DNA of 64,000 nt from Rhodosorus marinus CCMP1338 (GCA_029953675.1 JAMWBK010000011.1:372001-436000); one strand, 5' to 3'. Positions 1 through 64,000 are shown, counted from the stretch's first letter. Notes: generated by a model from the letters alone, not told the origin. A program made the numbers and translations.

Positions 1-443
1 TTCTGTTGAGCAAGGTTTGACCTTGTTGGTTTCTGTGTAGTAGATGGGAGGTCTTGTGGTGGTTTCCGTTTTTGAACATTGTCTAGGCCTTTGGCGGGTG
101 TTGTGGCGGGGAGGAGATTATGACTTGGTTGGCGGGTTGGAACTTTTTCCTTGCTCGGGCGTGTTTTGGAATGGGATCAGTGCTTAAAGGTGGTCGCTGC
201 GATCTCGGTTTGCCGCCGTAGTTTGCAGAGAATCATATTGTTTTTACTAGATTCAAGTACTCAAAGTTAGCTGCTTGAGTGCACAATTTTGCTGGACAAA
301 GGTTGGGTTGCCTCCCGGCTCTTGAAAAGCCCAATATTTTCTGCTTCAAGCGTATCTTTCGTGCTCCTGGTTTCTTAAATACTGGTCCTACCCCTGTTAA
401 AGCCGGACTAAAGCTCCCAATCATCCTGGCACCAAGCTCGCGG

Positions 444-2117
444 TCATGGCACCTTCCTCCCCACGACGCAGTAGTAGATTAATCGTCTGTTACCGTTTAA
501 GAACCCTCGTTCACATCGCCTTCCGGCACATCTCTTCCAGCCGCAAACTGGTGCTGGTAGTTTGCAATTTGGGCCGTTCGTTCCTTTGGGACATTTGCAA
601 ACCTTTCCAATCGTGATAATTTTGTCAACCTGTATGCCGATTTCTCTGATCACAGTGACGCCTCCCATGTACTCCACTATGATTCTCAAAACCTTAGTCT
701 GAGTCCCGAGCCCAAAGTGGAGCGTCTCCATGCATGCCTGAGAGTGTGACCGTCCGGGGGTTGAAACTCGCTTCATAAAGATTCCCCCGGGAGTCACCAC
801 TTTAACAACTGCGTACATGGGGCTCCTGTCCATTTTTGGGTTCATTGACGCGCAGGCAGGTCTGCCTACTCGGACGATGATGTAGTGCCGGTTACCCTTC
901 GGAGTCGTATTTCTGTACAAGTTCCAGGTCGAGTTTCGATTGCCGGACAAAATATCCGGCTTTCCGTCGTTGTCAAAGTCGAACGCAATCGAATTGTTGC
1001 CATCCTCCCACGGATTCTTGGATTGTGTCCCCACATTCCTCGTCTTCGTAAAGAACTTACCGCCGTTGTTGAGCAGCATCAGATCCTGCATACGCCGTTT
1101 CTTGTAGTCGGTGGTAAAAGTCACGTACAGATCGTCCCATCCATCGTTGTTGAAATCAGCAAACGTCGCGTGTCGATTGTGCCCGAGTATGTTGACACCC
1201 GTAGAATTGCTGACGTCAACAAAGATTCCGTTGCGATTTTCCAGCAGGATGTTCGGCATGTTATACACCCCGGGGTAGCCCCTCGTCATGTACAGATCAA
1301 AATCTCCGTCGCGGTCGTAGTCAAACTCCACGATGGACGTCACCAGCCTCATGTTAATGTTCGGCAATATCTTGTTGTTTTTGATGAACTTGAAACCCCC
1401 AGTACCCAAGTAGACGTCGACTCGTTCGATCATGAAAACCAGGATATCGATGTTCCCGTCGTTGTTAATGTCAACAATAGTGTTCGTGAATCCTGGTCGC
1501 ATTTCTAGTCCTGTGTTTTCTCGCAGACGAAATTTTCCATTCCCAAGGTTCTGGTAGACGTAATTTTTCCTTCCGCCGTCCAGCTTCTGCTGGTTGATGA
1601 ACATTAAATCAAGCTTGCCATCGTGGTTCAAGTCCACAAAGGCAGCCGTTCTCCCGCGCATCAGCTCGTTGCCGAATCCGTACTTGAACCCAGCGTCCCT
1701 CTTCCACGTGTGATTCTTCTTGACACTGTAGTAGATTGGAACTCCAGGTTTTTGCCCCCCACTTCCGCCAATCGTGAATACCACGTCCATGATTCCGTCG
1801 TCGTCCAAATCCCCAGCAGCGGTCCCGTGCACGTCGTGCATATAAAGGCGAGGATCCATGCTCTCAAACATGTTGTGCCCTTTCGACCAGTACCACTCCG
1901 CATTGTTCCCATGGTTGCTCAGGATCAAATCGTACCTGCCATCACAGTCCAGGTCAGCAATCGTCGCCCCATCGTACTTGCTCCCCTCTGGCCTTCGCCT
2001 GTGGTTCTCACTCAGCGTTTGAATACCCCTTGACGCCGAAACGTCCGCAAATTTTGGCCTTAAAGCCGCCTCAGAGGCCGCCACCAGCACCAACAGAACA
2101 ACAAAAACCAGCCGCAT
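444..2117 (-). CDS. Secreted FG-GAP/VCBS beta-propeller + ASPIC/UnbV (CRTAC1-like) protein, paralogue 1 (557 aa, intronless)
   Basis: Signal peptide MRLVFVVLLVLVAASEA; repeated DxD/NxDGxxD Ca-binding FG-GAP motifs (DLDCDGRYD, DLDDDGIMD, DLNHDGKLD, DINNDGNID, DYDRDGDFD, DFNNDGWDD, DFDNDGKPD); ASPIC/UnbV-type SQACMETLHFGLG; EGF-like CKCPKGTNGPNC. Confidence 0.9.
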   Translation of the reverse strand: MRLVFVVLLVLVAASEAALRPKFADVSASRGIQTLSENHRRRPEGSKYDGATIADLDCDGRYDLILSNHGNNAEWYWSKGHNMFESMDPRLYMHDVHGTAAGDLDDDGIMDVVFTIGGSGGQKPGVPIYYSVKKNHTWKRDAGFKYGFGNELMRGRTAAFVDLNHDGKLDLMFINQQKLDGGRKNYVYQNLGNGKFRLRENTGLEMRPGFTNTIVDINNDGNIDILVFMIERVDVYLGTGGFKFIKNNKILPNINMRLVTSIVEFDYDRDGDFDLYMTRGYPGVYNMPNILLENRNGIFVDVSNSTGVNILGHNRHATFADFNNDGWDDLYVTFTTDYKKRRMQDLMLLNNGGKFFTKTRNVGTQSKNPWEDGNNSIAFDFDNDGKPDILSGNRNSTWNLYRNTTPKGNRHYIIVRVGRPACASMNPKMDRSPMYAVVKVVTPGGIFMKRVSTPGRSHSQACMETLHFGLGTQTKVLRIIVEYMGGVTVIREIGIQVDKIITIGKVCKCPKGTNGPNCKLPAPVCGWKRCAGRRCERGFLNGNRRLIYYCVVGRKVP

Positions 2118-2984
2118 GTTTTCCTTTCAACCCCCGCCTCGCCTCCACCAGGGCGGGCTCATCACCCTACCCAACACCCTGCTCTCCCCCTCAACACCTC
2201 CTCTTCGCGCCAGCAACAACACCCATCTTCCCCCGCCCGTCCCCAACGCCCGTGAAATTCGTCTAAGGCCATCTAATATACCCCAATGGCACCTCAGTCT
2301 CTCTCACCGGAGTATTATACGGTCAATGACTACCCACCAGGCACTTTTTCTCGACTTGAATATCTTAAAAAAAGGATGAAACTAGACCTAAAAATTTTCT
2401 GCTCGACAGGCGGTACAATCAAAACAAAACATTGAGGAAAAAAAAAGTTAAAACGAAAGGGACAAAGTTTGCTCTGAGAAAACAGGGAGAATTTATTTAC
2501 CACGGGGGAGGGGGGGGGGTAAAATTTCGCCGTTCGTCACTATGGACACGGTAAGATTTTGCATTTTTTTATTTTTAGAACGACTTGTTGATCCAACAAC
2601 GGAAAAAAATTGTAGGGGAGAACTACCAGTACAGTTTGTCAAAATCTCGCTTGTCCCGATTTCTTGTGCCGATAATCCTACAAATAGATCAGAGAAGGAA
2701 TAATTTAGGATAGCTTAGACTTTTTCGTCTAAATGCGAAGAAGCAAACGTGGAAGGTCATCGGAATCGAGCAGCACAAAAAGTTAGAATAAAACTAATGG
2801 CAGAGTGAAAGTTGCATGCATTTCGACCCCATTTTGTAGGGGGCAAGTCACCGATAAACACTTTCGCAACTCGATCCTTAAAATATGTTTAGAAAGATAT
2901 ATGAAAATTTCGGTAGTGAAAGAGGGGGTAGGATGGTGAGAGGTAGTGGTGGACGAGGAGACACTCGTCAAACACACTTGGTCA

Positions 2985-3262
2985 TAGGCAGGACGAGACA
3001 GGCTGCCGTTTCGTTGTAGCGGTTGGTGTGTGTGTGTGTGTGTGTGACGATATTGAATAGGAGGAAGAGATACCGACAAGCCCTGCGCGAAAGCTGATTG
3101 GAGAGCCACGTGGAGCACTTCCGCTAGCTTGATGCTGAGCAGGACGACCCGTCTGCCGTTTTGTTCTTAGGGGTTTGGTGCTTGTGCATGTGTGTGTGTG
3201 TGTGTGTGCGATATCGAATAGGAGGAAGAGATAGAGAGATGCCCTGCGCGAAAGCTGATTGG
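2985..3262. repeat. Diverged tandem duplication (period about 161 bp), each unit carrying a (GT)n microsatellite
   Basis: GAATAGGAGGAAGAGATA at 3055 and 3216; GCCCTGCGCGAAAGCTGATTGG at 3080 and 3241; (GT)n in both units. Confidence 0.85.
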
Positions 3263-3862
3263 TATGACGACTCGTTTCTGCGCTCTTAAGGCGAAAATTA
3301 CTGAATTCCGAAAGCGTGGCGAGCCGGCGGAGCTCGTCGCAAAAGTTTCTTTCCTCGTCCTCACGGACAACTTCCGCATCCAAAAAAATTTGAGCCTAAT
3401 GAAAAAATACTATAATGAAAACCCCCCTTCCCTCCCTTCCCCCAACCCTTCGGTGGCGGCGGTACAGAGATGACCAGCATTACGCTCGAAGGCCTTTCGG
3501 CTTGCGGGAAGTGTAATCACTTCCACCACCACCTTTGCAACTCAAAGCCACCATTTACCAACCCTCGCTCCTCTCTCCGCCTGTTGCTCCTCACACCTCC
3601 TCGCTCCCCAATGAAAAAGTAGAACGGTATAAGCCAACCTCAGCAAATCGCTTGGGACAAACTCGGCATCAGTTCTACAAGGTGTCGCCCGTCTTGATCT
3701 GGCACTCCGGCTAAGGAACTCTCGCCACGTTCAATGTACAATAAAATGTGAAAAATTCCACCATCGCCGAAAACACGGTAATTACTTACTGTATAAATAC
3801 GCCTGTTTTCATTGATTATACCATTATAGCATAGAAAATAAGAACTTTTAGGTATCTTATGA

Positions 3863-4370
3863 TACCGTAAATTACTCTGTGCGATGAAACGAAATGCGTA
3901 AGCATAAATTTGCTCGGCAAAAAAAATGATTGTTTTAGACTTTGTTAGGAAACAATGCCTGCATAATATATATATAAAATGAATATATTGTATAAGCCAA
4001 TAGAAATTGTATAAGTAAAATTTGCAGTAGCCAATAGTTGTTGAGGATGGGATTATTGAGGTTGAAAACTTTGTCCCGCTTTTCGTGGGGTCGTGATCGA
4101 ACGAACGGGAAAAGGGAAGGGGGCGATTGTCATTGACATTATGGTACCGTAAATTACTCTGTAGGTTTTTTTTTCATCCGATGAAAGCGAAGCACGTAAG
4201 CATCAATTCGTTCCGCCAAAAAATTTATGATAGTTTTAGATTTTGGCAAGCAGAGGCAGAATAGTATAAGCTTAGATAAATCCGAGTACCGTAAATTACT
4301 CTGTAGGATGTGTTCCGCAGATAAAGCCAAATCCACAAGCATCAATTTGTATCCAAAAAAAATTATGGTA
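3863..4370 (+). repeat. Three direct repeats of about 90 bp, each starting with the perfect 18-mer TACCGTAAATTACTCTGT
   Basis: 18-mer at 3863, 4145 and 4287, each followed by similar ...AAGCAT(A/C)AATT...AAAAAA... sequence. Confidence 0.85.
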
Positions 4371-5016
4371 GTCGTTGTTTAAGGAAAAAAAGGGTATTTG
4401 ATGGCCTATAATTAAAATGTTTTTCATAATATTGTACTGGACTTAACTTTTCTTTCATGAATCGATTAATAAATTATTATTTATTGCAGTATCAAACTGT
4501 TTAAAGTAATTTCAGAGTACAAGCGTTATTATTATAACAATTAAATAGAAAATCTATAAATAAAATTATTTAATAGGCTCTCCCTTTTATCTCAATTAAA
4601 TGAAATAAATCAGGGTACGCGTTCCTATGTATTGCATAGATTCTCCGACTTCGCAACTTTTGACAAGATCCATTTGGAATCGGATAGAACAAAATCAAGA
4701 ATTTAGAATGAGAATATCATTGGTTTCGTCACCGTGAATTGTCTTGCTTGATGCTTGTGGATTGGGAAAATGAGCTGAGCGACGGGAACGAGCCGTTTCT
4801 GCATGCTGTCTTTCAAGGGAGGCGGATCTATCTTCGGTTCACTTGCTCTCGCAGGGACCAAAGGTCGATCGCACTTTCTCTCTCAAGGTTTTTCTGCCTT
4901 GATCATTTCTGGTGTTCTTGTTCAGCGGCTGACGCTTCTATCCAAACCCGTACAAGTGGGTAACCCCTTAACGGGAGTTACGGAGTTACGGATTGGCACG
5001 GGAGTTCACCAATTGT

Positions 5017-5125
5017 ACGTGGGGATGTAGCTCTATAAGCTTGTGCTACCAGGGAAACTCATCGTCCTTACGTGGTGATGTAGCTCTAGAAGCTTGTGCT
5101 GCCAGGGAAACTGATTGTCCGTACG
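5017..5125. repeat. 53-bp tandem duplication
   Basis: GATGTAGCTCTA(T/G)AAGCTTGTGCT(A/G)CCAGGGAAACT at 5024 and 5077. Confidence 0.8.
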
Positions 5126-5630
5126 TCGTCGACACTGGTAGCTTCTTATTTATTTGGTCACCGACGCGTTTTAAAGGGAAGCAAAACGTATGACTAGAAA
5201 ACAATCCGTTTGCAGGTCATCTGAAAGACGCGTTCCCCATGTATCTTCAATCCACCTCAAAAACCTAAAATTATATCTACTTCTATGCACAAGTGTGAAT
5301 GTGAGCCCGGAGCCTGCATGCGACCCCTATACATATATATATATATATATATCGGGTCCGAGTAAGGCATTGCAAGAAGGAGGAGGAGACTGTCTAGCGA
5401 ATCGACTCCGAGAGTGCGGTTGCGTCTGTCATGGATGGATCTATCAAGGGGAGCAGTGTTGCAAACCGGTCTTTGAAATACTCATGGGATTTATTGATAC
5501 ACATAGCCATGGGAGTGGAAGGCAACCGATGAAGCACTTAGCCTTTATTGGGCAGCTACCTAATGTAGCGCATCACACGATCACTACGTACGCACTAACC
5601 AAACCTGGACTCCCTGTCCAAAAGTCTCAT

Positions 5631-7200
5631 CTAAATTCTACTTAGGGGAAATATCGGTCTATCTGCGCGATCTTTCTCGATCGCGTGCTCAACGAGCGCA
5701 GCATTGTGCTGCCACAAAATGCGGTTTAGTTGACCCCTCACCGACGATAGATGGGAGTCACGATCATGCAGGTGCGCGCTCGCCGTTCGAAGAAACTCAA
5801 GGCTTGCCTGGCCCATTCGACCAAATGTCTCAAAAATGAACGGCACAAGAACAACATCTCGGTTTTGCCCCCTCAGCACTTCCTTATAATGCAACGCCTT
5901 CGCTTGTTCGGCCTGTTTCGCAGCATACCCGCAGTTCCAGCTCGTATGTCTCAACTGATGCCTTTGAAGTGGCGATGTCACCATCACATCCACCACGTAC
6001 ACGCATCCGCTCGTCGGGTGTCGTGCAACGATGTCTGGGCGAATTCCAGACCCAGCAAAGAACCCCTGAGGCTCTACTTGTATCTCCGTGAAACTCCATA
6101 GGTGTAACCATCGACTCAGTTCCACCTTTAGCTCGTCGTGCCTCTTGGTTCGCATCCCTGATGAGGTCCTGCAGTGGTGCAGCCGCTGGATCCCACGCAC
6201 ATCGTGTGGTTGCTGGCAGACTGTGCACGTGTGTGACCGCCCTAGTCCTTGTAGTGGTAGCCCTAGAAGCATCCGCATGCTCCACAACATCTCATTTCGC
6301 GTCAACTGCCGCGGCCCTGTACTAGGACAGTCGCGTAGCCAGACCCCGCACCCCGTTCCAGATGCCGATCGGATCCTCGCCCGGTCTAGGTCGTCCAGTG
6401 TTGAATCTCCAGTAAGCTCCTCAAAGGCTTGTCGGTGACACTCTCGAGAGAGCGTTTTTTGGATCGGACCGTCAAACCTTTGGGTACCTCCTGTGTCTTC
6501 CGCTGTGCCTTCCGCCGAGTCCTCCAGCGGTTGCCAATCGGCCAGCCTCTGGATCCGTGCACTGGTCGTCGCTGGCAAACGTCGTCTAGTTGCGCGACTT
6601 GCCTCCACCAGTTGCCAAGCAAGTCCATCGGTTGTCCATCCAAGTCGCACCCGTGGCAGCGATTCTCCTTGTGCTGCCGCAATACACTCCTGGGAAAGCC
6701 GTTCGAGGTAGCGTGATTCAGTGGTGTTCTCTTGCAGGCTTTGTTTCCACCCTGCATGGAAGGCAACTGGTTGAATTCTCGTGTGCGTGGCAAAGCCAAG
6801 TCCTCCCCATCGACACGGGAATCGAATCTGTTTCTCAACCGCTGCAGCCTCACGTGCGGTGATATCCTGGTGTTGACATAGGCCTCCACACAAGCCTTCA
6901 AGCTCCGAGAGGGTGATCACGTCCGCCTCGCGGGCAACGGTACGTCCAAGGGGGGTACGCCAGCCCACGTGTATGATAATCGAGCCTTGTGCCTGCGCAG
7001 TACCGAAAGAGGGCCAGCTTGACTTGGAGTTCAGCATCGGGGAGTCCCTGAATCGATTTTACCAGGTTCGCATGTCGCGTTTGAACTTGGACCAGCACCG
7101 CTGTCTGAACATGCCGTCGTCCTTGTGACCATCCTCCGAGAAAGGCGGTTATGAGGGTTGGTTGGAATAGCAGAGATGCTACATGACAAGAGATCCTATT
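5631..7200 (-). mobile_element. 5'-truncated, frameshifted CRE/SLACS-clade non-LTR retrotransposon (RT C-terminus, zinc finger, restriction-like endonuclease)
   Basis: ALFRYCAGTRLDY (ORF 6898-7278), then after a frameshift QIRFPCRWGGLG, RIRSASGTGCGVWL, MRMLLGLP, CTVC..HHC..RHDEL, RPDI..VDVMV, LVPFIFETFGRMG (ORF 5631-7037); these match CRE/R2-type REL-endonuclease elements. Confidence 0.8.
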
Positions 7201-7302
7201 CAACGCTGGTGCTGAGAACAACCGTCCGGAAACAAGAATACTAGCAAACAGCTGTAGGTTCCTGACACGTATGCGCACGTAGTTACCTTCAGATGTACAT
7301 CT

Positions 7303-7398
7303 GTACCCTCAGAGGTATTGCCTGCGCACAGAGGTACCCTCAGAGGTTTTGTCTGCGCACAGAGGTACCCTCAGAGGTTTTGTCTGCGCACAGAGGTA
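7303..7398. repeat. 31-bp minisatellite, three copies, next to the truncated 5' end of the retroelement
   Basis: Unit GTACCCTCAGAGGTTTTGTCTGCGCACAGAG. Confidence 0.9.
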
Positions 7399-8282
7399 TC
7401 TTCACAGAGGAATCTACCTTCAGTGTGCAAGTGGTAGACGCGGCGCTGCGACACAAGAGACTTTGTCATCAAGATCAAATGCAGTCCTTTTCCGCGTCTT
7501 TTGATCGAAAACGCTCCGTCCTGCACATAGTTTCCTTATAGACCCCACTGTGGAGAACCGCTATACACACAACCTCAATCGAATTCAACGGCCAGATTCC
7601 ATACCCACCACACCGCACACTATAAGTCCTGAAAATCAAGCCAACAGCTAATTAATCCATACGAGATGTGAATTTTAAAAATAATAAATATCGTATCCAA
7701 TATACTCTAACGTTTGTTTGTTAAGCAACTTCAATACGCAATATTTTAAACGACAAACTAGTACGCAAACCCTTCCAAAACGCCCCCAGTAAACGAACAT
7801 TGGCTCCAAACTATCATTTTCCAAAGAAACACAATACTCGTCCAACCGTTTCAGATATGATCGATGGATTATTGAATTTATCATATTTTATTCCAGTCGG
7901 ATATTTAGTCGAACGTAATTCGCCGATGGGATATTGAATATAAGAAAGTTTTGACCAGTTCGAGATTGTGCTGAGACGTACGACGCCAATTTCGTACTCT
8001 CAACTCGGTATTATATAATAAGGGTCGGGGCTTCCGGGGTGGATAGGCGGAGGAGGACTTGGGTCCGGAGCACCTTAGAGTCTAGAGCTAGCTAGCTAGC
8101 TACGTGTACGCTGAGGAGTCTTATTTTTTGTTTTGGCTTTGAAAGTTTTGGGCTTGCCAGAGTTGCCATCAGAGCAGCTGTTTCAGGGCATTGTGTCTAC
8201 TAAGAGATTGTTTGGGCTTCTGCTCTATGAACTGGCGGGTGGACGATAATCAGGTTGACCTTGATCGTCCTTTGGCGTCGAA

Positions 8283-10064
8283 ATGGGATGGAGAGGTTCA
8301 GTTCTGGTTGTGGTATTAGGCCTGATCTTGGTCCTGGCGGAGTGCGCGAAACGACCCTTTTTTGAGGATGTTTCGCATCGGAAGGGCATACAGAGCCTCG
8401 AGGAGAACCACAGACGGGTGCCACTTGGGAGCAAATACGACGGCGCTACAATTGCCGATCTAGATGGAGATGGCTGGTATGACTTGGTACTTTCCAACCA
8501 TGGGAACAACGCTGAATGGTACTGGTCGACGGGCGACGGATCTTTCGAGTTTGAGGATCCACGTTTGCGATATTTTGATGTGCACGGAACGGCAGCTGGA
8601 GACGTTGATAACGATGGAAAAATGGAGGTAATAATTGCCATTGGAGGGTCTGCGGGTAGCAAGCCTTCAACTCCAGTCCTCTACACTCAGGGCGCAAACG
8701 GAAGAATCAGCAGGACCCGTGGCGAGGGGCACGGACTTGACGAGATGGCCATACGCGGAAGAAGTGTTAGTTTCGTGGATATCGACAACGACGGCGACCT
8801 TGATCTGATATATACGAACAAGCGTGAAGAGGGAACGATGAAAGCACATTTGGTGTACGAGAACACTGGCGAAGGGCAGTTTGTACTTCGGAAAAACACG
8901 GGTATTGAGTCTGCAGACGCATGGAAAATCGTGATTTTCGACATCAACGAGGACGGCAATGCAGATATACTCTTCTTCACAAGTTTCGGGCCAGCGGAGC
9001 TCTACTTGGGGACCGGTGACTTCAAGTTTACAAGAGACCATGATACTCTACCCTTGGATCTTTTGGAGTACGCACATTGCATCGCCATTATGGACTATGA
9101 CAACGATGGTGATCTTGACCTGTTCATCGTGCGTGGGTCGGATACACCTAGGACGCGAAAGCCCAACACTCTCCTCGAGAACAGAGGAACGGACGGGTAC
9201 ACAGACGTTGCGGCAGAGAAAAAATTGAGCGTCCTTACAAACTACACGAGCTACTTCGTAACTTACGGTGACTTCAATAATGACGGCTACATAGACTTGT
9301 ACGTCACTATCAGCACCGACTATACTGGTCCTAGACAGAAAGACCTGCTGTTTGTCAACGAAGCGGGCATTTACTTTAGAGAGGTGAAGGACCACGGAAT
9401 CAACGCGAGTGGTCTGCCAGAGGACGGAAACAGCGCGATTGCGTTTGATTTTAACATGGATGGAAATATGGACCTATTGACTGGAAACAGAAACTCCACG
9501 TGGAGATTGTACGAGAATAAGACGGATCTCACCAGGAGGCACTATCTGTTCGTTAGAGTAGGCAGACCGCCAGCAACGGAGCTGGACCCCGGACTGGATC
9601 GAAATCCCCTTGGTGCGGTGGTGAGAGTTTACACTGGGAGAGGTGAAGTCTTTACGAGAGAGGTGGGCACCCCAGGGAGATCTCACGCACAGGCGTACAT
9701 GGACACGCTTCACTTTGGCCTTCGGAAGAATGAAGCAATCGAAAAGATTGTGGTAAGGTATATGGGAGGGGTTACGGTTGTGCGCCGGCGAGGTATTAAG
9801 GTAGACAAGATAGTGGTCGTTGGCCGATTTTTCCATTGTCCTCCTGGACTAACTGGTAGAAACTGCGACCGTGTGCCAGTTTGCGACAGAGAAAATATAT
9901 GCCAAGGTCGCCCCTGCGATAATGTTTTCTACGCCAACTGTGAGGGGTGTGGAGGTTACTTTTGTTTGGCACCTGGTGAAGAGCCAAAAGCGCGGACAGG
10001 TGAAAAATGCCCGAGCCCGTGTGACTCTCATGAGTTTTCCACAACGAAGGGGAATAAGAAATAA
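8283..10064 (+). CDS. Secreted FG-GAP + ASPIC/UnbV protein, paralogue 2 (593 aa, intronless)
   Basis: Signal peptide MGWRGSVLVVVLGLILVLAECA; seven FG-GAP-like DxxxDG motifs; TPGRSHAQAYMDTLHFGL; CPPGLTGRNC and Cys-rich tail. Confidence 0.9.
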   Translation: MGWRGSVLVVVLGLILVLAECAKRPFFEDVSHRKGIQSLEENHRRVPLGSKYDGATIADLDGDGWYDLVLSNHGNNAEWYWSTGDGSFEFEDPRLRYFDVHGTAAGDVDNDGKMEVIIAIGGSAGSKPSTPVLYTQGANGRISRTRGEGHGLDEMAIRGRSVSFVDIDNDGDLDLIYTNKREEGTMKAHLVYENTGEGQFVLRKNTGIESADAWKIVIFDINEDGNADILFFTSFGPAELYLGTGDFKFTRDHDTLPLDLLEYAHCIAIMDYDNDGDLDLFIVRGSDTPRTRKPNTLLENRGTDGYTDVAAEKKLSVLTNYTSYFVTYGDFNNDGYIDLYVTISTDYTGPRQKDLLFVNEAGIYFREVKDHGINASGLPEDGNSAIAFDFNMDGNMDLLTGNRNSTWRLYENKTDLTRRHYLFVRVGRPPATELDPGLDRNPLGAVVRVYTGRGEVFTREVGTPGRSHAQAYMDTLHFGLRKNEAIEKIVVRYMGGVTVVRRRGIKVDKIVVVGRFFHCPPGLTGRNCDRVPVCDRENICQGRPCDNVFYANCEGCGGYFCLAPGEEPKARTGEKCPSPCDSHEFSTTKGNKK

Positions 10065-10401
10065 GAAGGAACCTGCGTGAATATGTCGGTCAAGGGTCAT
10101 GAGAGCTCCTCCATCGGCCCATCTTTGCATTGATCGCACGCGCTCACGCCGCAAATTTGGTAGGGATTCTGCGGTTGATCACAAAATGGGATGTGGAGCA
10201 CCGAGGCCCCTTCTGTTCGACATTTTCTATTGACGAAACACTCGTCTGGAAAGCCTTAGCTTAAATCGACTTATTCCCATGCAGGTTGTCATAACTTGGA
10301 GAAGCCAATCCGTGCCCACATGGTGAGGCATCGCGGACCAGACCCAGTCCGCTTCGGTGCTCTTCATCTTTTCGCCTCTTTGGTGGCCTGGACACGAAAT
10401 T

Positions 10402-11070
10402 CATCATCGCTGCGATGATGGGGTGCGGACATAGGTCTTGCCCCGTCCATCAATCGATAGTCGCTCCAGTTGTACAAAGGGTACAACTGGAGCGGGGCGG
10501 ATTCTCCACGAACCCATCAACCGATGAGGGACGCGGAGAAACGAGGTATGAGACTTGCTATGAAAATATGATCCTTGCTGGAGGAGCCCACGCGGGCTTG
10601 TCGCGAAGGTCCGCGACAACGCTAAGGTAAATAGGCCATTTGGCTTTGCTCATCAGGTAGATACTTTATTCAGGACTAAAGAGTAGGCTCTTTAGTCCTG
10701 AATAAAGCAAACATTGACTCGCAAACTACGATCAAGATTTCCATAGAGTGATATTGCTACGAGTTGTTTTCAAACTATAGTTTGAGCATTTGATTCTTTT
10801 CTCCACGAAGATTCGTTTCTATCATGACGAAAATGTCCTTGATTACTAAAAAGCAGATGTTTACATAAACAGGTCTCCTCCTGTCCCGACATGCAAAACG
10901 CTGGGGAGTCAAGTTACCAAAGTTAGAAAGTCGCAAAGACCATCAAGACGATGGTCTTTGATGTCACTACCCCGAACAGGATGCGCTGAGGCCGTTCTCA
11001 GTAATGTTAGGATTGTCCCATCGGTTGGAGCCGGACCCGGCCCGAATCACGGTTAAGAGAAAGCTCTTTC
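10402..11070. other. Cluster of perfect inverted repeats/hairpins
   Basis: 9-bp arms 10402-10420; 14-bp stem 10462-10494; 8-bp stem 10598-10619; 20-bp stem 10664-10707; 16-bp palindrome TCAAACTATAGTTTGA 10770-10785; 11-bp stem 10934-10960; several 5-bp stems. Confidence 0.8.
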
Positions 11071-12362
11071 AAGTGAAGATATGTGGAATGCAACGCATAA
11101 CCCCAACTTACTAGTGAGCGTCCTGCTGGGACAAGTAGTGACGTCCCTGCGAGCGTTTTCTCAGTTGTCAGTTTCGGGAATTCGGACCCTCAAAAACAGG
11201 CTGTTTTCGTAGACTAGGAGCTAAAATTTTATTCCCCATCAATTCCCCACCTAAAACCTGTGAAAACATATACATTTTCATGTTCCCAAATAAAAACCTG
11301 TGGTAACCATAAAAACTTATTCCTCACTGCACCAAATGTTCTCCAAACGCGCTGGAATCGCCTATCCCGAAGTATATTCCCAACTAATTCGCCACCAAAC
11401 CCTCCCAAAAAGACGCTGTTTTAGGCATTTCACCACTTAAGGGTGGGGAATATCGAAAAACTCGCCACATTTGACCCGACCCAATTCTTAGTGTCTATTC
11501 TGAACGTAAACGACGGTGTTCTGTTCTTGTCCGGAATCACTAGTCAGATACGATGGTGTTGGAACTGGACAATGTTACACACCTAAAGAGTCCCATGAAA
11601 CTGCCACCCTCTACCTTTTACTCGAGAAACCACTCTGGTCACAGAGCGGCTAGTCATAAGTAAAAGGTAACGCTACATGTGCCCCCACCGCTCTCTACAG
11701 CTCTGTAGGAAAAATTCAGTTCCAATACAAAGAGCACCTCTTCTTGGAGCCAGGCCCGATTCACTGTGCCCAACTGAAAGGCGAAGTTTCGAGCCGAACC
11801 AAGTGAATCACTATCGAACAAATAAAGAAAAAAAGAATGTTTTCAGTTTGCATCCCCATTGGCCAAAATATATATTTTTTCGTTATTAGTTTCCACTAAA
11901 TGGAAGTCAACCAGACAAGGTGGTTAGGCATGGGTGCACTTGAGAGTTGTATCTTCCCTTCTAGGGGTAAGTTCGCTATCACCCCGTGGTGTTTTTGGGG
12001 CGTGGTAAACAAGTCACGGCGTTCGCGTCGTTGAGGACATCCAGAAACCTGGCCTACTACACAAGCCCTCGTACTTGTATCCCCTCCCTGAAGCCACGGC
12101 CCTTTTTTGTCACGCTTTCGAAACAGGGCTTGAGCGATTGTCTTGATAGGAAAAGAGGGGGGCGGTGAACCTTGCAATGGATTGTGACTTCAATGAACGG
12201 GAGATAGCTTCTGACACTGACGAGAACTAGAAATGGGTATATATATGGGACTGGGGGCGAGAATCTTTAGGGGTGGTGTTGGCTGGGGAGCGAGGTTGAC
12301 GATGAGGTTGGCTGGAACGTGCTCCTCGACTTGCTCCTAGAACGTTTTTGTTTCCTGTCGAG

Positions 12363-14114
12363 ATGGGACGGGGTCTGGGTCTAGGGGTGGCCTTGGTTCT
12401 GGTGGGTTTAGTGTGCTGTGCAAAGTTACCACTGTTCAGGGACGTGTCGCAAAAGAACGGTATTCAGGGCCTCGAGGAAAATCACAGACGCGTGCCTCAT
12501 GCGAGCAAGTACGACGGGGCTACGATTGCAGATCTGGATGGTGATGGTTTTTATGATATGGTGCTTTCCAACCATGGGAATAACGCGGAGTGGTACTGGT
12601 CAACGGGTCAAGGCTCTTTCGAATCGGCGGATCCACATATGCGACATTTTGATGTGCACGGGACGGCGGCTGCGGATATTAATAACGATGGCAAAATGGA
12701 GGCCATCTTGACGATTGGAGGATCCCGGGGCTCAAAACCTTCAGTTCCGATGTGGTTCACTTTCGACGCCAGCGGAAAGATCGAGAGGACCCGTGGTGAG
12801 GAGTATGGACTTGGACAGGAGAGTATGCGCGGAAGAGTGGCGAGTTTTGTGGACATCGACAACGACGGAGACCTTGACTTGATATATACCAACAAGCCAA
12901 TACCTGGAGAGTTGAGAGTGCACCTGGTGTACGAAAACACTGGTGACGGCCAATTCGTGCTCAGAGAAGATACTGGTATTGAGACCCTAGAGGTGTACAA
13001 GATTGTAATGATGGATATCGACGAAGACGGCAATACAGACATACTTTTCTTCCACAGTTACAGAGAATCAGAGCTCTATATGGGGACAGGCGGCTTTAAG
13101 TTTATTAGAAATGAGAATTTGCTGCCATTGGAACTACTGCACTATGCCCATTGCATAGCGGTTATGGACTATGATAACGACGGTGATCTTGATCTGTTCG
13201 TTGTACGCGGAAGAAACGCGCCGGCTCGAGCTGAACTTGAAAACCCCTTCCTTGAGAATACCCTCATAGAGAACAGAGGAAACGGGGTTTTCGTTAATGT
13301 TGCCGAGGAGAAGGGTTTGAACGTGCTGACAGGGTACCGGCCCTACCACGTAACTTACGGCGACTTCAACAATGACGGCTACCTAGATCTGTACGTCACC
13401 ATCAGCACAGAGTTTCGCTCAGCTCGGAAGAATGACCTGCTCCTACTCAACGAAAAGGGAGTCTCCTTCAAGAAGGGTTTGTACCACGGAATCCGAGCGG
13501 AGGGGCTTCCAGAGGACGGAAACAGTGCTATTGCATTTGACTTTAACATGGATGGAAAGGTTGAACTTTTGACTGGGAATAGAAACTCTACGTGGAGATT
13601 GTACGAAAACATGACTGATCTTAGCGATAGAAGCTACCTCACCGTAAGGGTTGGGAGACCTTCCGCGACGGAGTTGGACTCTGGACTTGATCGAAACCCC
13701 CTGGGAGCCGTAGTCAAAGTCTACAATTGGAGAGGAGAAGTGTTCACGAGACAGGTGGCGACCCCGGGTAGGTCTCACGCGCAAGCGTATATGGACACGC
13801 TTCACTTCGGCCTCATGCATACTGCAAAAATCGACAGAATTGTTGTAGAATATACGGGAGGAATCACCCTCGTTCGTCAAGGAAATAGTCGGATAAACAG
13901 TGAGGTGATCATCGGACGATTCTTCCATTGCCCGCCAGGACTAACTGGCAGGGACTGTGACCGCAAGCCTGTTTGCGACGTGACAAGCCGGTGCAATGGG
14001 CGTGGTTGCGAACGTGTTTTCTACTCCAAATGTGAAGCGTGCGGATCTTACTTTTGTCTGGCACCTGGAGAAGAGCCCCTTGCGGAGCCGCACAGAAGGC
14101 CTGGAGCGCTCTGA
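12363..14114 (+). CDS. Secreted FG-GAP + ASPIC/UnbV protein, paralogue 3 (intronless; ATG at 12363 preferred over the upstream TTG)
   Basis: MGRGLGLGVALVLVGLVCCA signal peptide; same motif set as paralogues 2, 4 and 5. Confidence 0.9.
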   Translation: MGRGLGLGVALVLVGLVCCAKLPLFRDVSQKNGIQGLEENHRRVPHASKYDGATIADLDGDGFYDMVLSNHGNNAEWYWSTGQGSFESADPHMRHFDVHGTAAADINNDGKMEAILTIGGSRGSKPSVPMWFTFDASGKIERTRGEEYGLGQESMRGRVASFVDIDNDGDLDLIYTNKPIPGELRVHLVYENTGDGQFVLREDTGIETLEVYKIVMMDIDEDGNTDILFFHSYRESELYMGTGGFKFIRNENLLPLELLHYAHCIAVMDYDNDGDLDLFVVRGRNAPARAELENPFLENTLIENRGNGVFVNVAEEKGLNVLTGYRPYHVTYGDFNNDGYLDLYVTISTEFRSARKNDLLLLNEKGVSFKKGLYHGIRAEGLPEDGNSAIAFDFNMDGKVELLTGNRNSTWRLYENMTDLSDRSYLTVRVGRPSATELDSGLDRNPLGAVVKVYNWRGEVFTRQVATPGRSHAQAYMDTLHFGLMHTAKIDRIVVEYTGGITLVRQGNSRINSEVIIGRFFHCPPGLTGRDCDRKPVCDVTSRCNGRGCERVFYSKCEACGSYFCLAPGEEPLAEPHRRPGAL

Positions 14115-14194
14115 TTCTGATACTCAAGACAACGGACACCGAAGGAGACTGGAACCTCTCCAACGACAGTTTTTCGTCAAGGGCCATGAGCCAG

Positions 14195-14451
14195 CTCCGG
14201 TCGGGTTGCAACGCTTCCACGCACGAAGGAAGGCTATCACGTCGTGGTTTGCACAAAATGATATATACCAATGAGAGGCGTTTTGGACCGAGGGTTTAAC
14301 GTCGGGTTTTGATGACATGCGGGCGCCTCCGGTCGGGTTGCAACGCTTCCCCGCACGAAGGAAGGCTATCACGCCGTGGTTTGCACAAAATGATATATAC
14401 CAATGAGAGGCGTTTAGGACCGAGGGTTTAACGTCGGGTTTTGATGACATG
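14195..14451. repeat. Near-identical 132-bp tandem duplication just downstream of paralogue 3
   Basis: CTCCGGTCGGGTTGCAACGCTTCC...GGGTTTTGATGACATG at 14195 and 14327, with only a few substitutions. Confidence 0.9.
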
Positions 14452-14759
14452 ATTGATAACTCGGATTGTCGATAGCAGGTTCAAACAAAAGCCATTGTAC
14501 AGCTCCACAGGTCGCAGAAACCACATCTGCATCCCATTTATTCTAGTCTTCGTCTTTACTTTCTTTAATTGCTTTGTTCGAAAGCGCTTCAAGTCCAATT
14601 TCGTATACCCCTTCCCACCCCCTCCGCAAACTTCGGTTAACAGAAGAAACTCAGTGTCTTACGAACTTGATCGCGCTGCACAGTCCCTCGTTCTGAACAA
14701 ATACTGCGGTGCTTTTCGTGGTTCCCGAGGTAGCAGACTGACCCTTCTACCAGAGGTTC

Positions 14760-14915
14760 CACTATTTCATCATGGAAGCCTTTGTTCATCTCGAAAAGTC
14801 CAGCTTGGAGTGGCTACGGAAATGTTTTACGGACTATTCTGCTTGGTCCCTCGTACTCCTACGCCGATTAAGCGTCGCTCTTTGGCGATATTCTAGCAGC
14901 ATGATCGCCGAGGCG
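14760..14915 (+). mobile_element. Degenerate 3' remnant of a CRE-like retroelement
   Basis: FIMEAFVHLEKSSLEWLR...LRRLSVALWRYSSSMIAEA aligns by eye with FIFETFGRMGQASLEFLR...GQLNRILWQHNAALVEHA at the end of the 5631-7037 ORF. Confidence 0.5.
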
Positions 14916-15332
14916 CACCACCGCCACATGTGCTTGCATAAATTTTGGCACAAGTGTCTAGCGCCCTTTCCGCCCTGCGTAGCGCTTAAGACTATGTTAG
15001 TAAACCACTGTTTGCGTAGCGCTGTAGGCTATGCTAATAAAGCCAGTAAACCACCCCCAATTCCATCGAAGGCGTACACGGCATCCGTTGGTGCACTTAT
15101 TAGTCATTCATCAAAGTCGCCAAAAAATTCACCAAAAAGACTCGATTTGTTCAAAAAAGGGGGAAAACAACAAACTAGAACGATAGTTTGGATTATTTAT
15201 TGTATTAATGGATGCATTTTATGGCACATACGCTGAACGGAGGATCCTCCTGAATTTGTCATGACGAGGATATGTACTTTTTAACCAAAAACTTACTGTG
15301 GAGAAGATCTCTTCAACCACAGCTATTTACTT

Positions 15333-15497
15333 GTTCAGGCCCCCTTGGTGATCTGCAATGACCTGCTAGACAAACGTGAACTACATTCACAGAATAGGTC
15401 GCTCGGGTCGATTTGGAAGCAAGGGAGTTGCGATTAACTTTGTAACAACAGATGATGCCGCCCCCCCGAAGTTGCGTGATATTGAGCAGTTTTATTC
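15333..15497 (+). pseudogene. C-terminal fragment of a DEAD-box helicase of the eIF4A type, frameshifted
   Basis: VQ.PLVI.NDL..KRE/(frameshift)[26 protein letters not shown]...LRDIEQFY; motif [12 protein letters not shown]; no upstream helicase core visible. Confidence 0.8.
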
Positions 15498-15503
15498 GAG
15501 ATG

Positions 15504-15689
15504 CCGATGCTTGGGTCTGAAGCTTGCGGGTTGGTTGGGCATTGGATCCGCCGCGGAAAAAGGCTGCTCAGGGTGCTTACCGTGTTCGATGAGAAGCCGA
15601 TGCTTGGGTCTGAAGCTTGCGGGCTGGGTTGCGCATTGGATCCGCCGCGGAAAAGGCTGCTCAGGGTGCTCACCGTGTTCGAGAAGAAG
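15504..15689. repeat. 93-bp tandem duplication abutting the eIF4A fragment
   Basis: CCGATGCTTGGGTCTGAAGCTTGCGGG...GGATCCGCCGCGGAAAA...GGCTGCTCAGGGTGCT at 15504 and 15597. Confidence 0.9.
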
Positions 15690-16459
15690 TAGGATCCTGA
15701 CATCAGCACAGTTGGACATGCGCCGCGATTCAAATCGAAATATTGGCATGTAGAGGGAAAAAGTCGAATCCAAAATATTCTGAGGAGCGAAGTGCTTCGT
15801 GGAGCACAGATAGTACTGACAGTACTCAAATCAAGACTCGAACCACGCAATGGAACAAGGTCGTTACTTGGTAAGATTTTGGAGGTGTTTCGATATCCAG
15901 ATAACGCGAGAACAAACGTGTATACATAAAATGCAAACTTTGATTTACCTGAGCGAAGCCGAAAGCCCGCACATCAGGGATGAATGAAGGCATACCAGGA
16001 CCCGGATCTGACACCTCTCGACTGCTGCTTGACATAATTGAAGGTGAGGTTTTTCCATAAGCGCATCAAACCCCCGCTAAGCACGGAAACAAAATAAAAA
16101 CGAATATTCTGAGCCCACGCTTGTAACTCCACACCCTACTGGACTGATTCTCAATATGAACCTTCTGACCCACACTCTCCGAACCCGAACATGTCATATC
16201 TAGCCCTCTCCAACTGTCAGCTTTTGAAACATATTTCTAATATAAAATATACTACTCTTCCAAATCTACCTTTCCGAGCAACAATCCTTGAATTCATTCC
16301 GTTTGGACCGATATCAATCCGCGTTTGCAAATTATTTCTAAATCACATATAGTACTCCAACCTAAAAAAACTCGCTTTCCGAGCAAAAATCCTTGAATTC
16401 ATTCCGTTTAGAAGGATAGAAATCCGCACGCTTTTTCATGTTAATTTTCAAAACCTTTT

Positions 16460-17345
16460 GAGGGGGCAGGCTCACTCCTTTGAAAATATTAATAAAATTC
16501 GAAAATCTGTCTCGCATGTTTTCGATTGCTGTTAATTACAAAAGTTTGTTTAATTAAAGATATAGAAATCGTCATTAAAAGTAGTGAAAGTTACGCCAAT
16601 CCGGTACGGTTGAAAAGTTCTTGAGGGCAAGGGGGGGAATTTATGCCCCAAACTATTTTTGAATAATTATATTGTTCACTCAGAAAAAACTGAGCCCCCG
16701 GTTAAAAAGTCCCTTGAATTGGCAGCCAAAATCGTTGATCCCTGACAGGATGGAAGAAGAGAATCAATCCCTTGAAAGTATTAACAGCAATCGAAATTTT
16801 GTCTCCCACGTTTTCCCTTAGGGTTAGCAACAAAAAATGTTTAATTAAAGAACTAGAAATCGGTATTGCAAATTAGAGAAAATTACGGCTATCGATTTAG
16901 GAAGAAAGGCTAAGGGGGGTGTGCTCAATTTCAGATGAGGTTCAGCTCAAAATATTTTAGAATAATCATCTTATTCATTCACAAAAAAAAGCCACCCGTT
17001 GAAAACCCCGTAAATTGGAAAGCCAAAACCGTTGGTCCCTGACAGGTGTTTTTGGAAAGAAAAAAAATCCCTTGAAAGTATTAACAAGAATCGAAAATCT
17101 AGCTCACTATTTTCGATGATTGCGAAGACCTGTTTAATTAAAGAACTAGAAATCGTGATTAAAATTAGCAAAAATTACCCCTTTCCGTTAGCATGGAAAG
17201 CACGGGAAAGGGGGGTGTCTAATTAGCATACAATAAAGTTCGGACCAAATTATTTCAGAATAATTACCTTGTTCATTCACAGAAAAACTGAGCCACCGGT
17301 TGAAAACCCACTATATTGGCATCCCAAACCGTTGATCCCCTCAGG
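16460..17345. repeat. Degenerate AT-rich satellite, three units of about 295 bp
   Basis: Anchors AATCGAAA..T, TGTTTAATTAAAGA..TAGAAATCG, GAATAAT....TT.TTCA(T)TCA and CCGTTG.TCCCT recur at about 295-bp spacing. Confidence 0.75.
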
Positions 17346-17908
17346 TTTTTCAGGAGATGGAAGAATTGTTTTGTGGAACTTATTTACAATTATTTGAAGG
17401 ATGAAGTTGCTGACGAGTCAAGTGCTATATCGATATTAATTTGTGGAAACAAATAAATAAATAATAGTAATATGGCTGTTTTGGTTGATTTATGAAATAA
17501 AATAGACGACAATCAACTAACGTTCTGAGTAAATTTAGAGTGCCGGAGATTTTATTACTTTGATATTGCATCAATATCTTTAAATATTAGTAATTTTATT
17601 GTGATTTCCATTCCAGTCAGACATCGTTTCGGGTTTACAGTGGAAAAAGATAGATTTTTCTTATTCTTCTAGTTCCTTATTGAGAATGGAAACTCTTGCG
17701 GGGAATGGATCCCGTGCGACAACCTTGATGACCCAGCAGTAGAGGCGGAAGACTATTAAAGCAGATCGAGGAGATACTGAACGCTGAGATTTTTAGAAGA
17801 GGGATTACAGATCATCTCAAGGAGGCTTGGAGAGTGTTGAGGAGGGGAGTGATTGTCGAACAAGTTCAAACGAGTTGCAGTTCGTTGGAAAGAGAAACTA
17901 GAAAAGAA

Positions 17909-19333
17909 ATGGGTTTACTGCGGGTTGTCGGGCCCAACAAGGCCATGGTCATTTCCGGCAGAACGGGAAGAAGAGGCCAAAAGGATGCAAGGATTCTCGT
18001 GGGAGGAAGAGCTGTCGTCTGGCCTCTTCTGGAGAGATGTGACCTGCTGTCCCTGGAATTGCGAACGATTCAAGTAGAGTCCAACCAGTCCATGACGGTC
18101 AAGGGAGTGTCCGTGAACATCATTGGCGTTTGTCAAGTGAAAGTATCAGGATACTCAGAGGTAGATGGCTCTCTCGTAAGAGACGAGAACGCTATTAGAC
18201 TTGCCGCTCAGCATTTTCTCGGGGCGACAGACGATGAAATTGACAATTCTATTCGCCAGACTATGGAAGGACATCAGAGGGCCATTCTCGGGAGTCTTTC
18301 CGTAGAGGAAGTCTATCGCGATCGTCGTGCATTTTCAGAGTCTGTCAAGCGGGTTGCCACCACGGACATGCGGAATATGGGTCTAGAGATTGTCTCATAC
18401 ACTATATCGCATATACGCGACAGTGAAGGCTACCTTGAGGCTCTAGGCGTCATGCAAACCCAGGTTGTCAAGCGCGAAGCTCAAGTGGCCAAAGCAAAGA
18501 ATACAGCTGAGGCGGCTAAGCTGTCAGCTGATTATGACCTGCAGGCCACTGTAGAGATTGACAAGGCGGAGAAGAGGAAGGCGGAATCCAGGCGCAGTGT
18601 AAGCTTGACTCAAGCAGCCATGAAAAAGGAAGTTGGCACAGCTGAAGAAGTGGCACTGAGGGCGAGGGAACTAGAGAAGGAAGTTCTCCTGCAAGAGATC
18701 GTCGCGAATAAAACCAAGCAAGCTACAAAGGAGGCCGAGGAGCATGTCAAGGTCGTAGAGCTGGAGGCAAAGCAAGAAAGGATTCGAATGGAGAACCTTG
18801 CGCTGGCTGAAGGAAACGCTCTCCTTCTGAAGAGAGAGAAAGACGCTGCCGCTCTCCGTGTCTACGCGGAGGCAGAAGCAGATCGCATCCTCGCGACCGG
18901 CCGTGCTGAGGCAGAAGCTCTTAGAAAAAGGTATGAAGTTGAGTTGGAGATGCTGAGGGGCAAAGCAGAGGCCTACCGACAGTTTGGAGAGGCGGCAATT
19001 GCAGTCCAGGCGATCGAGGCTCTACCAAATATCGCCGAAGCGATCGCAAATCCGTTGTCACAGACCGAAAAGATGGTCTTCATTGGTGGAGGAGACGGAA
19101 ATGCATCGTCGAGCTTTATGAAGGACATTTCCAAGGGCATTTCAACTGTTACGGAGACTGTAAATGCGATGACAGGAGTCAACATCAACAAGATCCTTCA
19201 GAACTACGCCAACACAATGGATCAAAGCAACACTGGTGGAGTCCAGAAGGCGATTATGGACGTCGCCCAAAAGAACCCCGAGTCCGCGGTCACGGACTTA
19301 TCGGGCTCCGCGGATATTGAACCACTCGACTAG
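17909..19333 (+). CDS. FLOT: Flotillin (SPFH/band 7 domain + flotillin coiled coil), 474 aa, intronless
   Basis: GPNKAMVISG, LSLELRTIQV, MEGHQRAILGSLSVEEVYRDRRAFSESV, DMRNMGLEIVSYTI, YLEALG, AEAE/EA-rich coil, EAIANPLSQTEKMVFIG; ATG at 17909. Confidence 0.9.
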   Translation: MGLLRVVGPNKAMVISGRTGRRGQKDARILVGGRAVVWPLLERCDLLSLELRTIQVESNQSMTVKGVSVNIIGVCQVKVSGYSEVDGSLVRDENAIRLAAQHFLGATDDEIDNSIRQTMEGHQRAILGSLSVEEVYRDRRAFSESVKRVATTDMRNMGLEIVSYTISHIRDSEGYLEALGVMQTQVVKREAQVAKAKNTAEAAKLSADYDLQATVEIDKAEKRKAESRRSVSLTQAAMKKEVGTAEEVALRARELEKEVLLQEIVANKTKQATKEAEEHVKVVELEAKQERIRMENLALAEGNALLLKREKDAAALRVYAEAEADRILATGRAEAEALRKRYEVELEMLRGKAEAYRQFGEAAIAVQAIEALPNIAEAIANPLSQTEKMVFIGGGDGNASSSFMKDISKGISTVTETVNAMTGVNINKILQNYANTMDQSNTGGVQKAIMDVAQKNPESAVTDLSGSADIEPLD

Positions 19334-21388
19334 AGACTAGAGAAGCGTTGCTCAGGGTTTCTAGATCCAATCCGCATCCTAGGAGTCACTATCAACCGTT
19401 TTCGTATAAAACTTTTTTCCTTCGATTATATAAGTCAAATAAATGTACCCCTTAGTATCCGCCATGAGCCGTTTAGCTGCTTCAACCAATCTGGTTTCTA
19501 GAGCGCCGGAAACATATTCCACAACCCAATTGGGTTTGCTACAATTTCTGTTTTTAGAACTAATTAGTAAGGAAGCCGGCTGAGGGCGAATTTAAAGCCA
19601 TCCAAACCCCTGGGTAATCCTATCTAAGACAAACCAAAAAAACTGTACGCATTTCGTACTTCTCGTCACTACGACACGGAGGGCCTCTCTGATGCTGAGG
19701 TTTCCCAACGGTAGCGCTACGAGGAGTGTAAAAGGACTAGGGAACGGACTCTCGCCCAACGACTTCTGATGCATCTTAGGGACGTCCGAGTGTATGAGGT
19801 AGCACACCATTCATCCGAAGGGAAATGAGGGACAGCCTTTTTTTTTTTCCCCTGGTTTCTCATCTCGTCCCTTAGAAATGGTAACTAACGGGAAAAGCAC
19901 CCAAGCAACAGGCAAATTCGCGCGCACCAGGGTAAACAACCTCCATGTCATCAGTATCCCCCCGCCCGAACCCGCCTCAAATAAAATTCACCCGACCTTC
20001 GTTTCACACTGTTCTCGTACTTCACCCTCCCATTCTCAAGGGTGAACCTCAACCACTCCACCACCACGGTATCCCTCCACGGTTTCCCACATTCAACAAA
20101 AAAACAACCAAAAAAACACAAACCTCACGGGGCCATCCTTGGCCCAGAAAGAAAACCAAAACTTTTTCCAACCTCTATAAAGAGTAAACCTCTTTAGTAC
20201 ACCCCCGACAGAACTCACTATGCGTCATGATTCACGTCCGACAAAGAACTCTTTGTATATACACTAGTACAAGTACTATTGAACAAATGGAGAAAATTTC
20301 AGTGCTCTTGAAGGAAAGGGTCGAGAACAAGTGTCCGATATCAGACAGGTGTTTTGAAAGAAACAAATCCAAAAAGATGAAATATTTCTTCTTTAATTGC
20401 ATATTATGCACTCCAATCCATTATCTGACGAGTCCGATAAACCTTTATTTGGACATTTTATGACAAAGCAAAACAAAAAAAATCCATAATTTCTGTTTTT
20501 TCCCCGCCGCCGGACTGAGCGTTTACTATATGAAAAACTGTTAAATAAAAGAACATCGCGCAACACAAGTCCTTTTTTTCATATGTTAATCATTTTCACA
20601 ACCGAAACCCAAAAAAGGAGGCAAAACTAAACCCTCGACAAAAGCGAGTTTATTAAAAAAGGAAGAAAATAGTCCGTTTTCTGGATTTTCCGCTCGCTCG
20701 ATCTTTTTTCTTCGCTGCAATCAAAAACGTTTTTTTCTGTTAATAGTTTCCACTATTTTCAGGAGCATCCATTTTCTGTCCATTGCAAAAAAAAAAGTGA
20801 ATCGGAGACCCAAAAAACTGCGCCCAAAAAAATAAAAACGCCTCTCCGATTCGACAAAAAAAAAAGCCCCCCAAACATTTGCTTTCAAAAAAATAATAAT
20901 ATGATATCCTGCCCACTTTCCAAAAATGTCCCAACTAGATTATTTACAACGTTAAAAAAATAAAAAAATTCTCCAATGGGACAGAAGCTAAATACGTGCA
21001 GACATATCTTTTATTTTATATATGCCTTGTTTTGGTTTCCGATATTGATGGAGTAGCTTTACATATCTTGTATTGGTTGTTTTTTCACCGGAATTAATTA
21101 GTCACTGTGGTGGGTTTGTGTTTGGGAGGCGGGAGGTGAAATGGACGCCTCGGTTACTGGAGGGAGATGGGGATGCGTTGGTTATTTGAGGGTATTTGGG
21201 CGCCTCGGTTTAGCTGGAGGGATTTGGGAAAGTTCTGTACACAATGAGGTGGAGTTAGCGGGGTGTGTGTGTGTGTGTGTGTGGATGGGTTTTTGGGGTG
21301 TGGGAGTTTGGGGATGAGCTATATTTTGAAGGTGGTTCAAGTATTGAGTATGAGGGTCTCCTGTCGTCTGAGACGTGGTTGCTGATCC

Positions 21389-23443
21389 ATGGATATGGGA
21401 CGGAGATCGTTTTTGGGTCTGTTGGGCCTGGTGCTGGTGGGTTTTGTGTCTTGTGCGAAGCGAGCTGTGTTTGAGGACGTCTCGATTGCGAAGGGCTTGC
21501 AGAGTAGGGAGGAGAACCACAAACGCGTGCCGGCTGGGAATAAGTACGGCGGGGCTACTGTCGCAGATCTGGATGGTGATGGTTGGTACGATTTGGTGCT
21601 TTCCAACCACGGGAACAACGTGGAATGGTACTGGTCAACTGGTCAAGGCTCTTTTGAATCGGCGGATCCCCACATGCGAAGTTTTGATGTGCACGGGAGC
21701 GCGGTTGCAGATATTAATAACGATGGGAAAATGGAGGCAATCATGGCGATTGGAGGTTCCATGGGGTCGAAACCTTCAATCCCGGTTTGGTTAACTTTTG
21801 ACTCGAAGGGGAAGGTCAAGAAATCCCGTGGAGAGGAGTACGGACTTGGCCAGGATAGAATGCGCGGGAGGGTAGCCAGTTTTGTGGATATTGACAACGA
21901 TGGGGACCTTGACTTGATACAAACGAACAAGAGGGAACCTGATAAGCTAGAAGCTCATCTTGTATACGAAAACACGGGTGACGGCCAATTCATACTCAGG
22001 GCAGACACGGGCATCGAGGGGGTAAAAGCGTATCAGGTTGTGCTTTTTGACATCAACGAAGATGGCTATACGGATATCCTTTTCTTCTCCTCTTGGGGGG
22101 AAACCGATCTCTACTTGGGGACTGGAGACTTCAAGTTTATCAGAGATGAGGATACGCTGCCTTTGGAGCAACTGCACTACACGCACTGTGTAGCGGTCAT
22201 GGACTATGATAATGATGGCGATCTTGATCTGCTCGCTGTACGTGGAAGAAGAGCACCTCCTTTAGCTGGACTAGAGGACAACCTCATTGAGAACATCCTC
22301 CTTGAGAACAGGGGGAAAGGGGTGTTCGTGAACGTCGCAGAAGAGAAGCGATTGAGCGTCTTGACAGACCACACGCCCCGCCATGTAACTTACGGCGACT
22401 TCAACAATGACGGCTACTTGGATCTGTTTGTGACTATTAGCACGGCACATCGCGACACTCGCCATAATGACGTGCTATTGCTCAACGAAAAGGGTCTCTA
22501 CTTTAAGACAGCGGAGGACTACGGAATCGAAGTTGCAGGGCTTAGAGAGGACGGAGACAGCGGCTTTGCGTTTGACTTTAACATGGATGGAAATGTGGAC
22601 TATTTAACTGGGAACGTTAACTCTACATGGAGATTATACGAAAATAAAACCGATCTCCGGAGGAGGCGACATCTGTTTGTGAGAATCGGGAGACCTCCGG
22701 CGTCAGAGCTGGACCCGGGACTGGATCGAAACCCCCTTGGGGCTGTCGTCAGGGTTTACACTGGGGGAGGCGATGTGTTCACGAGACAAGTGGAAACCCC
22801 AGGGAGATCTCACGCACAGGCGTACATGGACACGCTTCACTTCGGCCTTATGAATAAGAAGAACGTTAAAAGAATTGAAGTGGAGTACACCGGCGGAGTA
22901 ACGCTTGTACGTGAGGGAAACATCACGTTAGATAGCGAGGTGATCGTTGGACGGTTCTTCCATTGCCCCACTGGACTGACTGGGAAAGAATGTGACCGTG
23001 TACCTGTTTGTGACGTGACAAACCCGTGCAATGATCGTGGCTGCGAGCGTGTTTTCTACAGAAAATGTGAAGAATGTCGGAGCTACTTTTGCCTACCACC
23101 GGGTGAAGAGCCCTTCATAGAGACAGAATCAGAGACACCGGCAGAATCCCCAACGCCAACGGAAGCACCTACGGACACAGCTACGGAGGGGCCTACAGAC
23201 ACTGCAACGGAGGGGCCTACTGACACTGCAACGGAGGGACCTACTGACACTGCAACGGAGGGACCTACTGACACGGCAACGGAAGGACCTACAGACACGG
23301 CAACGGAGGGACCTTCAGGCACTGCAATGGAGGGACCTACAGACAGTGTAACGGAGGGACCTACAGAACTCACAACGGGCACACCCACCGTTTCTCCAAC
23401 GGAGGTGCCCGCAACACCTACGACGGAGATCAGAATGCCCTGA
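21389..23443 (+). CDS. Secreted FG-GAP + ASPIC/UnbV protein, paralogue 4, with a mucin-like Thr/Pro/Glu tail (684 aa)
   Basis: Signal peptide MDMGRRSFLGLLGLVLVGFVSCA; same motifs; C-terminal (TATEGPTD)n. Confidence 0.9.
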   Translation: MDMGRRSFLGLLGLVLVGFVSCAKRAVFEDVSIAKGLQSREENHKRVPAGNKYGGATVADLDGDGWYDLVLSNHGNNVEWYWSTGQGSFESADPHMRSFDVHGSAVADINNDGKMEAIMAIGGSMGSKPSIPVWLTFDSKGKVKKSRGEEYGLGQDRMRGRVASFVDIDNDGDLDLIQTNKREPDKLEAHLVYENTGDGQFILRADTGIEGVKAYQVVLFDINEDGYTDILFFSSWGETDLYLGTGDFKFIRDEDTLPLEQLHYTHCVAVMDYDNDGDLDLLAVRGRRAPPLAGLEDNLIENILLENRGKGVFVNVAEEKRLSVLTDHTPRHVTYGDFNNDGYLDLFVTISTAHRDTRHNDVLLLNEKGLYFKTAEDYGIEVAGLREDGDSGFAFDFNMDGNVDYLTGNVNSTWRLYENKTDLRRRRHLFVRIGRPPASELDPGLDRNPLGAVVRVYTGGGDVFTRQVETPGRSHAQAYMDTLHFGLMNKKNVKRIEVEYTGGVTLVREGNITLDSEVIVGRFFHCPTGLTGKECDRVPVCDVTNPCNDRGCERVFYRKCEECRSYFCLPPGEEPFIETESETPAESPTPTEAPTDTATEGPTDTATEGPTDTATEGPTDTATEGPTDTATEGPTDTATEGPSGTAMEGPTDSVTEGPTELTTGTPTVSPTEVPATPTTEIRMP
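23177..23368 (+). repeat. Coding 24-bp minisatellite, eight units (TATEGPTD)
   Basis: AC(A/T)GC(A/T)ACGGA(G/A)GG(G/A)CCTAC(A/T)GAC repeated. Confidence 0.9.
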
Positions 23444-24146
23444 GCCACGTATTTCTTAGAAGCATACAGATGCCCTCAGAAGAGCTCAGATGAGAAGGAA
23501 ACGCTGGCTTATAGAAACTAGATTCTCTGCTACAGTACTACATGTGTTTAGTAAATCCATCCAGATCATCCCAGATGTGTTTTGCCTGCCAAGGCAGAAT
23601 CTGCAACACCGAGGCCAGCGCTGCTCCGACTGCACTCCCGCAGTACCAACACGCGGGATTGTTACTGCCTATCAACGCTGCTGGTTAAAAAACATAAACA
23701 AAAGCTCTCATGCTAACTGCGGTAGAAGATGTAGGAGTTGGAGAGGAGATTCTAGCATTAGATCGCATCGACTTCTGAGCATACTTTCCCAGCAACTCCA
23801 ACTCCCCCAAAAACCCGGTTTCGAGCCCAGAAAAAACCACCCAAAACTGTGAAAGGCGTACCTCCCGAAGTCAGCACGCGGTGGCGCTGACGGCAGAGCT
23901 CGTCATTAGCACGAACCGATAAACTGATCATAGGACGGACCAGGGAAGGGCCGTATATTTATGGCGACCAAATGCAGCAGCTTGTGGTCTACATTTGGCA
24001 CCTAGGAAGATATATAAGACAGACTTGAGACCAGCCAGGCCTTGTTGATCTGTTCCAGCCGGACAGTGACGAACAACAAAAGGAGAAAAGAACTAAACGA
24101 AATACGCGCAGACTTCATTAGGTTATGAGCCCAGACAACGCGGGTT

Positions 24147-24362
24147 GTTGGACCGGAAGGACGACTAGGAGCAAGTGAAAGATCGACTTTTTCCTTGCTC
24201 ACCATTGCATAACATAAGCCGAGTATTTATATAGTTTGTTGGAGGCTGGCCACTAAGTGAGCGACGACCGCAGTAAAACGCACTACTTTCCTGAGAGCTC
24301 CAAAGTTGGGACCGGAAGGACGACTCGGAGCAAGTGAAAGATGGACGTTTTTCTTGCTGACC
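24147..24362. repeat. Two diverged 57-bp direct repeats
   Basis: GTTGG(G)ACCGGAAGGACGACT(A/C)GGAGCAAGTGAAAGAT at 24147 and 24305. Confidence 0.8.
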
Positions 24363-25399
24363 TCTCCAATGTCGTTTTCTCGCCATACGGGGGGGGCCAT
24401 AGGGGGCTCCATAAGGGGTGTCCAGAGGTGATAAGATCTTGTGAAATACTGATAGCCAGGACCACGGGCTGCAGCAAGTACTCCGAGAGCCCTGATCCAC
24501 GGTCTAGCGACTCAAATCGCATAAAGATGAGCATTTCATCCAGAGTATATACCCGGACAGCGCCAACATCTTGAAGGCAGCTGCTTCGCTTCCACCCTGC
24601 ATCGCAATTCGACTCTTCCAACCACGGCTTCGCCACTCCCAATCAACCTCAATCAAAACCTTAAGAAAGTACCTTACCAGATATCTCCGGTGTACATATC
24701 AGTTAACCCATAATATTATCAAAATAATTAAACATAATATCTCATATAGAAAATATACAACGTTTATTTGTTAAGCAGCCTCCAAACCTTATTTTTTCTC
24801 GCGAAAAGCTTAGTATCCGTTCTTGAAACACATTAATAATTTGGATATAATTGATGTATCATGAGCCAATTAAGCTTGGCCAACTAAAAACCACGATTCG
24901 CGAGGGTTCACGCTCCAAAGCTTTTAGTATTGAATCTACGATGTTTTTAGGTATTCGCCTTTGAAGGGAGACACCTCAGTGAGGGTGATGGAATACTCCG
25001 ATCAGTGACACTATAAAAGGCCGAATTCTGCTTGAGAAACTTTTTTTGGGGGGGGGAGGGATGGAGATGCGTGTAAGGACCGTAGGTGAGGTATTGAGGA
25101 ATTAGCTCCATAGGACCACGTCTGTTGTCAAGTCCGTGACAGTTCCCCGTCGAAGCCAAGGCCAAAGGTTTTGCAAAGAATGCTCGATGTGTTTTTTTGG
25201 TAGCAGAATCTCTGCCTGCTTCGTGGGGTTTTGCAAGCTATGTTCAGAGAACAGTGACTTTGGGGTTTTCATTCTGGGATGATCTAGGAAAGAGGGAGCT
25301 ACGTGAACCATTGAGTTTGCCGCTGGATCTGGAGTTTGGTCGCAGGCTGAGCTGGATGGTCTGGATATTCTGTGGAGCTGTCTACGATTGCTACGCGAA

Positions 25400-27127
25400 A
25401 TGGGTTGCAGAAGGTCATTTTTAGCTCTGTTCTTAGGGTTAACCCTGGGACTGGTCGATTTTGCGGCTTGTGGGGTACCTCGGATACGTTTTAAGGATGT
25501 CTCGCGTTCGAAGGGCATCCAGAGTCTCGCAGAGAACCACAGACGCGTGCCAAAATGGAGCAAATATGATGGCGCTACGATTGCGGATCTCGATGGAGAT
25601 GGTTGGTATGACATGGTACTTTCCAACCATGGGAACAACGCAGAATGGTACTGGGGAACTGCCAATGGTTCGTTCAAATCGGTGGATCCACGGATGAAGT
25701 TTTTTGACGTGCACGGGACTGCTGCTGCGGACATTGACAACGATGGAAAAATGGAGGTCATCATGACGATCGGAGGTTCTGGGGGTTCTCGACCTTCGAC
25801 TCCTGTGCTGTTCAGCTTTAACGACAGCAGAAAGCTGAAGAAGAGCCGCGGTGAGAAGTACCGACTTGGCAAGGAGCGCATGCGTGGAAGGGTGGCGAGT
25901 TTTGTGGATGTCGACAATGATGGAGACCTTGACTTGATTTATACCAACAAAAGAGAGCCTGGAAAGCGAAAAGCACACCTTGTATATGAAAACTCTGGTA
26001 ATGGCAGATTCGTGCTTAAGAAAGATACAGGAATAGAATCCGTAGACGCGTACACGATAGAGCTTTTCGATATCAACGAAGACGGCAATATGGATATAAT
26101 TTTCTTCTCCAGATATGGGGCGGCCCATCTGTACTTGGGCACTGGAGACTTCAAATATGTTGAAGACAAAGATACGCTGCCTTTGGATTTGCTATCCTAC
26201 GCACACAGCGTAGCGGTTATGGACTATGATAATGATGGGGATCTTGATCTGCTCATTTTACGTGGGAGACGCTCGCCTAGAGGCAAATTGGACAGCATTC
26301 TTCTTGAGAACACTGGAAAAGGTCGATTCGTGAGCGTTGGACAGGATAAGCGATTGAGCACACTCACAGAGTACAGGCCGTACCATGTAACATACGGTGA
26401 CTTCAACAATGACGGCTACATAGATCTGTACATCACGATCAGCACAGACTATGCTGCGCCTAGGCAGGATGACCTACTCATGGTAAACAAAAAGGGACTC
26501 CAGTTCAAGTTGGTGGAGGACCACGGAATCCGAACTCGAGGTCTTCCAGAGGACGGAAACAGCGCGTTCGCATTTGACTTTAACATGGACGGAAATCTGG
26601 ACCTGTTGACGGGGAACAGAAACTCTACCTGGAGACTGTATGAAAACAAAAGTTACCTGGGCAATAGACACCATCTGTTCGTTAGAGTCGGGAGACCTCC
26701 AGCAACGGAGCTGGACCCTGGACTCGATCGAAACCCGCTTGGTGCTGTAGTCAAGGTTTTCACTCGTGAAGGTGGAGTGTTCACAAGACAGGTAGCTACT
26801 CCTGGAAGGTCTCACGCCCAGGCATACATGGACACGCTGCACTTTGGACTTGGAAAGCATAAAAAAATCCACAGAATTGTAGTGGAGTACACTGGAGGAA
26901 TAACTCTTGTACGTCAGCATCGCATTAACGTAGACGGGGAAGTCATCGTTGGACAATTCTTCCGATGCGGTCCCGGACTAACGGGCAAGAAATGCAACCG
27001 AAAACCCAGTTGCAGCATAAAGAACCGCTGCAATGGTCGGGGCTGCGAGCGTATTTTCTACACAAAGTGCAAAACGTGCAGGAACTATTTTTGTTTGGCT
27101 GCTGGAGAAGAGTCCGGCCCTAACTGA
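25400..27127 (+). CDS. Secreted FG-GAP + ASPIC/UnbV protein, paralogue 5 (Lys/Arg-rich; ATG at 25400)
   Basis: MGCRRSFLALFLGLTLGLVDFAAC signal peptide; same motif set. Confidence 0.9.
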   Translation: MGCRRSFLALFLGLTLGLVDFAACGVPRIRFKDVSRSKGIQSLAENHRRVPKWSKYDGATIADLDGDGWYDMVLSNHGNNAEWYWGTANGSFKSVDPRMKFFDVHGTAAADIDNDGKMEVIMTIGGSGGSRPSTPVLFSFNDSRKLKKSRGEKYRLGKERMRGRVASFVDVDNDGDLDLIYTNKREPGKRKAHLVYENSGNGRFVLKKDTGIESVDAYTIELFDINEDGNMDIIFFSRYGAAHLYLGTGDFKYVEDKDTLPLDLLSYAHSVAVMDYDNDGDLDLLILRGRRSPRGKLDSILLENTGKGRFVSVGQDKRLSTLTEYRPYHVTYGDFNNDGYIDLYITISTDYAAPRQDDLLMVNKKGLQFKLVEDHGIRTRGLPEDGNSAFAFDFNMDGNLDLLTGNRNSTWRLYENKSYLGNRHHLFVRVGRPPATELDPGLDRNPLGAVVKVFTREGGVFTRQVATPGRSHAQAYMDTLHFGLGKHKKIHRIVVEYTGGITLVRQHRINVDGEVIVGQFFRCGPGLTGKKCNRKPSCSIKNRCNGRGCERIFYTKCKTCRNYFCLAAGEESGPN

Positions 27128-27448
27128 GTAGAGGCAAAGCATGGGTTGCTGCATTTACAGCGTACACTAACCCAGAACTTTTCAAGTGGCCAACTGATCC
27201 GAGTTCGTGCTGTGAGCTCTGTTCGACTATCCGATGTCCATGCACGAACGGCAGGTCGTAGGCGTAGCCAGTGGAATAGGGTGCAAGAAGTCGCGAGACC
27301 GGTACGGCCGGGGGACGTGGATTGACGGAATATTTTATTTGCCGTAGCTTAAATATAGTTATTTCAAATATACCTTCGAAGTCTCCATTCCGGGGAAGCC
27401 CTCCCTTTCCTCCACCTCAGCGCTCACCCGAACACTGATGGTGAGGGC

Positions 27449-29143
27449 TTACTTGCTATCATTGTCGATGGTGATGGGGCAGAACCTGCTCTGTCCAATG
27501 TTCTTGTTGACAACCTTTTCACAAGTTTCGTGCGCGAGGCACTCTTCTACTTTGCACGGGTGTATCCGGCGTGCACACTTGGCCCCAGTCCATAGTCCTC
27601 TACACCTATAGTACAACCCGCTAACTATCACCCGGTTTACTGCAATGTTCCCATTCCGAACGACGACGATCCCATTCGTATAACGAATCATGATTCTTTC
27701 GAGGTTGGAGCACCTGCCAAGGCCAAAATGGAGTGTATCATAGTAGCTCTGGGAGTGACTTGCGCCTGGCGTGATCGTTCTTTGTACAAACGTCCGGCTA
27801 TCACATCTGAGCCGGACAGTCGCTCCTATAGGACTGCGGTTCCATTTGGGAAGGAACCGACCGATTCTTGGAAATCCAACCCTTATGATCACCCAGTTGT
27901 TCCTCATTGTTTGAGAAAGGTTCCTGAACAAATGCCATGATCCGTGTTTGTAGCCCACCAGAAGATCCAACCTGCCGTCCAGGTCGTGATCAAATGCGAT
28001 AGCGCTGTCTCCGTCTTCATCCAAACCCTTCCTATCCAGTCCTACCCACCTCTTCCTGTTAAAGGTCCCGTTCCCCTTGTTCATGAGGAGGATGTCCTGC
28101 TTGTTTGGACCGCGGTACCACGTCATCTGAGATATGTACAAATCCGCGTAGCCATCATTGTTGAAGTCGCCGCAGGTCACGTGATAGTGCTTCCCACCCG
28201 TGGGAATCTTGGCTTGTACACTGACGTTTTCGTAAATGTACCCCTTCTTCTTTCGCAGGAGGACGTCATCGAACTGCTTCTTGTTTTTGCCCCTGGCTAT
28301 GTACAAGTCCGGCATTCCATCACCGTCAAAGTCTAGCTCACAGGCACACCGAGCACCCCTCATCTTGTGTGCATCTGGAATCACGCCAATCGCCTTCTTG
28401 AAGCCGAATCTTCCTGTTCCTTCCCATAACTGGACGGAATCATCTGTCATCAATAGCACATCCATAAATCCATCCTCGTTGAAGTCGATCAGATGAAACC
28501 AAGCGGCATTCACATGTTCAAATCCAGTCTTCCGTACTCTAAATGTCCCGTCACCCTGGTTCTCATAGAACAGATGAATCGGTTGGTCGTCAATACCAGG
28601 AATCTTCCGGTTAACATAGATAAGGTCCAAGAAGCCGTTCCCAGTGGTATCCATGAAACCGCAAGATCTTCCCCGGACGTATTGGTCATTGAGTCCCCAT
28701 TTAGCCCCATCGACAGATATGTTGAATCCGTTGTTCTCTCCACTCTCCAACACCATCCCAGTTCCCGGGTTCGTGCCCGCGGCGCCTCCCCTCGTGATCA
28801 CCGCGTTGAGATGCCAACTGTTGGACATGTCCGCGATCGCAACTCCGTGGATGTCTCTTCGATACAATCCTGGACTCTTGAACCTGTACTTTGTATTCAT
28901 TTTCGACCAGTAGAAATCCAATCCGTCTCCGTGGTTTGACATCATAAGGTCGTACCTTCCATCGCGATTCATATCTGCTACGGCCGGCGACCAGTACGCA
29001 TTCTCGCTGCTGACATTCCGCGCATCCGGGATCGTCTTGGCAAGAATCCCAGCCTTTTCTGAGATATCTACAAACCGTGGAACCAGCAGAGATCGGATTT
29101 GAAGTATCAAAAGACACACAACAAAAGCCTTCAAGATATTCAT
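27449..29143 (-). CDS. Secreted FG-GAP + ASPIC/UnbV protein, paralogue 6 (most divergent, 564 aa)
   Basis: MNILKAFVVCLLILQIRS signal peptide; DMNRDGRYD, DFNEDGFMD, DFDGDGMPD, DFNNDGYAD, DHDLDGRLD; TPGASHSQSYYDTLHFGLG; CRGLWTGAKC. Confidence 0.88.
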   Translation of the reverse strand: MNILKAFVVCLLILQIRSLLVPRFVDISEKAGILAKTIPDARNVSSENAYWSPAVADMNRDGRYDLMMSNHGDGLDFYWSKMNTKYRFKSPGLYRRDIHGVAIADMSNSWHLNAVITRGGAAGTNPGTGMVLESGENNGFNISVDGAKWGLNDQYVRGRSCGFMDTTGNGFLDLIYVNRKIPGIDDQPIHLFYENQGDGTFRVRKTGFEHVNAAWFHLIDFNEDGFMDVLLMTDDSVQLWEGTGRFGFKKAIGVIPDAHKMRGARCACELDFDGDGMPDLYIARGKNKKQFDDVLLRKKKGYIYENVSVQAKIPTGGKHYHVTCGDFNNDGYADLYISQMTWYRGPNKQDILLMNKGNGTFNRKRWVGLDRKGLDEDGDSAIAFDHDLDGRLDLLVGYKHGSWHLFRNLSQTMRNNWVIIRVGFPRIGRFLPKWNRSPIGATVRLRCDSRTFVQRTITPGASHSQSYYDTLHFGLGRCSNLERIMIRYTNGIVVVRNGNIAVNRVIVSGLYYRCRGLWTGAKCARRIHPCKVEECLAHETCEKVVNKNIGQSRFCPITIDNDSK

Positions 29144-30413
29144 CGCGCCTTGTTCGCAAGAAGCCCCTGGATCCTGCCGGCTCAGCTCCTCACACCGTCA
29201 ATCTTCCGACACCCTCTTCTTTATACTCTGCCATCGACCATCCCAATGCACTTTGGAGCTCTTTAGGCTCTGTAAACTTGTTCGACAACTGTCGAGACGC
29301 CCGCTTCCTGTGCAGGCTAATGTGGATGCTATAGCCATCGAACCGCCAGCTCCATTGTCACTCAATTCCCGCAGCAAAAATTTCTCAATTCCAATTTTCC
29401 AAAAGAAAATAAGAGCATTCTCGCAAGGACATCTCCTGACATTTCAACGCCATCCATATTTCTACTAATTTTCAATATCTGAATTCAACGGCACATTTTT
29501 AAGGGTTTTCAAAACTCCTAACACTTTTCCGTTATATATGTTTTAGGAATCTAACTTGCCTTATTTAGAAGTTTTTAGAACTAAGAAACGTATCCGAGGT
29601 GTTAGATTGAATACAAGAGCATGTTGGTCTATATTTGTGATCCAATGGTGTATATTTAGCTACTTATAGTGCCGTTATTGGCAAAGTACTTTTGTTGGAG
29701 GATGATTCTATTGAATAAATGTTGAAATTAGAAAAGCTACTATCGTTCCATAATCGCCTGTATTATGCTTGTATTGAGAATAAAAACAATGGGGTGGAGT
29801 AAATTGTTTTTCAATAACTAAAGTCCTCCTTTGAGTTCGAGGCAATAATGAAAATTAATAATTAAAAGCCCCATAGGTCATTGTCCACTAGAAATTGAAT
29901 ATATATTTCCCTAATATATATCCTATTCTTCCATACATTGGACGTAAATATATAAATAGTATTTATTTATTGTGAGGCGACGAGAATGCTTGCTAATAAT
30001 TTGGAGTTCATTTGTCGTGATATGTAAATCGCGTTTCGATTGGTTTCAGTGGTAGTGAAAAAGGTACTATTGTAAAGTAAAAGGATTGTAATTGTTAATA
30101 TCTCGCCATTGTTATGTTCTTATGAATCCAATGGCTAGGGAGTGGTTAGAATATTCTATTTTACTTAATCGCTTGGCTGAGGTCTAATAACGGCTAGCTA
30201 GGCGAAGACTCTAGTCTTCGGCTAAATCCGTCTTCAATGCGTTTGGCTCGGGCATGGCGATGCTCGGAAGAACCTGTTTCACTGCCTGACAAACTAAGCA
30301 ACGCAGGGGAATGAATGGGACCGACGACCCTTTGCGGAAAAAATAGAACGTGTACGTTTTGAGTGCGATTTTTGACTATGCGGCGCAAAGCACTCAGAAC
30401 CGATTCGACGTGG

Positions 30414-30610
30414 GCGCTCAATCTTCGAAAGACAAGTGACCGTAAAGACCCGTCGCGAGCATGGCACAAAGCGCTCGAAGCCAACGACTTTTAGTCCCGG
30501 GATGCGCTGATAGTGAATGTCGCATAGTCTAAGCGCTCAATCTTCGAGACAAGTGATCGTAAAGACCCGTCGCGAGCATGGCGCAAAGCGGCCGAAGCCA
30601 ACGACCTTTC
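30414..30610. repeat. 119-bp tandem duplication
   Basis: GCGCTCAATCTTCGA..GACAAGTGA.CGTAAAGACCCGTCGCGAGCATGGC at 30414 and 30533. Confidence 0.85.
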
Positions 30611-31054
30611 CATTGATGCCCTGATTGTGATTGTGAATGCGTAATAGTCTAGTCTTTGGGTGTTATAGGCCGTGCAATAGCGCGAAAGCAGAGCTAGTCT
30701 CATCACAATCGGAACGTTCAGATAACTTCTACGCAGCATGGTTTTTATATAATAGAACGGTAAGTTCTTAGAACGGTAAGTTCTTAGGGAATGCTTGCTA
30801 CGGAGAAGCTTTCTCTGGCGCACGGATCTGAGAACATCGCCTTGAAGCTACCTTTCTAGGCTTCGCGATAAGACAACGCCCCCTCGACTGTATCATTTCA
30901 CCGACTTTTTCCTACTAGTTGGAGTTGGGTGCCCAAAGAACCACCCACACAGTGCCTCTTCTTCAATCTGCACTTCGTCAGTTGGCATCAGCTGACGGCC
31001 TGTTGCTCTGCACATACGCCAAGACCGTCTCTTTGCAACAAAAAGTGATGGATT

Positions 31055-31576
31055 CTACGAACCAAGTCCAAGCGCAGCGAGCTTGCTCCGAATATCTGAG
31101 CTTATAGAAGCCGCAAACTGCGGATCTAGTGGCGCTACCTCTTCGTTCTCTGAGGAAACAGAACCCGGACCCGGTAAACTCCTCAGCTCTTTCAAATCCG
31201 ATTTCTGTTCTGTCACAGACTCGTCTTCAACCTTAACTCCAATCCCACTCAACTTGCTCTTAATCTGAGCACTCATCGAGTCGAGATCAATCGATTTCTT
31301 CGCCTTCTCCCTGAATTCTTCGGGCAAGATATCCAGCCCATCAGAGGAGAACCTCTTCGAATCTCTTAATACCCCCTTTTCCCAGCTCCCACCGCCATAA
31401 ATATCCATCGCACGGTCCCCAGACCCTCCACCCAACGTCCAGTTCACGCTCTCAAAAACCCCAACCAAACACATCAAACCCAGCAACCAGAAAACGCCTT
31501 GACGTCGCCTCACAACCTGCTCAACTCCCTTCTGTCTATTCCTATATTTCAACATCATAAGTGCAATCAATAACAT
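31055..31576 (-). CDS. Hypothetical small protein with one predicted TM/signal segment (173 aa)
   Basis: ATG-started ORF; hydrophobic VFWLLGLMCLVGVF followed by a natural-looking acidic/basic domain; no recognised family. Confidence 0.5.
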   Translation of the reverse strand: MLLIALMMLKYRNRQKGVEQVVRRRQGVFWLLGLMCLVGVFESVNWTLGGGSGDRAMDIYGGGSWEKGVLRDSKRFSSDGLDILPEEFREKAKKSIDLDSMSAQIKSKLSGIGVKVEDESVTEQKSDLKELRSLPGPGSVSSENEEVAPLDPQFAASISSDIRSKLAALGLGS

Positions 31577-31821
31577 CTAAAAACCGCCACAACTAACAAA
31601 AAAAGCGTCTCCTCCGCTTCCAACTCTCTCCCTCCTCACAGAAACAAAAACAAAAACAACAAAAACAAACGCCAAACTAGTATATGACTCTCATATCCAT
31701 CCTATCTCCCTCAAAATCTTTCAAACCCCCACCCCTCCCCGAAACAATCCCCTCTCCTCCACCTACCCCTTCCTCTTCCTCACTTCCCAACTCACTTAAA
31801 AGTAACCTCTAACCTCTACGA

Positions 31822-31865
31822 GAGGACTTGTTAGAACAAGTCCTTACTTGTTAGAACAAGTCCTC
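31822..31865. promoter_or_regulatory. Doubled palindrome about 250 bp upstream of the 31576 ATG (possible binding site)
   Basis: GAGGACTTGTTAGAACAAGTCCTTACTTGTTAGAACAAGTCCTC: two copies of the palindrome ACTTGTT-AG-AACAAGT inside an outer inverted repeat. Confidence 0.3.
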
Positions 31866-33529
31866 CCAAAAGCGAGCACGTCACCCATCACTTCATGATG
31901 TCACCACCTCTCCTCCGCAGCTTCAAAATATATCATATATTCTGTTTTCTCTACAATATTTGTTTTGCTATATTATCATAATATTAGGTTTGTGCCAAAT
32001 GGGTCAGGTTTTCCGCTGTTTACACCTCTAAAGCCCCTCTGTTTTCCACAGGGTTTAACCGTTTCTGGGTCGTAAACAGCTAAAAACGCGACTCACCTGG
32101 TACAACTGTAATAATATTACTTAAATATAATTTACTCAGTGTCTAAGCTTAGTGTTTATACGATGAGGAAGTAGTCCGGATTTGATTATCGTTTAAAGAA
32201 TTAGTTTCATGTAATTTACTGTATATGGAGTGGAAAGTTTTGGAAATATATTTAAATAGTGGTTTAAACGGTGTGTTGGATGGGATAGACGTTCGACGGG
32301 TTTTTTGGGGGGGGGTTGATGACAGTCTGTCCTAAGTTTTTGACGTGGAAGGATGAGGTTGAGAAGTTCTATGTCGAGACAAATACTGGTGAAGGTTACT
32401 TGGCATTTGGAGATAGACAGGTTTCGTGTTTAGCAGGGAGAGCCTTCTGCATGGTTCCGACGGATGCCACCAAACCGCCCTTCCTCAGTTAGTCAAAATG
32501 GCTGAGATGGTGGATCTACAGTCAAGGCGACACGCGGATGGTTTACTGGCATTTTCAGCAAATATTCGAGAGATTTCTCGTTGGTTTCCATGGGAACTCC
32601 AACCTGTGCTTTCCATGCTAGCTAACAGGTTGGAGCTAAACGAGAACAGAGCGCCTGGCCACCCACCCCCCACCGCCCCTGGGTGGCCGGTTGTCGGAAA
32701 GAACTGACGTGTGACTGTTCTTAGGTTGAGCTGAGGCAGGGGAAAAACAGGTAAGAATGCAGTTCGTTTAATGAAGAGTGTATAAATTTTCATCTCCAAA
32801 GACATCCGCTCCAGTCCAGCGCTCGCGTTCCTCGATGTCGCTCAACACGTCCGAAACACTACGTAGAGGCCACTCCCGACTCATCCACGCAAATACAATC
32901 AAAATATCAATCGATGATTGTAAATGACTGCAGAAAATGACGTGTCTTGAATATAGTAAAACTTATGCACAGCTTCGAAGCTTGATTATTGAACTTTCCC
33001 AGATTTCAATCAACTTTGCTCGAGGTACCCGGGCCAGCACGTAGGTAACAGTGGACAAGATGCGAAAAATATTCAAAACACGAGAGAAAAAGAACGTAGG
33101 TACAGGGTGAGCTGCTGACCCGTCGCTAGGGAAGAAGTGATCATAAATTAGACTTATGTTGCTTAGAATATTCTTTAAAACTGGTTTACTCTTTAATATA
33201 GGATTATTATGCGTCAAGTTAGCCTAGTTTAGACTACATGCGAACAAAATTTTTGCTCACCATCAAATGTTGGAAGTCTACCAATCGATCGAATTAGAGT
33301 GTCAGGAAAGTGGTATTGAGCGTGGCGGAGGTTGGGTTTGGTAGAGCTTGAAAGGGTCTGTCCTGACTGAGTGAGAGGTTAGCTTTATTACATTGACAGG
33401 TTTAATTGAGCTGACGAGGGGCTCCCGGTTGTGGTAATCTTTGGTCTACTGTTTGAAGGGTTTGATTTAGTGAAGTCTGGAAGGCGATGGATGGAATGGT
33501 TCTTTGAATGTTAGTATCTGCTGATAACG

Positions 33530-34936
33530 ATGGCGGAGTTCAATCTAGCAAACATTTTACGGCAGTGGAAGTTTCTGCTGGTGGCGGCGGCGGTAGCGCT
33601 GTTGGTGTTTCTGTTGGTTGCGTTTAACCGGCCTAGAGATGAGTCAAACTGGGTGGATGTGGACTATCTTGGCATGTCAGGATCGGGGGCAACCGTAGCG
33701 GGACGAGATACGAAAGCGGATAAGAGTGCGAATGATGCGAGCGGCAATTTTCGGAATATTCCAAATCTTTCCGAAAATCCGAATGATGCGGAGGACAACT
33801 GGCGGAAGATTCCCGATAGAACCGAAGACCCCGCGGAAGATGGCATGAAGTTCGTCTACACGCCTCCCGAAGACCTGCATCATGATCGGGAGCCGACTAT
33901 GGAAGAGCTACAGGAGGAGTTTTCAGTGTTGTCAACGTCAATTCCAAAGTGCAATAAGAAAAAGGAAGCCAAGTCCTTCATTATGATCATGACGGCGCAC
34001 GCGGGAAGCACTGCAATCATCTCCAAGCTAGTGCAGCACTCGGGTATATTCTGGGACTCCAACCTGATCGATAAATTTGAGCCACTTCACCAGGAGAAGT
34101 TCACCGAGGATCTGCCCGCCGGACGTCAGTGGGTTCGCGACTACTTCACGACTGGCATAAAAACTGGTCAAATTCCTGGTTTCAAGATGTCCATCCTGCC
34201 GATTCTGAAAGAGCCAGAGGAGTGGAAGCAGATCATCAAGGATTTCGACACAAAGATCATCTTCAACTACCGACGTGACTACCTCAAGCGTGCGATTGGC
34301 TTGTACTCGAGCGAGTACCTTGGCGACCGGACGTCCATTGGCGGTATAAACATCTCCAACGATCATACCGTAGCAGACAATCGCTGCGCGTTTGGAGTCG
34401 GATGCAGTTTCGAAGTCAAGGACATGAGCGACCTGCACTGCATTCTGACGCGAAGCTGGAAAACCACAAAGTACAAGCGGGACGGTGTGAAGGAGCTCAC
34501 CAACGATTGCGCTCTGGAAGTCCCCTATGAGGATTTTCTCTACCACGAGGACGCGACACACCATCAGATCCTAACCTATCTGGGCTTGAAAATCGAGGAC
34601 CCGCCGTCCTTGCGCGCCAAAGCCACAAGTGACAACCTCTGCACGGTCGTGGAGAACTTTGCGGAGCTCTGCGAGGCTTATGGCGATTGTGAAGAATGGA
34701 ACTACAGCCTCTGGGATGAGAACTCGGAGTGCAACTGCAACAACTACGAATATAAGTCGCGTGGGGGTCCCGGGAAGAACCCTCTGTGCAACCTCCTACC
34801 TCCAGCTCGATCGCCACATAGGTGTTATGGCATTTGCGAGCATTGCCCAGAGACTCTAGAGAATCGAAAGGGGAACCCAGACTGGCCCTTTGTAGGCAAA
34901 TATGAACTCGAGCCTGAGAAGAAGAAATCCAAATAG
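33530..34936 (+). CDS. Type II membrane sulfotransferase-fold protein (Stf0/Sulfotransfer_3-like) with Cys-rich C-terminus (468 aa, intronless)
   Basis: N-terminal TM (FLLVAAAVALLVFLLVAF), stem region, P-loop-like SFIMIMTAHAGSTAI, IIFNYRRDYLKRAIG, LEVPYEDF....HHQILTYLGL. Confidence 0.7.
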   Translation: MAEFNLANILRQWKFLLVAAAVALLVFLLVAFNRPRDESNWVDVDYLGMSGSGATVAGRDTKADKSANDASGNFRNIPNLSENPNDAEDNWRKIPDRTEDPAEDGMKFVYTPPEDLHHDREPTMEELQEEFSVLSTSIPKCNKKKEAKSFIMIMTAHAGSTAIISKLVQHSGIFWDSNLIDKFEPLHQEKFTEDLPAGRQWVRDYFTTGIKTGQIPGFKMSILPILKEPEEWKQIIKDFDTKIIFNYRRDYLKRAIGLYSSEYLGDRTSIGGINISNDHTVADNRCAFGVGCSFEVKDMSDLHCILTRSWKTTKYKRDGVKELTNDCALEVPYEDFLYHEDATHHQILTYLGLKIEDPPSLRAKATSDNLCTVVENFAELCEAYGDCEEWNYSLWDENSECNCNNYEYKSRGGPGKNPLCNLLPPARSPHRCYGICEHCPETLENRKGNPDWPFVGKYELEPEKKKSK

Positions 34937-35756
34937 GTCCCAGAGTCGCCGTTCATATATTGATGCCTGTTCGAAAGACGCGAAAGAACTTCAGCGAACG
35001 GCGTGTATATAGAAGATCGCCGCGTGCGTATAACTTTCCATCCCGACGCCTCGTCTTCGAAGATGCCGGACGGAAAAGCCTGCTCTGCGGAGATTGGCAT
35101 GATTGACCTCTAACTTCTAAATAAACTCATCACCAACGCAGTTCCTTTATTGCTCTGTTGGCTAGCGAGAGGGTTGCAAGGAACCCCATTCTAAGACAAG
35201 AATCGTAGTCATAATACACTAACAGTTACAAGCTTAAAACTCTGGCCTGGCGATAGACTTTACCACCACGAGACAGCAGTTGGGCTGGGACTGGGTCGTG
35301 GATAGCCTTTGGGACAGTGCTCACAGAGCAAATTAACGCGCATACCAGCCGAGTTCGCAAAGTCCCAGGTGTTCGACTGCCAGTCCACCCAGAGGGACCA
35401 GAAAGCTCTAGTCGACATCCTAAATCGCAAACAGAGTTTGGTAGCAAGAACGCTACAAACTCGATGCGACCTTGAGCGGTAATTGGGCCGCTTGTCCATC
35501 CAAACAGACATGAAAGGCTAGAGCTCCTCTAGTCTATAAACCTGAGCAGCTGACACAGCTGAAGGCAGCAGACGAAACAACTTGATACGAACAGCAAAAT
35601 TTAATAAAGAATGCCATAAAAGGTCATTTCTTCCAGTTTTGTCTTTGCCGATGTAAACTTCAACAGCTTCAAAGGGAGTGAAGAAGACGAGGACGTGATT
35701 CCAATGCTGGCAATTGTTTCTTCTTGCTTCGTTTTATCTGTGAAAGTTCGCTCGTA

Positions 35757-38395
35757 ATGGAACACGATGTGAGAGTCTGTGCCGTTCAGTTTAATCCTGT
35801 TCTGGTGAGTAGTTTTCTACCTTCACACGACGTGGACGGCAGTTTGTTTCTTGGAGAAGTCCGTCTTAGCGGAAGAAGGTTTTGAGCTGATGAAACTGCA
35901 ATGGCGCTTTTCAACTGGTCGTTTTCTTCCCGTTTTGTGGATTTTCTCCTCTGAAAATGTCTTTCTTTCTGTCTCTTTTGGGTATTTCCAGTTTGAACCG
36001 GAAAGGAACATGGAGAAAGCCGAGGTAGGGAAAGGACGAACCGTCCGTCTGCTCTGCTATCGTTTCTGATAAGTGGGACTGAAAATTTGATTCCCGTTTT
36101 CACTGGCGCTGTAGGAGCTGCTGTTCTCGAGGGTGAGGGCGTCCTCCGTTGATTTCGTCGTTTTTCCCGGTAGGTTTTCAGCTTTTGAGCGCCTTAGAAG
36201 CGTGCAACTGGGTAGCGAAACTTAGGCCAAAAAAGCGCTCTGTTTCTCGGTCGCCTCTGTCGCTCTTCGCGCTCTGGATCCCCGGTCGCCTGCAGAAGAA
36301 GGAATGGAGAGTTTTGGCTTGGACAGCCCCACCCATTCTGGCAGACGATGGCGGCTGGTTGAGTAGACGAGACGTCGAGGCCGACCGTGTTGCTTGAACG
36401 CAACAGTTGATTTCGCCCACCATATCTAATGGAGATATACAACTATGCAAAGAGCGCGACAGGAACTTATCGTTAGCTTCTCCACGCCGTCGAGAGCCTG
36501 TAGATCACGATGCCTAGTCGCAGTACTGACTCCAGTACAATTGCCTCGACCTAGCCAGCCCAGCTTCTCTCTCGGTTATCCAAAGCCCAGTGGAAACGGC
36601 GATTTTCTATCGATGAACATGTCCACATAAGACTACTACTACCCACGTCGAACAGTATTCCTTCTCTCAGCCCTGATACTGACACCTTGCTACACACTGC
36701 CTTTACTTCACTTTCTCCGCTCAGAAATGGCGTTTACTGGATATGTGTTTCGATCGAAAGAAGAAGCTCTGCACTATTCTGAACCGCAAAGGGTAAGAGT
36801 TCACCTCCGTCCGTACCGAAGGAGAAACCTCCGCCTTGCCAAGAAGGATGCATTACCGTCGTTGGAGAACTCCCTCTCTCAAACTCTGTTTTGGAATCTG
36901 ATGACTGGATTTGAACAGGGAAGAACGTATAAATTTTGCAGCTCCATCTCAAAGCGTCTTGGAGCATGCGTCGTCGCTGGATACCCGGAGGTAACTAGAG
37001 CCTGTTTACCAACGTTTCTTTGCTTATCGATCGGACTCAGTCTATCGGCTGTGGTATCGAAAACTGATGCGCGGGGAAGTGGAACTGTTCACACGGCGTC
37101 AAGAGCTCTACATCATCTCACTGGCTATCAGAACCCAGTTTGATCGGCGTCAAATCCAGACTTGTCAGTTGATGACTGTTTGGATGATTCTTCAGTTTGT
37201 CAGTCAGAACGCTTACCCAGTCTATTGGCTCTCCTTTTATGGCTAGAGATGTGTGGGTGAGGACGGTGTAGAAGTCTTATACAACTCCATGTGCATTGTC
37301 GTAAGTCGTGTCCCAGAAAACCCATTCGATTAGCCCCTCAAGCACGTCGGTCTCGGACTCCTCAAAGCGTGCGTATGCTGTAAATGAAGTAGGACCAACA
37401 GGGAGATTTAGTGGGCACATATAGAAAGCGATTTCTGTACGAGACTGATAAGGTATGGGCTGAGGAAGGAGATGAAGAGTTTCGGAGCTTCGAAATCTTG
37501 GGCGTGAAGGTACGAGCAATAGTCATGGCCTTGTCTGTCGTGGTGGAATCCTGGAAGGGCTGCTATCTCCCTCCCAACATCGTTGCTGTTCTGGAGTTTG
37601 CTCCCTATCCAACCGCAGCGGATAAATAGTCTCCTGCACATAGCGTTGAGGAGTGCTTCGCGACGGAACTGATGTTGTTTGAGATTTTGAGATCCTGTTG
37701 AACTCCACTCGAGGTGCACCCAGGCTTACGAGTCGTCCTGCACGTAATCAGGTAGCCTTTGGAATCTGTATGGACATTAACCCGAAGGAGTTTGATTATG
37801 CGAATGACACCTTTGCCCTCGCGAGCTTTTGCAAGAAGCTGAACGTTGACGTAAGCTAGTCCTTAGCCCTCTCAGGGTGCGACCAAGTTGTGCTTTCTTG
37901 AAACTGAAGAGTCTGATAAATGTTTTCCCTGGCCTCTAGATCCTCTTGTTCAGCACAAACTGGATAATGAACGATGGCGAAGAGGAAAACCCTGACCATT
38001 TACATGGCTATTGGTGAGTAAGAGTGACGGTCCCGTATTCTGATTATACACGAGCTTTTGTTAAGGGCTGTTTGTGCACCACAGGGCGTGGCGGCTGAAG
38101 CCTCTCATCGGTAGGCACTGCCTCTTCGTGGCCGCGAATAGGACAGGTGAGAACAGACTGATGAAAAAAATTCAAGCAAAGAAGGAAACCGCGCGACACT
38201 GAACACTCGCGTTTGCAAACACACACAGGTGTCGAGAGAGGAACGACATTCGCGGGGGAGAGCTGTATTATGTCGCTGTCGGGACCAGTTGTACTTGCCG
38301 CAGCTGATGCTCGGAGCGATGACGTCTTGATCGCTAGCTATCCTATGCTCAAGAGAACGACCCACAAACAGCTTGCAACCGCCAACCTCATATGA
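35757..38395 (+). CDS. NTA1: Multi-exon carbon-nitrogen hydrolase, fungal Nta1-like protein N-terminal amidase
   Basis: Exons by eye: MEHDVRVCAVQFNPVL; FEPERNMEKAE; EMAFTGYVF (catalytic Glu); RLGACVVAGYPE; LYNSMCIV; GTYRKRFLYETDKVWAEEG (Lys); FGICMDINPKEF (Cys); FVAANRTG; TFAGESC; GT-AG boundaries. Confidence 0.8.
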
Positions 38396-38950
38396 CACAC
38401 CTTCCAATGGAAGTGTAGCTCTCCCAACAGATCGTAGGCACCACCTCGGTCAAGGGAGTAGCCATCGGACCTCACCGACTCTAAGCGAGAACCTCACAAT
38501 CCGGTCACTCAAGCTCCACCCGCACGAGTCCAATCTGCTTAGGCGTTCGTGGATTCCTCCTCCACATTTATTATTCCTTAAATAGTTTCAAATACAAATA
38601 CGATCAATAAATCATCAACTACTAGTATAGTTAAGAAGCTGCTCTGGCCGGGGTCTCCCCTTTCGAAAAATTGGCTGTACTGAGCTCGTTGGCGATCTGA
38701 GCTGTGTGTCTTTCGCTCCGGTGGCCTTCCCATCAAATAGCTCAAGTAGATTTGCTCTGTCTGGCTCTCCTTTGTTCGGAAACTTGGCTGTTGCTGAGCT
38801 CGTCGGCGAATCTCGCGTTGCTCTCTCAGCCTTCAACTTTCCACCCCTCCCGTGAGGGAGGGGTGTCGGGCCACGTGGAGGGAGACAAGTGCTTGTAGTT
38901 GGGGTGTCCCTTCTCTCTTCTGCTGGTGTAGGTCACGATTGACCGGTATC

Positions 38951-40004
38951 TCAAAGTGCTTTCTTCGGCTTCTTCTCTGGAGATCCGTTTGTATTTCCTC
39001 CGTTTCCAGATACCGCTCCGCTGCTGCAGCTGTCATGGCTGCTGGCTCTGTCGCGGCATCCGCCTTTCCCGTTTGTGGCGCGTAGATCGGCGGATGCATC
39101 CATGCTCGTTCTGTCCATTGAGCTCGTGCCCTCATCGCCGTTGCTTCCGTTCGAAACGTCATTGGACCCATTATTCGTCACAGCGTCCCCTGATGCGCCC
39201 TTGCTTGAGGCGGGATCGAGCCTCGCATCGCTTCCGTTGTTATTGCCACCGCTTCCGCTCCCGCTTCCATTCTCATCAGCCATTTTCTACGGGTAATCAA
39301 AGAAGAGGAGAGGGAATATCAGATTCAAAGTTCAACCGAACTCCGGCCAAGAGAAACCTTGAGCATTACCTCTCGCTTCTTAACGCCAGCCTTGAACTTC
39401 TTCAAGGTCACCTCTTCACGTTGGTGAGCATCCAGTTCCGATGGCGGAGGCTTCTCAAGCGTGAAAAACTCATCCGGAAGTGGTTCGACTACCGGCGAAG
39501 ACGGTGGGGAGGTCGGTGGCTCGACAACAGACCCGTCATGAACTGATTCGGAATCAGAGTCACTCGCGAACGGAACCAGGGACGCGGACCTCTCTGTAAT
39601 CGTCACAGTGATCGACTTCCTAACATGCTTCCTCATTATCTTTCCACTGTGCAGGAACCGGTCACACTTCATACATAATACAGATCCCTCTGTCTCGCAG
39701 TAGACCTGTAAACCGAAATGACATAGAACTATTAGTGCACAAAAAGAGGAAAAGCGATGTCGTCTTGTGACATGCTAGGATGCAAAGAGCTTACCGCTGC
39801 AGGTCTCGAGTCGCAGACATCACAAAACGTAAGTGCGTTGACAAAATGCGCCGTCTGCACTTTTATAGCATCCGCATACGCGTGTACACATCTCTCCTTC
39901 ACGCAAGGCTCACAAAGCGGAATCCTGCACTCTACACAATACCAATTCCCACCTGCTCGCTCACATCCTTCACACAGCAGGTTCATCCGAGCAATTCTAG
40001 TCAT
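38951..40004 (-). CDS. Double B-box zinc-finger protein (CONSTANS-type B-boxes, no CCT domain seen), three exons
   Basis: CEGCERAGGNWYCVECRIPLCEPC; spliced CDVCDSRPAA|VYCETEGSVLCMKCDRFLHSGKIMRKHVR; KRE|KMADENG junction in frame; ends KKPKKAL*. Confidence 0.75.
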
Positions 40005-41954
40005 CCTGATTTCACTCGAAGCCGCAGAAGCCCCCGAAAAACAAAGACAACCGCCTCTCTACCAACCACAACACCCCCAACCCCTCCCCAATAAAATACA
40101 CCCACACTTTCCCAACCGCTCTACTCAGCAGCCATCCCTACCATCCCCCACCTCCTCAACCCCCACCCCGCCCATGACCACCTACCTCCACCCCCTTCTC
40201 CCGCGGTTCCTAAACCCCCAAAAACCTCTCACAAAACAGCTCCCATTCTCCCCCAAACCCAAAAAGGCAACTCCTTCCTATTCTCCCCCTTCCCCCACAA
40301 CTACCCCTTTTCACCAAAAACTCAATACGATTTTCAAAAAACAAAATTCCCCCCCCCCATCGCAACGAACAACATATACATAACACTGCGTCTGTCTCCC
40401 TGCCATACCTTTCCCCCGAAGAACGACCCTCCTCACCTCCATATGAATACCTTCGCTTACTGCTTCCTTCAGGATACGCTTGAGTTCCTTCCCCATCCCA
40501 AACTCAAAGTCGCGCAGTCTCCAACGATCCTTTCAGTTTGCCAATCATTGACCAAAGCTTCTTCCCTTCCAACATTTTAACCTTCACCTACTTACACTCA
40601 TTTTATTCAATAATTCATTATATATAATGATTGAAAATACTCTCAAGGCAGACTAAGAAGAGTACTTTTGACTGCATTTGTAATAACGTATAATTTAGGT
40701 AGATGACAGATATACAAAGATTTTCCGGTGACAACTACCGTGGGGTATTGTTTTGCTTTAAGAGTCACTATAGGGAAGTCAATGATTTGAAAAAATGAAA
40801 GATTACGTACGATGAAACCTGGGATTGTCTCGTTTTCATGAATTAGGGGATAAATAACTATGGTGACAGAGAACCAAACGTGTCCGTTTCCGGGTACGAA
40901 AAGATCTGCTTGTTTTGATTTCAAATTCGTGCGATCCACAGAATGTAGATATTTACGGCGGATATAGCGACGCCCCCTCTCTCTATTGGTTCCGACAGAT
41001 ACTTTAATCGCCAATCAAATCTGCGCTTGCGCGGAAACCCGTCCTTATTTTTCAAACAATCCAAGACTTCCGTTGCAAATCGTTGACAAAAAATCTGAAA
41101 AAATACTCCCTACTATCCAACCAAACCCGTCCGCGTGCTCGGAGCTCCAGTTTCACTCCTCTCTATTCGCCAACATATATTTATACAAAAAACACACAAA
41201 AAGAATCACAAATAATGACTGAATATATAGTCATTAACATCGTACACGTCTTTCTTAAATTAGTTTCCAACTATATCTGTAAGGGAATGAAATTTCACCA
41301 CACGTCCTTCAAAGACGTTTAATCAACTATCATTGGTAAATAATCCTTGTATTTACGAGAAAAGCAGTGAATGTTTATGAAAAAGTATATAATACGTTAC
41401 GTCGCCCAAGGTGACGCTTAAGTGAGTATTCGTGGAAATTGGATCATTGAGATGGCAATCTCTCTCACCACGGTCGGCGGAAGGGGGAAAGAGGGATTGG
41501 GTATCGGCCTATGCTCGATGCCAGTTTAGCTTTGTTAAGCACTGATCAGGAGACGATTAGAGACTCTCACAGTTTTGGTTTGGAGTGGGTAGTGAAGAGA
41601 CGGGTCTTTTCTGTATTTGACTAGAGGGCTTTTTGAAAGAGGGAATATTATAGTTTGGACTGAGGTTGGACGACGGCGGTACTGGTTGGTACTGGTTGGG
41701 TGGGGGTGTGGGGGGACTTGGCTGGTTCCTCTTTGCTTTTGTTGTGTTACTTGAAGCGCTTGTTTTTGGTTTGTTTTTTTTAGGTTCTGGTTACTGACTG
41801 GAACGCTTTGGAGCTGCTCCTTGAAGCAACTAGTTTGCACGGTGATTGGTGGCGGTCTCTGAACTTTTCTGAATTTCTCGAGGAGAGGGAGCAGTTAAGC
41901 TGGTCAAGAGGGTCGTCTTGTGTTTGCTTCTGAACGGCGTTTGAGTTGAGTAGA

Positions 41955-42754
41955 ATGGAAGGCGTTGGGTTTGTGGTTTTTGGAGGCGGGTTTGCTGGGC
42001 TTGGGCCTAGTGGATCCTCTTGCACCTCGAAGAGGGATACAGTGGTTGCCCAGGCCGGGAGGCGAGGAGGACGGTCGAGGAAGTTTGAGGGTGGGCTAAA
42101 AGATGATCGAGGAGGGAGGAGACGACCTACTCGGGTTGGTGAGCTTTATCGGAGGGAGCTGAGCTTGATCGTGAGAGAAATGGTGGCAAACGCTCCACGA
42201 ACAGCTGGTGAGTGTGATAGCAAGTAGATTCCCCGTGCCTCCTGAGACAGAGGGACGACAGCCTCTGCTTCGACGCTGACATGCGATGATTTTTTTGGCT
42301 TTTTTATCAGGCCTCGGAAGCGCATTGATTTCTGTCTTGGACGTTGACGTCTCACCTGATCTCCGGAACGCCACCGTCAAGGTCAGCATATTCCAAACCG
42401 AGGATCAAAAGTCAGATGCGCTCGCGTATCTAAAGGGAAGGAGGAAGGCCATAAAAGGAATTCTAAGTCAAAGCTTCAAGGAGATGAAACGTGTTCCAGA
42501 GCTTCGTTTCGTAGAATCAGACGTAAGCACCAATCTCCCTCGGGAGGAGCGGACACCGACAAACTCCTTCACAACCTAGGATTCACGGTTCTCGAACTTT
42601 TTGATCTATCCAGGTGGCTAGTGGGTTTCGAACACTGGAGCTGCTCAATGGCATCAGCAAACAGGGATCTTCGTCAGCGGCTGACCTCGAGCTCGACCTG
42701 TCTGTTGAAGATGACGACGACGATGTCATATTCTATGACGAAGAAGAAAAATGA
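41955..42754 (+). CDS. rbfA: Nuclear-encoded plastid-type ribosome-binding factor A, multi-exon
   Basis: Transit-like N-terminus; RPTRVGELYRRELSLIV; ISVLDVDVSPDLRNATVKVSI; MKRVPELRFV; acidic C-tail. Confidence 0.85.
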
Positions 42755-43464
42755 CTGACTCATCTACAACAGACAAAGATTCCAAGTTATGTTTCTGAAG
42801 ATCCAGGCGATGATGCTCTTGGAATTTGAAAGCCGCGTCTTTAGCATGGCCGGATAAACGCCAACTGTCTCCCCTTTCAGCCCCAGCGTAAGTAACTAAG
42901 CGCTTCATAACTCTTTCCATGGCAATGAGGTCAACAACTACAATCAATACCAATTATCTATCATAGCTGGAGGTCAACGAATCTCCATTGCTGAGACCTC
43001 TAGCTTTTCGTCTGAGCCATAACCTTTTGGAGAACACCCTTGAATTCTGTTGCTACTCCCTCTCTCAAAGCCACCCTCGGGAGTCTCACTCATCGCCAGC
43101 TCGTGCTTCTCTCGTTAACAGGCTGATCGAATGATTCTCGGTCGACGTAATGAGCGAGGTAATGAGAGTTCAGATACTGCTAGGAGGGGTTAGTGTATGT
43201 ACAGATGAGTCTCGACCGATTCACGCGCTGGACGAATCTTCCTTAGCTCGAAAAGATATGCAGCAAGCAGGTGTTGGTGTTTCTTATGCGATCACGCCGA
43301 CTGCAACCGCTTCTCTCAGTTTGGCAAATATATATTTTATACAGAGGATGCGTTCACTAGGATGGGCTCCACCGCCCACTCGTGCAGCTCGGGTGAAGTG
43401 GATCCAAAGCCAAGTGGCTTTCTACGCGCCCGATACGCAGCCCGGGGCGACTCTGGCAATCGGC

Positions 43465-45976
43465 TCAGAACTCGTCTTTGTGAGCTAGAAGCTCATGCAT
43501 GCGTTTGGAGTCGTCTCTGCTTCTGCACCCGACGGTTGGAATCACCCGTTTTGGATTAAAATGCTTGACAAAGTCCTTGAGCTCGGAGAAACTGGAGTGT
43601 TCGGAGTATGAGACGTCGTAAACCACACAGTTGCCCTGCTGCCTCCGCGTTATTCCCGTTCCTTGTAGCGAAAGAAGCCGGACGAGTTATCAGTTTTCGT
43701 GCACAGGATGGCCTGGAGCTTCCGCGGTGAGCCGCTTCTGCACGTCGGCTTGTGCTACTCGTTCTCACCTCCTGCCTTCCATGTCCATCCGGTCGGCCGA
43801 ATAGCAACGACGTTGGAAAACCTGGAGCGGTGGTCCCGTAGACGTAGCTTCGCTCCCTTAAATGAGGCAATTCCCATCGATCCTACATGGATCCTAGCCA
43901 TCGAGGGGTCGCTTGTAATAAGCTTTTCGACGTGGTCTGGAAGCCCCTCGCTTTTCAGAATCGCAGCTCTGTACGGTTCCACAAAGACTTTCATTTCTAG
44001 TGATTCCGCTACGTTCAGATACAGCTAGGAACAGACCCGTTGAATGCGTGGGTCAGTTCTGAACTCGCAAAACACGAGTGTGGAGCAACTCTCATCTAAT
44101 TTTCCATACCTTTTCCTTTCCGAGCTGATAAGTTCCAAACAGGAACAGTGTGCGAGAATTGAAACTCTCCCGCTTCACGAGCGACAGGACAGCCTCGATG
44201 ATGATCCGCTGGTGAGGAAACGAGTATTTTGGATCGCAGTATGTCGTGTCGAGGTGCATCACATCCAAACGCCGCCCCTCACCACCAACAAGACCCACCA
44301 GAGCTTCATCCTTTGCGAACAAATCCTTATCGTAGCGACAGTCACCGGTATGCAGGATTGTCTTTCCGGTCGATTGCACCTGGTCGGCAAGAAGCACACG
44401 AGAGTCAACGACGCGAATGAAAGGGCACTGGGGACCGTTCGTTTACCCCCAGGACAAGCGCCAAAGACGTCCGTATAGAGTGGGCGTACCCGAAAGAGGA
44501 ACATGGCCGCTCCAGGACAGTGATTTGCATCACATGCGGTAACAAACGCACCATTGTCCTTGCCGCGAGGCGAGCCGATACCGAGATCCGGTACGAACAT
44601 CTCCTCGTTCAGTGTCAGGATCTGTATTCTCTCCTTGGGCACACCGAGCCTCAGCTGCACCAGCTTCGCGGTGATCTCGGTACAGAAGATCACGCCAGCT
44701 TTGAACGACTTGGAAAGCCCAGTATAGTGATCGGAATGGAAGTGGCTGAGGAAGAACTGCCTACAGACTCCTGGCTTTGCACGAAACGAGTCCACTGTAA
44801 ACGTCGTACCTGAGGTGGTGGAATCCATTGATGTTGGTGAATGTGTCGATGAGCATCCACACAACATTATGAAAGTCTACCTACCACCTACTTTCTTGTA
44901 GAACGGATGCTCCCGTTGTTGCCGCTGAACTGGGTTGGACGACGCTTCCTGACGTCGCTCTTTGTTAAATATTGGAAAAAGATTTACATCCTTGGTGCCT
45001 AGTACAGTCGAGTGTGAAGTAAAAAGCCATCCCCGGCGGTGCTACGACTTTTTCAGGGGCAGTCAATGGCGAGGCTGGCGAACCCGAGTTTCGGAAACGT
45101 ACCTTTCAAAGCCTTCAGGTTCCCTGTTTTCTTCTGTATCAAGGTTGAATCGCTCACTCCTAATTGTCTTCTTTCTGAGAACAGAGCGCCGAGTTCCACG
45201 AGGATCCTTTTGCGGCGTCCGATGCCCTCGATACCGACCTTGATGAGCTCGTCGTTGGTAGCGAGGCGGAGAGAGTCAAGGTCGGTATAGCCGTGACTTT
45301 TGAGCTTTGTCACTTCCTCCGCGATGTTCAGGCTAGTTGGAAAGTCCAAAAGAGAGAGCGCCGCCGCCCCTCTCACCTCCTCAGGTTGCGAGATTTGTTC
45401 CGGTTCTCTCTCCGTTGGTGAGCTTCTGCTGGCGTGATTTGAAGCTAACGGTAAAGCGACACGAATTTTCTTCCTGAAGATGGCGTAGTCTTTTCTAGTT
45501 GATGCTGAATCCAAGCACCGGTTTACGTGTGGCCCCAAAAGTGAAGATGAAAACCGATTGCCGCAGATCGGACATGACTGAGTTACTGGTGAAGAAACCA
45601 ATCCAGGTCGATGTCCAGCTACGACACAGCTGTTTTCTTTGTCCGAAATTTTGGCAGGAGCACCTCCAACTCCACCTTCCGCCAGCCGCTCTTCAGCTAC
45701 TCCACATCCGCGCTGGCACTTCAGCCAATTCAGGTCGATTGGATCGACATCCTTAGAACAAACATCGCGCTCACTTGAATGTTTCCGACTGTCTCCCAAA
45801 CTCTCTTCTGACCCACTAGACTCGATCTGAGCACTGTCCTCAAAACTCTCTCCAGCATTATCAAACTTCACATTCCCGGTATCCTTGGACGCCGTAGATC
45901 GACGTCGCCTCTTCAAGCGCAGCTCAAACTCTCTGACTCTCGAGAATTCACCATCCTCTTCGTCAGAGTCCTCCAT
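43465..45976 (-). CDS. SNM1: SNM1/Pso2 (DCLRE1A-like) DNA cross-link repair nuclease: UBZ finger + SAM + metallo-beta-lactamase + beta-CASP, multi-exon
   Basis: CPICG..HVNRCLD; SAM-like LKSHGYTDLDSLRLATNDELIKVGIEGIGRRKRIL; FLSHFHSDHYTGL; DANHCPGAAMFLF; LHTGDCR; LDTTYCDPKY; GTYQLGKEK; RPTGW; YSEHSSFSEL; VIPTV. Confidence 0.9.
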
Positions 45977-46511
45977 TATCGATCAGTACTTGACCTCTAA
46001 AGGCTCCCACCCTCCAGCTAGCAACATTCTGTCCAAACCGCTTCAAGCCCGATCCCCATGTACACAAATAACAGCTTTTTTAGCTAAGCGTTACTGTAAG
46101 TCAATAACCAATACATATCTCGTTTAATCCTTTAATATCCAATCATACATCTTAAAAATCATATAGCAACTCTTGCACAAGAATTAAAGTCTTTAATTGG
46201 TTTATAAAAATACGATTTACTAATTATTAACCTTTAAAGGCTTGATAAGTAAATAACCAGACTTTTGATTTGATGTTAAGAGTTATTAGATATATCTATA
46301 GCCAATTGACAATGAGAATGGAAAGGCTAGATTCTAGTTTTTATCAATAAACGCGAGTTTCAGTCAACGGTTGACGGGTGTAAGTTTTGGTATTCCACCG
46401 ATCACCGATTGGGGGGAAAGCTGTTTGGGCGGGTGAGAATGGGTTTGGAACGGGGAGGTGGGGGGGAGGTTTTCCAGGGTTAACAGTGACTGGGTTTAGT
46501 GTGTATAAAAG

Positions 46512-48552
46512 ATGAGTAGAATAGGTAAAGGGTTCACACTGTACGAGATCAACTCGCGTCCCTGGCTCTTTGAACTTCGGGAGAAGTATGGCGCCGAGGT
46601 TATTAGGACGATTGCTGACGTTCCGGATGCTGAGATTGAAAAGCTGAAGGAGTTTCGAGTCCACATGGTTTGGCTTCAAGGTGATAGAATCAAGTCTGGT
46701 GCAGCTTTTTTTTTTTGAGATTAAAACCCTTTGTGGAGACGACTGATCTCAGAAAGACACTCCTGGCTTTGCTTGTTCGTTTAGGAGTATGGAAGCTTGG
46801 AAAGTTTGGGCTGGAAATGGACAAGACTGAACCCGGTCGCGTCGGCGCGTACGGAAGAGTGCTCCCAGGTTTCACGGAAGATGACATCATCGGATCACCG
46901 TACGCTGTTGTAGAATACGTTGTAAACGAGGATATTGGGGGTGATGAGGCCCTGCAGGAGTTCAGAAAAAAACTCAGCGATCGCGGCATCAAACTGATGC
47001 TCGATCTCGTACCAAACGTGAGGATTATGACACCCGCTTATATCTTAGACTCGTTTGAAGCACTTCAGCAACTAATCATGGCCTTTCCACGATTTGCTGC
47101 GTCTGCATAACTAGCACATGGCAGTTGACTCTGAATGGATGAAGGACGAGGAGAAAAAGGAATATTTCGTTCGAAAGCCATCGTCAGGGTCAGATTTTAA
47201 CCCTCACGAGTTCATGGCGGACGGTACTGCGCATGGGAAGGTACTAGATATTCCAATGCTTCCAGGGTGTTGCCTCTTCGACCTAACAGTAACTCTTTCT
47301 CAATGCTTGATCTGGAGAAGGATCCTTACTGCGGCGCTTGGCCAGACACCGCGCAGCTCAACTACTTCAACCCGGAACTTCGAAAGGCCATGACGGAGGT
47401 ACTTGTCAAACTCGCGTCTTCCTGCGATGGACTGCGCGTGGACATGGCGATGCTCATTTTAAACAAGTGCCACAATCAAGTACGTGAACCTCAAAACCTG
47501 GAGACGCATAGGAGGAGCCTGGTAAGACTGATGTACTCCTTTCTCTGCGTGAATCATGAAGTGCTGGGGTCCTGTGTTGGCTGCCAATGGTTGGAGTACT
47601 CCTCAGGACGAATTTTGGGGAGATGCTATTAAAGCGATGAGGCAGAAGCACCCGGACATGATCCTTATGGCGGAAGTATACTGGGGCCTTGACAGCGAGT
47701 TGATCGAACTGGGTTTCGATGCAACGTACGACAAGGCCCTCTACGATACGACACTGTCCAGGCACCTGGACAATTTGAGGGGATATATTGGCTCCAAGTC
47801 CGAGGCTTTTCTGGCGCACTCTACCCACTTTGTGGAAAACCACGATGAGCCCAGAGCGGTGGCTGAGTTTGGAGGGAAAATGAATGCCAACTGTGCAGCT
47901 GCGCTGCAGTTTGCTCTTCCCGGCATACGGCTGCAGTTCCACGGACAAGTGAGTTGTTGTCAAGCCCACTCCAACCCCGTCGTTTCGAGGTTACTCACTT
48001 AATAGCCCTGCTGTTCGTCCTGCTTTGCCATGTCTAGTGGGCAGGTATTTCAAAAACTCTCGATGTTCATCTTAGACGACATGCGGAAGAACCTCGGGAC
48101 GAAAAGAACGAGAAGTACGTACCCTTACGAACCTATGATCCAGTCTTCTGTCCAACAGATTTCATATTATTTTATCCTGTCTGCTGACGTCTTGCCCTCT
48201 TGTAAGGTACTACAAACGGCTCAATGCCATTCTCGACGACGAGCTCTTTCGGAAGGGAAGCTTCAAGATGGTCGGTGCGCACGACGCTGGGGAGGGAGAC
48301 CGCCAGGTGTGGAGATTGACCACCTTCAAGTGGACCCTCGGCGCCCGAAAGTGCATCGCCGTTTTCAACTACTCCGACGAGGAATCCGGTGGGCACATCG
48401 CCCTAGACGATATCACTGCCACGGACAAGGAGTACAAGATTCAGGAACTCCTAGGCGGGAACGAGTACAGCAGAAATCCGGAGGAACTTAAGTCACGGGG
48501 CCTGTTCGTCTGGCTAAGACCGTTTGGAATGCAATTCTTCCAATACACATAA
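46512..48552 (+). CDS. GH13 alpha-amylase-family glycoside hydrolase, multi-exon, no signal peptide
   Basis: LYEINSRPWL; GSPYAV; KLMLDLVPN|HMA; WPDTAQLNY; DGLRVDMAM (Asp); MAEVYW (Glu); FVENHDEPR (Asp). Confidence 0.88.
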
Positions 48553-49295
48553 AAGAGAGAGACATACAGAGACAGAGACAGAGAGTACAAGCCCAAAACC
48601 TTCCATGCAATGCCCACCAAGTCCATCTCAGCTACCGAAATCGACATTGACTACTATTCAATCCATATTTATATACATCAATCAAAACGTACTTGTCGCG
48701 GTGAACAAATATATATTGTTTTCAGTTCAAATACGTGCGGTTCACGAAGACCGACGCTTTATAATTTTTAATTCAATATAGATTCCCGCCATTTCCATCC
48801 ACAGAAGATGAAATATTGAAGCAATTCAACAGAGGTAAATATGTGCATCCAAAACCAAAGCGGTCAAATTTTAATGAGCGCCATGGCTGGAGGGGTGTGA
48901 GATATTGATTGAACTGTATTCGTATATCGTTGTTATATTACTGACTCAGTCTCTATTGATCGAAAGGTTTATTTTATCAACAGTAGAAGGGGTTATGATA
49001 ATCGAATTAATAATAGTTTATGAATTATGTAGTCTATATTTGATAATAGTGATTGAGGATGGTGGTAGATCGATAGGTTTGGTCCGTTGTTGAGGGGAAG
49101 GGGATGGATGGATCATTTAGGGTTGCCTGGTCTGGTTGAAAGGATTGCTTGTGTGAAGGATTGGGTCAGATATCGAGCGCCCCGAACTCGTTTGTTGAAG
49201 GAGTCGTTGTTGAAAGCAGTTGTGATTTCTTTTTCTGTCTGGTTTTGGTGTGTTTGACGGCTTTTGTTTTTAGTACTTTGGGACTTTAAGTCGAT

Positions 49296-50539
49296 ATGCT
49301 GCGTTCGGGGTCTGGGGTTGCGGCTTGGAAGAGAGGATGGGAGGTGGGACGTCGAGGCACGTCAGCGATGGCGGGAAAGCTTCCACGTAAGAACTTGGGG
49401 GGTACTGGTAGTGAAAAGAAGGACGAGACGGGTGTGCAGACGGCCATCCAACTGGCGGACTATGTTCAGGCGAATGTAAGAGTGTACCGTCGAGAATTTT
49501 TTTGGAGAAGAATCGAACTGAATAGTCACCTATCGATTAAACTTTGGAATAGGCCCAGATGAAAGCCAGTCGACTGGAACCGGCACTAATGGCAGCCCCC
49601 AAAAAGAACAGGTGGGTAAACTTCAGCGGTATGTCCTTGTGCAGCGATGGACAAAGCGTTGTCATGAAGGCAGACCTCCAAACGGACCCAACCAGATCGC
49701 CACACGCTAGAGGAGAAAAATACACGCTGGAGGCGCTTGTGAGCGTACAACTCACCTTTTTCGACAAGACTAGATTGAGCGGCTTGAAGCGGGGAGATAC
49801 AGTTTTCGTGTCGGGGCCACTCAAAACCTGGCGGAAGGACAGTAATTCCGATATCGACGGCAAAGGAGAGGTACCATTACACAGCTTATCTCCGGGGCTC
49901 GCGCTATCATGAACTCGATCTAAGCCACTCATCCCGGAACTACTATCACGTGATTGTCTAGATGGTGACACCTGAGGTGAACTTTTCTGGTGGATTCTCG
50001 ATTCCAGAGGGTTCCGCGCTGAACTCAGTTCCGGTACAAGACATCGTCGCCCTGGGACGCAGTGCTTCAGCCGTGTATCACCAGTTCTTCGAGAACGGGT
50101 ACGATCTGGAGGAAGTGAACGAGATTGCGTGCAAGGGGCGGATGAAGACCACTACCATTCTCATTCAGCTCGCGAAAGCCGCCCGGCTCAGACTTCCCGT
50201 CGACTGGGAGAGGCTCGTTTCAGCGGCGTACATCAATCAGCCAAACCACCTCTCGATGAGAGATCTTAAAGGTGCGATTCTAAGTCAAAATTTCATCAAG
50301 CAGCGCTCACAAAATCGGAGCTTCCGGAAGATCCTAAAAGGCAGAAACCAATTTCCACAGATGCCATTGCTACTGGAGGACCAAAAAGACTGACAGACGT
50401 GTTGAACCAGCTGCCGATCGAGAAAGTCATGTACCAAGCAGACCACGGCATCGTCCAAGGGAACGCTCTGGCGTTTGCTCAGATTAGGATTGCTCAGGCA
50501 TATCTCGAGATCCACGGAAAAGACGCGAACTGTACGTAG
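49296..50539 (+). CDS. Putative organelle-targeted SSB-like OB fold fused to a RecQ/WRN-type C-terminal helix-turn-helix (HTH_40-like); four exons
   Basis: In-frame GT-AG introns 49476-49552, 49871-49961 and 50272-50360; Arg-rich acid-poor N-terminus; LKRGDTVFVSGPLKTW..DGKG (SSB-like); SASAVYHQFFENGYDLEEV..MKTTTILIQLAKAA..LPVDWERL..LKDAIATGGPKRLTDVLNQLP..AQIRIAQAYL (HTH_40-like). Confidence 0.6.
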
Positions 50540-50929
50540 AGGCCTAATCCAGAGCTTCTGTTGCCTTTTTCTCGCTTCACTGCCGATGGCTTGTCTAAAT
50601 CGGTCCACAAAAAAATCGTATGAAACCAGTGGACATTGGAGCTGCTGTGGAAGCGGACGCAGAATCCATTGCCGATGAACCAGAGAAGGACTTTGCCGAA
50701 GGCATCCTGGCGCAGCATCTGATGGTGCCGGACTTCACTTCACCGGAACCCAGCGTCAAGACTCTTTAGAGTTTCTTATGAAAGCGAGTTTCAGCTTGTT
50801 GTAGAGATTCATCTTAGGGTTTCGTGCAGATCGATCTGGGGAGCTCTGAGGGAACCACTGGTGGCCGGTTTTGGTTTAAGCTCGTTGCGTTTGCTTCTTG
50901 AGGCAGTTCGAACGTTATTATGTGTTTTT

Positions 50930-51676
50930 TTAGCTATGGTGAGAATACGAATTACAAGGCCGCATCTTCAGGTACTTGAACGCAGCGTTCATGTTGGTGT
51001 CCTTCTGATCGGAGGTGCAGAAACCAATAAAGGCTTGGGCATTGAGTTCGGCTGGTTTCACGTGAGCCAAGCGGTTTAGATCAAAAGACTGCGCAAAAGT
51101 ATCCTTCATGTTCGAGTACATGGAGGTTATGTCCAGGCCCATTGATGTCGTTCCCCGCGATCGTCCAAACTCGACAGCGACGCTGTCTCCAAGGAAGAAG
51201 ATTCGAACGCTCCCTCGGCTGCGCGAGGCTTCACCATGGAAGGCCAGATCAAATCGGCCATCAACCCGCTCAGCCGTTGCCTTCAAGGTCTTTTCGTTTG
51301 CTTTGATCAACCCGGCCCAGACCCAGTTCTTCTTGTCGTAATACACGACCAATCCGCAGCGATCTAAATCCCGACCCTCGTCCAGTTTCAGCAAACTTTC
51401 CGCCACAGTCTTGTCTCGAGTCCAAGCCCCGTACATATGAAAGCGATCATCGAACGCTGTAGCTTCCCATGAGGAAGATGAAGAAGACCCTCCACTACTC
51501 GACGATCCTCCTCCTCTTTCGCTTGGTCTCGCTTCCAAGCCGCTCGGAACCACGGTCATCCATCCATCCTCAATCTCATCACTACCTACAGGAACTTCCA
51601 CGTTCCCAACGGAAACCCAGATAGGAGGAAGCTCCAGATCCTTGTTTCCTTTGACGTCAATGGCTTCGCCTTCCAT
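50930..51676 (-). CDS. DUF1349-like (concanavalin A-fold) protein, divergent; start uncertain
   Basis: LDRCGLVVYYDKKNWVWAGL aligns with FDQAGLMVRYSADCWIKTGL of the 56852 protein; VRIFFLGDSVAVEF; FIGFCTS. Confidence 0.55.
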   Translation of the reverse strand: MEGEAIDVKGNKDLELPPIWVSVGNVEVPVGSDEIEDGWMTVVPSGLEARPSERGGGSSSSGGSSSSSSWEATAFDDRFHMYGAWTRDKTVAESLLKLDEGRDLDRCGLVVYYDKKNWVWAGLIKANEKTLKATAERVDGRFDLAFHGEASRSRGSVRIFFLGDSVAVEFGRSRGTTSMGLDITSMYSNMKDTFAQSFDLNRLAHVKPAELNAQAFIGFCTSDQKDTNMNAAFKYLKMRPCNSYSHHS

Positions 51677-52089
51677 TCTTTCGACAGAATACGAGGAAGA
51701 AAGCCCATAAAACGAATCCAAATCAATCCAGCCTAGACTGCAAGTTGATACACTTCAGCTCTTCACTAGCCACCAGTAAATCCTTCCAAGGACCGATCAG
51801 ATTCGCTCGCCGAAGAATCCGTTAAGAATCTCGAGCTCAACTAACAGACTCGGCAGGTAGCCCTGAGCAAATTCGGGCTGCCGGCCGCTTCACCAACTAC
51901 GACTAGTCGAAGAATAAGACTGAAGCAGCTTGAAGCAACAACAGCTTCTCGAAAACTGCTTTTTTACTGTTTGACTTGCTGCTCATGCGCAATTGATACC
52001 TAACTCAATAACCTGACTAGAAGAGGTCGGATAGGCATGCCTTTTGGGAGGATGTCTCACACGACCTCTCACAATATCCGAAGAATCGA

Positions 52090-53130
52090 GGACGTCATCT
52101 ATATGGCAGCAAACACGGCGTCCCTGCTGAGAAGATCCACGTTGAAGTGTGGCTTCCAACGGTGCTGGCAAGGTGGCGGGGTTTTTGGGAGTCTCTCAAT
52201 GATTGTTGCCTTAAGCCAACCTTGGATGGTGCAGTTTCCCGGCGATGCTGTCCAGCTTATTACGTTTAGAGAGCGCTATCCGAACCGTGGTTTTGGGGAG
52301 CGAGTTTCCTCGTCAGCTATTATTTACGTCAAAGACCACCCGACAGTTATTTCTGGAAAAGGTGGTTGCCGTGGTGACCACAATCAAGCCCTTTGCATAT
52401 GGCAAGCATGGGGCTTCACCACAGCAATCATGTCTCTAGACCTGACTGTCGGTCTTGGCTATCTTAAGCTCCTTTAGGCTACGGTGTTCACCCTTTGCTT
52501 TTTGGCCAACGAACAGTCTTTCGATGAAAGTCATCGCCCAAAACCTGGGACCTTACTCAAGGCTAGAAACCTCGCGGTCTCCCTTAACAGCATCGTGCAT
52601 CGTAGGCACCAACCACCTTGAAACTTCCCTGCCGAAAAAACTCGTCCAGATGTTGCGAGCCCGCAAAGTGGGAACTGCTTTCCCGCCGAGATCGCACGAG
52701 TGAAGAGCGTTCAGGCACGCTCCCAGCTAGGAAATGTGGTACAGTAGCCCTTCACTGACCGAAACAAGTTGTGAACGGTCGACCAAGTCGACAAGAGAGT
52801 TGTCAACGGCTGGACAGGTCAAGAAGGGGCCAAAACAGTAGCGACTAGTCGATTTCCCATAGCAGTACAACTTGAATGTGCTTCCACAAGCAACAGCTAA
52901 ACAGCCAGAAAACCGTAGCTGGTAGACTTGACTGTTTGCGATAGTTTGAAGACCAAAGGAGGACCAATTCTCCTAGTGGAAAATTTTAAGCGTGCAACAG
53001 AGCATTGAGCCATTTGGAGTACCATGGAAAAATAGCGCAATCAAGAGACAAAGACGTATGCAGAACAGGATAAACGACTGTGAAAGGTATGTTCTAAAGA
53101 GAAATTGGTCGCAACGTCCGAGACAACACC
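52090..53130 (+). mobile_element. Degenerate hAT-like DNA transposase remnant
   Basis: MAANTASLL (resembles CxxHxLxLL); CLKPT/(frameshift)WCSFPAMLSSLLRLESAI (resembles TRWxSxxxMLxxLL..AI); FLEKVVAVVTTIKPFA; CE..RNWS near 53080; multiple stops and frameshifts. Confidence 0.4.
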
Positions 53131-53599
53131 ACGCTCACTGATTAACTGGCTGGAGACAGAATTCTCAGAAGGGTTTAGACAACCGGAACAGTACCCTCAA
53201 GGGAGGAAAAGCGGCGAGGAGTCCGGAAGATCTTGGAAGAGAAAGAAGCGTAAAGCAGTTAGTTTTGTACTACGCTTACCAAGAATTTAAACAGTACAAC
53301 TCTGTGCAAGGACTGGTAAACGGGCTACACAAAACCAAACAAAGCCGCGAGCCTGAGAAGCCGGAGAAACCGGAGAAATCGGCCGGTCGAATCAGTCCGA
53401 CTCGTGTTCACGTAGCGTCAATCATTCGGTTGGAACCCCGAAACATCCTTTCGACTGTGCGAATGTGGTCAGTGCCTCCCGAGTCCAGGATGAGCTTGTC
53501 CTCGTTCTTGCTCGCCTGAATTCCCCCGTGGAACTTTCTTGGCGGCTCGTCACCTTCGGGTACGGGAACACGCAGATCCTAGGCTAACTGGGAAGGGAG

Positions 53600-53900
53600 G
53601 AAGGCTGTAGGAGTACGTATGCTGACTTGGCGATCCCCAATCCCCAATCATCGCCCTATTTTCCCGCCTCCTCTCGACGCCGGGGAACCCCTGAGGTTCG
53701 TACGCGAAGCGCAAGGAGACATGTACGCGGACGTTTTGCGAATGCGCAGCTTTGGGAATCTGCGATGACGCCTCGCCTAGTCCCGTTTGTGATTGAGTCG
53801 TTTGGGTTGCTGGACGGTACAGGAGCTGCTTGCCTCAAAGACTGGTTTCTTGAGCGCCAGACTGCACTCTCTGAACTGCCGAGAACAATATGTTGGTGAA
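53600..53900 (+). mobile_element. Degenerate REL-endonuclease remnant of a CRE/R2-like retroelement
   Basis: ADLAIPNP...RLVPFVIESFGLLDGTGAACLKDW resembles LVPFIFETFGRMGQASLEFLR. Confidence 0.5.
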
Positions 53901-54788
53901 AGTGTTCAGGGCCAAGCCCACACCGCTTGAAAGTCCCACTTGATGCGCTGGGATCGCTTAGATTGTCTCTCTCCACTCGCAACTGCTTCAGGGGTTGGGT
54001 TGTGCAAGCAACGTTTATGCGGAAACAGCTAAGCGCTTCGCCACTAGGCAGAGGTTGGGGATTAAAAGCGGAAAACTGAACACACGCATTCCACTGGTTA
54101 AGACAGTTGGGACCTCCTTTGTTCGATCCCAATCGATTCAGCGTCCCCGTGCAGATCGAGAAACGGGATCAATACCTAGTGTTCGCGGAAAAAAAAGAAA
54201 CTACTCCCCACAACGGAGGGATCACCCGCACAAAGAATGGCTTACATGCCCCAATATGATTAGCGTGCCAGGAAAGTCTTATTGTTTTGCCCAAAGTCAC
54301 ATTCCGTTCTCTCCTTATCCGACTGCACCAGACGTAAACTTCCCGCGCTTTTCTTTCGGCATGTAAATAAAATTTAAACAATTCAAGTACTAAACAATCA
54401 TGCATGGAGACAGTAGACAATCCAAAAACTAGAACGGCCTATTTTACAGAAATAATGACTGAACTTACTACTATTTCCTTAATAAAAATAAGTAAACAGT
54501 CATTATAAACACTTCATCCCAGCTTTGAACGATTTTAGGATCTCAGGAAGGATAAGCGATTTTGTAAAATGATATTAATTATGTATGCAGTCTTTATTGA
54601 AGTTTTTTGATTGAAGAACTTGCGACCTCCTTTTTTTTGGTGGCGAACGAATGTATTGGCATTTAGGGGTTTTGAAGGGGATGCTTGGATGCATTTGGAT
54701 GTGCAGGGGAGAGGCAAAGGATGAGCATTGAAGACCTTGAATTGAAAATCTGTGCGGAATACCTGTTTTTGCTGCTCACAAGAACCGA

Positions 54789-55459
54789 TGCTTCGTGCCA
54801 GAGCACGGGATTTGATCCGTGGCGGCTATGTTACTCGGAGAAACCTCTCTTCAAAGCCTGGTAAGAAGGACAAGATACACAAAAACGAAGTGGTAATTAA
54901 AGCGGATTGCGAGCCTAGTACGAGCCGAAAGGGGAGCGACGTAAGACTTGCAAAACAGGAGTGATCTGGTTTTCGGATTGCTGTTCTAATTGATATGCGC
55001 TTCTGCTCTTGGAGACGACAGGTACGCGTCCAATCGGCTCGAAGGACGAGAAAGTTTGTTCCGATAGGAAACGCCTGGACCAGCGTGAACAGTACGTGTT
55101 CTTCATGGTGGATGGATGGACAGACAGAGCAGCAAACTTTGTTGAGGAGAGGAGAGAGCCAATCTCCGGAAGCGATGGTGAATGTGGACACCTTGGAATC
55201 GGAAGAAATGAGAACTTCAAAGGTGACAGAGGACCATGATATTAAGTACCGTCAATTGAAGACCCCGAAGCTCTCACTTAATGAAAAGATATCTGAAGAA
55301 CAGAGCGGACCGGAATCGAAAATGTACAAGGTTGACCAAGCCTTCGTTCAAAGCAATAACCTGAGCCTTGCGCTCGCGCCAGAAGTGGATCATTCATCGT
55401 GTCAGAGGATTTCTCCTGCAGAGGTGCTCGCGCGAGCTAAGCAAATTGACTTTGAGTAG
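54789..55459 (+). CDS. Hypothetical protein with a mitochondrial presequence-like N-terminus, at least two exons
   Basis: MLRARARDLIRGGYVTRRNLSS; in-frame intron ending CAG at 55021 joins VRVQSARRTRKFVPIGNAW; the gene may continue downstream. Confidence 0.45.
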
Positions 55460-56086
55460 GAAAACGCTGGCAAGCTCCTCTAATTTATTTTCACCGAGTT
55501 GGATTTTGGGGGGTATATGGACGTCTAAAAGAGTCGAAATTGTCTATGGTTAACCGAGAGATATAGCCTAAGCAGGAAACGGATCGATTCCATTACGAGA
55601 CAAGAAAAAGCGGCCTAGTCATTCAATGAGAAATCAGGCCTCTCTGCACCCAGCAACAATCTACTAGTCGGTCGGCCTCGTGTGCCGGAACCGAAGCAAA
55701 ACCGGAACTTGCTGAGAAACCTACTTCCGTTAGACATATTCTGGACGTTGTCACATCCGCCGTTCGGCAATAGCTGGACTCGAGTCGTGCAAACAGTGCC
55801 AGCCACCAGAATGATGAAGCCAAACTTGAGCGTCTGCAACTTTTCAAGCTCAAAAATTTCCGAACCGATTGAGCTTGTTCTGCATCCGATGGCTTCGATA
55901 CGCGTAAGTTGGGTCTTCAGAGAAATCGATGAAAGTTAATTGATTGAATCCAACACACAGCCTCTTTGAGAAAGTGAATACTACTGGTCCGAACCTGAGC
56001 TTGCAAACTCCTGACAATCTATCGAAACGCCTTTTGAAAGCTCCATGGGTAGGTATCAAACTTACATATGCCGCTGGCAGATACCA

Positions 56087-56730
56087 ATCAATCAGCATAT
56101 TATCTCGTTCTTCAAGCCATAGGCCAATTCTCACGATCGTCTGGATAGCTACCAGACCCCTCTGCTTAGGACACCACCCGTTACATCCACATCACCAAAA
56201 GAGGATTGTAAAGGTGGAAAGCGAGAGGAGCTCAGAATGTTAGCAGAGCTCAATCGACCAGCAGATCGATCCTGCTTCCGGATATAGATTATTGGTATCA
56301 GTCGTCAGGATAGCTGCTGGATCTCTGTTCCCTCTATCAGCCTGAACACAGAAAGCGTTTCTCATCGATTGGTTGCCTTCGGTTCCGATGAAGCAACGGC
56401 GTCAGGGTTAGGGATCATTAAACTTCGAAATGCTTTGACCGATAGCAATTAGCATTTTATCTCGTTCTTCAAGCCATAGGTCCTGTTTCACAGTCCTGTG
56501 GATAGCTGCCAGGCCCCTCTGCCCTAAGACCCGTCCGGTATAAGGCAGGTCCATATCAGCAAAAAAAGAGGTTTGTAAAAGTGGAAAGCGAAAGGAGCTC
56601 AGAATGTTAGCACGACTGAATCGATCACCAGACCGATCCTGCTTAGGACAATAGATTACTGCTATCAGTCGTCTGGATAGCCGCTGGAACCCTGTACCGG
56701 CTATCATGCAAACGCAGGTATTTCTCATCG
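56087..56730. repeat. Diverged tandem duplication of about 285 bp with internal sub-repeats
   Basis: TTATCTCGTTCTTCAAGCCATAGG, GTGGAAAGCGA.AGGAGCTCAGAATGTTAGCA and TTTCTCATCGA present in both copies. Confidence 0.8.
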
Positions 56731-56851
56731 AAGCGGTTATGATGTGGTCCTTTGTTTGTCATGAGTTTCCCATGAAGGAAGGCGGATCAGAGCTTGGATT
56801 GGTCCGAGCTCGGAACATCATGCTCTGTTGAAATTTTCGGATCATTTGACA

Positions 56852-57586
56852 ATGGAAAAGCTTTCACAGTCGTTTAGTAAAGAGAAGGCGTTGGATCCAC
56901 GTCTGAAGTGGACGAATATGCCCCTGCTTGTTGACCAGGGCGTGACGTCGCAGGGGAGGCTGACCGTTGGCGCGGCGGCTGAGAGTGATGCGTGGAAGAA
57001 GACGTACTATGAGCCGACCATCGACAAGGATAATGTTCCTATACTGGGGCTTGAGTGGAAAGGCGATTTCAGCGCTCAGACTCGATTCCGTCTGAACGCC
57101 CTGCATCAGTTCGACCAGGCCGGGTTGATGGTTCGGTACTCAGCGGATTGTTGGATTAAGACCGGTCTTGAATACGTCGATGGAAAGGTGAAGCCGAACG
57201 TTGTGGTGACGAATGGTTACTCCGATTGGACTACGCAGGGGACGCGGGAGGCGACCTCGGACGCCACGTTGACGATACACAAAAGAGGAAACAAATTTGT
57301 CATCGAATTCGGCCCTGAGGAGACGGATTCCTCTGGATCGTGGTGGACGTTTCTGATCGGTGGAGATACTTTCAAACCACAACCACAGTACTTCACCCGC
57401 TCGTGTGCGCTAAAGCCCGCCAGCGCCAGCCAGAAGCCGACCGTGGGACTGTTCGTTGCTTGCCCAAAGAAACCCGGCGGAACTGCGTGCTTCGACTACC
57501 TGATTATCAAAACCCTCCTCAAGAAAGAAATGCCCAGCGAAGTTGATCTTCTCACGTCCGTCTTAGTGAGCCAGACAGCTTCCTAG
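56852..57586 (+). CDS. DUF1349 family (Ree1-like, ConA-fold) protein
   Basis: AAAESDAWKKTYY..DNVP; GDFSAQTRF..FDQAGLMVR..WIKTGLEYVDG..VVVTNGYSDW; VGLFVACP. Confidence 0.85.
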   Translation: MEKLSQSFSKEKALDPRLKWTNMPLLVDQGVTSQGRLTVGAAAESDAWKKTYYEPTIDKDNVPILGLEWKGDFSAQTRFRLNALHQFDQAGLMVRYSADCWIKTGLEYVDGKVKPNVVVTNGYSDWTTQGTREATSDATLTIHKRGNKFVIEFGPEETDSSGSWWTFLIGGDTFKPQPQYFTRSCALKPASASQKPTVGLFVACPKKPGGTACFDYLIIKTLLKKEMPSEVDLLTSVLVSQTAS

Positions 57587-57734
57587 ACCCGATACGGGAA
57601 AGATGATAATCCAAACTGTATAAAAGAAGGAAACTTAAAGACCAAAAGCTCTCTCTGCAGAAAAGAGTGTCTCAGGATACAAGTCTGGCGTCCGCGTTCT
57701 TGAACCGGATGTATCCATGATGTTCATACGGCTA

Positions 57735-58500
57735 TCCAGACGAGTACTGGCAATGGCCAATCGCTTGAAGTTCGGCAGAATTTACTGACTGCTCTGCTTC
57801 CAACCAGCAGTAGAATGGACTTGTACAGTCCTTCAATAGCGTGGTTTTGTTCGCCTGTCATTAGCATGCGTGTTTGAGTGCGACCAGTGCTATAGATTTC
57901 TTACAGAGACTTTTCGTTTGCTTGAATCAGTCATCACCCATTGCTCAGCCCAAGAACCCATCCATGCATACTTTGGGCAAGGATTCATGGAGCCTTCACT
58001 TTTTAGCACTGTGAACTGCAAACCTGATCGACTCGGGTGCTTTTTTATAAGACTGGACTAGGAGCCGATAGTGACGAGTATACCTGGGTTTCAGAATTTA
58101 TGCGAATATCTGATGATGCATCAATCCATCCAAAGTCCTTTCTCTCGGAATGGACCTGACTTTATCCCAGCGAGTTATCGCCAGAATGGATTCAGCTGGG
58201 GATACAAGAAAGGGCTGCCGTCCTATACTCCAAAAGAAAGTGAGCATCAGAGCTTACGTTAAGATCTGATGATTTACTGATCCATACATCGTCCTTGGGC
58301 AGTTTATGATACACGATCTTGTCTCGATAGTGCCTGGCAAGCTATCAACTTGATCGATTCAACTGGTCTGAGTAAGAATGACCTTTGGCACAGCATAGTC
58401 TTCAGACCATCAGGGAAGAGACCATAAAACGTAATAGTCGACAACCTTCTGTGGGGTCTTTACTTTGCCTTGATCCAGCTACTAACAGGTGGATTCAGCT
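57735..58500 (-). CDS. Possible intron-rich gene or pseudogene of unknown product
   Basis: AG/GT-bounded open segments LARHYRDKIVYHKLPKDDVWISKSSDLN, FTVLKSEGSMNPCPKYAWMGSWAEQWVMTDSSKRKVS and ANKTTLLKDCTSPFYCWLEAEQ; some intervening segments contain stops. Confidence 0.3.
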
Positions 58501-58602
58501 TTGCAAAGTGAGAATGGACCGAGGCAGATGTTAACATCAGATTGTTCCAGAGTTTGCGCGGAGAGAAGATCAGCGTTTCCGATGCCGTTCGATTGATAAG
58601 GC

Positions 58603-59975
58603 ATGAAGACAATGTTTCATGGACGTCCTGAACTGGCACAGCAGCTGAGGAGCGCTAATCGTTCTGTGCGAACTTCTCTGGAGCGAGGTTTTGCAGATGG
58701 CCCGGCTGGTTATGGAGGTATTGGACGATGCGGACGGAAGAGAAGGGAACGCTTTGGTTTCTGAGCTGACGCGACTCGCCTGGAGTTTGCTTAGGTCTGT
58801 ATAGGAGAGAAGGAGAGACGAATCCCAAGGCCCGAAGACGAGCGGAAAAGCTGTCACGGCTCGAGAATGCAGAATGGGGAGTCGAGGACCAGAAAAATCC
58901 CCCGGTGGGCATGGCTTTTCAGATCAAAAGTTACTCTGGCTGGTTTTTGCCCGGTTCCTGACGGATGTCCTTGTGACCTGCTCCTACAACAAGGAATTCC
59001 GAGAACGACCGAGGCTGAAGAGCACAGAGGAAATCACTGATTATGTCGAGGGGCAGATCCAGAGAGCCATTGCTAGAGGTAGATCAAACTGACCAATACA
59101 GCTAGTTCAACTCTTGGACACGAAGACCATGACCGAACGCTCAAGGCAATTGTATTCGCTCTTATCCTTCCCGCCCCTGGATCGTGTACGTCCCAGGAGA
59201 ATTTCTTCGTCTCAAGAAGAAAGGAAAGAAACTTGTACAATCTGATGGATCCGGACGCCCTGTAGATGAGTATGTACCTCAACAACAAACCTCGACAGCA
59301 AAGAGATCTGAAGAATCAGATCCTGTCTTCGCTGGACATCTTCCACAGAACGTTTGACATTGCAATGAGGATTATGAAGGACAACAATCTGAAGCCGAGG
59401 TGGTACGTTCTATGAGCAATCTATCACCAAAGGCTCCTTCCTCGTAGCGCAGTCTAATAGCTCCTTGGCTGTTCCACTGCCTGGATCTCTCAGCATTGGT
59501 CGCTGGATGCCCATTGCTGCTATAGTATATTTAGAGCTGACGACGATGTGTTTGGTCTTGTCGACTTGTTCCGAGCAGGATCGAGCTGATGAACGAGATC
59601 GACCAGGAGAAGCACAAGCTCAGGTCAGACCTGGTTCTGTCGCTTCTGAAGGTTGATGAAAATGGCGATGAAGAACTCATGTGGAAGAAGGAGGTGAAGA
59701 AGTACGAATCGAGGATTGGTTCGCTGAACAAGAAGATCGACGATTTCAACATCATCAAGCCCGAGAAAATCGACACCTTCCGCCTCCGGCTGAAGCTGGA
59801 CTCCGAAATTGAGCGAGCGAGGACGGCCGTGGCTGGGAGGAAAGACAAATCTGTCGATCTCGGACGCACTTCCACCGAGGAGGTGGGTGCAGACGCTCCG
59901 AGGACACCCGAAAACATGAAGGGCATGGTGCAGTCCTTGCTCACCAAAGCAATGTACTTTTGGAGGAAACCGTAG
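58603..59975 (+). CDS. DUF1992 (DNAJC28-like conserved domain) protein, multi-exon; start uncertain
   Basis: RRRAEKLSRLENAEWGVED; VEGQIQRAIARG; AMRIMKDNNLKPRW; ELMNEIDQEK..LNKKIDDFNIIKP. Confidence 0.7.
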
Positions 59976-60299
59976 CTCGTAAGAAGTCACTCGTATTTAT
60001 TTCTGTGAGTAGTATGAAGCAAATTGGCGAGCAGTGAGAGGCGAGAGTGTGGACTTTGCTTGTTAGTGGAGCAGCTCCGAGCGGGGAGCTCGCTTCATCC
60101 TCATCTCCCAGACGCAGCTTTTGAGCAAGACGAGCTTCAGCTGTATGCTTGAAGAATCTCGTGCTTTCCAATCAGCTTAGAGGACGAATAATTAGAGTTT
60201 TGAGCTTGTTCTTACTGCAGTTAGGTGGGCAAAGTTCCGTCTTCGCCCCGGCAGAACAGCTCGAAGCGCTGTGTTTGAAACGCTAACGCGGCGGTCAAG

Positions 60300-61645
60300 T
60301 CACCGATTGTAGGCTTCCTCCCAATTCGCGACACCAGTTCTGTTGAAGTGTTCTCGCATGATGTCTCGGAATACATCGTTGGATCTCGTAAAAAGGTCCT
60401 CGTTTAAGTCACGGCCCACTGCTTTCAACTCCTCCTCCTCGAGGAGCTCAAAATTTCTACAGGTTGCACACTTGATGTGGTTTTGCATCGGCAGTCCACG
60501 TGCAACGTCTCTCTCTGAAATCTCCCTTCCGAAGGCTTTCAAACACGGTGCGATGTGTTGAAGCTCATCGGCAAACGACGCCACCAAGTTCTCATAGATG
60601 ATGATACAAAACTTGTCCGGGCTGAGGTACCTGAACCTAAGAGTGGGACAGGGATAGGATTTCAACGTTTAAGAGCGATTCTTTAGGCTACTAGATCCTT
60701 GGAAGCGTCTAGAAAGGGTGCGTAGGAGGGTCCATTAGCTTACAAATGGAGCATCATATACCCGTAGAGACTATCAGCGAATATGGAGTTCACGATAAAC
60801 GGGTAGATGGTTGGGAGGCCAGTTTCGTTGATCAGCACACCCTTGGTTTTCCTCATGTAGGGCGAGAGGTGCCAACAGCCTTCGAAGACGAGTTCTGGTC
60901 GTTGCACGAATTCGTCGACGCACTCGTTGATCAATCGTGGCAGGTACTTGGCCATCAGTGAAAACTTGTAGTCAAAAACTTGGTACGAAGCGTTGAAGCG
61001 TTCCCGAGCGATCAGTCTCTGGAGTATGTGCGTATACCACGAATAGCTCCGATGAACTGGATCGCGAACTGCAACGAGGAAGCGGGAGCGCTCCACGTTT
61101 ATTGTGGCGACCATTAGGGATGGCACTCGAGCGTACCTCGAATAGCCAGGCGTCGCATCCAGACTCACTTGACTTTCCAGATCCCTAACTGCAAAGTGTT
61201 CCGCATAGGATTCAGGTCCCTCCGCGTAGTGATCCTGTTTGTCGAAAAAGTGCACCTCTTTCGGCATCGCACCCTGCTTGTAAGTATTCAACGGTCTTTG
61301 TATTTCAAGATCCTGTGAAGTCACTAAAAACATCCACAGAGACGTTGTGCCCCCTTTCTGCATTCCCAAAAGAAACAACTCTGGGCACATATGATCCCCG
61401 ATCCGCCTCCGGGTGCAAATATTATCCACCTTTGCAGTTGATTCTCCACTCGGCGCCACCTCACTTTTCCATACGCCTTGTCCCTCAACATCCTCGGGAA
61501 AGTACGCCTCCAGTTCGTCAGGGTCATATGGTTCCCGGACCGCAGCCTCATGCGCCTGTACCCGAACCTTCCGCGCCTTACAGGAAACCCCCACCCACAC
61601 AAAGCCAACCAAAAAGGACGCGACGACCAATCCTCGAAACTTCAT
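60300..61645 (-). CDS. Type II membrane sulfotransferase, heparan-sulfate 3-O-/N-sulfotransferase-like, two exons
   Basis: N-terminal TM; 5'-PSB loop PELFLLGMQKGGTTSL; KEVHFFD; DATPGY; 3'-PB VRDPVHRSYSWY; intron joins MLHL|FRYLSPDKFCIIIYENL. Confidence 0.88.
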
Positions 61646-63704
61646 GGTTAGGAGTCACGTTCACCACATCACTCGTCGCTCACCCAGAGCCTCTTCTCTC
61701 ACCTCTAAAACCACACGCGTCAATAGCTTAATGATTCCTAACCAAACCAATCCAATCCAAGATTCCCGAAAAAGTGAAGCAGACTAAACGTTGACCGACC
61801 ACAGCCAAGTCGAATCCACCCGGCGTCGATACTTCAGCTCAAGACCCTCCACCAAGCGAAGCAAGACCTCCTGCTCTCTTCCCAACCACTTCACAACGTC
61901 AAGATACGACGACGTCTCAGCAAAACTCCGAATGGCTAGCTGTGTATTGAGCTTTGTACCGCAGATGTCCACTTAAGCGCCTTTTCAATACTTGGTTTGA
62001 TGTACTTTACCTCAGAAGTCCCACAACTGACATCCCAATCCCCTTCGCAGCACCACGACGAAAAAGCACCTTCCAATCTCGCTTCCCAACGACGTCTCAC
62101 AAGACTCTCAAACGTTGCATTTGGAATTAGGAATAGGCAGATAGATGTCCTCATATAACCCTTCTCAACCCCTAGGCTTGCTGTTCCTTGGTGCCCGTCA
62201 AGCCACAGTCCTTACTTCCCAATCTTTTCGCACAATCACAAAACCGCGAAAACAAAAGCACGTCCTATTCTCCTCCCAACGGCTTTTCAAAAACGTTGAG
62301 CTACAACGACGTTCCCCGAGACCATCAGAAAAAAAAAAGTTCGTTGTGCGTAGCAGCTTGGCAATCACCAGATATCCTCAGATACCATTATGATCTCTTA
62401 GTTTTGACTGTCTGCCTTTACTCTGAGACTAGCTAGCCCCCGCTAGGCTAACCGAGAAACTTACGAGGACGTTGAAGACCTCGCCTCTAGTGTTACTCTA
62501 CCAGAGCGCGAAGCTCGGAGATGAATGTCGGCCCTAAACAAATGTCTTTGGTGGAGTAGCTCGTGGGTAGTCCTAAAGGCTGGAGCGCCTCGAACCTGAA
62601 TCTTAGAAATGCAATGAACTCGTTTTGCTTTTACCTCTTGAATTACAAGCCTGCAGTGGGGAAGGCTGAATAGAGACGCTTCATGTGGTCGGGTCGTTCC
62701 ACAACGCACTCGCGCAAGCCAACTAGATGCCACCTCACCCGCTCGCTCATGGAAACCAAAACACATCGATAACTGTACTTTGAAAAATGGCCCCAGCAGC
62801 CAAAATACTTACAAAACATATTGACCGGTACAAATTCACTGGAACGTACAGTTAAAGTTTCTTCATGTTTTTCCTGTTAGCTTTTGTCTGAAGGAAACCC
62901 TGTATGTGATTTACTGGTTTGCTAAGGAACTAATAGGCCAGGCGGACGTTGTAATAGCCAGGATTGCAGAGCACGGGCAATGGCAGACCTTTGTTGCCTC
63001 GCTAGGGCACCTGCAGTCTGACCCTATCGTCTTGTACAAGAGCAACTGCGAACCGCACTTATAGATAGGGTTACGATTCTGCTTTGCGTTGTCTAGATGT
63101 TGTCGAGTGGCTTACAGGCCACTCGAGTGGGTGTGCATGAGAAGGAGGGCTGGAAAAGACCACCCGCCACAGAGTTTGGAAAATCTGCGCAAAAGGATTA
63201 CATCTGATACCTCTTCTGCGTGTGTGAGTTTCCTCTTTCGGGGTTGTTCTTTTACCATTGTTCTAACGCGGGCTTCACGTTTGTTTTTCACTGTCGAACA
63301 GCCTCTTTGCAAGCGGCCATAGGAATCCGTTCATCCGACACAAAGGGTCAATTCTCTAGGGCGCAAATCGATTCTCGTCAAGTCTCGCAAGTGACATGAA
63401 GCAAGTTTTGGCGAGCGGCGAGAGATGATTGTGAGGATCACCCACTTAAGGGAACAACTTCGTGCCCCGTGGCTGTTTAGTCCTGGTCTTCTGGAAGAGG
63501 GGTCCGGTAGCGAGAGGAGCGATGGCCAGGCTACAAGCGTCTTCTTTAAGCAAAATTCTTTAGTTAAGTCAGTTCAGAGGATCCATCATTAGGTTTATAC
63601 AGTTTAGTTTCGTTGTCCTCAACAATTAGATAGCAAAATTCCCAACAAACCCAGGGTGGAAGATGCCAGCACTCCGTTTGAAACCTTGAATCCCCGGTTT
63701 CGGG

Positions 63705-64000
63705 TCACAGAGTGTACGCTTTCTCCCAATCCGCCATGCCCGTTCTGTTGAAGTGGTCTCGCATGAGTTCTCGGAACACATCGTTTGATCTCGTGAAAAG
63801 CTCCTCGTTCAACTTACGGCCTACCGCGCTCAACTCTTCGTCAACGAGCCGCTCAAAATTTTTACACGTCTTGCACTTAATATGGTTTACCAACGGCAAT
63901 CCACGCGCAGCGTCACTCTCTAAAATCTCCCTTCCGAAGGGTTTCAGGCACGGCCCGATGTGCTGAATCTCATCAGCAAACGACTCCACCAACTTCTCAT
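63705..64000 (-). CDS. 3' end of a paralogous sulfotransferase gene (partial, runs off the window)
   Basis: LVESFADEIQHIGPCLKPFGREI..GLP..NHIKCKTCKNFE..LFTRSNDVFRELMRDHFNRTG closely matches the last exon at 60300-60665. Confidence 0.85.
   Translation of the reverse strand, partial: EKLVESFADEIQHIGPCLKPFGREILESDAARGLPLVNHIKCKTCKNFERLVDEELSAVGRKLNEELFTRSNDVFRELMRDHFNRTGMADWEKAYTL

Follow-up and report, generated by a model that had tools for sequence, protein, structure and literature searches.

Why does a red alga maintain a dense array of intronless genes for apparently secreted β-propeller proteins, what might these proteins do, and where does their family come from? The question is raised by a stretch of 64,000 nucleotides (hereafter the window) from Rhodosorus marinus CCMP1338, contig JAMWBK010000011.1, about 372001-436000; coordinates below are those of the window unless a record or public model is named. 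An earlier note on this DNA had described a six-gene array at 444-29143 in an algal-type genome. R. marinus is indeed a red alga, and all six open reading frames (ORFs) were found, uninterrupted and 557-684 aa long. However, the array does not stop at six genes: six further copies lie directly left of the window edge, giving 12 family copies within about 51 kb (record 350110-401143).

The locus and its genes

Adjoining copies of the array are each other's closest relatives, and the array grew from a single intronless gene that was repeatedly duplicated on the spot. Eleven of the 12 copies are intact, including gL2 in the left flank, which reads intact when started at an upstream ATG, and one, gL6, also in the left flank, is frameshifted. 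Because pairwise identity between copies is 33-71%, they are neither assembly duplicates, a possibility that the earlier note had raised against itself, nor a product of chance. The contig is 1.44 Mb long and algal, the array is flanked by intron-containing eukaryotic genes, and GC and GC3 of the array genes equal those of their neighbors.

The first window gene, g1 (444-2117, minus strand; 557 aa, subclade B; intronless public model L001 3759-5432), encodes a putative signal peptide, seven FG-GAP blades, a UnbV/ASPIC domain and a Cys tail (CKCPKGTNGPNC...), with Pfam matches to FG-GAP_3 (4e-32) and UnbV_ASPIC (24.5 bits). Four genes on the plus strand belong to subclade A: g2 (8283-10064; 593 aa, locus tag NDN08_007103), whose Cys tail is encoded by 9819-10061 and whose public model contains an odd intron; g3 (12363-14114; 583 aa), which begins at an upstream TTG (12348) in the ORF list; g4 (21389-23443; 684 aa); and g5 (25400-27127; 575 aa), to which P0006 is a 100% match at 25400-27124. 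In g4, the tail cysteines are followed by an additional C-terminal, mucin-like Pro/Thr-rich repeat, PTDTATEG in about nine copies, encoded by a 24-nt repeat at 23157-23367 (TRF: period 24, 8.8 copies). The last gene, g6 (27449-29143, minus strand; 564 aa), lies 321 bp from g5 in convergent orientation; it belongs to subclade C, where it groups with gL4 and gL5 of the left flank.

Genes outside the family also occur within and beside the array. An unannotated 468-aa ORF (5631-7037, minus strand) breaks into it between g1 and g2, whose locus tags appear to be consecutive; this ORF gave no match in Pfam, NCBIfam and PDB searches, has a GC of 0.56, is flanked by tandem repeats on both sides, and is possibly the remnant of a transposable element. 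An intronless flotillin gene (17909-19333, plus strand; Band_7 and Flot by Pfam; public model L004 6521-7945, 474 aa) is likewise inside the array and unrelated to the propeller family. Finally, a 468-aa type-II-membrane-like protein is encoded 4.4 kb right of the array (33530-34936, plus strand), and a 48%-identical paralogue (L001 15520-16854; tblastn, E=1e-116) lies in the array's left half. This protein has a weak Sulfotransfer_3 match (E=0.014) and an AF2 model in which a helix at residues 6-32 is the sole confident part; it is possibly a sulfotransferase, and adjacency of genes in a eukaryote is weak evidence for a common function.

The copies are old and under purifying selection, with dN/dS of 0.12-0.21 and dS saturated, at or above 1. 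The earlier note had also reckoned with untranscribed copies, but complete MMETSP transcripts from another Rhodosorus strain are orthologous to g2, g3, gL1 and g6. P0002 is 81% identical to g2, gap-free over residues 1-585, P0004 is 85% identical to g3, and P0271 is 92% identical to g6 at 99% coverage; P0311 (572 aa), matched on length only, probably corresponds to gL4, which would bring the transcribed copies to at least five.

Protein architecture and predicted fold

All six window proteins share one order of parts: a putative signal peptide, a seven-bladed FG-GAP/VCBS β-propeller, a UnbV/ASPIC β-sandwich and a short disulfide-rich EGF-like tail. Pfam FG-GAP_3 matches every one of them (E 8e-28 to 9e-40), as does UnbV_ASPIC (PF07593; 24.5-34.5 bits, gathering score 23.4). 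Each blade has a DxDxDG Ca2+ motif in its 1-2 loop, and the strict form of this motif is found seven times in five of the six proteins and five times in g6. A Kyte-Doolittle window scan gave a hydrophobic N terminus in all copies and no further transmembrane segment, which suggests secretion by way of a cleavable-looking signal peptide; the N-glycosylation sequons NSTW and NKT are conserved in most copies.

The AF2 model of g2 (pLDDT 89.3, pTM 0.91) consists of seven four-stranded blades and a sandwich. Foldseek with this model returned the CRTAC1 crystal structure as its top match (9etn_A, E=6e-26, TM 0.68/0.73 along the entire chain), and the same chain was found in the PDB by the family profile (hmmsearch, E=2e-47). 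Hence the CRTAC1-like architecture put forward earlier is borne out: the array proteins belong to the ASPIC/UnbV-CRTAC1 superfamily, and their predicted fold is the CRTAC1 fold. A match to the mid/N region of Tc-toxin TcdB (PF12256) was rejected, as its scores of 16.8-17.6 bits fall short of the 24.8-bit cut-off and it consists of one FG-GAP-like stretch of about 25 residues, that is, generic repeat similarity.

Two details of the earlier description hold in part. FG-GAP blades, UnbV/ASPIC and a Cys-rich tail (6-10 cysteines per window copy) are all present, but Pfam recognizes no EGF domain in the tails, even at E<=10. Nevertheless, a profile built from the tails retrieves EGF-repeat proteins (E 8e-12 to 1e-3, profile positions 5-35), and the tail appears to be a degenerate EGF-like Cys module that follows this propeller only in Rhodosorus. 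Similarly, of the N-terminal signature proposed as a subfamily mark, ENHRR is restricted to seven of the 12 copies, whereas the remainder is simply the family-wide first blade.

Distribution and phylogeny

The family extends beyond this lineage: Florideophyceae, Bangiales, Compsopogon and Rhodosorus each have several copies, with at least six in Gracilariopsis, at least 10 in Agarophyton, and others in Chondrus, Porphyra and Pyropia. In Porphyra and Agarophyton, too, some copies are clustered. The 12 Rhodosorus copies together with their MMETSP orthologues form a single clade with 100% bootstrap, in keeping with the lineage-specific expansion proposed in the earlier note; it is the expansion alone, not the family, that is lineage-specific.

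The phylogeny that the earlier note had called for, against bacterial UnbV, CRTAC1 and algal homologues, was built by neighbor joining with simple distances from a repeat protein, with one sequence (mouse CRTAC1) representing animals, and it separates red algae plus marine bacteria from other bacteria and mouse CRTAC1 in 199 of 200 bootstrap replicates. Each red-algal class is a clade with 100% bootstrap, and red-algal monophyly reaches only 31-42%. The family is present in four red-algal classes, with a marine-bacterial "CRTAC1 family" clade as its apparent sister. Identity of the Rhodosorus copies is 33-36% to the marine bacteria across the trimmed alignment, 29-32% to other red algae and 18% to CRTAC1; descent as orthologues of metazoan CRTAC1 was rejected on this value and on the position of the mouse protein outside the clade.

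The proposal that horizontal transfer seeded the array fares less well. The family is spread over several red-algal classes, therefore a transfer seeding this array is not indicated, and base composition, as noted above, is that of the neighboring genes. Any transfer between bacterium and alga was ancient, before the split of the sampled red-algal classes, and may have run in either direction. Marine-bacterial members all carry an insertion of 110-140 aa between blades 5 and 6, and because red-algal members lack it, the red algae are not nested inside the marine-bacterial crown group. Taken together, these results suggest that marine bacteria and an early red alga exchanged the gene once, long ago, and that each class then expanded it independently.

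Conserved site and proposed function

A Lys/His/Asp/Arg set is invariant in red algae and the bacterial sister clade, and absent from CRTAC1. In g2 numbering, it comprises K51, H73, D99, H101, the G121-P128 loop and R158-G-R160, and DSSP analysis of the g2 model assigns these residues to the 4-1 and 2-3 loops of blades 1-3. By analogy with the topology of the integrin α propeller, they would lie on the top face.

The neighborhoods of the bacterial genes bear on what this site might do. Across the seven close loci examined, the family gene often stands among agar/porphyran-degradation genes. One locus holds a porphyranase, a sulfatase, and Aldedh and MR_MLE genes, the last two of which we read as a 3,6-anhydrogalactose catabolic pair. 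Others contain an Agarase_CBM protein with GH2; GH16, GH2 and a sulfatase; a SusC/SusD polysaccharide utilization locus (PUL) with GH43/GH2; or GH2 with a Pel9A-like protein. In one of the seven a fucosidase is the only glycan gene nearby, and glycan genes are absent from the Flammeovirga locus. The earlier note had suggested an adhesion or lectin-like role; the conserved top-face site and the bacterial context point to a glycan-directed one.

We therefore favor, tentatively and at somewhat short of even odds, a role on the galactan of the cell's own covering. The array proteins would reach the wall or mucilage of sulfated galactan by secretion, and there the cationic, His-rich top-face site would bind or chemically modify the galactan. 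Ca2+ would stabilize the propeller, the Cys tail or the Pro/Thr stalk might tether or space it within the matrix, and divergence among paralogues may tune specificity. Taken whole, with the array, the CRTAC1 fold, the galactan role and the ancient exchange, this explanation stands at about an even chance.

One may argue that these are matrix or adhesion proteins that, like CRTAC1, make protein-protein contacts (cell-cell, cell-substrate or in matrix organization) and have no carbohydrate ligand. CRTAC1 is the best structural match and integrin α propellers are the next best, and an EGF-like Cys tail with a mucin-like stalk is typical of extracellular matrix proteins. However, the Rhodosorus proteins fall in a different clade from CRTAC1 with merely 18% identity, the clade-specific invariant residues are missing there, the bacterial sister proteins occur in glycan-utilization loci, and Rhodosorus is unicellular, which together leave this reading unlikely, if worth weighing. 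A recognition or defense family seems distinctly unlikely: here lectin-like secreted sensors would detect bacteria or damaged wall fragments, and the expansion and divergence would reflect an arms race with bacteria that degrade algal polysaccharides. It would suit the independent multicopy expansions in each red-algal class, the presence of FG-GAP-type propeller lectins such as PVL among the PDB profile matches, and homologues in bacteria that attack red-algal walls, but dN/dS is uniformly low, the residues of the putative site are invariant, not hypervariable, and no signaling or membrane-anchoring domain is present.

Intronless state

That the copies lack introns, as the earlier note had it, is confirmed by the six window genes: each is one ORF, and the public gene models have a range of 3 × aa + 3. 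Right of the array, where the earlier note had most genes as intron-rich, three of six non-family models (CN_hydrolase, B-box and RBFA), and probably a fourth (DRMBL), span more DNA than they encode. Genome-wide, R. marinus has 24,821 introns in 8,392 genes, about three per gene (PMC10250338). Against this background, 12 single-exon copies out of 12 could be put down to a spliced mRNA that was retroposed within the Rhodosorus lineage and then duplicated in tandem, instead of to a bacterial origin. This is improbable: the 12 copies count as one evolutionary event, the homologues of other red-algal classes, too, are in essence ORFs of one exon, the family's closest relatives come from bacteria, and intronless neighbors are common (the flotillin gene, a 173-aa gene and a 468-aa gene). 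At such an age no poly-A or target-site-duplication trace would be expected, and retroposition is not needed to explain the array. Finally, assembly duplication, bacterial contamination or dead copies, to which the frameshift in gL6 and the odd intron in the public g2 model might be taken to point, are effectively refuted by the divergence of the copies, their algal contig with its intron-containing eukaryotic neighbors and equal GC3, eleven intact ORFs under purifying selection, and orthologous transcripts.

Comparison with known systems

Vertebrate CRTAC1/ASPIC/LOTUS (9etn, murine) is a secreted protein that, like the array proteins, has a UnbV/ASPIC sandwich behind a Ca-binding FG-GAP β-propeller, and then a small module rich in Cys; it is described as a protein-binding extracellular matrix factor and is, to our knowledge, the only relative studied. 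It is, according to the earlier note, usually single-copy, in contrast to the array of 12, and lacks K51, H73, D99, H101 and R158. The family profile matches one of its propeller segments twice, which suggests that its blade count differs from that of Rhodosorus. A C-terminal Ca-binding EGF domain is a mark of metazoan CRTAC1 proper. The Rhodosorus tail was probably acquired independently, since it cannot be recognized as EGF_CA and other red-algal members have no such tail.

The integrin α head and fungal PVL-type lectins share the seven-bladed propeller with DxDxDG Ca2+ loops, and their likeness to g2 is limited to it (TM about 0.4). The array proteins lack the thigh/calf domains, transmembrane segment and β-subunit partner of integrin α, and their C-terminal half is UnbV and Cys tail; identity with an integrin α subunit was rejected. 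Purified red-algal galactose-6-sulfurylase II is about 32 kDa, as against about 60 kDa for the Rhodosorus proteins, and Chondrus has one named match to the propeller family, not 12-16. In published descriptions, this Chondrus enzyme appears as a secreted multigene family unique to red algae that acts on sulfated galactan, with a family alignment of only 263 positions (PMC7359372, PMC8307928). Judged by size, identity of the two families looks unlikely.

The "ASPIC/UnbV domain-containing proteins" of Porphyra, Pyropia, Gracilariopsis, Agarophyton, Chondrus and Compsopogon are collinear proteins, about 500-610 aa long and each encoded by a single ORF; they occur in several copies, at times side by side in the genome, and have the same conserved site. 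An array of 12 was not seen among the members examined. They end directly after the UnbV domain, without a Cys tail, and those of Bangiales have an added N-terminal extension, unlike the Rhodosorus copies. The nearest non-algal relatives are the marine-bacterial "CRTAC1 family proteins" of Reichenbachiella, Tamlana, Agaribacter, Gayadomonas, Namhaeicola, Flammeovirga and others, which are 38-40% identical to the Rhodosorus proteins in the N-terminal half. Beyond their insertion, they often carry C-terminal Big_2 domains and have no EGF-like tail; encoded in PULs or agar/porphyran loci, they hold the propeller and UnbV core and the invariant top-face residues in common with Rhodosorus.

Array extent and gene content

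The six FG-GAP/UnbV genes recognized by the earlier note are all present in the ORF list (g1, 444-2117(-); g2, 8283-10064(+); g3, 12363-14114(+); g4, 21389-23443(+); g5, 25400-27127(+); g6, 27449-29143(-)). However, this array of six copies in 29 kb does not stop at the window edge. Public gene models to the left add six family genes, gL1-gL6, on the same strand as g1 (L001 6338-19975 and L002 10001-15643, two left-side loci with their own coordinates; record 350110-371538), and the full array comprises 12 copies in 51 kb (record positions 350110-401143), 11 of which are intact. Each of g1-g6 matches FG-GAP_3 (E 8e-28 to 9e-40) and, above the gathering score, UnbV_ASPIC in Pfam, and each has a hydrophobic N-terminal segment and no second membrane segment. 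Strict D-x-[DN]-x-[DN]-G motifs number seven in five of these six copies and five in g6, most copies carry two conserved N-glycosylation sequons, and the C-terminal stretch holds 6-10 cysteines. At the C terminus of g4 only, the Pro/Thr-rich octapeptide PTDTATEG occurs in about nine copies (a 24-nt tandem repeat, 23157-23367, 8.8 copies); it looks like a mucin-like stalk and is probably O-glycosylated.

On the left side, gL1 (559 aa), gL3 (558 aa), gL4 (572 aa) and gL5 (581 aa) are given by public models. The public model of gL2 (NDN08_007100, L001 9860-11533) starts at an internal Met and is 510 aa long; an in-frame ATG 141 nt upstream yields 557 aa and restores the signal peptide and the ENHRR segment. 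A one-base frameshift splits gL6 (L002 13986-15643) into models of 174 and 348 aa, reading …FDFNGNGWMTFCL* where the paralogues have …GxLDLxxxN, and this copy is thus either a pseudogene or the product of a long-read indel error. The array is bounded on the left by two tandem Cupin_1 (germin-like) genes (L002 16023-19181) and on the right by g6.

Three ORFs unrelated to the family lie within the array. One, of 468 aa (5631-7037(-), GC 0.56), is located between the divergent g1 and g2, is apparently unannotated and has no homologue in Pfam, NCBIfam or the PDB; it may be the remnant of a transposable element and has tandem repeats on either side (5015-5126 and 7303-7398). Another is a flotillin gene (Band_7 and Flot, 17909-19333(+)) between g3 and g4; the interval between g3 and this gene also contains repeats of 132 nt (14195-14451) and 93 nt (15498-15689), each in about two copies of 92-97% identity. 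The last, of 444 aa (L001 15520-16854), lies between gL3 and gL4 in the left half of the array and is a 48%-identical paralogue of an intronless 468-aa gene 4.4 kb to the right of the array (33530-34936(+)). These two paralogues resemble type II membrane proteins and are possibly carbohydrate sulfotransferases of the Golgi: the 468-aa protein has a weak Pfam match to Sulfotransfer_3 (E=0.014), and both contain SHAGST...L and NYRRD..KR, which we take to be candidate PAPS-binding motifs. The 468-aa protein has no match in the PDB, and its single-sequence AF2 model reaches a pLDDT of 35. As a clue to a wall-related role of the array, a second paralogous family in and beside it is suggestive only. 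The window contains no tRNA or Rfam matches.

Fold and C-terminal tail

An AF2 model of g2, built from an alignment of 96 sequences (mean pLDDT 89.3, pTM 0.91), has seven blades of four strands each with an N-terminal strand closing the propeller, a β-sandwich at residues ~420-513 that corresponds to the UnbV/ASPIC domain, and a tail, small but folded, that spans residues 528-575 (pLDDT 75-93). In Foldseek, the top match is the murine CRTAC1 crystal structure (9etn_A, E=6e-26, TM 0.68/0.73), with integrin alpha heads next (TM ~0.4), and the family profile matches 9etn_A at E=2e-47. These matches establish homology to CRTAC1 at the superfamily level, and the proteins are unstudied members of the known FG-GAP plus UnbV/ASPIC (CRTAC1) superfamily, as which databases already auto-annotate them; NCBIfam gave nothing beyond a sub-threshold match to an XAC2610-related repeat.

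The tail had been described as an EGF domain, which holds for an EGF-like cysteine module but not for a recognizable EGF domain, since Pfam detects no EGF when run on the tails by themselves, even with a cut-off of E<=10. By its cysteine pattern, C-x-x-G-x-x-G-x-x-C followed by further Cys pairs, it is a degenerate EGF-like disulfide module. A profile built from six tails and searched against 1.84 billion representative proteins finds it behind an FG-GAP/UnbV body in Rhodosorus family members only; its other matches are proteins with many EGF repeats, at profile positions 5-35. Florideophyte and bangialean homologues end straight after the UnbV domain, and the CRTAC1-like domain order was therefore probably acquired independently.

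Age, selection and gene structure

Pairwise identity between copies is 33-71%, and the three subclades track physical neighbourhoods: A comprises g2-g5, B comprises g1, gL1 and gL2, and C comprises gL4, gL5 and, from the far end of the array, g6. Such an arrangement is what one would expect from serial local duplications and a single rearrangement. The dN/dS ratio of 0.12-0.21 with dS of at least 1 among copies (Nei-Gojobori) indicates that the duplicates are ancient and evolve under purifying selection. Among the complete MMETSP transcripts of a different Rhodosorus strain are one-to-one orthologues of g2 (81% identical), g3 (85%), gL1 (92%) and g6 (92%), and a fifth of 572 aa, matched by its length, is probably the gL4 orthologue. 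Hence, the copies had already duplicated before the two strains diverged, and transcription of the genes yields uninterrupted ORFs. The divergence between copies and the sister-strain transcripts also dispose of the case, raised in the earlier note against itself, that the copies are untranscribed or assembly duplicates.

All 12 family genes are single-exon, and the noted contrast with intron-bearing genes to the right is real: among the six models of other genes that follow the array on the right, three are longer in DNA than in coding sequence and a fourth probably is as well. The 173-aa and 468-aa genes on that side are intronless, as is the flotillin gene within the array. The R. marinus CCMP1338 genome of 31.2 Mb has 8,392 genes and 24,821 introns (PMC10250338). 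Because the structure was inherited from one ancestor, the absence of introns in 12 copies counts as a single event. The public g2 model (NDN08_007103) splices out 127 nt with GT..AG ends (9753-9879), shifting the frame. We reject this intron, which is probably a mis-prediction, since the residues encoded there are conserved in every paralogue and the segment is retained in P0002, the MMETSP transcript product orthologous to g2.

Distribution and phylogeny

The attribution to an algal genome is borne out, as window proteins are identical to Rhodosorus marinus gene products on the 1.44-Mb contig JAMWBK010000011.1 (assembly GCA_029953675.1). From the coordinate offsets of four loci, the window corresponds to about 372001-436000 of that contig, in record orientation. 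The best collinear matches outside Rhodosorus are red-algal: Porphyra umbilicalis has several near-identical family genes, two of them on one scaffold (BU14_0479), Gracilariopsis chorda has at least 6 and Agarophyton chilense at least 10, and the family is also present in Pyropia yezoensis, P. vietnamensis, Compsopogon caeruleus and Chondrus crispus. Two A. chilense copies are adjacent, tail to tail (L091 6657-9863); the gene range of one A. chilense copy exceeds its coding length, and it may have a short intron. No other named eukaryote ranked above bacterial matches in the homologue searches. All four of the red-algal classes sampled thus have the family in several copies, which are in some cases clustered, so that the proposed lineage-specific expansion applies to the 12 genes but not to the family itself; Rhodosorus is set apart solely by its 12-gene expansion and the tail.

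Neighbour-joining trees (149 sequences, 477 trimmed columns, three distance corrections, 200 bootstraps) recover each red-algal class as its own clade with 100% support, while red-algal monophyly receives only 31-42%. The split between all red-algal plus marine-bacterial "CRTAC1 family" proteins and the other bacterial homologues plus mouse CRTAC1 is found in 199 of 200 replicates. On average, the Rhodosorus copies are 33% identical to the marine-bacterial proteins, 31-32% to those of other red algae, 26% to the remaining bacterial ones and 18% to CRTAC1. An insertion of 110-140 aa between blades 5 and 6 is present in all marine-bacterial members examined and missing in red-algal and more distant bacterial proteins, which places the algal genes as sister to the marine-bacterial crown group rather than nested within it. 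The simplest reading is one ancient inter-kingdom exchange, in either direction, although it may have happened more than once. A recent horizontal transfer is ruled out, as GC and GC3 of the family genes equal those of neighbouring genes, the composition being fully ameliorated, and four classes carry the family; a transfer seeding the array, one possibility in the earlier note, is thus not indicated. Overall, the observation behind the earlier note is confirmed and extended, and its interpretation is partly supported.

Bacterial gene context and a conserved candidate site

Close relatives are found only in marine bacteria, and several of the seven loci examined lie within agar or porphyran utilization loci. 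In Reichenbachiella carrageenanivorans the neighbours are a porphyranase, a sulfatase, GH3, GH43-like, and Aldedh and MR_MLE genes, the latter two presumably a 3,6-anhydrogalactose catabolic pair. In Agaribacter marinus the homologue is flanked by an Agarase_CBM protein and GH2; in Namhaeicola litoreus, GH16 and GH2 lie upstream and a sulfatase and an aldehyde dehydrogenase downstream; Tamlana agarivorans has a SusC/SusD PUL with GH43, GH2, FAD oxidoreductase, aldehyde dehydrogenase and CoA-transferases; and Gayadomonas joobiniege has GH2 and a Pel9A-like protein nearby. Marinimicrobium offers a fucosidase only and Flammeovirga no relevant neighbours. A wider context survey across bacterial contigs gave at least three close loci among the 80 matches listed. 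A set recurring around bacterial homologues (L007, L010, L013 and L092) comprises RhaT, GH43, GH2, FAD oxidoreductase, aldehyde dehydrogenase, two CoA-transferase III genes, a solute-binding protein and a sulfatase, to which some loci add a porphyranase, GH16 or agarase-CBM gene. It looks like an uncharacterized conserved PUL module, and the marine-bacterial homologues are a candidate new PUL component.

Twelve residues, or eleven positions plus a glycine-rich loop, are ~100% conserved across Rhodosorus, Bangiales, Florideophyceae and 49 marine-bacterial proteins (g2 numbering: K51, H73, D99, H101; G121, G122, G125, P128; R158, G159, R160). In a further 46 bacterial homologues these positions are variable, and mouse CRTAC1 has different residues there (L, Y, N, I ... 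A). According to the strands assigned in the g2 model, each conserved residue falls in a 4-1 or 2-3 loop of blades 1-3, and the side of these loops forms the "top", or ligand-binding, face of integrin-type propellers. By analogy, the conserved residues would lie on the top face of the propeller, and the Ca2+ motifs, which are in the 1-2 loops, on the other side.

Proposed function and significance

Predicted secretion, constraint, expansions that arose independently in all four of the sampled red-algal classes, and relatives in agar and porphyran loci together make the family a testable candidate for a wall-active protein. As the likeliest of the readings, we tentatively propose an extracellular, Ca2+-stabilized propeller whose cationic, His-rich top-face site would contact the anionic galactan matrix, the protein acting either as a binding or organizing protein or as an enzyme. 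A broader and more doubtful reading is that the red-algal and PUL-encoded marine-bacterial proteins are one functional family recognizing or modifying sulfated galactan, which would serve the alga in making or remodelling its wall and the bacteria in taking that wall apart. On this view, the gene passed between algal and bacterial partners early in red-algal history, K/H/D/H/R-G-R would represent a new site that binds or acts on carbohydrate in a CRTAC1-type propeller, and the two sulfotransferase-like paralogues would share a wall-biosynthetic neighbourhood with the array.

Protein-protein adhesion, as in CRTAC1, is unlikely; were the function such generic adhesion, the array would amount to a lineage-specific expansion of an ordinary kind. 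A role in recognition or defence is still less probable; low dN/dS and an invariant site speak against an arms-race receptor. An artefact is exceedingly improbable, since copy divergence, GC3 and eukaryotic flanking genes rule out assembly duplicates and contamination.

The galactan-related proposal has bearing beyond this array, as very few red-algal proteins of wall biosynthesis or remodelling are known to us. Multigene families are described as rare in red-algal genomes. Red algae have one known secreted multigene family that modifies galactan, galactose-6-sulfurylase II (PMC7359372, PMC8307928), and according to reviews galactose-6-sulfurylases represent the sole characterized step (PMC8307928). 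One may argue that the present family is galactose-6-sulfurylase II, but the reported sizes speak against this identity. In the literature on UnbV, FG-GAP, CRTAC1 or VCBS with algae, PULs, agarase or sulfurylase, we found no description of the red-algal family. The present results document an inter-kingdom distribution of the CRTAC1 fold, and the EGF-like module behind it looks independently added; new here are how far the array really extends, the occurrence of the family in four red-algal classes, its sister relation to PUL-associated marine-bacterial proteins and the conserved candidate functional site.
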